44,301 nucleotides of DNA from positions 1 through 44,301 of the IMG/VR virus record IMGVR_UViG_3300037440_000087; one strand, written 5' to 3'. The stretch's first letter is position 1, and the number at the start of each line of letters is the position of its first letter. The DNA comes from a virus. Its lineage: Duplodnaviria; Caudoviricetes. Shown here piece after piece: positions 1 through 44,301 of the stretch. A program made the translations under genes and the position numbers. Below the pieces are notes generated by a model. The model did not search any database. It saw only the letters and a list, made by a program, of their open reading frames with translations, and had not been told where the DNA came from.

Positions 1-151
1 GTCGTTACTTCCCACTTACACACGGCTTATTCCTCCGACCTGTTCGGTATTACCCAGGTTAAGAAGGTATTTACTACGAACGCTGCTAAAGCCGCCAGGG
101 CGTCATTAACGGACATATCGCCGTCTACACCCACTAGAGCTAGTAAAGCCA
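1..151. repeat. Terminal overlap, copy 1 (circular assembly junction)
   Basis: Identical to 44148-44301 except for a 3-nt insertion in the second copy. Confidence 0.95.
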
Positions 152-236
152 GTCCAGCGGTTACGAAACCAGCTACCAGAGCTTTCCTCATAACGGGGAG
201 GTAGTCTCTGAACTGTCTTAATATTATTGTTGCCAT
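27..236 (-). CDS. Putative holin (2 TM)
   Basis: 69 aa with two hydrophobic segments; last gene of the lysis module; AGGAG RBS; followed across the junction by a terminator. Confidence 0.65.
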   Translation of the reverse strand: MATIILRQFRDYLPVMRKALVAGFVTAGLALLALVGVDGDMSVNDALAALAAFVVNTFLTWVIPNRSEE

Positions 237-245
237 GATTGCTCC

Positions 246-398
246 TTAAAATACTCTAGTGAATATCACTACTAACACAGCGAAAACCGTTGCTACGATT
301 GCTCGCAGGGGGTCGCTGACTGTCAGGCGTCCTAACGCGTGGTCCGCTACCATAAAGGCGAACAGACCTAGTAGGATTATGGTTAATATCTCTGCCAT
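246..398 (-). CDS. Small 2-TM membrane protein (second holin/antiholin candidate), not in the ORF track
   Basis: 50 aa MAEILTIILLGLFAFMVADHALGRLTVSDPLRAIVATVFAVLVVIFTRVF; AAAGGAG RBS; fills the gap between endolysin and holin. Confidence 0.7.
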   Translation of the reverse strand: MAEILTIILLGLFAFMVADHALGRLTVSDPLRAIVATVFAVLVVIFTRVF

Positions 399-411
399 GG
401 GTTACTCCTTT

Positions 412-1059
412 CTACTTAATTACTGCTTCAGAACCTTTGCCAACCCAGATGTTTTTCTTACCGAACATTTGGGTCTTTATCGTGTGAACGTCGGCCCACT
501 TAGTCGTAGCCACAATCTTATACTTCAGGCCGCCGTATTTTTTAGGCGCTAAGAAAGCGTACTCATTGCCGATTACCGGGGTTACACTAGTAGCGTATAT
601 CCGCCATGTGGTAGCTGATTTAGGTAAGTAAATAGTCTTACCGACATTACCTTTTGGTGGTGCCGGTTTCTTTTTGATTAACTGGCCCTTCTTAGCATAG
701 ATTTCCGACAAATGGGCATACGTGCCGTTCCAACCACCGCCTACAGCGATAGTGATATGCTTGCCCCATGCTTGATTAAGGTTGCTGTCTGCCGTTACGA
801 CCTTACCAGGCTTTAAGAAATGTTGTGGTTTACGGTCGTTATAGGGATTGCCTTTCCATTCCTGATAATGCAAATGAGGCCCAGTAGTATACCCTGAATT
901 ACCAGTCAACCCTATCTGAACATCCTCTATAACAACTGGCGTGCCTTTTGGTGTAGGCCGGTCGTCCCCACGATGATATGGATACTGAGTTGTACCGTAA
1001 GGCGCAGATGTCGCCCCATAAGGGAATGTTATTGAATAACTTTTTGCTGTTTTAACCAT
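412..1059 (-). CDS. Endolysin: M23 metallopeptidase (rearranged) plus putative C-terminal cell-wall-binding domain
   Basis: HRGDD (HxxxD), IGLTGNSGYTTGPHLH (HxH) and TYAHL motifs; KKKPAPPK linker; lies beside holin-like genes. Confidence 0.85.
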   Translation of the reverse strand: MVKTAKSYSITFPYGATSAPYGTTQYPYHRGDDRPTPKGTPVVIEDVQIGLTGNSGYTTGPHLHYQEWKGNPYNDRKPQHFLKPGKVVTADSNLNQAWGKHITIAVGGGWNGTYAHLSEIYAKKGQLIKKKPAPPKGNVGKTIYLPKSATTWRIYATSVTPVIGNEYAFLAPKKYGGLKYKIVATTKWADVHTIKTQMFGKKNIWVGKGSEAVIK

Positions 1060-1690
1060 TGTTATCTCCTATATTTAATAATCCTTGCACTAAATTATCC
1101 GCTCCTTGTACAACATCGTCTATGAAGTCCGTAACCGATTTTGTGGCTTGGTCTACAAAACTTGGCTGTTCAGCGTCGCCATTGCTTCCACCGTTATTAG
1201 AACCATTACTAGAGCTGTTACCTTGGTTATTCTGATTTCCGCCTACCTGATTCTGATTACCTCCTGATTGAGTGGTCTCCTCGCTAGTCCCATCCACTAT
1301 GTCATCTTCAAGCTCTTGGACTACTAAATCACACCTTATTTGTTCTTCTTCGGATATTGCGCCGGTTATACCGTGGGCGATTAACAGGCAACGGTTCTGC
1401 TCGGCCATTCGGCTTATTTGTTTCCTGATAAGTGGTAATTCTTTGTCTATAATTATATTAGTATTATCTGAAGCATCCTTGGCATCATTAGCGGAGTTCT
1501 TAGCATCTATAGCGGTCAGATGTACTTGGTCTAAGGTAGGTTGGAGATTGCGCTGTGATTCAACGCCACGGTAGATAAAGAACGCTGTTACTAACAAAAG
1601 GACGATTACGAATGCTCCGAACATTCCCAGCGGAGTGCCTAGAAACCTATTGGCTTTAGTAACCCATAACTCCCACTTTTTAACTTCCAT
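1052..1690 (-). CDS. Single-TM membrane protein of the lysis module
   Basis: N-terminal TM segment, coiled-coil-like middle, N/G/S/Q-rich low-complexity tract. Confidence 0.6.
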   Translation of the reverse strand: MEVKKWELWVTKANRFLGTPLGMFGAFVIVLLLVTAFFIYRGVESQRNLQPTLDQVHLTAIDAKNSANDAKDASDNTNIIIDKELPLIRKQISRMAEQNRCLLIAHGITGAISEEEQIRCDLVVQELEDDIVDGTSEETTQSGGNQNQVGGNQNNQGNSSSNGSNNGGSNGDAEQPSFVDQATKSVTDFIDDVVQGADNLVQGLLNIGDNNG

Positions 1691-2039
1691 CGCTTGCCCT
1701 CAGTAGAATCATGATTATTGCTAAAGCGGTTCCCAGTACGCCCACCAGCTTTATTGACAGACCTATTAGCTGTTTATAAGGTACTGTATCGCCTGACTTG
1801 ATTTCTTTCTTCAACTCAGCGTCTTGTAAACCCTGTTCATAGGCTTGTTTGCGGGTAATGTAATCATTAAGGGTCTGTATCTCAGCCTGCACCCACTCTT
1901 TAAACTTAGAATAATCTGTACGCATTGTCTGCCTAAACTTTTGGGCTGTCTTTTCCACGTCTTCAACCTTCCGTTCGTATTTTTCGTCGATTCGGTCTAG
2001 CTGCTCGGCTATCCTGATTATTCGGTCTTCGGCTGACAT
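1680..2039 (-). CDS. Coiled-coil protein with C-terminal TM (lysis-associated)
   Basis: Charged helical N-terminus, hydrophobic C-terminus; overlaps the next gene. Confidence 0.6.
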   Translation of the reverse strand: MSAEDRIIRIAEQLDRIDEKYERKVEDVEKTAQKFRQTMRTDYSKFKEWVQAEIQTLNDYITRKQAYEQGLQDAELKKEIKSGDTVPYKQLIGLSIKLVGVLGTALAIIMILLRASDGS

Positions 2040-2057
2040 GCATAATTATCCTGTTGT

Positions 2058-3161
2058 TTAGTAAAATTCCCAAACTATTACTACACCGTCTGCACCGTCA
2101 CCACCGGCCTTTGCGCTGGAGTTGGTTCCGTTACCAGCAGCTCCGCCACCACCACCGTAAAGTTTACCGTCCAAGCCTGCGGTAGAGCCTACGGTGCTAC
2201 CTTGACCTAGGACACGCGCTCCAGCGCCCAGACGACTTGAGCCACCGCCGCCCATAACGCCACGGCCGGTGTCGTAGAATGGGAATCCTGCTGAGCCACC
2301 GCCGCCCGCTATATTTATGTCACCACCTACACCATTCCCGCCGTCGGTACCGTTAACGGGCTGTAGGTTGCCTCCCGTAAACCCCCCTGCACCATCACCA
2401 CCGCCGCCACCACCACCAGATGCGGAGCAGTGTGAGCCGAACAGCGAGTCTTCGCCGTTGGAACCGTTGTTATTACCCGCAACACCGCCAGCCCCACCCG
2501 CGCCAACCGTTACACCCTCGGTGGAACCGAGACTTGCTGCCGCTACCTTCTTCATGGCGTATCCGCCGCCACCGCCGCCACCGCCGTAGGCAGACTGACT
2601 GGTACTAGTAGTCGCGACGCCACCACCACCGCCGCCACCACCGACTACTTCGACAATGGCGAATTTGAGCCCAGAGGGTTTAGTCCAAGTATCGTCTGCT
2701 GTATAAACTTGTATGTCCTTTAGCAGGCCATAACCTGCTGCTACTGCTGTGTTTGGTACAACACCAGAACCAAACATATTGGAGTTACTTATAGCTCCGG
2801 CTTTAAAAGTACCGTCCTGGTTATGGGATACCTTCATCCCTTTGGCTATCATAGACCAGTGGGTAGCAGTTTCATAGTCTACCACCGTAGCACCAGCACT
2901 GTGCGCTTGGTCAGTACCAGACGTCCATTTGACACCGGTTACCTGTACGCCACCACTGTCGATAACACCCGTGAAGGCTTGTTTCTTAGTGGAGTCTCCG
3001 GGGTCTACGACTAGGACCACCACATCACCATTAGTATATCCAGCCACAGAGTTCAGGCCAACCGTGGAAGCACCAGAGGCTACGCTACCAGAAGTGGTTG
3101 TAGAAAATCCGTCTTGGGCCGATGGGAAGTGGTTTACTACGTTACTTACATCTGTTGCCAT
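2058..3161 (-). CDS. Glycine-rich tail fibre/spike protein
   Basis: TWTKPSGLKFAIVEVVGGGGGGGG ... GGDGADGVVIVWEF glycine-rich domain typical of phage fibres; follows tail genes. Confidence 0.75.
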   Translation of the reverse strand: MATDVSNVVNHFPSAQDGFSTTTSGSVASGASTVGLNSVAGYTNGDVVVLVVDPGDSTKKQAFTGVIDSGGVQVTGVKWTSGTDQAHSAGATVVDYETATHWSMIAKGMKVSHNQDGTFKAGAISNSNMFGSGVVPNTAVAAGYGLLKDIQVYTADDTWTKPSGLKFAIVEVVGGGGGGGGVATTSTSQSAYGGGGGGGGYAMKKVAAASLGSTEGVTVGAGGAGGVAGNNNGSNGEDSLFGSHCSASGGGGGGGDGAGGFTGGNLQPVNGTDGGNGVGGDINIAGGGGSAGFPFYDTGRGVMGGGGSSRLGAGARVLGQGSTVGSTAGLDGKLYGGGGGAAGNGTNSSAKAGGDGADGVVIVWEFY

Positions 3162-3181
3162 TTTTTGTTTCCTTTTCCTAA

Positions 3182-3190
3182 ACTATATCA
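3182..3190 (-). promoter_or_regulatory. Extended -10 promoter candidate (TGATATAGT)
   Basis: TGnTATAnT in the short gap upstream of the fibre gene RBS; same motif recurs at other late-gene junctions. Confidence 0.55.
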
Positions 3191-3193
3191 CAT

Positions 3194-5662
3194 TTATAGA
3201 CGCCAACTTCGTGGCTTGCCACCTTGGGTAGCCGTACCCCAGGTCTGAAGAGTCCTAAGTAGATATTTAGAGTCACGCTTAGTAGTAGTAATGTTCCATT
3301 GGACAGCATTCAACTCTTTCTGGACTGCCATATACCGTTTAACAGATGACTCGGATACAACTTCTGGTAGCTCAGTCGTGTCGTCGTGAAGAGTGGTATC
3401 GTGCAGGAAGGTATCATGACCGGCATTTATAGACTGGGTGGCTATGTTGGTTAGGTTCTTACTCTTTATAGTACCGAACCCCTTAGCCCGTTCAATACCG
3501 ACTAAGTCGATGGTAATTTCACCCTGGGGGTTGGCAAACTCAGTCTCAGCTTCCTCTGTAAACTGAAATTCAAAGCGGTTGTCGGTTGTTGGCAGCAAAG
3601 CTGTTTTAAGCGTCGTAGCAAAGGCCTCACCGTAATCGCCCGTAAAGTCTTCGCTTATCTCACTTAATCGGCTATCCCCAGGCTTCAGACAGAGCAGATG
3701 TTGCTCGCCATTGGTATCTGTGTACCGCAGGAATTTCTTAAAGCCTAATGTAAAGGCTCTAGGCAGCCAAGCTTTGCGTTCGGTGTCGTAAATAACCGTC
3801 GTATCGTTAGTATCTCCGTTGATTGGTACGGAAAAGTAAACCTTGGCATCGAAGTATTCAGTAGCGATATTAGCCTCTCCCGATTTCTTTATGCGTCTGA
3901 CACTAGGCCGGATGTTGGCGCTGTACTCATCGGTAGATAGCAAGTTCAGGAGCTGTGGTCGTGAGCCTAAGTTGTAGAAGCCTTGTGAGTTATAGAACAT
4001 AAAGTCGTTAAGCACATTGACTACGCTGCCCGGTGATGGCGTTCCACGGGAGCCAGGTAGCTTGTAGGCACTAGGAACCGTGATAGAAATATCTTCTATG
4101 GTCAATACCTCTAGAGTCAGCTGTAGGATACAACCTTGGCCGTCGGCACTCTTACACCAAACCGTAGCGTATGGGTCGCCTTTACCATCACGATAGTCTT
4201 CCACTTTAACCGGCATAAATTTACCGCCCTCTTGCCAGTCTAAATAGCCACCATCGTAGGCTGACGAGAATGCACCGGCAAACTGTCCGGCTCCTGAGAA
4301 CCAGATACGGTAGCGATTGTCGGTGTCCCTGACCCCATACATACGAGAGCCAACATTAGTTAGTTCTTCCACTAACGGGCCTTGCGAGGTGTTGTCAGTC
4401 GGAGCGGCAGTCCCAGGCACAGGCAACGCTGAGCCGTTGTCTTTAAAGGTCTGGCCGGTTAGCACGGTAGAGGCCAAGTAGAAGTAGTCCACGTCATTTT
4501 CGCTGATATAAATATCCATGCGTGTTTGAGTACCTTGGAAAGCAGCCGGTGTAACTACCACGAAGTTGGTCGTGTCATCCCAAGACTCACGAGGAGTCGC
4601 CGTTGTGATGGCAGATGAGGCTGCTGACGCTTCCGAAAACCCAACCGTATTAACAGCGGCTTGCTTGTAGTAGTAAGTGTACCCAGTACCGGTGTTGCCC
4701 GTCTTGGCTACACCCGGAGCAGCCGGTGTGGTTAGAGCCGTGTAAGTGGCTAAAGTAGTCGTGCCATCGTAACGTATGATGTTGTCCACTCCGTTGGTGA
4801 TGTATAGGAAGGACCCATTCTGGTTGAAGTTACAGTCATTACCGGCGGTATAACTACCACCAGTACATTCTGACCAAGTTGTGCCATCATCGGTTGAACG
4901 CCATATCTTACCACCAGCCGCCGCTACCAGATGGATACTGCCGTTATTATCAAAGTAGTCGAAGCCATCAATATCAGCGAAGTCTCCTTCACTTGGTGAT
5001 GGTGAGACTGACGGGCTGACCGAAGCTGATGGGCTAAGCGAATCTGAAGGACTGTTACTGGCACTAGGACTCACACTAGAACTAGGTGAGCGGCTATCCG
5101 ATGGTGATGCCGATATAGAAGCGGACGGGCTAAGCGATAACGAAGCTGAAGCCGAGGGTGACGAAGAAGGGCTGATGCTAGAACTAGGCGACATTGATTG
5201 TGATGCCGAGGGGCTTTCGCTGGCGGATGGTGACTCCGAAGCCGATTCTGAAGCCGAAGGACTAATGCTCGCTGAGGGCGATATGCTGGCTGACACGGAC
5301 TGGGAAGCCGAGGGGCTTAGTGAAGGTGATGCGGAAGATGAAACCGATGAGGATGGACTTATTGATGGACTTACTGAAGCACTTGGCGACCGGCTAGCTG
5401 ATGGAGACATCGACGAGCTTGGTGACGGCGATGCGCTAGGGCTAACAAATTGCCCCGGCGAGGAACCATACCAATCAATACCTGGTCGTGGCCCGGGATT
5501 ACCGTCTTCGTATAAGAATATGTTGTCAGCTACCTCTAGGGCATCTTTAGGTAGCTTAGATTTATCTATAAGAGTAATAACCCCTTTTCTCCAAGAGCTT
5601 AGGGTCAGGAAATTTGGCTCAGGAAAGGACTTTCGCCGACGGTTATTTATAGTCAGGGGCAT
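3194..5662 (-). CDS. Tail nozzle/stabilisation protein (T7 gp12 / P22 gp10-like) with Ser/Pro repeat insertion
   Basis: 822 aa, beta-rich; N-terminal ADNIFLYEDG-PGPRPG pattern seen in podoviral nozzle proteins; directly downstream of an adaptor-like gene. Confidence 0.65.
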   Translation of the reverse strand: MPLTINNRRRKSFPEPNFLTLSSWRKGVITLIDKSKLPKDALEVADNIFLYEDGNPGPRPGIDWYGSSPGQFVSPSASPSPSSSMSPSASRSPSASVSPSISPSSSVSSSASPSLSPSASQSVSASISPSASISPSASESASESPSASESPSASQSMSPSSSISPSSSPSASASLSLSPSASISASPSDSRSPSSSVSPSASNSPSDSLSPSASVSPSVSPSPSEGDFADIDGFDYFDNNGSIHLVAAAGGKIWRSTDDGTTWSECTGGSYTAGNDCNFNQNGSFLYITNGVDNIIRYDGTTTLATYTALTTPAAPGVAKTGNTGTGYTYYYKQAAVNTVGFSEASAASSAITTATPRESWDDTTNFVVVTPAAFQGTQTRMDIYISENDVDYFYLASTVLTGQTFKDNGSALPVPGTAAPTDNTSQGPLVEELTNVGSRMYGVRDTDNRYRIWFSGAGQFAGAFSSAYDGGYLDWQEGGKFMPVKVEDYRDGKGDPYATVWCKSADGQGCILQLTLEVLTIEDISITVPSAYKLPGSRGTPSPGSVVNVLNDFMFYNSQGFYNLGSRPQLLNLLSTDEYSANIRPSVRRIKKSGEANIATEYFDAKVYFSVPINGDTNDTTVIYDTERKAWLPRAFTLGFKKFLRYTDTNGEQHLLCLKPGDSRLSEISEDFTGDYGEAFATTLKTALLPTTDNRFEFQFTEEAETEFANPQGEITIDLVGIERAKGFGTIKSKNLTNIATQSINAGHDTFLHDTTLHDDTTELPEVVSESSVKRYMAVQKELNAVQWNITTTKRDSKYLLRTLQTWGTATQGGKPRSWRL
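4990..5445 (-). repeat. (SPSASx)n coding repeat, ~150 aa
   Basis: Translation shows alternating-Ser hexapeptides; boundaries approximate. Confidence 0.95.
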
Positions 5663-6358
5663 TTAAATACCCCAACCTTCTCCCCAGACTGAGCCGCTGT
5701 GGTCAGGTAACTTGAAAGGGTTAGCCCACGAACCAGAGTCGTTATCCATCTTCATCTTCATAAGGGCATTTTCAGCGTCCCTTAAAGCATCTTCATAGTA
5801 AGGGTTGCGTGAAGCCCTGAAGCGGTTGGCTAACATACGGTGGACTATGAAATAGGCATTACTCATCTCAGTCACATCCGTACCAGTCGTAAACTCTGTC
5901 GGTTGTTTGTAGTATGGATACTCTAAAGTTTTACCATTTAATGCGGCACTCGGAGCCGGATTAAGATGCAGCACAAAGCCGTTAGTGGGGTCTCCCGTGA
6001 AGTAAGCAAAGGTGGCATCATCGCCCTTGAAATGTACCTCATTAGGCTCGATTAGAGGCCACTTTTGGACGGTTTTGCCATTAGAATCTTTGGCTTTTAT
6101 AAAGCCGCCATATTCTGCCATATCACTTGGAGCGTCGTATTCTGTGTCACCAGTCGTAATCGTAGTATCACCGTCATCAGCCGTAGACAAGAAGTTGAAA
6201 AGCTCTTTCCAGTAAGTACCTTCGTAGGTTTTCCAGTGATTAATGGCTTCATTGGCTAGCGGTATGCCGATAACGTATTCGTCGTCACTACTGGCCGGTA
6301 TTTCGGACTCAGCCCTATATAAGGTGTAGTAAGCTCGGAATATTTGGTCATAATCCAT
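5663..6358 (-). CDS. Head-tail adaptor (tail tubular protein A-like)
   Basis: 231 aa; helical N-terminus, LHLNPAPS...LEYPYYKQP pattern; position next to nozzle gene. Confidence 0.6.
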   Translation of the reverse strand: MDYDQIFRAYYTLYRAESEIPASSDDEYVIGIPLANEAINHWKTYEGTYWKELFNFLSTADDGDTTITTGDTEYDAPSDMAEYGGFIKAKDSNGKTVQKWPLIEPNEVHFKGDDATFAYFTGDPTNGFVLHLNPAPSAALNGKTLEYPYYKQPTEFTTGTDVTEMSNAYFIVHRMLANRFRASRNPYYEDALRDAENALMKMKMDNDSGSWANPFKLPDHSGSVWGEGWGI

Positions 6359-6378
6359 GTTTGTTTTCCTTTTCCTTT

Positions 6379-6387
6379 AATATATCA
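6379..6387 (-). promoter_or_regulatory. Extended -10 promoter candidate (TGATATATT)
   Basis: Overlaps the TGA stop of the upstream gene; precedes AAGGAAAAGGAAAA RBS. Confidence 0.5.
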
Positions 6388-9300
6388 CACCTTAGACTTC
6401 TTCAGAGACACCTTCGGAAGACTGGTTTGTTTAGCCACTTTAGCCTTGGAACCTCCCTTTTTAACGGATACTTTCGGCTTTACCGCTTCACCCGCAATAT
6501 TAAGTGGAATGGCGTATTTAAAGGCCGAACCAGCCGACCTAGTTCCACCACCTCCTCCGCCAAAGCCAGATGAGCCAAAGCTACCGCCTTCAAACATAGC
6601 ATCATCGGATATTTTCAGCCCTAATGCCAATCGTTCGGCGTTCGTAAACTGGTTACTTTTAGCCCAATGTTCTAGCACGTCAGGATTCTGGTCTAGAAAT
6701 GCACTTCTAGCTCCCGTACCCTTTGGCAAAGTAAAGTAATGGTCTAGCTTCTTCTGAAGTTCGGCTACTGCCTTGGGCTTTTTAGCCCCGGAGTATGTGC
6801 TAGCCGCACGGTTTTCACCATCATCCTCACCTTTAATTTTATCGAAGAAGTCTGACTCTTCACCCCTAAAGTCGTCGTACCATTTCTCGTCTAAGCCTAG
6901 TGAAGTGAACAGAGGGTTGCCATTTTTATCGTATGCCTGCTTAGCGGCGTTTAAATCTTTACTGGCCCGGTAGCGCAACACTTTCTGTTGCTGCTCCGGT
7001 TTCAGGTCATAAAACGGATTGCCAACTTCGCCACGCTTTCGGGAAAGTTTATCTAACTCTGCCTCCGCTCTTAATACCTCGGGCATGGCTAGTAGCATCT
7101 TGGCTCTAGAAGCCGGTGAGTCGATAGTCTTATCCTTATTCTTGGTATGCAGTAACTCAAAAGCCTTGAAATCTGCTTCGTTTTTAAAGGTGTTAGATAC
7201 CGCTGTAAGGTCATCATAGAATTTCGCTCCCTTACTGTCACCTTTTAACTCTTTGCCAAACTGTCGCAAAAAACTATCTCTAATAGTAGACAGTGGATTG
7301 CCACTCTTATTTTGAAGTACGTCGCCACTAAGCCCGAAGTTGTTAAGTAAGGAGTCAATTTGTTTAGGTGACAGACGTATCCATTTAGACAAACCTTTAG
7401 CTGTTTCACTAGTGTAGTCTTTGTCAATCTGTTCTTCTAGCGGCAAAGTCTGCTCGTGGTCGCTAACTATCTGCTCACCCGTGCGTGGGTCACGGTTAGC
7501 TAATACGAAAAAGTTGGATAGCTGTGGGTTATTCTGTACAAGTTCCTTTGGATTAAGAGTCTTCGGCATGTCACCAGTAAAGTGGCCTAGTATATCTAAG
7601 GGGTTAGGCTGCTCGCCTTCGATACCAGCCGTGGCCCTCCAGGCCATACGGTTTAATGGGCGCATATCAGGGTTAATTGGTATCTTGTAGACGTTTTTCC
7701 ACTTGCCAGTCTTTTCATCTTTGTGAGCATCGGGGCGGACTATGATTATGTTGTTATCCAGCTCATATTCCTTGTCACTAGCTAGCATGTCATTGTAAAA
7801 TTCACGACCAGCCTCGTTATTCATATTGGCGTTTACCAACAAAGCGGCACCACCGACTAAAGCGGCATCAGTAGCTAAAGTTTGAAATGGCCGGTCTTTG
7901 TAAGCTCTAGCAAACGAACGAGCACCCGTCTGGATAGCACCGGAGTATAGTATGAGCGGTTCAGCGGCTCTGGCAGCTTCCGTAACACGGTTAAAGTTAC
8001 CCATCGCTTCGTTATAAGTCTGGGCTGCCTTGTTCATGGCCTGCTCTTCACTGAAGCCTTTTCGTTTGGCTCGTATATAAGTTGCCCTAGCCGTAGCCGA
8101 ACGGAATACACGGTCAGTAGCCGCAAATACCCTATCCAAAGAGTTGACCACTTCTTTCACAGTTAGCCATGGATTGTTGATAGTAAACTCAGCTAAGGAC
8201 TTGGCACTTCGCCGGTTAGTCGCCATAATCTCAGCTCTTACTTTGGGTACCGAGACACCTTGGGTAGCCCTAATCTCGTTTATACCAAAGCGCCGGAGGT
8301 TCTTAGAGCCAAACTTTCCGGCGTTAAACATGCCTAACACGCCGCTAATAATTGGGCGTACCCCTACTGAGCCTATACCGGCGTTGTGTACCATCAATAC
8401 CGGGTTTTTAACTAAGTTAAGAGCGGCGAATACCGGGTTTAAGACACCCGTAAACATAGCTTTAGCGGCCCGTACTGGCACGTTTGTCACGGCAGTCACT
8501 ACGTCCTTAGCCCCCGAAGGTGACAAACCTTGCATCATCTTGGCTACGTTACGTTCAAGCTGCAAGGTAGTTTTTTCTCCGCCAATGTAACCGCTATATT
8601 TATCCAAATTAAGCGCTTTGTCCGGTGCTAACTCTACACGCTCAGCGAATAAGGCCCGTTTTTGCCCGGCAGTCTCATCAATCTTCCCGCTGAGTTTACC
8701 TATCTCATCAGCCAATTTGGCATGGGCAGCAGAGCGTTTAGATAGAGATTCCCGTAAGGCCTTGTATTTACCAGGTTTAGCATCGGCCAGAGTATCAAAT
8801 ACTTGTAACAGCTCTTTGTTAGACAAGCCAGATATAGCCGCCTTAGCATCCACATCGTCAACCATCCCGGTTAATTCCCTCCGAGCCTGTTTAGCCGCAC
8901 TGAACTCTTTTTCTTTTTTAAGTAGACCAGCCACCCGCTTATCGGAAGTTTTTTTGCGTTTCAAGCTTATCAGTTTTTTCTGCTCTTCAACTAGACCTTT
9001 ATGGAGTTCGCCAGCCTGTCGGCGTCGTGCGGCTACTTCAGGTCGGTTTATAACCTTAGCTCCAATCGTACCTTGGTCAGCTCGCTCATACATTTCACGG
9101 TACATCCTAGTCTGTAGATTCTGTTTCTTGTCTCTAGAAAAGGTACTTAAAACAGATTCCCACGAATAATCAAGAGGCTCATCTCCACCCTTTCTAGCTT
9201 GTAGTACCTTCTGCTGGCCGGTTGACCCACGCATGCCACCTACCATCCTGCCTCTTATAAGTTCGTCACTCTCAGCCCTGCCTCCAGGAAAATAAAACTC

Positions 9301-10494
9301 ACGGGACTTTATAGCCGTATCGGCATCTTCTGGCCTTAATAGACCGGTCTCTACAGCCTCCCGCTCCATCCGGTCTTTGAATAACTTGATAGTCTTGGCA
9401 TCCAATGCGGCGGTAGGATTGGCCGCTTCAAATCCTCGGATAGCCTGTGCTAACTCCACCTCTGACAGGTTGGTTAGCCTAGTACCACCTTTCTGTAGAT
9501 TCTCTAAGTCGCTTCTGAGTGCCGTATAGTTTAGAAACTTCTTCATTTTATCGCCGCGCGGGTACTTCTGGATTACACCTCTTAACGATAGCCCGGCCTC
9601 TAACACGTCCTCTGATTGGGCCTTCAAGATAGAATCGGCATTCTGTAGGTCGTTATACAGTTTTGTCAGACTCTTTTCAGCGGGCAAGTCTCGGTAGTTA
9701 ACACCTGCCTTTTTAGCTAACTGCCTGTCGCTACGCTGGAACTCATTTAGGGGGTCGGCAACGTGACGGGTCACCGTTGAGCGAGTCCTATCTAACAAAG
9801 GCCCTTTGTTTAAATCTTTGGCAGTATCAGAAGCCTGTATCAGCTCGCCAGTTATTTCATCAGCAGACTTTTTAGTAACTGTCGGTAACGCTTCCTTAGC
9901 CCCTTTGGTTATAGCCGTTTTAACGGGTTTACCGCCTGGGACTACATCTAAACCTCCAAATAAAGCCGGACCAACTATACTAATTGCCGGACTCTCACCA
10001 ATCACATCCCTTACGAAAGGACTCTCAGATTGCTTGGCACCCTCCTGCATTTGTTTTATTTCGTCAAATACTGTCTGTACTGGCTCCTCACCATACAAGA
10101 ATTTACGGACTCCAGTATTAGTCCCTTGTTGTGAAGCACTAGCTGTAGGGTCTATGGCACTTACTAATGGTTGGGTGACAGACCGTAGGGTCCGTTCCGG
10201 TATCTTAGCAGTATCACGCAGCACATCTACTGCGAAGTCCCTAACTCCTATACCAGAACTAACGGCTGACTCACCCAAGGCTTTAGCTAAGCTGAACTGT
10301 GGCTGATTGCCTAGTTCGTTGATGTATTGTTGGCGGCGATTTGGGTCGGCTAATACTCCATAGCGTCCCGGCGAGGTGCTTAACTTTTGCCGGGCAGCTT
10401 CAATAGACCTCTGATTGGCTCGAAGTTCTTCCTCGTTTTGAGGTGTTAAAGCCTCCCAGATAGATGTACCTATCTTGCGGAGATTGATAGCCAT
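6385..10494 (-). CDS. Large internal virion/DNA-ejection protein, possible LPD38-like region
   Basis: 1369 aa, helical; SPKQIDSLLNNFG resembles LPD38-type segments; Gly linker and Lys-rich C-terminal tail; podoviral position. Confidence 0.6.
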   Translation of the reverse strand: MAINLRKIGTSIWEALTPQNEEELRANQRSIEAARQKLSTSPGRYGVLADPNRRQQYINELGNQPQFSLAKALGESAVSSGIGVRDFAVDVLRDTAKIPERTLRSVTQPLVSAIDPTASASQQGTNTGVRKFLYGEEPVQTVFDEIKQMQEGAKQSESPFVRDVIGESPAISIVGPALFGGLDVVPGGKPVKTAITKGAKEALPTVTKKSADEITGELIQASDTAKDLNKGPLLDRTRSTVTRHVADPLNEFQRSDRQLAKKAGVNYRDLPAEKSLTKLYNDLQNADSILKAQSEDVLEAGLSLRGVIQKYPRGDKMKKFLNYTALRSDLENLQKGGTRLTNLSEVELAQAIRGFEAANPTAALDAKTIKLFKDRMEREAVETGLLRPEDADTAIKSREFYFPGGRAESDELIRGRMVGGMRGSTGQQKVLQARKGGDEPLDYSWESVLSTFSRDKKQNLQTRMYREMYERADQGTIGAKVINRPEVAARRRQAGELHKGLVEEQKKLISLKRKKTSDKRVAGLLKKEKEFSAAKQARRELTGMVDDVDAKAAISGLSNKELLQVFDTLADAKPGKYKALRESLSKRSAAHAKLADEIGKLSGKIDETAGQKRALFAERVELAPDKALNLDKYSGYIGGEKTTLQLERNVAKMMQGLSPSGAKDVVTAVTNVPVRAAKAMFTGVLNPVFAALNLVKNPVLMVHNAGIGSVGVRPIISGVLGMFNAGKFGSKNLRRFGINEIRATQGVSVPKVRAEIMATNRRSAKSLAEFTINNPWLTVKEVVNSLDRVFAATDRVFRSATARATYIRAKRKGFSEEQAMNKAAQTYNEAMGNFNRVTEAARAAEPLILYSGAIQTGARSFARAYKDRPFQTLATDAALVGGAALLVNANMNNEAGREFYNDMLASDKEYELDNNIIIVRPDAHKDEKTGKWKNVYKIPINPDMRPLNRMAWRATAGIEGEQPNPLDILGHFTGDMPKTLNPKELVQNNPQLSNFFVLANRDPRTGEQIVSDHEQTLPLEEQIDKDYTSETAKGLSKWIRLSPKQIDSLLNNFGLSGDVLQNKSGNPLSTIRDSFLRQFGKELKGDSKGAKFYDDLTAVSNTFKNEADFKAFELLHTKNKDKTIDSPASRAKMLLAMPEVLRAEAELDKLSRKRGEVGNPFYDLKPEQQQKVLRYRASKDLNAAKQAYDKNGNPLFTSLGLDEKWYDDFRGEESDFFDKIKGEDDGENRAASTYSGAKKPKAVAELQKKLDHYFTLPKGTGARSAFLDQNPDVLEHWAKSNQFTNAERLALGLKISDDAMFEGGSFGSSGFGGGGGGTRSAGSAFKYAIPLNIAGEAVKPKVSVKKGGSKAKVAKQTSLPKVSLKKSKV

Positions 10495-10496
10495 TG

Positions 10497-11465
10497 TTAG
10501 ACCTCCTCTTCAGACCTGCCTCGTGGAAGTGTGAATAGTGGTAAGCTACTGCCTGCCGGTGTTCCTTGGAAACCAAGGTTAGTAGAAGTTGTTACGTCAA
10601 ATGGATTACTCGGCGACGTACCAGCTAATGCCAGCTCCGAAGCTGTACGCTGGCGCTCTTCTAAGCTAGTAGGTGCAACCTTAGCTTGACCAAGCATCTC
10701 GTCAAATCTGACTAATTCCTGCAAAACCTGCTGTTTAATGCGGTTTTTCTCGGATTCAATATTTATCTGCTCCGGTAGTGAAGCATCGGTCATAGCGGCA
10801 TCTAGCTGGGCTAATGAATTCCTAGCGTCAGCTACTATGGTGTTTACTACCCGTGATTTATCTTCGTCAAACTTCCTAATGCCGGTCGCCTGTTGGCGTT
10901 CCAGGTCTTCCTGAGCCATACCAATCTGCCTGCCTTCTTGGGCGTATGGGTTAAGCACATCGCTAGTCAGGCGGCGTTGCCCGATATTACCATAAGCCTG
11001 GGCCAAGGCTTCTGTAGCGCTGGAATCTGAGGCATTCTTACCGGCCAACATAGTCCCACCACTTCTAAGCCCACGGCTAACCATATCTAGTATGCTGTTG
11101 TATCCTTGTTTCTTGCCTAACTCATTTTGCACACCACGTTCATCAACAGTTCGTTGTCTAGTCTGTAGCATGTCAACAAAATCTAGAATACTACCTTTAC
11201 GAGAGGTAGCAGCGGCACCTGCGGCATCTTCCGCCGTGCCGTAAATATTCTCTTTCTGGCGGTCAAAACCCGATGTCAATTTATTATAAGCATCTTGTCC
11301 ACCCCATTCTGCGAATGGGTCTGGCGCAGTGGTTGCACCAAGTACAGATGTATCTAAGTCTTGTGGACGAGTTTGAGGCAGACCTGGTTGTCGGGGTGGA
11401 ATATAATTCTTGGCGACAACTTCCGGCTCAAATGGTCGGTTAAGACTAGTAGTTGGTGATGCCAT
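10497..11465 (-). CDS. Internal virion/ejection protein
   Basis: 322 aa A/Q/G-rich helical protein immediately upstream of the large internal protein. Confidence 0.55.
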   Translation of the reverse strand: MASPTTSLNRPFEPEVVAKNYIPPRQPGLPQTRPQDLDTSVLGATTAPDPFAEWGGQDAYNKLTSGFDRQKENIYGTAEDAAGAAATSRKGSILDFVDMLQTRQRTVDERGVQNELGKKQGYNSILDMVSRGLRSGGTMLAGKNASDSSATEALAQAYGNIGQRRLTSDVLNPYAQEGRQIGMAQEDLERQQATGIRKFDEDKSRVVNTIVADARNSLAQLDAAMTDASLPEQINIESEKNRIKQQVLQELVRFDEMLGQAKVAPTSLEERQRTASELALAGTSPSNPFDVTTSTNLGFQGTPAGSSLPLFTLPRGRSEEEV

Positions 11466-11477
11466 TATGAACCTCCT

Positions 11478-12329
11478 TTAAGCTGCCTCACAGGTACTAT
11501 TTCCAAGCGGATAGTACAGAGCATAGAAGTCTAGTATACCGCCGGATAAAGCTTCTGTAGCAACCGTGAATATCACGTCTTCTGTCACTAGAAACTCCGT
11601 TAATACCGAAGACTCTTCAACCGTAGCGTCAGGTGTGGCATCATGCCAGATTTCATTAGCGGCAAAGAGCGATACTTCAGTAGCGGCTAGAAGAGCAGTT
11701 GGATTTTTAGCCGTACCGACAGATATTTCACCACCTGTACCGGTAGACAACGAGGCTGATGCTGAAGCACTCGGACTAAGCGAAGCGCTCGGTGAGCGTG
11801 AAGCTGAAGGACTAAGTGAACCAGAGGCACTGGAAGAAGGTGAAATGCTTGCTGATACCGAAGCGCTAGCACTAGAACTTGGACTTACTGAGGCACTAGG
11901 ACTTAGAGAGGCTGAAGGACTTTGCGATACAGAGGCACTAGGGCTTTGACTGAATGATGGCGAAGCTGAAGAACTACGCGATGGGGATACGCTAGCCGAA
12001 GGGCTCAGGGATGCGCTTGGTGATTCTGATTCGGACGCCGAAGGGCTAAGACTAGAACTCGGGCTTATCGAAGGCGATTCCGAGGTAGATGGTGATTGTG
12101 AAGAGCTAGGTGAAATAGAGGCCGATGGTGAAACGGAAGCTGATGCTGGCGAGAAGATGGTATTAACTTTAGCGAACAGCCTCATTAAGACTGCCCCTGT
12201 TACGGTAAATAGGGTACCTGTTCCGACCGCTCCGGAACCCTCTCTAGAATCAAATTCCATACTTTTAAAGGCATAGATGGACCAGTCACTATCTGTAACC
12301 GGTGCGCCATTTCTGTTACTTTGAGCCAT
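11478..12329 (-). CDS. Putative capsid decoration-type beta protein with internal Ser/Pro repeat
   Basis: Beta-strand-rich N and C halves separated by ~135 aa of SPSAS repeats. Confidence 0.5.
   Translation of the reverse strand: MAQSNRNGAPVTDSDWSIYAFKSMEFDSREGSGAVGTGTLFTVTGAVLMRLFAKVNTIFSPASASVSPSASISPSSSQSPSTSESPSISPSSSLSPSASESESPSASLSPSASVSPSRSSSASPSFSQSPSASVSQSPSASLSPSASVSPSSSASASVSASISPSSSASGSLSPSASRSPSASLSPSASASASLSTGTGGEISVGTAKNPTALLAATEVSLFAANEIWHDATPDATVEESSVLTEFLVTEDVIFTVATEALSGGILDFYALYYPLGNSTCEAA
11745..12152 (-). repeat. (SPSASx)n coding repeat, ~135 aa
   Basis: Seen directly in the translation; boundaries approximate. Confidence 0.95.
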
Positions 12330-12386
12330 TTTATTTTCCTTTTTGTTTGTTCTTTATGCTTTTATGCTACCATACTATCTACTATT

Positions 12387-12716
12387 CTAGGCTATTTTGT
12401 TCCTCACCTGCCAAGCAGCCTGGTTGTATAATATCTCTACCCCGCCACCACCATAGGTTACTTTTATGTCTCCGACGTACCTGCCTTTATTCGGAAAGTC
12501 TGTCGATTCGGCGGCGTAAGATATGACCCCACCAGTAGCATCTGTAACAGTACAGGTCTGGTGTCCGACGTTGGTTATATCACCACTAGACTTCTCTTGT
12601 AAGATAAGCTCAACTGTTGCACTACTCAAGTCTATGTCTACGCCATCACGCTGACAAGTTATCTCGTAAGCGGGAGCAGTGTTGTTTTGTACGATGAAGA
12701 AATTTGCGCGTGCCAA
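12387..12716 (-). CDS. BppU N-terminal-like adaptor domain protein
   Basis: FIVQNNTAP...IDLSSATV...VTDATGGVISY...GRYVGDIKVTY pattern of BppU_N/DUF2479-like Ig folds. Confidence 0.6.
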   Translation of the reverse strand: MARANFFIVQNNTAPAYEITCQRDGVDIDLSSATVELILQEKSSGDITNVGHQTCTVTDATGGVISYAAESTDFPNKGRYVGDIKVTYGGGGVEILYNQAAWQVRNKIA

Positions 12717-12741
12717 TGTTTATTTCCTTTTTTATTACTAT

Positions 12742-12750
12742 AGCATATCA
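12742..12750 (-). promoter_or_regulatory. Extended -10 promoter candidate (TGATATGCT)
   Basis: Overlaps upstream TGA stop; precedes AAAGGAAA RBS. Confidence 0.5.
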
Positions 12751-13473
12751 CTCTAGGAAGATAGGCCCGGCATCAGTTTGTATAGTCGCAGACTTTTTTG
12801 GGTTGTTAATTGTTATTTCCTGCGGCATAGGTGAAGGACTGGGGCTGACACTAGGACTAGGCGATACGCTAGAACTAACTGAGGCAGATGGTGATGAAGA
12901 TGAAGATACACTAGAACTAGGACTAAGTGACGGACTTATCGAAGAAGACGGGGAAATGCTAGCGCTAGGGCTTAAACTGGCTGATGGAGAAACTACAGTG
13001 TAATAAACTTTAATTTGTATGTGGTCGACCCCTGTAGCTTCATCTCCAAAAAAATCTTTTGACCTTAGCCCTACCCCAAAATCAGACGCGTTTACATCAT
13101 CTGGTGTAAGAGTTAATCCCCATAAGTCAGATGGACCTCCATACGTGACAATAACATCAACTGTATCGTAAAAATCCATTTTGGCTTTATCATCACCGCT
13201 ATGAATCCCACCTTTAACTAACTGAACTGTATGGTCTTGTTGTTCATCATCAAAAGAGGAATCAAGTCGCTCAATCGTGACTTCTACTCCGTCAATTGTC
13301 GCTCCTACCGGGATGGCAAAGCTAAAATTAGTAGCGTTAAGAAAATTGGTTGGTGTACCATGGGTGTCATAATCCCAGATAGCACGCGCATTATCAGAAG
13401 CACTAATATTACCTGGATTAGTCCAATTTGTACCAGCGCCTGTTCCTGGTGATTTAAATCCAGTATCAGCCAT
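12748..13473 (-). CDS. Virion accessory protein: beta-sandwich head + Ser/Pro stalk + short C-terminal motif
   Basis: N-terminal WTNPGNI...FAIPVGATIDGVEVTIER...WGLTLTP domain; ~55 aa SPSAS tract. Confidence 0.6.
   Translation of the reverse strand: MADTGFKSPGTGAGTNWTNPGNISASDNARAIWDYDTHGTPTNFLNATNFSFAIPVGATIDGVEVTIERLDSSFDDEQQDHTVQLVKGGIHSGDDKAKMDFYDTVDVIVTYGGPSDLWGLTLTPDDVNASDFGVGLRSKDFFGDEATGVDHIQIKVYYTVVSPSASLSPSASISPSSSISPSLSPSSSVSSSSSPSASVSSSVSPSPSVSPSPSPMPQEITINNPKKSATIQTDAGPIFLE
12826..12990 (-). repeat. (SPSASx)n coding repeat, ~55 aa
   Basis: Seen directly in the translation; boundaries approximate. Confidence 0.9.
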
Positions 13474-15168
13474 TTATCTTCCTCCTGGACTATTTATATT
13501 TGCCGATGTTGTAGGGTTGGAAGAGCTAATCGGTGACGCATCTGTTGTAATGATAACACCGTCATCATCTGGATTAGTCACAGTTGCTTTTTTAGGTGGT
13601 ACCGGTGGAGGCGATGGTGATAGCGAGGCGCTAGGTGACAATGAAGCCGAAGGTGATACAGAGGCCGATGGGCTGATTGACGGTGATTTACTAGCACTCG
13701 GGCTTACGGAAGCACTTGGGGATATAGAGGCACTAGGGCTGCCCGGCGAAAGACTGGCACTAGACGATGGTGAAATTGATGCCGAGGCAGAAGCGCTAGG
13801 GCTGATACTCGCCGATGGGCTAATACTCGGACTGATACTAGCAGAGGGACTAATACTAGCACTTACGCTAGCTGATGGACTAATACTAGGACTCACGCTA
13901 GCTGAAGGGGATATACTCGGACTACCACTGGCTGACGGACTTATAGATGCGCTTGGTGAAATTGAAGGTGACTCACTCGCACTTGGTGAAATACTGGCAG
14001 ACGGTGAAATACTTGGCGACCCTGAAGCACTTGGAGAAATAGAAGCACTCGGACTTATACTTGGACTTGTGCTGGCTGAAGGTGAAGTTGAAGCACTTGG
14101 ACTAATAGAGGCACTAATGCTGGCACTCGGACTCACAGATGCTGATGGCGATACCGACGGGCTTATAGAAGCAGAGGGACTTACACTGGCACTTGGACTG
14201 ATACTAGGGCTAACAGAGGCACTTGGAGATATTGACGGCGAGACCGAAGACGATGGCGAAATACTCGCACTTGGTGAAATGCTTGGGCTTACCGAAGAGC
14301 TAGGACTTACGGAAGCCGAAGGGCTAATAGAAGAGCTAACACTTGCCGAGGGACTTCTAGATGCCGATGGTGAGATAGAAGGTGATATTGAAGCGCTTGG
14401 CGACCGGCTAGCGGAAGGACTTATAGAGGGAGAAACCGAAGCCGAAGGGCTGATACTGGCACTAGGACTGATACTTGGACTGATACTTGAACTTGGTGAT
14501 ATGGAAGCACTTGGACTAATTGTCGCTCCAGCACCAATAAACCCAGTAGCCGCGGCCATCTCGTCCATGTAATGAGTGCTAGTAGCATCTTCGGTATAGG
14601 TAATACCCCAGTCAATCTTTTGGAAAGCGTCAGCTCCGGTATTTATATTCCCGCTGTCATAATCGGGACTGCCTTCAGTAGTGTTATCAATCCATACTTG
14701 TATGCGGCCAGTGGTTCCATGCTTCAGTATTCTAATTTCAATCGTAAACACAGAGTTTATAGGCAGGTTTATGCCTGTGTCAGTATAGGCGACGTCACCT
14801 CCGAACGTTAGGCGAGTTGAGTTCGGAGCAGCACCATAGTTTTCTATATTGGCATATAACTTATCAACATCGCCTGATGTTCTAAGAGCAAACAAGCCGG
14901 AATAGCCAGCCGTACCAACAGAAAAGCCCGTTGGTATAAACATCTTCATTTGCAAATATATCTCAGTACGGGTCGCACCGAGTAAATAGCTCGCACCGGC
15001 CGCACCCTCGCCAGTGGCGGCTAAAGCTAGGGAATTGCTATCAGCTACCTTAGAGGTAGTGTCAAGTGTGGCTGTGGCAGCACCAAAAATAGTCCCTACG
15101 CTGTCAAACGTCCACGGGGTAGAACCGCTTTCAAAGTCTTCAAAGCCGAATAGGTCAGGCGCTGCCAT
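13474..15168 (-). CDS. Virion accessory/adhesin-like protein: ConA/LamG-like jelly-roll head + long Ser/Pro stalk
   Basis: FEDFESG start; FTIEIRI...GRIQVWID...HYMDEM pattern of ConA-like folds; ~300 aa SPSASI tract. Confidence 0.65.
13610..14520 (-). repeat. (SPSASI/V)n coding repeat, ~300 aa
   Basis: Longest tract; synonymous codons vary between units; boundaries approximate. Confidence 0.95.
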
Positions 15169-15201
15169 TAATGTACCTTTTTGTTTTTAATGTTTACAAG
15201 T

Positions 15202-16893
15202 CTATTGTACTATGCCATCAAACTGTCCTGGTTGCCATCCTGGAATTTCGTCATAACCTACCTCCCTAAAGTTAGCGCCGGTAGATTTATCACGGAAGTC
15301 TTTAAGACTCCATTTACTACGCGTCAAGTTAGTGCCATGTTCCCGCACATCTATATTGCCCACTTCCGAACGCCAGTTTTCGTATTGGCTAGTATCTCTA
15401 CCTCCTGGCTCGTAACTGCGGTTAAACTTGTCAGTCAATACCTGTTCCAACTTATTCTTATACCATGCCAGTACATGTTCTCTGTAACCACACAACTCGG
15501 CTACTTGGTTAGCGTCCCAAGTCACGGTCTTACCATCGCCATAACGCATCCGCCAGACGTTAAGATTGTAGTAAAATTTATCCTTTTTAGGCGGGGTAAA
15601 GTCGAAATGGCTGGGATGATACAGCACGTCAGACTCACATAGGTAGACTATCTCGGCATCACTAGCCTCCAAAGCGGCAACTATCTGCCGGAACATCGTC
15701 AGCACACTTCTTTCACCTATTACGTGGACATTCTTACCCATGTCCATCGGTTTTAGCGTGGCACTGGCAATAGGTATACTCTTCTTCTTACTAATCTGTT
15801 TCAGGTTATCGACCACTTTATTAGCTAGGGTTTCGTCTAGCGCACAGTCTGAGTAGAAGATGATGCCTTTTGACGGGCCTTCCATCCTCTCTTCACGCTG
15901 TTTCTGGGCTTTAAATTCTGCTTCGGTCCATCTAGCCTCTGGGTCAGATACCCGTTTTAAGTCATCCCAGAAACGCTCTAACACCCATGATAGCGGCCTG
16001 ACCTGCTTGCTCCACTTGCCGTTTTTGAATATGTCTTGGGATATTCTTCGAGCCTTCTCTTGGTCTCTACCGGACATCGGATAAGGGAATGAAAATCCAT
16101 TCTGTGTACGGAACATGTGAGCATACCACGTAGATTTATTACAGACTACCCGACCACCACTAAGCCAGGTTTTAAGAGCTACTTCAGTACCCTGCTGTCC
16201 CCAACTACCCCAAGTTTCATCACAAATGTTAAGCTCCCAGTATTTCTTCCTAGTTAGCATAAAAAACGACCCTTGAAGACTCATAGTATCTACCAAATGG
16301 CTACCAGATTGCTCCTGGGTGCGTTTTAGTTCTCCGAAGTATTTAAACTGTAGATTAGTATTAAACCGATAAGCGGTAGACTGGGGGCTAGGTTTAGCAA
16401 ACCACTTTACATCCTTGTGAAAAGAGTATTTCTTAGCTGGGCAACTGGTATTAGCGCAACCCTCGGGCATTGGTCCTTGGTAGGTTTCATGTCCGCAGTC
16501 GTCGCACTTCCAGCTAAAGGCGTGGAGGTTTCGCATAACAGGCACTATTGTCCAGTCGTCATGGCCCTTCATAGCCTCCATTAACTTAACGTCAAAGCCC
16601 TCGCCAAAGGCGCAGTGGGCATCGGTTTTAGCCACATACTTAGCTTGGGACAGGCGTGCCAATCTATTGGTCATAGCCCTCTGGCCTATCGATTCCGCCA
16701 TGTAAACTATTCGTACATCTGGGTGGTCAGGTATGCCCGGTTCAGCCCAAGCTCCATCCAACCCTACTATCACCTCTGTCCTGCCCCGTTTATTCTTCAA
16801 GATGTCAGCTACCGTATTAGAAATAAACTCCTCATTACGAGCCGGTATTAGAATACTTAAATCGTACTTGGGCATCTCCACGACTAAATCCAC
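15202..16893 (-). CDS. Two-domain glycosyltransferase: ppGalNAc-T-like GT-A domain + second GT-A-like domain
   Basis: LSILIPARNE, KTDAHC (DxH), WGQQGTEVALKTWLSGG, YAHMFR; C-domain LCESDVLY. The start may be the ATG at 16875. Confidence 0.85.
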   Translation of the reverse strand: MDLVVEMPKYDLSILIPARNEEFISNTVADILKNKRGRTEVIVGLDGAWAEPGIPDHPDVRIVYMAESIGQRAMTNRLARLSQAKYVAKTDAHCAFGEGFDVKLMEAMKGHDDWTIVPVMRNLHAFSWKCDDCGHETYQGPMPEGCANTSCPAKKYSFHKDVKWFAKPSPQSTAYRFNTNLQFKYFGELKRTQEQSGSHLVDTMSLQGSFFMLTRKKYWELNICDETWGSWGQQGTEVALKTWLSGGRVVCNKSTWYAHMFRTQNGFSFPYPMSGRDQEKARRISQDIFKNGKWSKQVRPLSWVLERFWDDLKRVSDPEARWTEAEFKAQKQREERMEGPSKGIIFYSDCALDETLANKVVDNLKQISKKKSIPIASATLKPMDMGKNVHVIGERSVLTMFRQIVAALEASDAEIVYLCESDVLYHPSHFDFTPPKKDKFYYNLNVWRMRYGDGKTVTWDANQVAELCGYREHVLAWYKNKLEQVLTDKFNRSYEPGGRDTSQYENWRSEVGNIDVREHGTNLTRSKWSLKDFRDKSTGANFREVGYDEIPGWQPGQFDGIVQ

Positions 16894-17897
16894 TCCTTAT
16901 GAGCTTGTTGCCAAGCGATAGTGTTTTTCATGCTTGTTCTAAGGTCTACCGGCGGTTTCCACCCCATAGCCCGCAACTTATTGTCTTCCATACCGTAGTG
17001 GATGTCATGTGCCGGATTATCTTTATGAAAGTCTACCAACTCGTATTTCAGCTCTTTGCCCATCAATTCAGCTATCAGCCGGGCTAACTCCAAGTTATTA
17101 AGTCTTTCACTGCCGACTATGTGGTAACGGTCAGGCTCGTCAATCTCTCCCTGTTGATGCTCGTGCGGTTTGGTATTCTGCAAAATAAAGAGCAGGGCAT
17201 CGGCTGTGTTACGTGAATGTATGTAGAAACGTGAACCTATCTCTTCTTCGTTACCATGGATAGTAACAGTTTCTCCACGCTCTAACCACTTCTGTATCAT
17301 CACCGGGAACTTACTACCACTCTGGGTCTCACCGAAGTTATTCATCGTATTAGTGACAATGAGCTTCACCTCACCGGCCCGCCAGTAAGCGTGAGCTACT
17401 AGCTCTCCGGCCCCCTTGGAAGCGGCATACGGGTTGGATGGACGCATTACGTCCCACTCTTTATGAGGATTGCCCTCTCCGGTCGTCGGACCGTAAACTT
17501 CATCGGTGGAGAAGTAGACAAAGACTTCATGCGGTGTCTCTTTGGCATAGTCTAACATCGTCATGGTTGTCGCTACGTTGTTCATGACCGTATAGCGGGC
17601 ATTTTCTACCGAATATTGCACGTCAGAAATAGCAGCTAAATGTAAGATGTAGTTTACCGGTCCTATCCTGTCCTTATCAGTTTCAGATAGGGGACAAGCC
17701 AAATCGGTCTGGATTACCGTGAGACGAGGCTTCCACTCGGGGTGGTCGGCTAGAAAGTCGTCTATCCTGACTCTGTAGCCTTTTTGCCGGAATGAGTCCA
17801 GGCCGACAATCTCCCAGTTAGTGTTGGTGAAAATGTGGGCCATGACATGTACGCCGATGCTTCCACCGATGCCTGATAGTAAAACTCTTTTTGACAT
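16884..17897 (-). CDS. NDP-sugar 4,6-dehydratase-like SDR (RmlB-like)
   Basis: GIGGSIG, STDEVYG and YAASK motifs. Confidence 0.85.
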   Translation of the reverse strand: MSKRVLLSGIGGSIGVHVMAHIFTNTNWEIVGLDSFRQKGYRVRIDDFLADHPEWKPRLTVIQTDLACPLSETDKDRIGPVNYILHLAAISDVQYSVENARYTVMNNVATTMTMLDYAKETPHEVFVYFSTDEVYGPTTGEGNPHKEWDVMRPSNPYAASKGAGELVAHAYWRAGEVKLIVTNTMNNFGETQSGSKFPVMIQKWLERGETVTIHGNEEEIGSRFYIHSRNTADALLFILQNTKPHEHQQGEIDEPDRYHIVGSERLNNLELARLIAELMGKELKYELVDFHKDNPAHDIHYGMEDNKLRAMGWKPPVDLRTSMKNTIAWQQAHKEWI

Positions 17898-17907
17898 AGT
17901 CTCTCCT

Positions 17908-18585
17908 TTATTTCTTAGTTTCGTAAAATTTCATTACGTCTTTCGATTTGCCCCAGTACGGTATTTCTTTTGCCCTTAGTTCCCCTAACCGTTTACGGGT
18001 GCCTAAGTTGCCAAACGAAATAGCATCTTCATGCGAGAACACAATGTTAGGTGGGTTAGTCCAGAAGTCTTCTACCGGCCAAGTTTTCAGACCCAATATC
18101 CTCTCATACCGGCCCGGCTCTCCCCAACTACCTTTAGGCGGATTATCTACCCGTTCCTGTATAGCTTCTATGAAGATGTCCCGCTCGCATATTAGGCTGT
18201 GAAGATTACGCCTACCTTTCCACGAAAATACCTTTGGGTTCCAAGTATAAACACACCAATAGCCACGGTTGTAGGCAAACCTGCCATCTTTAGGACGATG
18301 TTTGAAATGTTCCGGCGAATATAACACGTCATCTTCACATAGAGCAATATACTTAGTTTCAGCCATTTTGGCTCCTAAAAGAGCCTGTTTATATAAATTT
18401 AGGTGAGACCTTGGAGTATCCTCCCAAATATTCTCACCGAAGTCCATGGGTTTCTTAGAAACACTTACTATCGGTATGCCTCGTGCCGCCTTCTTAATCT
18501 GCCCCGTCACTATTCCCATAAAATAGTCACTAATCTGGTTAGCTGTGTAAAAAACTACTGTAAGGTCTTCAGGTACTCTTGCCAT
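17908..18585 (-). CDS. Putative GT-A glycosyltransferase
   Basis: YIALCEDDVLY motif; paralogous to the C-domain of 15202-16893. Confidence 0.7.
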   Translation of the reverse strand: MARVPEDLTVVFYTANQISDYFMGIVTGQIKKAARGIPIVSVSKKPMDFGENIWEDTPRSHLNLYKQALLGAKMAETKYIALCEDDVLYSPEHFKHRPKDGRFAYNRGYWCVYTWNPKVFSWKGRRNLHSLICERDIFIEAIQERVDNPPKGSWGEPGRYERILGLKTWPVEDFWTNPPNIVFSHEDAISFGNLGTRKRLGELRAKEIPYWGKSKDVMKFYETKK

Positions 18586-19418
18586 GTGTCTAACCTCTCT
18601 TTATATATCTTAAAATACGGGTGCGATTCATCGCCCTGCCAGTAGGTCTCGTTAAGTTGGATGCCGAGCGCTTCGTTCTGTAGGTTCTTGAATACGTCAG
18701 AAGCCCTCTGATGATTAACGGTAGCGTAGCCTGTCACGGCTGCCCAGCCTCTTTCGTCTATCTCACGCTTAGCCACGATTCCGGCGAATATGTCATCAAA
18801 CCGGTAGACCCCTTCATCCCACGGTGCTTGGAATATATAAGGCAATAACTTCCGTTTGAAAGCCATATTCATGGCGCAGACTGGGAACAAGATGCCTTTT
18901 GGTACTACCCCCTGATAAAACGTTGTGGGCCGATGGCTGCCCAATACCAACTGTGTCGGCGCGTCCCAGTCTGCCACTCCCGTCCAAACCCCATGTGATA
19001 ATACCACCTCAGCTTCTGTCCGTATACCGTATGGAAAACCTCGGGTATAATCGCCAGCAGTCATCATCCAACTAACTGGAACGCGCCTATCTAAGGCATC
19101 AATATGGTCCTGTATCGGGTCTCCGACAGGTATTAAATCGTCGTCTAGGGTGATTATAAATTGCACGTCGGGTAAGTTCTTAGCCACATAGGCAAACCCT
19201 AAATTACGGATACCGGCGTTAAAGTTGGTCAGACAACTTTCGTACTTACCCATCACCTGCTTTGGGGTATATTTCTTACCCCGGTGTTCCAGTTTTGGTT
19301 TCTTACCATCCCAGACGGTTATAAGTTCTACTTGGTGTTTTTCAAATAATGGATTCCAAGCCTCTAAGAAGGTCTTGTAACTTTCAGGGCGGATAGTAGG
19401 CACGATTATAGCTATCAT
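18555..19418 (-). CDS. Reversibly glycosylated polypeptide / UDP-arabinopyranose mutase-like (GT75)
   Basis: LDDD, RGFPYGIR, SHGVW...DWDAPTQL, PKGILFPVCAMNMAF and RFDDIFAG match the plant RGP motif series in order. Confidence 0.85.
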   Translation of the reverse strand: MIAIIVPTIRPESYKTFLEAWNPLFEKHQVELITVWDGKKPKLEHRGKKYTPKQVMGKYESCLTNFNAGIRNLGFAYVAKNLPDVQFIITLDDDLIPVGDPIQDHIDALDRRVPVSWMMTAGDYTRGFPYGIRTEAEVVLSHGVWTGVADWDAPTQLVLGSHRPTTFYQGVVPKGILFPVCAMNMAFKRKLLPYIFQAPWDEGVYRFDDIFAGIVAKREIDERGWAAVTGYATVNHQRASDVFKNLQNEALGIQLNETYWQGDESHPYFKIYKERLDTWQEYLKTLQ

Positions 19419-20074
19419 TTGTGATGTGTTACCAGACTGATGTAACCCGACTTGTAAATCGGCTCATCTAATGTTTTAACTTTAATACCGTGTTTCCTGA
19501 GCAGATATGGAAGTACTACTTGGTCACAGGTGAAATATCTGCTACCTGTGTACCACCAGTCCATCAACATAAAGCGTACCTTCGGAGTGTTGCGATATAC
19601 AAATACGGTAGAAGCATACAGCCTGTCGTCTTCGTAAATCGGATTCTCTTCTAGAATTCTCTCATATTGCTGGCGATGCAGACCGTTTTTGTAGCGTGAC
19701 ACGATGTAAGGTCTACCTCTATTAAGGTGGTCTTCGATATGCTCGACTTCTTCTTTTATGGTATGCCGATACGGATGGGCAAAAAAGGCCATATCATTAT
19801 CACCTAGTTGCCTCAAATACCATTCTATACAATCATCTCTCTGAAATGATACTGTGCCGTCTAACCAGATGTAGACATCATGGCCGGGTAGCATTTCCCA
19901 ACCATGAGTCTTAGGTATACGGTACTGTAGCCTTGGAGTCAATCCCGTAATAGGTGGAAAGTTATCATCAGTCCAGCGATAGAATGTGAAGTCTACAGTC
20001 TGTGGTTTGGGGTCAATAAGCTTGTCAAAATCCCCCAGAACGCTGGTTAAGACTGCTATTTTATCAGGAACCAT
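19415..20074 (-). CDS. DUF616/TOD1-MUCI70-like glycosyltransferase
   Basis: AVLTSVLGDFD, RIPK, IWLDG, FAHPYR and DQVVLPY motifs. Confidence 0.7.
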   Translation of the reverse strand: MVPDKIAVLTSVLGDFDKLIDPKPQTVDFTFYRWTDDNFPPITGLTPRLQYRIPKTHGWEMLPGHDVYIWLDGTVSFQRDDCIEWYLRQLGDNDMAFFAHPYRHTIKEEVEHIEDHLNRGRPYIVSRYKNGLHRQQYERILEENPIYEDDRLYASTVFVYRNTPKVRFMLMDWWYTGSRYFTCDQVVLPYLLRKHGIKVKTLDEPIYKSGYISLVTHHK

Positions 20075-20616
20075 TGCGGCTGTCTGTCATCTTCTTTAGG
20101 ATTTTTTAAGTCCCATGGCGTAGTTTGTAAATCGTATCCATGCTCTTCAACAAATTCATTTACTGCCCGTATAACACCTATATTACCGGAACGCATCATG
20201 TAGTAGTCATCACCACAGACGACACCGCCTTCGCGGACCTTCGGAGTCCAAGCCTTCAGGTCCTCCTTAACGTGTCCATAACCATGGTTGGCATCTATAT
20301 ATACAAAGTCTAACGAACCATCTACAAAATCCTTAGCCGCTTCAATAGAAAACTTTTTGACTAATTGGCATCTTGGATAAGGCTTTAGTCTGACCTGGGC
20401 CAACTCATAAGCATTTATCAGCCGTTTCTGGTTCATGTGGTCGCCATAGCCGGGATAAGCCTGCCAAGGGTCAATACTATACAAATCCAAATCCGGTATC
20501 TGCTGGCAAAGTATCTCCGAGTAATATCCGTCGAATACACCCACTTCAGCACCAACTTTATATCCGCTATCTCTTAAAAATTGCGCTAACTCTAACCTGT
20601 TATTTACTCTTGCCAT
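20056..20616 (-). CDS. Class I SAM-dependent methyltransferase (Methyltransf_24-like)
   Basis: AEVGVFDG, SIDPW, DFVYIDANH and CGDDY motifs. Confidence 0.9.
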   Translation of the reverse strand: MARVNNRLELAQFLRDSGYKVGAEVGVFDGYYSEILCQQIPDLDLYSIDPWQAYPGYGDHMNQKRLINAYELAQVRLKPYPRCQLVKKFSIEAAKDFVDGSLDFVYIDANHGYGHVKEDLKAWTPKVREGGVVCGDDYYMMRSGNIGVIRAVNEFVEEHGYDLQTTPWDLKNPKEDDRQPQWFLIK

Positions 20617-21568
20617 CTTTTTCCTCTTTCATTTCTTTAAGCCAGTTATCATTTTCGTATTTACGAGCCTCGGCATCAGCTTTAGCATCACGGGGCAGAC
20701 GCTCTTTCCAGTCATCACCCCAGCCTGGCATGTCCGGAAACTTCTTCATGAACCAGTCCCAGTCATATTTAAAGTCTTTGGTGTTTAACCAGTAGTCGAT
20801 ACAGTATAAGCGGCCCTTCTCTTTTAGAACAGCCCACTTTTTCCACTGTTCTGTGGTAAATCCATAGTTAGTGCCGTACTTCTTACCTTTGTGGAGGTGG
20901 GCATACCAAGTCTTTTTATTAACTACTACCCGTCCGCCAGTAAACCAAGTCTTCTGGCTTATCTCCTGTGACTCGTGGGTAAACGGCCCGTAGTAAGTAG
21001 AATCCATCTCACCTATACAGTTATCCCAGTGCTTCCTGGCCATAAAGTAAGCCGACCCCTGCATGGTCGGCGTATCGTCTATCAAGGTGTCTAGGCGGTC
21101 ATAGTACCGCTGTTTCCATTCCGCCCCGTGCAAGCCTTGAGTAGTATCCCCAATTTTGGCATAGGGATACTCAACGTACATGTAATCCACCGGCTTGCGC
21201 CCATCTTCTATTAGTTTCCAGTTTTCTACGTCTAATCGCTCACGCCGGGGTATGACTACCCAATCATTTTCACAATCGGCCGCCAGTTTTAGGTCAAATC
21301 CTTCATCCCACATGGTGTGACCGTCAGCTTTCAAAATGTACTCACCACTAGATAAGCGTACTCCTAGATTGATGCTCTCTCTCATGCCGAAGTTATTGTG
21401 GACTTCACCGTGGTGGATAACCTTTACTCTCGGGTCATTTACTATCTCTTGCCACATACCATCCAAGACTACGATGATTTCAATTTCACCATGAGCTTTG
21501 GCTAGCATATCTTTTATAGTCTGGTTAATCCAACGCTCATTTCTGGACGGTATGATAACGCTAATCAT
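20600..21568 (-). CDS. GT-A glycosyltransferase, ppGalNAc-T-like
   Basis: ISVIIPSRNE, KADGH (DxH), TPTMQGS, EISQKTWFTGG and YAHLHK motifs. Confidence 0.85.
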   Translation of the reverse strand: MISVIIPSRNERWINQTIKDMLAKAHGEIEIIVVLDGMWQEIVNDPRVKVIHHGEVHNNFGMRESINLGVRLSSGEYILKADGHTMWDEGFDLKLAADCENDWVVIPRRERLDVENWKLIEDGRKPVDYMYVEYPYAKIGDTTQGLHGAEWKQRYYDRLDTLIDDTPTMQGSAYFMARKHWDNCIGEMDSTYYGPFTHESQEISQKTWFTGGRVVVNKKTWYAHLHKGKKYGTNYGFTTEQWKKWAVLKEKGRLYCIDYWLNTKDFKYDWDWFMKKFPDMPGWGDDWKERLPRDAKADAEARKYENDNWLKEMKEEKDGKSK

Positions 21569-22442
21569 TTAGCTGTTCTTTCACCCAGTCAGAGACTTCA
21601 ACTGTCGGACTCCACCCTTGGTAACGAGCCTTGGCATTATAGGCTAGTGTCTCTCTAACCTCTCCCGATACTTCACCAATATATTCTTTCTTACACGGAA
21701 ACATATCAGCTAACTCATTTATCGACAAACTATGGCTAGCTCCTATGTTGTAAGTACCGCGCCAGTTAATAGCCATCAGATTGGCTCTAGCAACATCTTT
21801 CACATAGGTAAAGTCTCGGCGTTGTTCACCATCACTGGTAATAGTCAAAGCTTCACCATCTCTAAACTGTTGCATAAAAATACCCACAACTGTACGATAT
21901 GCACCTTCCAGCGGTTGTCTTTCACCATAAACACTGAAATAACGCAAAATAGCGTAGTCTACTCCGTAAAGACGATTGTACAGGCGAATGTATTGCTCGC
22001 CGATAAGTTTTTGCAGAGCATAAGGAGATGCTGGCATGATTTCACCATCTTCATCTGTAGGTATATCTTCACCGGTATATACCGAGCTGGAACCGCTATA
22101 CACTAACTTAGCTTTATCTCTTCGGCAATATTCTAATACCTGTAAAGTACCGTCAACATTGGCATGATTATGGGTAATCGGGTCTTTTATAGAAGGCTGT
22201 ACTCGAGCTAAGGCAGCTAGATGGAATACCACATCGAATCCATTTAAGGCCCGCCAAGTTTCCGGGTCAGTAATATCAGCATTTATAAAGGTAGCTTCAG
22301 GATTTAAGTTATTAACGTCGCCCGTAGAAAGATTATCTAGTACAACAACTCTATTCCCCGCTTCTATTAACTGGTCTACTACATGGCTACCTATGAAGCC
22401 AGCACCACCAGTTACTAAACAATTCAGCACCAACGTAGCCAT
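21561..22442 (-). CDS. UDP-hexose/HexNAc 4-epimerase-like SDR
   Basis: VTGGAGFIG, HLAA, SSSVY, YALQK and RDFTYVKD motifs. Confidence 0.9.
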   Translation of the reverse strand: MATLVLNCLVTGGAGFIGSHVVDQLIEAGNRVVVLDNLSTGDVNNLNPEATFINADITDPETWRALNGFDVVFHLAALARVQPSIKDPITHNHANVDGTLQVLEYCRRDKAKLVYSGSSSVYTGEDIPTDEDGEIMPASPYALQKLIGEQYIRLYNRLYGVDYAILRYFSVYGERQPLEGAYRTVVGIFMQQFRDGEALTITSDGEQRRDFTYVKDVARANLMAINWRGTYNIGASHSLSINELADMFPCKKEYIGEVSGEVRETLAYNAKARYQGWSPTVEVSDWVKEQLND

Positions 22443-22723
22443 TTTCTAAACTCCTCCGCATCAAATATTATTTCTTTGCCATCGACATCCAATATAAATT
22501 GGTTTTCCGGAATTGCTCTCGGATATACCCAAACTCCTTTGTAACCTGGCGGAGGTTCCTGCCTTGGCACCGGCCAGTACATTTTCACTCCATTAGTTAA
22601 AACGACCTGGCCTTGGTCCCGGGTCGTCATTAAACCGTAACCTCTCTTCCGGCTCTTCTGTCGGTCATCCTTAGCTTTTTCAGCAGCTAGGATTTCGTCG
22701 GCGCTCTGATTGCCGTGTCTCAT
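22424..22723 (-). CDS. Hypothetical protein heading the glycosylation cassette
   Basis: 99 aa; overlaps the epimerase start; ATG lies at the predicted transcription start. Confidence 0.6.
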   Translation of the reverse strand: MRHGNQSADEILAAEKAKDDRQKSRKRGYGLMTTRDQGQVVLTNGVKMYWPVPRQEPPPGYKGVWVYPRAIPENQFILDVDGKEIIFDAEEFRKWLRWC

Positions 22724-22729
22724 GTTATA

Positions 22730-22758
22730 AGATTACATCGCAGAATATTTTTTAGCAA
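22730..22758 (-). promoter_or_regulatory. Sigma70-type promoter for the glycosylation cassette
   Basis: TTGCTA-17 bp-TAATCT. Confidence 0.6.
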
Positions 22759-22761
22759 TAC

Positions 22762-22786
22762 AAAAAAGCCCCCTGCGAGAGGGGCT
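22762..22786 (-). terminator. Intrinsic terminator after the capsid operon
   Basis: AGCCCC/GGGGCT stem followed by a T run on the minus strand. Confidence 0.85.
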
Positions 22787-22802
22787 CTCTTGTACCCGCG
22801 GA

Positions 22803-22976
22803 CTATTTAACCGGGTTTTGCCAAGTCGGCTCTTTTTCCGGGTCTTCCTTATTTAAATCGGATAGATTCGGAGTAGCTGGGACATTGCGCCGGGGGTCGT
22901 TAGGGTCACGGTCAAGGTGCTGAACGCTATTTTCACGGTTCTGTACCTTAGCTTTGTTCTTTTTTTCTTCTGCCAT
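22803..22976 (-). CDS. Small hydrophilic protein downstream of the capsid gene, not in the ORF track
   Basis: 57 aa MAEEKKNKAK...PTWQNPVK; GAAAGGT RBS; fills the gap before the terminator. Confidence 0.65.
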   Translation of the reverse strand: MAEEKKNKAKVQNRENSVQHLDRDPNDPRRNVPATPNLSDLNKEDPEKEPTWQNPVK

Positions 22977-22991
22977 GTTATTACCTTTCTA

Positions 22992-23849
22992 TTAAGGAGC
23001 TGTGGTCCTGGTTAGTTCTACCAAACTAGCTGCACGTTCTACGCCTACACCATAAATGGCATGTAGCACAGTCTTCCAACCGATTGCGTCAACGCTGTAT
23101 TCCATTTCAAACTTCGGACGAAGTTGCTGGATAAGCGTGATAGCACTCTTATGGAAGAACAGGTTACGACCGGTAGTGCTGGTCTGTACGTTGCCAGAGT
23201 GGTGGATGTCTATACCATAGACATTACCAACTAACCCGGAACTGCCATCAACGGCTTTACCAGTTTTGCCAGTTTGGTCGTAAGCTACATACTTGTTGAC
23301 TCCGAGTAGGTCTGACTTAGTGTTATGTCCGACTATGCCTCGGCGCTCAGTCATCGGAGTGTTAGCTTCGTCAAGGTCAAGCAGAACAGCCAGTATGTCG
23401 GCGTCATCTACAGTCGCTCCACCAGATACGGTTGAACCAGCATCGGAGTACAAATCCATCAAGTCAGTGTCAATCTGACGAGCTACACCTTCAACCATGC
23501 GAGTTTGAAACGCAGATTTCAGGTCGTAATTGGCCTGTACTTTAGCGATGTCTTCAATCTTAACAGCAACGTAGTAGTGTTTGTCGATGTTAAGGGTGAC
23601 TGCTGTGCCGTCTGGTGAGTCAAATGTTACATCAGTACTAGCAGCTTTAGCACGAGCATTTACTGTTGCAGTAAACGGTACGTGAACGATGTCACCACCA
23701 CCTTTTGCTAGACCGGAACGGTCTTGCACCAACTTGGCCGCTTGAAGTTTGGCGTCAAACGGTTGCTGGATGTCCCTTGTCCAGAGCTCTTGGATATACT
23801 CCGCAGTCTGGGCAATAGAACGGGTTACGTTACTATTTAAATTTGCCAT
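22992..23849 (-). CDS. Major capsid protein (HK97 fold, P22/T7-like)
   Basis: YIQELWT, GDIVHVP, LNIDKHYY, ARQIDTDL and IYGV patterns; follows the scaffold gene; strong RBS. Confidence 0.85.
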   Translation of the reverse strand: MANLNSNVTRSIAQTAEYIQELWTRDIQQPFDAKLQAAKLVQDRSGLAKGGGDIVHVPFTATVNARAKAASTDVTFDSPDGTAVTLNIDKHYYVAVKIEDIAKVQANYDLKSAFQTRMVEGVARQIDTDLMDLYSDAGSTVSGGATVDDADILAVLLDLDEANTPMTERRGIVGHNTKSDLLGVNKYVAYDQTGKTGKAVDGSSGLVGNVYGIDIHHSGNVQTSTTGRNLFFHKSAITLIQQLRPKFEMEYSVDAIGWKTVLHAIYGVGVERAASLVELTRTTAP

Positions 23850-23869
23850 TTTTATTTCCTTTTAATTAG

Positions 23870-24718
23870 CTACTTTTGTGAGATAAAACGCCCCTTGTCG
23901 TTGCGCGGCATGACCGTTTTGATGGCTGCCTCAAGTTCTTGGTCTGACATATCTTGCGGAGCTTTATTCAGATTCATCGGTTTAACACTGGAACCGTCAG
24001 GACGCAGACCGGTATTAGCAGCCTGCTTAACTACATTTTCAGTAGTCTTAGCCGACTTACTGCCAGCCATAGCATCTGCTAATTCCATGATTCCTTCTAC
24101 GAACTCGCCGTAGCGGACATCGGCATTAGCAACCTTACCGGTTTTAGAATTATAACCGACTGTAGCTAAGTACCATTGATTGATAGCATTAGCCAAACCT
24201 GGATTAAACTCTTCGGATGATTTGTCAAATTGCGGAAACTTGCTTTCGACACGTGGCGAGTCGATTTCCAACCTTGTATGAAACTGAATAGATTTGGCCT
24301 GCTCCAAACCGGCTTGGTACTGCTTTGAGCCGTACTCTTCGCTCTTCTTTTGGAGTTCTTCGTATACCTCGTCCGGAGCGTCTATCAAATCTTTATAATT
24401 GATTGCGTCCGTCTTCGGTTGCTGAGGCTTTTCTTGGGAATCACCTTTTAACCTATTAACAAGGCCTTCCAGTTTCTCCAGCCTTTTAGCTTTACGCTTT
24501 GAAATACCTTCTGGCTGCTCTTCCTTTTCGGGAGATTGCTCCTCCTCTTCGACCTCTTCGGCCTCGGGTTGTTGCGGCTCATCGGGTTGCTTATCTGGCT
24601 GGTCGGCTGGTGCGGGACTTTCCGGCTGTCCGCCTTCCTCTTCCGGTTTATCTGGTTGTTGTTCTACCTGTTCAGGAGTTTCAACATCCAGCTGCTCGTT
24701 GGGTTGGTCGTCTGCCAT
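23870..24718 (-). CDS. Capsid scaffolding protein
   Basis: Acidic P/E/Q-rich N-terminus, helical body; directly upstream of the capsid gene. Confidence 0.7.
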   Translation of the reverse strand: MADDQPNEQLDVETPEQVEQQPDKPEEEGGQPESPAPADQPDKQPDEPQQPEAEEVEEEEQSPEKEEQPEGISKRKAKRLEKLEGLVNRLKGDSQEKPQQPKTDAINYKDLIDAPDEVYEELQKKSEEYGSKQYQAGLEQAKSIQFHTRLEIDSPRVESKFPQFDKSSEEFNPGLANAINQWYLATVGYNSKTGKVANADVRYGEFVEGIMELADAMAGSKSAKTTENVVKQAANTGLRPDGSSVKPMNLNKAPQDMSDQELEAAIKTVMPRNDKGRFISQK

Positions 24719-24814
24719 TTTGTCCTCTTTCTTCCCTCGTATATGCCCGGGAGGCGGCTTATTTTAATCTTACCTCGTATTTATTTCGTTGCGGCCGGTA
24801 GGCGTCGCTTCATT

Positions 24815-25060
24815 TTAACTTATATCAAGTTTGCGAAATTTTGGCAAGCCTTCATTATCCACTCCGTCTAATATAACGTCAGTCGGTAAAAAATTTATTA
24901 GCGGACCCATTTCAGTATCGGCTATCAGCTTATTGCCTTCCTGTCTCCAATTAGTAGCCTTCAAGCGTCTCATCTTTTTAGGCAAATCGTCAGGGGTCAC
25001 ATCATGTAAGATATGTTCAGGCGGCTTTGCGCCGTGGCGTTCGTACCAACTATCCTTCAT
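24815..25060 (-). CDS. Hypothetical protein
   Basis: 81 aa; overlaps upstream gene in the head module. Confidence 0.6.
   Translation of the reverse strand: MKDSWYERHGAKPPEHILHDVTPDDLPKKMRRLKATNWRQEGNKLIADTEMGPLINFLPTDVILDGVDNEGLPKFRKLDIS
24819..24847 (-). promoter_or_regulatory. Promoter candidate for scaffold-capsid genes
   Basis: TTGCCA-17 bp-TATAAG with TG extension. Confidence 0.55.
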
Positions 25061-25391
25061 GCCTATCGACAGCCTCCCGGGCAGCCTCGTAAGCTTTCAG
25101 GACATTTTCAAATTCGTGGATAATGTTATTAGCTATTACCCAGTTCTGACCTATTTCGGCGGCATCCATTTTAACAAAGCGGGTATCATCCCCATTAGGC
25201 AGATAGTTTTGGAAGAATTTGATACGGTCTCTTAAAAACTCTTCTAATCGCTTGAACTCAGCAGTTTTGGAATACCTAGCCATTTTCTTTTCTTCTATAA
25301 GAACATCTTCCGAAACCGTAGTTACCGGTACATTAGTTGGCAATTCGTCTTCACCGACTATAGCATTGGCTGGACCTACATTTTTTGCCAT
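25050..25391 (-). CDS. Hypothetical head-module protein
   Basis: 113 aa helical protein after the portal; AAGGAG RBS. Confidence 0.65.
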   Translation of the reverse strand: MAKNVGPANAIVGEDELPTNVPVTTVSEDVLIEEKKMARYSKTAEFKRLEEFLRDRIKFFQNYLPNGDDTRFVKMDAAEIGQNWVIANNIIHEFENVLKAYEAAREAVDRHEG

Positions 25392-25400
25392 ATCTTCTCC

Positions 25401-27392
25401 TTATAAATTAGTAACCGCATCAGCTACTTGGGCTAATTCCTCGTCTTTAAACATTGTACCACCCGCCGCAATCGTGGCATTTGGCTGGTTGGCAGCATTC
25501 ATTTCAGATTCCCGCTGGCTTAACTGTTTTTCCTTGGTAGATAATTCAGTATTAGCTTGGCGGATTTCAGCAGATTGCTTCTGGGCTATCATCTGTTGTT
25601 TATGCTCAGCCATTTGTTGCTGCATCTGTTGTACTTGCTGCTGCATTTGCTGTAACTGTTCCATCAATTCCTTTTCTCGCTGAGTCGGACCTTCATTTAT
25701 CTTAATAAACTCACCGGCACCCTTAATGTCAGATAGTTGTTCGTATGACTTCATAATCTGTGGGAAGTCTACTTGGATACGTGGGTCGTCTTTCAGTAGA
25801 TTTTGGAATTTACCAATAACACCTAGTAATCGTTCTACCCCTTGAAGGGCTTTTTCTTTGTTCATTTTAACGGTCGAGTTTGGTTCGATATTAAAGCGGT
25901 ATTCTATGCCTTTTAGTACTTTGGGGTTTACTCGGAAATCAGCGGCTGAACCGGTGGCGTCCATGATACCGGGGAAGAGTTGTAAGATGTCAGTCTGTCC
26001 CGACTTGACAATCTCTTTAATATCTTCCGATAGAAGTGTCACCGGTATCTCTTCGGTACCAATATTCACTATTAAGGAGTTGAAGCCATCTGTTAGTTGC
26101 TCTATAGCGGCTTCTAAATGACGCCGTTCAGCTCCATCACGGGTAGCCTCTTTATCGGTATAAAGTTCAATAGCCGCCGGAGTTTTACCCTGAGAGGGAT
26201 TAAGCGACTCAGCAGCCGGTAAAGAGGCATTCTGTGACCCGTATTGGCTAAGTAGTGAGCCAGTCAAGGCTTGTTTAGCAGCCTGGTAGGTAGCCAAACC
26301 GGCGGTAGAAGTCTCCAAGCGGCGTACCGAGTTAGGGATTGTTTCAAACATCACTGAGCCTTCACGGTAATCTAGGGTGTGTTTTAGCACTCCATTGACG
26401 TTCGCTACTAGCGGTGGTATAAGATTCATCTTAATACCTTTAAAGTAGAAATTGTCAAGGCCATCACGAGCGAACTGGAGAGGTTTGGCACGCTGGAAGT
26501 CGCCCAGACCGTAAAAGGAATCGAATAACGGCTGTGAGTATTTAATAATGAATGGAATCCGGCCGTTCTTGTGCGGATTAGCTATCTCTCTTAGCTTGAC
26601 GCAGCCATGGTCAGGCGCGAAAGTACACCACTTACCATCTTCCCCAGCTTCATATCTAGTAGCTAATTGAATACCACGACGAACAGCCTGCGGCGTGCGG
26701 TCCCGGGCTACTTGGGTATCTTTTTGCTGGTCGGTATCAGTTCGAGCATCATCGGCAGCTTCTATCAGGAACTTCAAGGCCTCCTGGTCCCAGCCATTAT
26801 CTTTATCGGCGCTGTCACGGAACTTCTCTAATTGCTTTTTAGTCACCCAGGTTATAGCGGTGACGTACTCCATATCAGCGATAGAAGTCTTACCGGCTTG
26901 CGGTACTAAGTTGCGGGGATTCCAGAGCCAGCAATCCGGTCCTACATACCCGCTAGGACTGACATTCCAGTCGTAAAACATCGGCATGTACCCGTAAACA
27001 CTAGAGTACAACTGCCACATATTAAGCTTTTCCATGAAAGGATGTTGGGCATTGGCATTGGGATACAGCCACTTCTGGCGCAAGATGTCCATGAAGGCAG
27101 CTTTACCAAAATCGGCTCTACCGACCGACTCGGTGGTACCCTCTGGCAACTTCGCCATCACCCTGTCGGCTCTCTCTTTAGCTAAGGTGGTAGCGTAACC
27201 ATCAGTAATCTTACTACCATCAATGCTTCTTGACACGCTGTCAAATACTTGGGAAGTCAGCATTGCCTCATAAGCGTCAAAGTTTAATATATAATCGGAG
27301 TGTACGTCCCAATCACGGGTATAGTCGTCCTTATACTCATACTCGAATTGTTCGGGTACATCTACTGCTTTGTCACTGGAGTATTTTGCCAT
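25401..27392 (-). CDS. Portal protein (P22-like, C-terminal coiled coil)
   Basis: 663 aa following terL; RIPFI...SFYGLG pattern; Q-rich coiled-coil tail. Confidence 0.85.
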   Translation of the reverse strand: MAKYSSDKAVDVPEQFEYEYKDDYTRDWDVHSDYILNFDAYEAMLTSQVFDSVSRSIDGSKITDGYATTLAKERADRVMAKLPEGTTESVGRADFGKAAFMDILRQKWLYPNANAQHPFMEKLNMWQLYSSVYGYMPMFYDWNVSPSGYVGPDCWLWNPRNLVPQAGKTSIADMEYVTAITWVTKKQLEKFRDSADKDNGWDQEALKFLIEAADDARTDTDQQKDTQVARDRTPQAVRRGIQLATRYEAGEDGKWCTFAPDHGCVKLREIANPHKNGRIPFIIKYSQPLFDSFYGLGDFQRAKPLQFARDGLDNFYFKGIKMNLIPPLVANVNGVLKHTLDYREGSVMFETIPNSVRRLETSTAGLATYQAAKQALTGSLLSQYGSQNASLPAAESLNPSQGKTPAAIELYTDKEATRDGAERRHLEAAIEQLTDGFNSLIVNIGTEEIPVTLLSEDIKEIVKSGQTDILQLFPGIMDATGSAADFRVNPKVLKGIEYRFNIEPNSTVKMNKEKALQGVERLLGVIGKFQNLLKDDPRIQVDFPQIMKSYEQLSDIKGAGEFIKINEGPTQREKELMEQLQQMQQQVQQMQQQMAEHKQQMIAQKQSAEIRQANTELSTKEKQLSQRESEMNAANQPNATIAAGGTMFKDEELAQVADAVTNL

Positions 27393-27421
27393 TTTTCTTT
27401 TTCCTTTTGCGGATTACTTAT

Positions 27422-27430
27422 ACTATATCA
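27422..27430 (-). promoter_or_regulatory. Extended -10 promoter candidate (TGATATAGT)
   Basis: Immediately after the terL stop, upstream of the portal RBS. Confidence 0.55.
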
Positions 27431-28855
27431 TCAAAGTAAGCCATACTGGTTCAACTCTTTGTTCATACTGGACTCTGGAACAGATTCATCGGTCTGATGC
27501 CCGAATTTGAAGAAGAGTTCTAGGTATCGAAGGGCATCTAGACTGTCATCATGGCGCTTTTCAGGCAGTTCTGACGGCGGCCGGTCTTCTTTTATCTCCT
27601 TGTAACGGTAGTGGGTCCAGTCGTAGATAGTCCGTTTGCAGTTGTTGGCTACATAGTAGTTAGGTTTGGGTTCCCCTATAATCTGGACTTTGGGCTTCAA
27701 TCTCTTTCTAAGGAGGTCTATACCTGACGTGATAGAATTCTGCTTCTTAGGGCTGGGTACTACCGGCAAAGCCTGCGAGGCCATCCAGTCGATTAGGTCA
27801 GGGCGGGCCGAATCAGCTATTATCGCCGACAACTTGCGGTCGCCCAGTTTGTACTTCATTTCGGCTATGGCATCTTCTAGCTGGATACCGGTACCATGGA
27901 TTTCATCCCACTGGTACCAGACGTTATCACGGGTAATCCGGACGAAACACATGGCTAGCGGATGCCCTTCGGCGAATCCGAAGTCTAGGGCTATGTAATC
28001 GGTACCTTCATTCGGTACTTCACTCGGTTTAACGACATGTATTTCCCGGTTAAACATCGGGTAAACGGCACCCTGCTGGGTAAACGGTATAAGTTCATGC
28101 TCTTGTAAGAAGGCCCCTAAACGGCCATCTTCTTCGGCCTCTCTGCGGACACGGGCTACCTCAGCCGGTTTAATTTTGGGATTATCCCGCCAAGTGGCTT
28201 TGGAATAATACCAGCGTTTGTTGACTGAGTCGTGCTCGTCTTCCGATGGCTCTAGGAAACCTTTAGGATTGTCTTCGTAACGGGTACGGGCTCTCTCCAA
28301 CAGTTCATTCCATTCGTCCCTATCTTTAGCGGTACCCATAAAGCAGGCCCAACCGCCGGTAGTCAGCAGCATCGGCTCGTAAACGAACTGCCAGCCGTAA
28401 CTGTCCTGGTCCTGATACTCATCGAAAATCATTCCAAAAGACTCGCCACCACGGTGGGAGTCAGCCTTATCGGAACCTAGCAGCCGGATTGAGCTAGGCG
28501 GGCGTTTTTCATCCGGTACTAATTCCACTACTCCCCAAGGAAACTCCACCTGACCGGCAAAATGATGGAAGGTAACGGTTAGAGTAGACTTATTCACCTC
28601 TTTAATAAGCTGTTTGGGAATCAAATGGAGATACTGGTTCCAGGAAACGGTTTCAGCTTGCTGGTACTCCTTAAAGATGATGTGATGCGGCCCTTGGTTT
28701 AACATGCAGGACCACATCAGATGCTGGATACTCCAGAGAGTTTTGCCGGTACGACGGGACCAGTAAAGAAGGCCCCGCTTGTAATCTTCTATTAAGAAGG
28801 CCCGATGGGCATTTATTTGGGTATCGAACGGCTGGTAATCAACAGTGTCCCGCAC
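27431..28855 (-). CDS. terL: Terminase large subunit
   Basis: SRRTGKT Walker A, MIFDEY Walker B, MGTA, LDFG, ADSA and HDDSLDALRY nuclease motifs. Confidence 0.95.
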   Translation of the reverse strand: MRDTVDYQPFDTQINAHRAFLIEDYKRGLLYWSRRTGKTLWSIQHLMWSCMLNQGPHHIIFKEYQQAETVSWNQYLHLIPKQLIKEVNKSTLTVTFHHFAGQVEFPWGVVELVPDEKRPPSSIRLLGSDKADSHRGGESFGMIFDEYQDQDSYGWQFVYEPMLLTTGGWACFMGTAKDRDEWNELLERARTRYEDNPKGFLEPSEDEHDSVNKRWYYSKATWRDNPKIKPAEVARVRREAEEDGRLGAFLQEHELIPFTQQGAVYPMFNREIHVVKPSEVPNEGTDYIALDFGFAEGHPLAMCFVRITRDNVWYQWDEIHGTGIQLEDAIAEMKYKLGDRKLSAIIADSARPDLIDWMASQALPVVPSPKKQNSITSGIDLLRKRLKPKVQIIGEPKPNYYVANNCKRTIYDWTHYRYKEIKEDRPPSELPEKRHDDSLDALRYLELFFKFGHQTDESVPESSMNKELNQYGLL

Positions 28856-28860
28856 CGCAT

Positions 28861-29679
28861 CTATACCTTACCCCTAAGCTGGTCAAATGGGATTCTCTGT
28901 GGATTTTCGGAACTAATCTCGTAAACTTCCACCAAACGATTGCCAATCACAGCTTCCTTCTTATTGGACTCTAATTTGGTACTTTTAGGCGGGTAGAAAG
29001 CATCGAACAACCAGTCACGGATACGGAGGTAACGCATTTCATCTAAGAAAGGCTTATGGGCTTCAGCTGGTACTTCCACACCCTGCTCTTTAGCAATCTC
29101 TAGGGCAGCCTGCGGGTCTTCAAAGAAGGAGCCTTTACAGATGACGTAACGCTTATCGGTAGGCTCCCCGCTAACTTCGTCTTCTACCACCTTAATCAGC
29201 TTGATTTGGAACTTTGGTTCCCTCATATTTAGGCCGTCTTTGGTCTCATAACTGACGGTCTTAACTTCCCAGCTAAGCTCGAACCAGTCGGAGTTGAAAC
29301 CTTTCAGTTGTAAGCGGCGTTCACCGAACAATCTCTCTCTAGGGTCCGGGTAATCGGAAGCTACTATTGAGTGTTTGGTAACGGTCCCGACAATCCCCCG
29401 TGATGTTACTTGGGCTCCGGCGTCTTGCGGGGGGGTAGTTGCAAACTTCCTAACTAAATCTTCTAACTCCCTAACTCTAGCCCGTAAATCACCGGCTTCT
29501 TCGTTAGCCGGCATGCTCTTTTCCAACTGCTCCCCTTCGGTAGGTAGCGGAATATTCTTCTCTAAAGTCGGCTGCGGAGACTTGTCTGCCGGCACTTTCT
29601 TCCCCTTAGCTTCCCTAGCGGCCTTCATCTTAGCCCCGAAAGCCTTCCGCTGCTCCTCGGTCCATTTTCTTTTTGCCAT
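28861..29679 (-). CDS. Hypothetical protein between terS and terL
   Basis: 272 aa; basic N-terminal helix WTEEQRKAFGAKMKAAR. Confidence 0.7.
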   Translation of the reverse strand: MAKRKWTEEQRKAFGAKMKAAREAKGKKVPADKSPQPTLEKNIPLPTEGEQLEKSMPANEEAGDLRARVRELEDLVRKFATTPPQDAGAQVTSRGIVGTVTKHSIVASDYPDPRERLFGERRLQLKGFNSDWFELSWEVKTVSYETKDGLNMREPKFQIKLIKVVEDEVSGEPTDKRYVICKGSFFEDPQAALEIAKEQGVEVPAEAHKPFLDEMRYLRIRDWLFDAFYPPKSTKLESNKKEAVIGNRLVEVYEISSENPQRIPFDQLRGKV

Positions 29680-30054
29680 GTTCTACCCTTCTAATAAAAT
29701 GTTAGTTATTTTTTTAAGAGTTTTTCTTTTACTAAAATAGTAACTCATTACACCTAAAAAAACTAATAACGCGTCTAAAAGAGAATGAACGTTGACTATT
29801 CTACACTATTTTTTTACTTGACATGGGTTTATAGTCTTTCCTAGTAAGCTACCTACTAGGTAAGGTCATAATGTGGGTGGTGTGAGGTTAATTAGTACAA
29901 CCCCTAGTCATAAGACTACTTTAAGTTTCATTCGGTCAGTTCACCGATGAATACGTAGAACGATTCTCTCTCCTCGGGCTTTAGCCCGTGAGGAGATGAA
30001 TCTTTACCCTGATTCTTCACCGCTTTGCTATATATATGCATTTCACTTGGAACC

Positions 30055-30079
30055 AAAAACCCCCAGGGTAACGGGGGGT
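30055..30079 (-). terminator. Possible intrinsic terminator after terS
   Basis: ACCCCC/GGGGGT stem plus T run on the minus strand. Confidence 0.5.
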
Positions 30080-30122
30080 ATGGTAGTATGTAATAAATTT
30101 GTGTCTCTGTCTAGTTGGATAG

Positions 30123-30560
30123 CTACCGATTGGTGTCGGAGGCGTTAGCCTCCTTTTCACGTGAATCAGTAAGACTAAGAGCCAGCGTAACAGTGGTAGA
30201 TTGCTGTTCTACCCTCTGTGTAGGTTTACCGTGTACCCTGTCAAGTACATCTTTAGCTGCACTTACAGCTACCGCTGCATACTTAGCACCTTCAGGAGAG
30301 AATGTTTCTCCAAACTCTTCGCTGTACCCCATAACTTTAAGCATAGTATGCTCTGCTTGCTTGCTATGTTTTTGCAAATATGTCATAATTTTAGGTTTAT
30401 TTAGGTTTTCTGAACCAATCATTGCGGCGGTGCTATAGTCAGTGGTATCGTAAGTCTCTTTTACCGCTTGTGTGGTAGACATTTTGGGATTATCTAACAG
30501 CTTATCAGCAAAGGCTTTTTGTTTTCTAGTTAGTCCGTCCTTATCTTTTAACCAGGGCAT
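30123..30560 (-). CDS. terS: Terminase small subunit
   Basis: LTRKQKAFAD...TQAV...Y...GSENLNKPKI HTH pattern and LDRVHGKPTQ; start taken as the ATG at 30560. Confidence 0.85.
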   Translation of the reverse strand: MPWLKDKDGLTRKQKAFADKLLDNPKMSTTQAVKETYDTTDYSTAAMIGSENLNKPKIMTYLQKHSKQAEHTMLKVMGYSEEFGETFSPEGAKYAAVAVSAAKDVLDRVHGKPTQRVEQQSTTVTLALSLTDSREKEANASDTNR

Positions 30561-30565
30561 TTTAG

Positions 30566-30574
30566 TTATCCACA
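30566..30574 (+). promoter_or_regulatory. Consensus DnaA box TTATCCACA
   Basis: Exact match at the edge of the AT-rich divergent region. Confidence 0.45.
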
Positions 30575-30615
30575 ACTTATTGTATTTATTACTATGATTA
30601 TCTTATGTATATGTA

Positions 30616-30644
30616 TTGACATTATTGTCTTATTGGCTTATACT
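30616..30644 (+). promoter_or_regulatory. Early sigma70 promoter
   Basis: TTGACA-17 bp-TATACT. Confidence 0.85.
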
Positions 30645-30650
30645 TGTTAG

Positions 30651-31215
30651 TAAGATAAGTTAATACCTTATCTTGTCCCTTACAGTATACCACTTAGCGA
30701 ACACAAGGTAACACAGTCCGGTCACGTTTGAACCGCACAACCATCTTGCTTACTAGCTAACAAGGTATACTTAGGCGGTCAAAATTACATTTAACAAACA
30801 GGCACGGTCAGTAGCTGGATTAGCTGGATACGCTGCACAACGTAATACTTTTAACTGGGGTAGCCCTCAGGGTATAAGCGACGTGGCTTAAAGGGTAGCT
30901 AATTACTAAACAGACGAAAACCGTGGCGGTAAAGGTTACTTTGCCGGTGTTAAGTTCATTCACAACTAAGCAGATATAGCCACGCAAGCTACTAGGATAA
31001 TAAAGCCTACTTATCCTAGTTATAGGGATTAGTGCCGTATGCGTAATCGGATTTACACGTTATATACCCTAATTACTATCTGCTGGATAGCACACACCTA
31101 GACAAGCGAACGGCATTATTCATATGTTTACAAGGATTGAATCGTGCGTAACTAGCTTGTCGGCGGTGTATAGCTACCTAATGGCTTAGGCGGTTATACA
31201 CCGTGTAAACGGTGG
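30651..31215 (+). ncRNA. Candidate long structured RNA/leader
   Basis: No ORF in the track; many nested inverted repeats downstream of a strong promoter. Confidence 0.45.
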
Positions 31216-31238
31216 TAACAATTAAAGAAGGGTCAATA

Positions 31239-31361
31239 ATGACAGAGCGTCAAAAAAGAATAAAATCTAGGGAACGACAACATAAACTGATAGCTCTAGC
31301 CCTCTATTTTTCTATAGCTTACACCTTAATGTACGGATTTTTCGTGCAGTCGTGGTATTAA
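31239..31361 (+). CDS. Small single-TM protein, not in the ORF track
   Basis: 40 aa MTERQKRIKSRERQHKLIALALYFSIAYTLMYGFFVQSWY; AAGAAGGGTCA RBS-like motif. Confidence 0.6.
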   Translation: MTERQKRIKSRERQHKLIALALYFSIAYTLMYGFFVQSWY

Positions 31362-31392
31362 ATTTGGATAAGAAAAGGAGTGACAAAAACTA

Positions 31393-31590
31393 ATGTTAGC
31401 ACGCAAATATAGGGTGATAATGTATAACAAAATACACCCGAACGACAAGCAACCACGCCGGAATCAAAAACCGATACTGATATCTGAATACATGTCCGCC
31501 CGCAACTATGCCAGGTTACAGACAATCTGGAACGACAAAATAGGTTCGGGCAAGTTTTGGTATATTGAAGACTCCGCGGCAATTACCTAA
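31393..31590 (+). CDS. Hypothetical protein
   Basis: 65 aa; AAAGGAG RBS. Confidence 0.55.
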   Translation: MLARKYRVIMYNKIHPNDKQPRRNQKPILISEYMSARNYARLQTIWNDKIGSGKFWYIEDSAAIT

Positions 31591-31644
31591 AAGAAAGGAG
31601 TTGAACGACAAGCGTAATTAGTTATATGACGTATAACAAGTCGG

Positions 31645-31695
31645 TAGTTATCCAACTAGTTATCCAACTAGTTATCCAACTAGTTATCCAACTAG
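31645..31695. repeat. Tandem repeat, 4 x TAGTTATCCAAC
   Basis: Four exact 12-bp copies plus TAG; intergenic. Confidence 0.95.
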
Positions 31696-31726
31696 ATGCT
31701 ACCGCATCTAATTAAGAGAGGTCAAA

Positions 31727-33187
31727 ATGTCAAGTATAACAATAGACGACAAGTTAAAAGGCGCAACCAAAGCTATAGAGCGCATGGTAGCCAGCCAACA
31801 CCAGACCACCGGAATAAAAATAGAGTTTGAAGAGCAATTAGGACGGTTAAACGATATAAATAGTAACCAAAATGAGTGTGATGAGTGCGAAGGCTCAGGC
31901 GACAACAGTTGTCAAGTTTGCGGTGGTGATGAGTATATCCATGATGAAGAGCTAAACGAAGATATAGACTGTCCTAATGAAGATTGTGACAATGGTTATG
32001 TGCAGTGTGAATTCTGCCATGGTATAGGTCATTTTGAGGGCGATGGTGACCACCCCGAGTGGGGTAGTGAAGAGTATTGTAACAACTGGTGGAGTGACAA
32101 ATTAAAAGAGTTAGGGCTGCTTGGGCGTACGTCACCCCTAGTCTTCTACAAGTTCTACAACGACCACTCAGTAGACAGCGAACTAACTATTACCCTAGAC
32201 ACCAAAGACCCGGCTAAAACAGCGGAATACGCCCTAAAGCTGGTTCACGCTTGGAACGAATTTGCAGATGCTGTGGTAGCCGACACTGAAACAGAGCGTA
32301 ATATAGAGAATGCCGGTATGCACATTGCTATCCTAAATACCCCCGAGGCAAATTATAGTCCAGGTCACACGATAGGCAAGGGGTACGACAACATAAGGTA
32401 TGCCAACTTTAAAAGAAGCATGACCTTGCTTATGCCTGCCTTATTCTTTCTAAGTTCAGTTGACGATAAAAGCAGGCGCATGGAATTTCGTAAACCAAAG
32501 ATAGTAGATAGTAACTTTGCTCCAAGAGGCGGTTACAACGAGTCCAAGTATGGGGCGATAAACTGGGCCTCTGGAGCGTTAGAATTTAGAGTCTTTGAAA
32601 CCTGCTATCAACGACCAGACGCCATACTAGACAATATATGTGTCATAGGTAAAGCCCTTAAGTACTGGACTAGGGCGTATACCAAAAACAATCTGTCTAA
32701 AATAGCCAACAACATACGGTTTGGACAAGATAACAGCGACAAACTAGACAGATTGTTTGTTACTACTGAACATATAAACCTGCTTAATAAAGGCTTAAAC
32801 CTCTTAAAACCAGACTATTACACCATAGGCGAGCTTAAAAAACAGCGTGGCTTTACGGTAACGGTTTATAAAACCAAAAACATTACCAAACAATTTGAAC
32901 AAGAAGCCAAAGAGCAATATAAAGAGTACGAAGAACGGTTTAGATGGGATTTAGTAATCAGGCGGACAGAATATATATCACGTAAAGTTGGCGATTATGT
33001 TAATAACATGAGAAGCGGAATGACCGCCCGGCTAACCGAATCTGAGGTTATAGCCATGGCTGAAAAAGACGCCGAAGAAGATATTAAACGGCGGGCTGAG
33101 AACAAAGTACCGCTAGATGACTACGTTAAGGACCACATTAGTAACAAATTACGTAATTCAATGGGTGACTTCAGGTTGTCAGTTTAA
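31727..33187 (+). CDS. Putative amidoligase (COOH-NH2 ligase, Amidoligase_2-like) with Zn-finger insert
   Basis: GIKIEFE, DHSVDSE, AGMHI, KYGAIN and ALEFRVF motifs; CxxC repeats near the N-terminus. Confidence 0.7.
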   Translation: MSSITIDDKLKGATKAIERMVASQHQTTGIKIEFEEQLGRLNDINSNQNECDECEGSGDNSCQVCGGDEYIHDEELNEDIDCPNEDCDNGYVQCEFCHGIGHFEGDGDHPEWGSEEYCNNWWSDKLKELGLLGRTSPLVFYKFYNDHSVDSELTITLDTKDPAKTAEYALKLVHAWNEFADAVVADTETERNIENAGMHIAILNTPEANYSPGHTIGKGYDNIRYANFKRSMTLLMPALFFLSSVDDKSRRMEFRKPKIVDSNFAPRGGYNESKYGAINWASGALEFRVFETCYQRPDAILDNICVIGKALKYWTRAYTKNNLSKIANNIRFGQDNSDKLDRLFVTTEHINLLNKGLNLLKPDYYTIGELKKQRGFTVTVYKTKNITKQFEQEAKEQYKEYEERFRWDLVIRRTEYISRKVGDYVNNMRSGMTARLTESEVIAMAEKDAEEDIKRRAENKVPLDDYVKDHISNKLRNSMGDFRLSV

Positions 33188-33215
33188 CAATAAATTAGGA
33201 AGAGAGGTCAAACAT

Positions 33216-34346
33216 ATGTGCGGAATCGTATACCAGCACAGCTTAGAAGGCAAGCCGGTCAATGACAGCTTGCTTACCGTGTTCGACAAACAAAGAAACA
33301 GAGGTACAGAGGGTTTCGGTCTGTTCGATGGGCTTAAAAACCATATCGTAAAAACCCCAAACGAAAACAAAATAATCGAGTGGTTATGTAAATTTGACAG
33401 CAGTATGTTGTTATTCCACCACAGATACCCGACATCAACTATCAATACTAAACGGACAGCCCACCCCCATAGCACCGGCGATTACTTCGGTAAAACGCAG
33501 TACGTGCTAGTCCATAACGGCGTGATTAGCAATGACGAAGAACTACACGAAGCGCATGCCAAAATGGGTATCACCTATGGTAGTGAAACCGAAGAGAACG
33601 GCTATAACGACAGTGAAGCCCTGTTATGGGACGTAGCCTTGGTCTTAGAGGGCAAACGAAAGAAACTTAAAGCTAGGGGCGGTATCGCCTTTATCTGTAT
33701 CAAGGTGGTCAAAGGCAAGCCGGAGAAGCTGTACTTTGGGCGAAACAGCGATAAACCGTTAAAAATGTTCAGGCGTTCTAAAGCCTTTTGGCTATCGTCT
33801 GAAGGCTTAGGCGATGATATTAAGACCAACACCCTCTACACCTACAACTACGCCTTAAAGAGGCTTACGACACGCCACCTGGACATTCCGTTATATGCTA
33901 AGCCTTCGAGCAACTACTCTTGGAAGGGTTACACCCATAAGCCGTACGCACCGCCTAGCTACGAATATAACGCCAAGTCGCAAATGTATTTGCCAAACTG
34001 GTTGTATGGCGATGACGAATATGACGGCGGGTACGATGAAGATAATCTAACCAACTACTACAGTAGTGATGATGAAGACGTACTAGACCTGAAACTAGAG
34101 TATCTACTCAAATATAACGGCAATTTTGAAGGGGCATACTGGGCGCTAGAATCTGCTTATTGCGACCATCTAGAGATTGAACCGCAACCCTACTCGACCG
34201 ACTCTGTAGAATGGAAGCGGCAAAACAAAGTTTACGAACGCACCATGACTTCTATGCAATACGATGAAGAGTATATAGACGAAACAAGCGTATCTAGCGC
34301 GGTAATAGAATACTGGGAGGAGCAGGCATGTCAACTAGCAGTTTAA
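33216..34346 (+). CDS. Class II (Ntn) glutamine amidotransferase
   Basis: True start MCGI at 33216 after the RBS; RGTEGFG, HHRYPT, AHPH, VHNGVI and DSE motifs. Confidence 0.9.
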   Translation: MCGIVYQHSLEGKPVNDSLLTVFDKQRNRGTEGFGLFDGLKNHIVKTPNENKIIEWLCKFDSSMLLFHHRYPTSTINTKRTAHPHSTGDYFGKTQYVLVHNGVISNDEELHEAHAKMGITYGSETEENGYNDSEALLWDVALVLEGKRKKLKARGGIAFICIKVVKGKPEKLYFGRNSDKPLKMFRRSKAFWLSSEGLGDDIKTNTLYTYNYALKRLTTRHLDIPLYAKPSSNYSWKGYTHKPYAPPSYEYNAKSQMYLPNWLYGDDEYDGGYDEDNLTNYYSSDDEDVLDLKLEYLLKYNGNFEGAYWALESAYCDHLEIEPQPYSTDSVEWKRQNKVYERTMTSMQYDEEYIDETSVSSAVIEYWEEQACQLAV

Positions 34347-34885
34347 GCGCTAAAAAGTCCGAAGCTAATATCTTAAAGGCGGTTTTAACTATCCGTGAAC
34401 TGCTTTTAGATTATTACAAAGGGAAGGTAACGCAACCCTTGGCTGAAAGAAACAACATACGAGTCGTTTACGAGCAGAGAACATACCCCACCGGACGACC
34501 TAACCGCTACGAGCGGGAACGATTTGCCAACCGTAAAGAAGGTCAACTATACGTAGGTGACCAGCCAATAATGAGCCTATCTAAAAATGACGTGGCAGAG
34601 GTAAAAATCTATGACGACATATTACTAAGAAGCCCGCAACTAACAGCCATAAAGATAGAAGTTGACAGATTTCTGAATACTTACTTACAGAGCATACCTG
34701 TGAAACGCCGGAACGCCGCTGGTAGGCGGGAGAGCGGCGTTAATGACGACAAATTAATAGCCAAAGCTATCGAAGAGCGTAGCGGCAATAGTTGGAACAA
34801 CGAGAGGGTCTATAACGGTGACTCGATGGAACAAATGGTGAGGGATTACAACGAATACATCGTAAGAATGCGACCAAACTTTTAA
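34328..34885 (+). CDS. Hypothetical protein in the amidoligase cluster
   Basis: 185 aa; GGAGGAG RBS; overlaps the GATase end. Confidence 0.7.
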   Translation: MSTSSLSAKKSEANILKAVLTIRELLLDYYKGKVTQPLAERNNIRVVYEQRTYPTGRPNRYERERFANRKEGQLYVGDQPIMSLSKNDVAEVKIYDDILLRSPQLTAIKIEVDRFLNTYLQSIPVKRRNAAGRRESGVNDDKLIAKAIEERSGNSWNNERVYNGDSMEQMVRDYNEYIVRMRPNF

Positions 34886-34942
34886 CTAACCGGAAAGCCA
34901 GAACCTCGTAGGCTAACGCCTACGGAGAAAGAGGACAATAAG

Positions 34943-35665
34943 ATGTTAAAAATATGCTACTCAAAGAAGTCCGAACCGTCAGCCCGGCTCATAGCCGAAG
35001 CTGGTGGTTTTGAGGCGGTCAGGTCTAGCCACGGCGACATCAATTGGGGAAGGAATGACGCTAACACCAGGCTCAACGCCGATACCAGCAGGGTAACGAA
35101 TAAAAGGGTAATGCGACAGTTGTTTGCCGAGGCAAGAATACCCATGCCAGAGCTGATAGACAATCCAAGAAGAGCGGTTAGAGCCGGAACCTCACAGCCT
35201 GGCGGCTGCGGAGACGGCAGGGTAATAGTAGGCAGACCGGACTACCATTCCAAAGGCAGAGGCTTTTGGCTTTGTAAAAGCCTCAGGGACGTTGAGAGGG
35301 CTTTAGACGGTACAAGGCTAAAGAAACCCGCCACGCACTTTATGGAGTTCATACAAGCCCCCTACGAGCTTAGAGCGCATGTTTTTATGGGCAAGAGTAT
35401 CCGCATAAGCCTAAAAGATATAAGCGGGCGGGAAGGCAACCACAATATCTACACCACAGCCAAACCCCCCAAACATCTAAGGGACTTGGTAAGAGAGCCA
35501 GCTAAAAGGGCGGTTGAAGCAGTCGGTTTAGACTTCGGAGCTGTAGACATTCTAGCCACCGACACAGAGTGTTGGGTGCTAGAAGTCAATTCAGCCCCCG
35601 GAGTCGGTGGTACAATGCCGGAGTTGTACGCCAGAGTGTTCAAAGACTGGAAGGAGAATGATTAG
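34943..35665 (+). CDS. ATP-grasp ligase (RimK-like)
   Basis: HSKGRG, EFIQAPYELRAHV, GLDFGAVDI and VLEVNSAPG motifs. Confidence 0.9.
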   Translation: MLKICYSKKSEPSARLIAEAGGFEAVRSSHGDINWGRNDANTRLNADTSRVTNKRVMRQLFAEARIPMPELIDNPRRAVRAGTSQPGGCGDGRVIVGRPDYHSKGRGFWLCKSLRDVERALDGTRLKKPATHFMEFIQAPYELRAHVFMGKSIRISLKDISGREGNHNIYTTAKPPKHLRDLVREPAKRAVEAVGLDFGAVDILATDTECWVLEVNSAPGVGGTMPELYARVFKDWKEND

Positions 35666-35708
35666 CCTACTAGGCTGCGCCATTAGCAGGTTATTAAAAG
35701 AACGCAAA

Positions 35709-35742
35709 AACCCTTGCTTTTTACGACAAGGGTTGTTACGAT
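35709..35742 (+). promoter_or_regulatory. Promoter with overlapping palindromic operator
   Basis: TTGCTT-17 bp-TACGAT with TG extension; AACCCTTG-N10-CAAGGGTT inverted repeat at 35709-35734. Confidence 0.6.
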
Positions 35743-35749
35743 TTCATTG

Positions 35750-36008
35750 TGACAAACAAAATTCATAGACATCATAACGAAGTTTAGCCCCACTGTCAAG
35801 TAGACAAAGGGGATTTTGTTTGTTCATAACTAAAAAATAACTAGGTGGTGTTATACGAACACCTAACCAACAAAGACGTACGTTTAAGAACAGACTAAAA
35901 ACCCAGGCTCTGGCAGCCCCCCTAGAAGTCCAACCTGGTCTCCAGCCTGTTCTTAAACCCCCGACCTAGTTCATCAGCCGCCCTAGCTCTGACTGGAGTA
36001 AGGGGGCG
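35750..36008. ncRNA. Candidate structured RNA
   Basis: 11-bp, 8-bp and 12-bp perfect inverted repeats, partly nested; no ORF. Confidence 0.4.
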
Positions 36009-36043
36009 TAATGGGAAAAATATGTATTTTAGAGAGGTCTTTT

Positions 36044-36589
36044 ATGATTAAAAAAATATTACAAGTTATAGCAATCTTAGCGGTTGCTTATATGGTGTTG
36101 AGCCCATTTATTTTAAGGTGGATAGAGTCAACGGTAACTACTAAAGCAACGACAAGCACAGGACAACAATTACCACAGGCTTCGGTTAAAAATAAGATGA
36201 CGCCGGAGTCTTTATTAAAAGCAACTAACAAAGAGCGGGTAAAAAGAGGCATATCTAAATTAGCCCTTAATAAAACTCTTAATTTGTCAGCCGGTCTAAA
36301 ATGCAATGACATGGTGCAAAGGGATTACTGGAGTCATGACGCACCAGACGGTACTACGCCCTGGAGCTTTTTTGAGAAGGCTGGGGCTAATTACCAGGTA
36401 GCCGCTGAAAACCTAGCTAGAGGCTTTGAAACAAGCTCAGGGACCGTCAAAGGCTGGATGGACAGCGAAGCACATCGCCGTACTCTATTAGACAGCATGT
36501 ACGGCAACGTAGGCTTTGGGATATGTAACAGTGACAACTTTGTGAATGATGGTGAAAGCACCATAATGGTACAACATTTTACTGATTAA
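36044..36589 (+). CDS. CAP/SCP-domain membrane-anchored protein
   Basis: TNKER, DMVQRDYWSH, AAENLA and GWMDSEAHR motifs; N-terminal TM; start moved to the ATG after AGAGAGGT. Confidence 0.9.
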   Translation: MIKKILQVIAILAVAYMVLSPFILRWIESTVTTKATTSTGQQLPQASVKNKMTPESLLKATNKERVKRGISKLALNKTLNLSAGLKCNDMVQRDYWSHDAPDGTTPWSFFEKAGANYQVAAENLARGFETSSGTVKGWMDSEAHRRTLLDSMYGNVGFGICNSDNFVNDGESTIMVQHFTD

Positions 36590-36599
36590 TAAAAAGTAC

Positions 36600-36628
36600 T
36601 TGACAATATTAAAACACTACTATACAAT
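36600..36628 (+). promoter_or_regulatory. Sigma70 promoter
   Basis: TTGACA-17 bp-TACAAT. Confidence 0.85.
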
Positions 36629-36655
36629 GAACACTACAACAAAGAGAGGTCAATA

Positions 36656-36958
36656 ATGAACGACAAGCAAAAGGCAATATTAGTAGACAGAGCCTTAGAA
36701 CAGGTAGAAAACTGGGGCGGTACTCTATATAGCCAGATTATTCAGATGGAACTGGACTCAGACGACTGGGAAGGCTTAGCCTATCACGTTAACCTAGCCG
36801 AACGACAAGAAGACGAGCTAGAAGCTATGGCTGATGAGTTCTACCCCAATAAAAAATCTATTAAAGTCAGATACGTACCTAGCCAAGTCAAACCTAAATG
36901 GTATTACGACAAGGCTAACAAAACTACTTCGGTCTGGAGTTGGGAAGAAGGTGTGTAA
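36656..36958 (+). CDS. Hypothetical protein
   Basis: 100 aa; AGAGAGGTCA RBS motif; directly after a promoter. Confidence 0.75.
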   Translation: MNDKQKAILVDRALEQVENWGGTLYSQIIQMELDSDDWEGLAYHVNLAERQEDELEAMADEFYPNKKSIKVRYVPSQVKPKWYYDKANKTTSVWSWEEGV

Positions 36959-37716
36959 TGAGCCTATTTGAAACAGGTATCCGCCCTTTAGTGGATGCCC
37001 ACATAGCTAAAAAAGCCGAAGAAAAGCGGGATTATGGCGATTACTGGTCGGCAAGTTCGGCAGGCTACTGCATGAGGCTTAACATTTTAAAACGCCTAGA
37101 TGTGCCGTCAGTACCAGAGATTAAAGAAGATGCTGTCAGGACACAAAGGGTTTTTGAAGCCGGTCATGTGTTTCACGAATACATGCAGCGGATTACCAAA
37201 GAAGCCGGTATATCTATAGCCCAAGAACTAGAGTTACAAGACGAAGATTTAATGGTCAGGGGACACATAGATGACTTAATAACGGTAGACGGCAAGCTCA
37301 TTCTATACGACTATAAATCTAAACATTCGTATTGGTTTAAATACGCTACTAATAGGGATATAGGCCATTACCACTCTATGCAGTTAGCTACCTATATGTA
37401 CATGTTACGCGAACTAACCGACCATGATGTTAAAGAAGCCCGCCTGTTACATATAAGCAAGGACGACCTACGACAAGCCGAAGACCAAATCATCTGGTCG
37501 CCTACATGGGAGAAGAAAGTGGTCGACTACTGGAAGACCCTCGAAGGTTATTGGCAAGCTAAAACCATACCGGCTTGTACCTGTCTAGACCATGATGGCG
37601 GTTTTATGGGTATGCGCTCTAAAAAGGGCAAGATTTACAATCCTTACTACTATGATGGTCTTAGCTGCAATTCCGAATGGTTCGGTGACAAAATACCAGA
37701 AGGGTGGAAATTCTAA
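36958..37716 (+). CDS. Cas4-like PD-(D/E)XK exonuclease
   Basis: SASSAGYC, GHVFH, GHIDD...YDYKS, QLATY and C-terminal cysteines; TAATG coupling gives the start. Confidence 0.85.
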   Translation: MSLFETGIRPLVDAHIAKKAEEKRDYGDYWSASSAGYCMRLNILKRLDVPSVPEIKEDAVRTQRVFEAGHVFHEYMQRITKEAGISIAQELELQDEDLMVRGHIDDLITVDGKLILYDYKSKHSYWFKYATNRDIGHYHSMQLATYMYMLRELTDHDVKEARLLHISKDDLRQAEDQIIWSPTWEKKVVDYWKTLEGYWQAKTIPACTCLDHDGGFMGMRSKKGKIYNPYYYDGLSCNSEWFGDKIPEGWKF

Positions 37717-37913
37717 TGGCGAGTGAAAAAGATGGTAGCAATCCAACTAAAGGCGCAAAGAAGCCGTGGAATAAGTCAGGAGCTATTAACTTAGATGGGG
37801 TTGACCGTTCAGGCAGTAAGGTTAGGATAACAAAGCCAGCAGACCCGGAGAAACTCCGCAAATACAGAGAAGAAAAGGCAAGAATTTTAAAGGGAAGGAG
37901 GAATCATGCCTAA
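37716..37913 (+). CDS. Small basic hypothetical protein
   Basis: TAATG-coupled start. Confidence 0.55.
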   Translation: MASEKDGSNPTKGAKKPWNKSGAINLDGVDRSGSKVRITKPADPEKLRKYREEKARILKGRRNHA

Positions 37914-38151
37914 GAATGACAATAATAAACCAGACGTAAAAATAGAATCTGATATACCAAAGCCTGATGATAGACGAGAAAACCAGCATTGGCCCTTTAA
38001 AGAAATGAAGGTTGGCGACAGCTTTGAATTTCCAGAAAGTGAACGATACTTAGTGACACCACCGGCTTGGAAGTTTGCTAAGCGGGCAGGAATAAAGTTC
38101 ACAGTACGTAAAGTATCAGATGGCACATTAAGAATATGGAGGATTACATAA
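37906..38151 (+). CDS. Small putative DNA-binding protein
   Basis: WPFKEMKVGDSF...FTVRK...RIWR pattern common in phage small proteins; AGGAGG RBS. Confidence 0.65.
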   Translation: MPKNDNNKPDVKIESDIPKPDDRRENQHWPFKEMKVGDSFEFPESERYLVTPPAWKFAKRAGIKFTVRKVSDGTLRIWRIT

Positions 38152-38672
38152 TGGTAAAAACCAATCCGTTAAGAGAAATGGTCTTTAAAGAAGGCGGTGG
38201 CGGTGATTTATTCGTCAATGACTTTCCAGCCAAGTTAAGGGTGCTAAGTACCGACCCGCTGGCTTACGTTGACAGATACGCTAACACTAAGTTTGCGTTC
38301 CCTGTCTGGAGTTATGACCAAGGCAAACCGATGATTTTGGCTAAGGGCGCTTCAATCGCCAAGCCGATACAAGTCATTGATATGGACGCCGATTTCGGTG
38401 AGGATGTCACTACCGTTGATTTAAAGATTACCAAATCTGGCGAGGGTAAAGAAACCAGGTATACGGTTAACGTTTTGCGTAAAGCCGAAAAATTGACAGA
38501 CGACCAACTAGAGGAAGCAGCCAAGTTGGACGGTAGTTTGGAAAAGGTATTTCCGAACGGTATCAGAGTATCTGAGCTTAACACCGGTAAGGAGTTGCCC
38601 CAACCTGATACCATACCCGGTGATGAAGACCTGGACGGTCCACCGCCATCAGACGATGACTACCCGGGATAA
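38151..38672 (+). CDS. Putative single-stranded DNA-binding protein
   Basis: DLKITKSGEGKETRYTV OB-fold-like motif; acidic Pro-rich C-terminus; GGAGG RBS. Confidence 0.65.
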   Translation: MVKTNPLREMVFKEGGGGDLFVNDFPAKLRVLSTDPLAYVDRYANTKFAFPVWSYDQGKPMILAKGASIAKPIQVIDMDADFGEDVTTVDLKITKSGEGKETRYTVNVLRKAEKLTDDQLEEAAKLDGSLEKVFPNGIRVSELNTGKELPQPDTIPGDEDLDGPPPSDDDYPG

Positions 38673-38706
38673 AGAATAAACCAATAATTAAAGAGAGGTT
38701 AATATA

Positions 38707-39438
38707 ATGGAAAATGTAATACAACAGTCTACGGACTACGAAGAGTTCAGCCTTTTAGAAGGTAACAGGGGGGTCAGCAGAGGCCACGCCGAAACTTTGA
38801 AAAGAGCTTTCGAGGAAACAGGCAATCTGTTAGCCGCACAACCTATTCTAGTAAATAAGAGTAAGCAGATAATTGACGGACAACATCGTTTTGAAGCCTG
38901 TAAAGAGTTAGGTTTGCCAATTTACTTTACGGTAATTAGTAATCTAAATGTCAATGATGCCCGTAATATAAACATAATCAAAAGGGAGTGGCTGCCTCTG
39001 GACTACGCCAAGTCTTACGCCGTATCTGGTAACAAAAACTACCAAAGGTACTTGCAACTAGGCGAAGATTATGGAGTGGCCCACAGTGTCTTGGTTATTC
39101 TAGCCACCAATGCAGACCCTTCTAAAAAGACGAATGGTGTCTACAAAGACTTTAGGACTGGTGATTTGAAACTTAAGGCAGAGGATATGCCTAAGATAAT
39201 AAATAAGCTGGACAAACTAGTAGAATACAAAGAGTATGTGCCACATGCTTTGTCTAAAATAACCGCCCTAGCCTTTTTAAAGGCGATGGATGCTGATAGT
39301 TACAGCCACGCTCGCATGCTCCGTAAATTGGAAATGATGGGTGGTCAGTTAGAGCACTTCTCTGTAGTAACGGATGCCGTTAAAGCGCTTGAAGAAATTT
39401 ACAACTACCGAGCACAAAATACTGTAAGGCTGTACTAG
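38707..39438 (+). CDS. ParB/Srx-like N-terminal domain protein
   Basis: NR...PILVN...IIDGQHRFEA motif. Confidence 0.85.
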   Translation: MENVIQQSTDYEEFSLLEGNRGVSRGHAETLKRAFEETGNLLAAQPILVNKSKQIIDGQHRFEACKELGLPIYFTVISNLNVNDARNINIIKREWLPLDYAKSYAVSGNKNYQRYLQLGEDYGVAHSVLVILATNADPSKKTNGVYKDFRTGDLKLKAEDMPKIINKLDKLVEYKEYVPHALSKITALAFLKAMDADSYSHARMLRKLEMMGGQLEHFSVVTDAVKALEEIYNYRAQNTVRLY

Positions 39439-39453
39439 CCGGATGTGTATAAT

Positions 39454-39557
39454 GAGGGCAGAGGGTTTGATTGACCTCTCGCCCTCTAACAGATTCGGTT
39501 CTTTCATAGTTGCCTAGTTCTTTGGACCACTCTTCTGAGCTGGGCAACTCCGAGTCT
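39454..39557 (+). ncRNA. Candidate small structured RNA/leader (two hairpins)
   Basis: GAGGGC/GCCCTC stem (39454-39486) and AGTTGCCTAGTTC/GAGCTGGGCAACT stem with G-U pairs; TATAAT at 39448. Confidence 0.4.
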
Positions 39558-39572
39558 AACAAGGAGTTAAAT

Positions 39573-39713
39573 ATGTCAGATGAACTAACGGAGCCTCCCA
39601 GTTTACTTACAGAAGTAAAGATTTACTACGAATGGATAAACGTACCTATAAAGCGTAAATACACCACAAGAAAGAGAGGTCAGGATGGCAGGAACAGTCA
39701 AAGGCGGGCGTAA
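39573..39713 (+). CDS. Small hypothetical protein
   Basis: AAGGAG RBS before the ATG at 39573. Confidence 0.45.
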   Translation: MSDELTEPPSLLTEVKIYYEWINVPIKRKYTTRKRGQDGRNSQRRA

Positions 39714-39921
39714 AGCCGCTATTACTAATAAAGAAAGGCACGGTAGCAGCTTCTACGGCATTATTGGAGCAATCGGCGGTAGGAAAGGTAAGACAGGTGG
39801 TTTTGCCTCTCTAGATGTTGGTAAAGATGGCTTAACCGGCAAACAAAGGGCTATATTAGCTGGACGTATTGGTGGTCACATCAGCCGAAGACGCAAGTCA
39901 ATAGTGGAAGATGTAGCATGA
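39685..39921 (+). CDS. KGG-motif (general stress protein-like) small basic protein
   Basis: KGGRKAA...FYGIIGAIGGRKG...AGRIGGHISRR. Confidence 0.75.
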   Translation: MAGTVKGGRKAAITNKERHGSSFYGIIGAIGGRKGKTGGFASLDVGKDGLTGKQRAILAGRIGGHISRRRKSIVEDVA

Positions 39922-40274
39922 CTATAAAGGGTATAACACCGGTTTCAAAACCAAGGCAAACGCAGGCTGATAGATGGAAGAAACGGCCAGCAGTTATTCG
40001 CTACCGTGCTTTTGCTGACGAACTCCGGCTAAAATACCCCCACGAAATGCCTCTAAACGTGCATTTAACCTTCCATATGCCAATGCCTAAGTCCTGGAGC
40101 AAACGTAAGAGGGCCGAAATGGTAGGCAAACCGCACCAGCAGAAACCTGACCTAGATAACTTACAAAAAGCCGTCTGGGACGCCCTTTTAGAAGAAGACT
40201 CAATAGTCTGGCGCTGTGTAGCTGAAAAGTATTGGGGCGTGGAAGGCTCTATAGAAATTAAAGGAAACGAATGA
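39918..40274 (+). CDS. rusA: RusA-family Holliday junction resolvase
   Basis: SKPR, PMPKSWSK, KPDLDNLQKAVWDAL and EDS motifs. Confidence 0.9.
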   Translation: MTIKGITPVSKPRQTQADRWKKRPAVIRYRAFADELRLKYPHEMPLNVHLTFHMPMPKSWSKRKRAEMVGKPHQQKPDLDNLQKAVWDALLEEDSIVWRCVAEKYWGVEGSIEIKGNE

Positions 40275-40283
40275 GAGGTCGCT

Positions 40284-40523
40284 GTGAAACTTACAATAAA
40301 AGCAAAGCTAAATATAGAGGAACAGGGCGGGAGTGTTTCTGTAAAACGTACCCAGCCAACCTCTTGGCAAGAGCTTGGACTATACTTAGAATGTGTAGCT
40401 TTCCTAGCTAGTCGAGCATTAGAAGAAGGCAACCCTAAAGATATCAAAAACTTAGGTGAAATGGATAAGTATATATCTGATTATATGCGTAAAGCTATCC
40501 CAGATTTTATAGTAAAGGAGTAA
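40284..40523 (+). CDS. Hypothetical protein
   Basis: 79 aa; GAGAGGTC RBS motif before GTG. Confidence 0.6.
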   Translation: MKLTIKAKLNIEEQGGSVSVKRTQPTSWQELGLYLECVAFLASRALEEGNPKDIKNLGEMDKYISDYMRKAIPDFIVKE

Positions 40524-40537
40524 CAGCACATTAAAAA

Positions 40538-40790
40538 GCTGGTGCAGTGTAACTCCTAGACATTAGGCGCTGCCGCAAGTGCGAAAACCGATTAGCCACC
40601 GTATGGTGGACGGGTTAGTAGAGCCAGTATCGAACCTAGTCGTCTGCGAGTTGGCGCTGGTTGGGCTAGAACCATCACGTGCATAAGGTTAACCGACTCG
40701 GCAGGTAGTTTTAACGCTACAACGCGGAGAAGCCCGAAACCTGTTAGCTATAGGAATACAGGAAATACCGGCGTCAATTCATAGACGATT
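40538..40790 (+). ncRNA. Candidate compact structured RNA with possible pseudoknot
   Basis: Closing helix 40538-44/40766-72, several internal stems, loop GGGCT complementary to AGCCC at 40731. Confidence 0.5.
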
Positions 40791-40816
40791 AGTAAATAAG
40801 TAAGAAAGGATAAGTT

Positions 40817-40948
40817 ATGACAATCACTGAACACTGCGGATGCAAGCGGACAAAGGTTGCCGAGGGAACCATTTTCGAGGGGTGGTTGCAAAGCTACTGT
40901 GACCGTCACAACCCCTTTAAGAACGTCGCACCAAAGGCTGAGTTATGA
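40817..40948 (+). CDS. Small Cys/His (Zn-binding) protein, not in the ORF track
   Basis: 43 aa MTITEHCGCKR...YCDRHNPF...; AGAAAGGA RBS. Confidence 0.55.
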   Translation: MTITEHCGCKRTKVAEGTIFEGWLQSYCDRHNPFKNVAPKAEL

Positions 40949-40976
40949 ACTACGCAAACGTAAGAAAGGAGTCCAC

Positions 40977-41120
40977 ATGGAAGTCTACCTTAGTAAATTC
41001 ATAATCCCCGCTTTTATAATCCTATTCTTTATGGGGATTGTAATCGTATCGGCTTATAGGCTCATGTGGGGCTGGTGGCAGGACGAGGCTGATATTAAAC
41101 ACGAAAGGAGTAAGAAATGA
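40977..41120 (+). CDS. Small single-TM protein
   Basis: 47 aa from the ATG after AGAAAGGAG; hydrophobic segment FIIPAFIILFFMGIVIV. Confidence 0.6.
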   Translation: MEVYLSKFIIPAFIILFFMGIVIVSAYRLMWGWWQDEADIKHERSKK

Positions 41121-41392
41121 CTAGCAACCCTAACTCAGAACCAATGTCAGAACTAAAAGACATAGTGACCCGACTCAGAGCGGGCAAAGACCCCGATACT
41201 GGTGAGCTGATAATTACCGAGGCACAAGCCCTAGCCAAACTCCAAGCCCTTCTGGTGAAAGAGCGCATACAGCAAATAGAATCCATCAGGGAGAGGTTCG
41301 TATTAGATGGATGGGAGTACAAGTGGTTGACGGACGTTTTGGCAATTAAAGAGGCCCAGCTACAACAACTTAAAGGGAGCGAGGAGAATTGA
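41117..41392 (+). CDS. Hypothetical protein
   Basis: ATGA coupling, AGGAG RBS. Confidence 0.65.
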   Translation: MTSNPNSEPMSELKDIVTRLRAGKDPDTGELIITEAQALAKLQALLVKERIQQIESIRERFVLDGWEYKWLTDVLAIKEAQLQQLKGSEEN

Positions 41393-41393
41393 T

Positions 41394-41600
41394 ATGGGTA
41401 AGAGCCTTGGAAACCTGGCGTTTGTAGATAAAGAACCTGTCTACGTGCTTGAGCGTCAACCATTCCCAGAGAAAAAGCAGACTAGGTATGAAATATGGGT
41501 AGAAGATGACGGGATTAGTATTAGCCCTCACCAGCTAGCACAATTGTTGGCAGATACTTTACAAAGTGTAGTTAACCCAACCCAACAGGAGGACAACTAA
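41394..41600 (+). CDS. Hypothetical protein
   Basis: GAGGAG RBS; tight packing. Confidence 0.6.
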   Translation: MGKSLGNLAFVDKEPVYVLERQPFPEKKQTRYEIWVEDDGISISPHQLAQLLADTLQSVVNPTQQEDN

Positions 41601-41884
41601 TGCCTGACACACTAGATAAGCAAGAAGAACTGCGGAAGCTGAAACGTGCAGCTCATAAAGCAAACTGGGAACAAGCTAAAGTCGTGTATGCCGATGAGAT
41701 TAAGGCTTTGCAGTTCCAGCTTATCGACAAGGTTCTGGAGCTTGTTGGCTACCATTTTGAAAAGGCCCACCCTAGTGACTGCGAATGCCATCAATTTGGT
41801 TCAGACAGCTCTAAAGACGGCTACTGGAAAGATGGCGATTTCGTACCGATGGCCACCCTAGAAAACATAAGGAAAGAGATTTAA
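41600..41884 (+). CDS. Hypothetical protein
   Basis: AGGAGG RBS; TAATG coupling. Confidence 0.65.
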   Translation: MPDTLDKQEELRKLKRAAHKANWEQAKVVYADEIKALQFQLIDKVLELVGYHFEKAHPSDCECHQFGSDSSKDGYWKDGDFVPMATLENIRKEI

Positions 41885-41898
41885 GGAGGAAAAGTAAG

Positions 41899-42126
41899 AT
41901 GAAAGTGACCAAAAGATATAACCAACATCGCAGAGACTTGAGCATCGACATGGAGTGCGAGGGTTGCGGTACGACTGATAGCTACCGTTCAGCTTACGAT
42001 GACACAAACTTTTGGGTAAATGTTGTGCCAGACTTCAAATGTCCTAAGTGTGAAAAATCAACCAAAGACCTCGGCTTAGAACCAGAGGATACGCACACTC
42101 GCTATCCAGAAGGTATGCAGCTATGA
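41899..42126 (+). CDS. Zinc-ribbon protein
   Basis: CEGC ... CPKC; AAGGAGG RBS. Confidence 0.75.
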   Translation: MKVTKRYNQHRRDLSIDMECEGCGTTDSYRSAYDDTNFWVNVVPDFKCPKCEKSTKDLGLEPEDTHTRYPEGMQL

Positions 42127-42323
42127 CCAACCCCACCGCCCCAACTAACAACCCTAAGAGTCAGACCCCCTACAACGTTACCCTATTAAAAGCTACCCCG
42201 GCACAAATGGTCAACAGGTTGAAGCTAGAACTGAGTACCACACCCAGGTGGCGTGTCTTCAAAAGGATACAGATAAAACGAATGATTAAATTCTGGAAAA
42301 AGGAGGCCAAATTATGGGCATGA
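42123..42323 (+). CDS. Hypothetical protein
   Basis: ATGA coupling. Confidence 0.55.
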   Translation: MTNPTAPTNNPKSQTPYNVTLLKATPAQMVNRLKLELSTTPRWRVFKRIQIKRMIKFWKKEAKLWA

Positions 42324-42736
42324 GTCAGACCCCAGCGGACGTAGAAGAGCTGCGAAAGCTTGTAGTCAGGATTCTAACGGTTCGCCAAACCGAGTATTTA
42401 CCTAAAAGGTGGCGTTCACAAAGCGCAATACCCAAAGAGGTGTTCGATAAAGCTCACCGAAGGATGATTAAAGAACAGGTTAGAGTTCTTGGGACATTCA
42501 TCCAAGCTCACACGGAGGACGCTGAACGGCGGGCGGAAGACAAATCGCTCGACTACGCACGCACGTTTGTAGACCTATTCAAAGACCGTCCCGACCAGGT
42601 TGAGTATGTACTGCGCCACCTTAACGGTGAGCGGTATCGGAAAGACCATAAGGGTGTCAAAGTCGAGCTACGCAAAGCCCTTAACACACCTGACACAGCT
42701 GAAGACCACCAGCAGGGAGTAGAAAACGATGGGTAA
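42314..42736 (+). CDS. Hypothetical protein
   Basis: AAGGAGG RBS; 140 aa. Confidence 0.65.
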   Translation: MGMSQTPADVEELRKLVVRILTVRQTEYLPKRWRSQSAIPKEVFDKAHRRMIKEQVRVLGTFIQAHTEDAERRAEDKSLDYARTFVDLFKDRPDQVEYVLRHLNGERYRKDHKGVKVELRKALNTPDTAEDHQQGVENDG

Positions 42737-42992
42737 GCACAGAATGAAGCTGACTAACAAAGATATTCTGCTAATTATGGACCACCTAGCTAAAGGATTT
42801 ACTGACGCCGTGTGGCGTAAAGACCCCAAGCGAGCTGAGTCTACATACGAGGTATATCAAACAATTGGTCAAGCTATGGGCGAAAGTCATATTGTGCTGG
42901 AATACTTTGTGAAGTATCTCCCCACCAAGGACTCCACCGACGCTAAACCTAACGAACCCGTTACCTTTAAAAATTCAGGGTCTAAATCATGA
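42729..42992 (+). CDS. Hypothetical protein
   Basis: Overlaps both neighbours; GGGAG RBS. Confidence 0.6.
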   Translation: MGKHRMKLTNKDILLIMDHLAKGFTDAVWRKDPKRAESTYEVYQTIGQAMGESHIVLEYFVKYLPTKDSTDAKPNEPVTFKNSGSKS

Positions 42993-43267
42993 GCATAGTA
43001 AAAGTTGGAAATGAGATGGCCGCACTGCGGTTAATGCGTCAAATCAGCCACGAAACCCGGCGTATCGCAGAACCCATGCCATCGCCTGGACAGGTCGCAA
43101 TGGTGCTACACGCCCTCGCAGACCACACAGCGATTATGAGTGCATTGCAGCACCGCCCGGACCCAACTAGCCCTTGGCCGGAAGCAACGTCTGTAGGTCG
43201 TTGGTTACACGATGTCGGCGACGATTTAGAGGACTCCACCGATGCCCCTAAGAAAGAGAAAAGATGA
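42989..43267 (+). CDS. Hypothetical protein
   Basis: ATGA coupling at both ends. Confidence 0.6.
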   Translation: MSIVKVGNEMAALRLMRQISHETRRIAEPMPSPGQVAMVLHALADHTAIMSALQHRPDPTSPWPEATSVGRWLHDVGDDLEDSTDAPKKEKR

Positions 43268-43443
43268 TCGGTGTCTACATAACAATCAATGGCGAGCCTA
43301 TTTATGCCCGCACTGCCGTGAACCGCTTGGAGGAGGAAGGTTTATACGTAGTCGATGACGGCTCTAAAGTAAAACATAACCCCGAAGATGGGGCCGTAGC
43401 TCTGGCTATAAAGCTTCTGGAAACTATAAAGGAGCAAAAGTGA
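43264..43443 (+). CDS. Hypothetical protein, not in the ORF track
   Basis: 59 aa MIGVYITINGEPIYARTAVNR...; ATGA/TGATG coupling. Confidence 0.65.
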   Translation: MIGVYITINGEPIYARTAVNRLEEEGLYVVDDGSKVKHNPEDGAVALAIKLLETIKEQK

Positions 43444-43553
43444 TGCCCCTAAGTAAGCTAATCGACCTAGTCAAACGCATGGCCTGGGCTGTGGCGATAG
43501 CCATTGTAGCCTTTGCTGCGGTTTTGGCGGTGATAATAATTTTAACGATGTAG
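43443..43553 (+). CDS. Small single-TM protein, not in the ORF track
   Basis: 36 aa MPLSKLIDLVKRMAWAVAIAIVAFAAVLAVIIILTM; AAGGAG RBS. Confidence 0.6.
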   Translation: MPLSKLIDLVKRMAWAVAIAIVAFAAVLAVIIILTM

Positions 43554-43563
43554 AGGAGGTGAT

Positions 43564-43911
43564 GTGAAGAAGATAACCATCGCATTCGATGTAGACGGCA
43601 CGCTTATAAGTAACGAAAGTAATGGTATTCCGATAGCCAATGAGAGAATCCGTACCCTGCTAATAACGCTTGCTTCGTTCAAGAATGTACGAATTGTGGT
43701 ATGGTCAGGCGGTGGTGAACTATATGCCAAGCAAGCCTGTGACGCAATAGGCGTAAGCAGATATGTGAACCAGTTTGCTACCAAGAACCATTTAGGCAAA
43801 GATGCGAATGGAAAGCACCAGTTTGCTCCTAACCTCGTGCCAGATATAGCCATAGATGACATCCAAGACTGCGAGCTAGGCGAGCTGAACCTAATTGTCA
43901 GAGAGAAGTAG
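43564..43911 (+). CDS. Minimal HAD-superfamily phosphatase
   Basis: AFDVDGTL, VVWSGG, K and IAIDD motifs; AGGAGGTGAT RBS. Confidence 0.85.
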   Translation: MKKITIAFDVDGTLISNESNGIPIANERIRTLLITLASFKNVRIVVWSGGGELYAKQACDAIGVSRYVNQFATKNHLGKDANGKHQFAPNLVPDIAIDDIQDCELGELNLIVREK

Positions 43912-43933
43912 CCCACCCTCTGACGTTCTAGTC

Positions 43934-44113
43934 CTATACTTTCCACAACCCCGCCTTCTCACCAACTTTGCTAACAATAAGCTCTTGGATTTCTCGGCTG
44001 AAGTCCTTTAGTTCTTTTGAGTCAGGAGAAGCGGGCAGTTCGGTTTTCAACATACCTACTGTTTCCCCGTCAGGTGTTTTTATTAGTACGCTTATTTGGT
44101 ATTCGTTAAACAT
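43934..44113 (-). CDS. Hypothetical protein
   Basis: 59 aa from the ATG after GGAGGG; lies beyond the lysis terminator and converges on the HAD gene. Confidence 0.55.
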   Translation of the reverse strand: MFNEYQISVLIKTPDGETVGMLKTELPASPDSKELKDFSREIQELIVSKVGEKAGLWKV

Positions 44114-44123
44114 TATCCCTCCT

Positions 44124-44150
44124 AACAAAAGACCGCCCTTTCAGGCGGTC
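44124..44150 (-). terminator. Intrinsic terminator of the lysis operon
   Basis: GACCGCC/GGCGGTC stem plus TTTTGTT; sits just after the holin stop once the genome is circularised. Confidence 0.8.
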
Positions 44151-44301
44151 GTTACTTCCCACTTACACACGGCTTATTCCTCCGACCTGTTCGGTATTAC
44201 CCAGGTTAAGAAGGTATTTACTACGAACGCTGCTAAAGCCGCCAGGGCGTCATTAACGGACATATCGCCGTCTTCTACACCCACTAGAGCTAGTAAAGCC
44301 A
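44148..44301. repeat. Terminal overlap, copy 2
   Basis: Matches 1-151 with 3 extra nt near 44271-44276. Confidence 0.95.

Follow-up and report, generated by a model that had tools for sequence, protein, structure and literature searches.

The window, i.e., the whole 44,301-nt stretch of phage DNA that was analysed, carries alternating serine/proline tracts of 152, 134, 54 and 303 residues in four minus-strand open reading frames, just where the initial annotation had reported one S-P-S-A-S-type tract shared by four proteins (Table 1). The six reading frames hold 106 S-P-S-x-S matches, 102 of them inside the four tracts, and 2000 residue shuffles per protein gave longest alternations of 14–20 residues, against the observed 152, 134, 54 and 258. 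Proline makes up about 30% of the spacer residues and is mostly spaced by 6 or 4 residues, and threonine is nearly absent (0–2 residues), which sets the tracts apart from mucin repeats. All six serine codons are intermingled, and any two tracts share a longest stretch of 12–17 nt at most, yet 9–15 identical residues, thus the tracts are not DNA repeats. An assembly or DNA-repeat artefact was ruled out by this codon mixing, the low nucleotide sharing and a second assembly, probably from the same data and taken as a check of the sequence only, which was identical throughout 3001–23000. In a hydropathy scan, the tract proteins of the window had no hydrophobic segment above 1.43, hence no signal or anchor.

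Table 1. Genes, serine tracts and flanking features of the virion region and the cassette (loci counts refer to phage loci)
Feature	Position	Strand	Remarks
Tail hub/nozzle, P22 gp10-like (predicted), 822 aa	3194..5662	-	152-aa alternating-Ser insertion
Tract in 3194-5662	residues 74-225, nt 4988-5443	-	152 aa; Ser at 76/76 alternate positions
Head-tail adaptor, SU10 adaptor family, tract-free	5663..6358	-	PF24175, E 6e-9
283-aa protein, ~150-aa virus-type domain interrupted by 134-aa tract	11478..12329	-	
Tract in 11478-12329	residues 63-196, nt 11742-12143	-	134 aa; Ser at 67/67 alternate positions
BppU-N-like small protein, tract-free	12387..12716	-	PF10651, E 3e-5
241-aa protein, 161-aa globular domain and 54-aa tract	12748..13473	-	
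Tract in 12748-13473	residues 162-215, nt 12829-12990	-	54 aa; Ser at 27/27 alternate positions
564-aa fibre-like protein: 217-aa N-domain, 303-aa tract, 44-aa tail	13474..15168	-	no signal/anchor
Tract in 13474-15168	residues 218-520, nt 13609-14517	-	303 aa; 258 strict, then one phase shift
Two-domain enzyme, predicted priming, core gene	15202..16893	-	Pfam GT2; GT27-like N-domain to about residue 337
Sugar-nucleotide SDR, accessory	16884..17897	-	nearest dTDP-glucose 4,6-dehydratase, below cut-off
GT-like protein, E84-D85-D86	17908..18585	-	paralog of 15202-16893 C-domain; 28/56 loci
RGP/GT75-family protein, predicted pyranose-furanose mutase, accessory	18555..19418	-	PF03214, E 7.5e-33; 9/56 loci
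TOD1/MUCI70-like GT-type protein, accessory	19415..20074	-	PF04765, E 0.0039 (below cut-off); 14/56 loci
SAM methyltransferase Methyltransf_24, near-core	20056..20616	-	PF13578, E 9e-17; 45/56 loci
Second GT27-like enzyme, single domain, core gene	20600..21568	-	Pfam GT2; 56/56 loci
Sugar-nucleotide SDR, accessory	21561..22442	-	nearest GalE-type 4-epimerases, below cut-off
Conserved 99-aa gene of the phage family, with or without cassette	22424..22723	-	marks upstream edge of cassette
Major capsid protein, no Ser tract	22992..23849	-	terminator-like hairpin downstream, 22783-22769

All four tracts had been placed on proteins of the virion module, which holds on good evidence for the predicted hub, the other three being assigned there by position only. 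The hub gene lies between an SU10-adaptor-like gene and a fibre gene. A tract-less homolog has an Atlas score of 0.95 to the PF11134 Phage_stabilise cluster, and distant family members only match the PHROGs for virion structural protein (13/56) and head closure Hc3 (6/56); the window's own hub had no PHROG match and no direct Pfam or PDB match. Scans for hub homologs returned 2 loci with a single-protein query and at least 75 with an alignment query. At the tract site, the corresponding stretch is only 8–10 residues long in 48 of the 56 homologs, and across phages the hub-family tract is an insertion at two different loops. Every close homolog of the 283-aa protein has the tract, and a distant one (in L038), whose domain resembles unnamed viral clusters only, is encoded shortly after a major capsid gene and carries its tract C-terminally; the 283-aa product could be a capsid decoration protein. 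The globular domain of the 241-aa protein recurs within longer tract proteins of other phages, and the N-domain of the fibre-like protein had no family match.

Between the tract genes and the capsid gene lie eight soluble sugar and methyl genes, joined by overlaps of 4–31 bases or gaps of 10 bases, and the cassette of GT-like genes, GT75 mutase, two SDRs and a methyltransferase is present as first annotated. Its core is the two GT27-like enzymes and the methyltransferase. The mutase and the epimerases are accessory, so that genes for making sugar donors do occur here as proposed, but they are not part of the core (mutase in 9, the SDRs in 8 and 2 of 56 phage loci). The 17908-18585 protein had no family match and no PDB sequence match; it aligns with the C-domain of 15202-16893 at an hhalign probability of 99.9. 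In the closest relatives, the cassette occupies the spot of a ~310-aa post-capsid gene of cassette-less phages; therefore, a glycan coat probably substitutes for protein decoration.

Priming of serine had been attributed to the cassette, and the predicted candidates for this step are now two GT27 (polypeptide GalNAc-transferase)-like enzymes. Both have a catalytic fold that, among the GT-A families, comes nearest to GT27, and their closest solved relatives are the protein O-glycosyltransferases that start mucin sugar chains in animals; the GT27 relatives comprise GalNAc-T1 (1xhb/8v9q), GalNAc-T2 and Toxoplasma GalNAc-T3. The family profile of 20600-21568 aligns with ppGalNAc-Ts over about 210–250 positions (best E 9e-12). 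The D-x-H metal motif and the third histidine of GT27 are found in both phage enzymes. The N-domain of 15202-16893 has D91-x-H93, W231-G-Q-Q-G-T-E237, H259 and a four-cysteine insertion, and 20600-21568 has D82-x-H84, E199, E202 and H224; among homologs, D-x-H is kept in 142/149 and the third histidine in 149/154. The W-G-G-E-N-x-E motif reads W-G-Q-Q-G-T-E in the former, with the first Glu replaced by Gln in the GalNAc-T1 alignment, and F-T-H-E-S-Q-E in the latter, with the first Glu kept and W-G lost. Because W-G-G-E is altered in both, the donor may not be UDP-GalNAc.

The usual ppGalNAc-T has a C-terminal ricin-type lectin domain and an N-terminal membrane anchor. In contrast, the phage enzymes are soluble and lack an anchor, with top 19-residue hydropathy of 0.89 and 0.93 vs 2.35–2.74 in two membrane-type proteins of the window, and no cassette enzyme had a Pfam lectin match. 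In place of the lectin domain, 15202-16893 has a second GT-like domain, an alpha/beta C-domain with a GT-A/nucleotidyltransferase-like fold, and the single-domain 20600-21568 has nothing; W-G-x-Q for W-G-G-E and the cysteine insertion further separate the former from GT27, as does the occurrence of these enzymes in phages and Patescibacteria. The family has thousands of homologs, and a tblastn search with 15202-16893 as sole cassette query gave no match in 50,697 annotated phage records at E 1e-5.

In a set of 50 related phage records, exactly the same 9 hold the cassette and tracts, a distribution that needs at least 4 changes on the phage tree, and in 251 Patescibacteria genomes (6–9 tract candidates scored per genome) the same 4 hold both tracts and enzymes. 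The adverse outcome named in the initial annotation, tracts just as common in related phages that lack the cassette, was thus not seen; in these two sets tracts occurred only together with the cassette, in support of its interpretation. Two partial phage records (G320 and G323, 53–55% complete) have the enzyme and no tract; conversely, L183, a fragment of 5.7 kb, has no enzyme beside its tract. A tract-first collection search with 13474-15168 gave 578 pattern matches and 2 confirmed, both adjoining cassette genes; low-complexity matches probably fail confirmation, hence the low rate. Three phages of the tree with cassette and hub (G046, G049 and G063) have a tract-free hub and tracts in other proteins only. 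The co-occurrence shows functional coupling of tracts and enzymes; it does not tell which partner modifies which. Since both were gained and lost jointly in phages and ultra-small bacteria, it is likely that this phage covers its own particle with sugar.

The module was described as phage-encoded, which is correct but not exclusive, as Patescibacteria chromosomes have it too, ahead of giant tract proteins and in non-prophage contexts. Patescibacteria are the likely host group of the phage.

Given the tracts, the hub insertion, the motifs and fold of the enzymes, and the fact that these come and go together with the tracts, we consider it probable that this uncultivated 44-kb phage O-glycosylates its own virion with a self-contained module. 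Two soluble GT27-like enzymes would put the first sugar, by analogy only a HexNAc, on the tract serines in the host cytoplasm; other transferases, with 17908-18585 as a predicted chain-extending enzyme, would lengthen the chains, and the methyltransferase would cap them by predicted sugar O-methylation. The tail hub, and probably three accessory particle proteins as well, would thereby acquire a mucin-like brush, which might shield the particle, keep it from sticking or mimic the glyco-fibre of the host itself. That the enzymes act on the tracts, which donor they use, in what order the steps follow and that the three accessory proteins enter the virion are our inferences.

The chromosomal loci suggest another use of the cassette, namely that it glycosylates tracts for the host and that the fibre-like tract proteins are exported as Patescibacteria surface adhesins, which would make it an auxiliary or conversion module and not a virion coat. 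The giant tract proteins behind the cellular cassettes and TatC nearby in 9/80 cellular loci agree with this, as does the reading of Patescibacteria-phage sugar-nucleotide genes as auxiliary genes for host surface adhesion put forward in PMC12911398. We nevertheless regard it as unlikely, since the tract sits in a tail hub homolog and in genes just after the capsid genes of unrelated phages, the tract proteins of the window lack signal and anchor, TatC is found in 0/80 phage loci, and no integrase was named among the window proteins scanned. The tracts could also be flexible stalks or spacers that stay unmodified, with a cassette that acts on a lipid or polysaccharide of the host and co-travels as a linked block. 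Ser/Pro low-complexity linkers are common in fibres, the Pfam label of the enzymes is only GT2, and most tract genes adjoin the cassette. Linkage, however, fails to explain a hub tract that is 9.5 kb from the cassette, at two sites, and only in cassette-bearing phages, or tracts far from the cassette within the same genome (G269, G321 and G322). The strict serine periodicity that persists despite scrambled codons and the protein O-glycosyltransferases as nearest solved relatives also make this reading quite improbable.

We give very little credence to modification of the tract serines by a route other than simple O-glycosidic priming, e.g., attachment of a sugar-phosphate, or of some other group through a phosphodiester, by the nucleotidyltransferase-like second domain, the GT27-like domains coming in at a later step. 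Glycosylation of phage DNA bases against restriction is a frequent role of phage glycosyltransferases according to PMC12619734, and the methyltransferase matches a PHROG labelled DNA methyltransferase; with the cassette inside a late structural operon, no base-modifying enzyme named among the 26 proteins of the other arm, and the tract-cassette coupling left unexplained, we find it hardly credible.

Several known systems come close to the proposed virion glycosylation. Staphylococcal SD repeats are glycosylated by dedicated glycosyltransferases, and the alternating-serine region resembles that of the Ser-Asp adhesins ClfA, SdrC and SdrD, with weak NCBIfam matches through the tract only; the scores are far below cut-off, the phage tracts have no Asp alternation or wall anchor, and the enzymes are different. 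Serine-rich repeat proteins (SRRPs) of Gram-positive bacteria combine alternating-serine repeats with GtfA/GtfB and SecA2/SecY2 (PMC6973325). Serine at every second residue and an adjacent variable set of extending glycosyltransferases are shared, as is stepwise cytoplasmic glycosylation, only predicted for the phage. The phage tract differs in its proline-rich spacers and in its portability, being inserted into several proteins that are not related; no GtfA/GtfB or SecA2/SecY2 family was found among the scanned proteins of the window, and the translated tract proteins lack an LPXTG anchor and a long signal peptide. Virion glycosylation has been described in mycobacteriophages (Che8 and others; Freeman et al. 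2023, via PMC11256854, PMC12619734), with glycans reported at the C-termini of capsid and tail-tube proteins and, in Maravista, glycosylation genes near the 3' end of the genome. The predicted likeness to those accounts lies in phage-encoded glycosyltransferases that would coat the particle, with a proposed glycan shield. In the present phage, the capsid protein is tract-free, the predicted acceptors are long internal tracts of the hub and of accessory proteins, and the enzymes are encoded inside the structural operon. No description of the combination of enzymes and tract was found in the literature searched; the genes may, however, figure among the AMGs tabulated for PMC12911398 and PMC12647753.

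More tentatively, and as a possibility rather than an expectation, Patescibacteria and their phages may share an undescribed, bacterial-side mucin-type O-glycosylation, in which a soluble GT27-like family recognises S-P-S-A-S as a portable tag, whatever protein carries it. Phages would have repeatedly inserted the tag into essential virion proteins, a glycan brush replacing protein decoration and mimicking the host adhesion fibre. No prokaryotic enzymes would then be closer to the eukaryotic GalNAc-Ts than this family, perhaps as their sister group or as the lineage they arose from. Eukaryotic GalNAc-T2 is currently imported into E. coli for glycoengineering (PMC13345888), and, if the reading is true, such work in the cytoplasm would profit directly from a GalNAc-T-like enzyme that is prokaryotic and soluble and whose acceptor tag is short and portable. 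If the proposal holds, mucin-type priming chemistry would not be limited to eukaryotes, many 'O-antigen' auxiliary genes of such phages would become virion-modifying genes, and virion glycosylation would be a widespread, tag-directed strategy of the phages of candidate phyla.

The initial annotation had claimed that the same Ser/Pro tract recurs in four different proteins, and this was borne out by tracts of 152, 134, 54 and 303 residues that together hold 342 Ser per set of monomers. Serine occupies every second position and proline mostly each sixth or fourth, a regularity that composition does not reproduce, as in 2000 residue shufflings per protein the alternation never exceeded 20 residues. 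Ser codons are mixed within the tracts, and sharing between tracts is lower in DNA (12-17 nt) than in protein (9-15 aa); therefore, it is the protein sequence that preserves the pattern.

The cassette consists of eight closely spaced genes whose products all lack a membrane segment. The analysis establishes the fold and motifs of the enzymes, alongside the tracts and their insertion into the hub homolog. Among the closest relatives, the cassette occupies the site where cassette-less loci have, after the capsid gene, a gene of mostly 308-330 aa (14/15 versus 0/6 cassette-bearing loci). This gene had no match in a family search and was not found in whole records G000, G001, G003 and G034.

Features of the window and of related loci
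Feature	Position	Strand	Context
Predicted tail hub, 822 aa, with tract	3194-5662	-	
Tract protein	11478-12329	-	
Tract protein	12748-13473	-	
Tract protein	13474-15168	-	
Main GT27-like enzyme	15202-16893	-	cassette 15202-22442
TOD1-like protein	19415-20074	-	cassette
Methyltransferase	20056-20616	-	cassette
Second GT27-like protein	20600-21568	-	cassette
486-aa unknown protein	within cluster 31727-35665	+	start of other arm
Class II glutamine amidotransferase	33117-34346	+	cluster 31727-35665
RimK-like ATP-grasp protein	34943-35665	+	cluster 31727-35665
CAP-domain protein, hydrophobic N-terminus	36011-36589	+	early arm
Post-capsid ~310-aa gene	L002, L005, L007, L008, L010, L012, L015, L016, L018, L019, L020, L021, L023, L026		after capsid gene

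The 822-aa protein is most likely the tail hub, because a tract-less homolog resembles the PF11134 cluster (score 0.95), distant family members match PHROG virion-structural and head-closure families, and its gene lies between those for the adaptor and the fibre. PF11134 is of the P22 gp10 type. Homologs of the 822-aa protein mostly measure 635-690 aa, and the stretch between two conserved glycines spans 8-10 residues in 48/56 aligned hub homologs, a tract of 142-156 residues in 5/56 and other insertions in 3/56. Four of the five hub tracts share one site and the fifth, in locus L059, sits past the next conserved strands, thus pointing to independent insertion. A cassette-less relative (L055:8595-10802) carries a different insertion of ~65 residues at the same hub loop, which suggests a permissive, exposed site. 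The position of the other three tract proteins suggests that they may be virion parts; in unrelated phages, tract proteins come after the capsid genes, one being a distant homolog of 11478-12329. A second family of ~535 aa, possibly another tail-hub type, has a tract near its N-terminus in other cassette-bearing phages (L137:16871-18478, L105:15578-17188, L133:15901-17499, L062:9031-10698).

Tract and enzyme are coupled in gain and loss. The phage test set comprised 50 whole virus records, the larger ones among loci gathered by homology searches; the size limit left out ten candidates, among which L006 has both features, and a 5.7-kb fragment (L183) has the tract only. Tracts accompany the enzyme, contrary to the case that the initial annotation named as refuting it, tracts equally common in related phages without the cassette: they matched at E 8e-17 or better in all nine enzyme-bearing records, and none was confirmed in the 41 others, three of which matched weakly (E no better than 1.5e-5, identity 16-37%), with no alternating tract in the two whose sequence was inspected. 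Selection of G063 and G064 relied on a trait, and G021 initially came to light through the enzyme; without the former two, the table reads 7, 0, 0, 41 (Fisher p 1.4e-8, ignoring kinship). When a quick tree was built from 47 hub rows after the tracts had been taken out, its starred branches required at least four state changes. Starting from the enzyme, the tract occurs in 65 of the best 80 of 494 confirmed phage loci and 47 of the best 80 of 155 cellular loci, rising to 45/48 and 30/33 where at least 5 kb of downstream sequence is available. The three phage exceptions are two 7-9-kb fragments and a 53% complete record, in which, as in another enzyme-bearing record at 55% completeness, the tract was not found; the three cellular ones (two genomes) have tracts elsewhere in the genome. 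In a sample of 250 evenly drawn Patescibacteria genomes, with the centre genome added, four have the enzyme and the same four have tracts, the enzyme match in G269 being partial and on a contig other than the tract's. Among 350 genomes of the class of the Saccharimonadales record plus its centre, neither was found except in the centre; genomes in both samples are incomplete, with few tract candidates scored in each.

Nine cellular loci, including L242, L266, L267 and L289, have the cassette and, behind it, a tract protein without a signal, 2,372 aa in the largest case, and the tract proteins of chromosomal loci have a common C-terminal module. TatC lies nearby in 9 of the best 80 of 155 cellular loci, and TatA in L242. 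Many records with the cassette locus, L267 and a 938-kb chromosome among them, are titled 'uncultured Gammaproteobacteria'; their size and gene context point to Patescibacteria under a wrong name.

The window record (44,301 bases, rated 100% complete) overlaps at its ends by ~150 nt (1-151 versus 44148-44301, split into a 126-nt and a 25-nt match), and a second assembly of the likely source run, sediment metagenome X1, probably from the same data, shows zero differences over 3001-23000, which its 44,156-nt contig includes at a shifted position. We regard the genome as probably complete, with a circular or terminally redundant form. On the minus strand, small and large terminase, portal, a probable scaffold placed by position, and major capsid protein precede the cassette, and accessory proteins, an LPD38-domain giant protein, SU10-type adaptor, the 822-aa predicted hub, Gly-rich fibre and M23 peptidase follow, a layout suggesting a short-tailed phage. 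In 50,697 annotated phage records, nothing matches the capsid protein at more than 30% identity. Indirect evidence makes a member of Patescibacteria the probable host: among cells, the main enzyme has its best matches in records titled Saccharimonadales or Saccharibacteria (57%), and portal relatives occur in 6/351 genomes of that class, three at 35% identity deep within large contigs. A perfect 12-bp unit repeated 4.2 times (31645-31695), where the cumulative GC skew turns, immediately precedes the first plus-strand gene and is a possible origin or regulatory site. The cluster that follows resembles phage amidoligase/GATase/ATP-grasp modification clusters; a family search of its proteins gave no amidoligase match.

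We consider it likely that the module O-glycosylates tract proteins of its own virion. Late in infection, priming of the tract serines would fall to the two GT27-like domains, acting in the cytoplasm; the chains would be extended by the second GT-like domains together with the TOD1-like protein and capped by the methyltransferase; the SDRs and mutase may enlarge the donor pool of a host with little biosynthesis, and the modified proteins would then build into the particle. In papers on Patescibacteria phages, glycosyltransferase and sugar-nucleotide genes are read as host-surface auxiliary genes (PMC12911398, PMC12647753), and the available portions of both leave Ser repeats unmentioned; such a role on the host surface instead of the virion is unlikely here. 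It is quite unlikely that the tracts are unmodified linkers beside a hitchhiking cassette, and very unlikely that their serines carry another chemistry; modification of DNA by the cassette would be highly improbable.

O-glycosylation of the virion tracts would have relatives on two sides. Like the window system, SRRPs combine alternating Ser with a cytoplasmic logic; they depend on GtfA/GtfB, signal peptides, LPXTG anchors and SecA2/SecY2 (PMC6973325), none of which was found among the scanned window proteins. Virion glycosylation in mycobacteriophages provides the phage precedent, as cited in PMC11256854 and PMC12619734. The literature covered, mostly outside subscription journals, yielded no description of the tract and cassette combination. 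The window contributes the comparison within one phage family and a tract inserted into a conserved homolog of the tail hub. Virion glycosylation and Ser-repeat O-glycosylation are known kinds, and what appears to be new is an undescribed enzyme family that would serve them.
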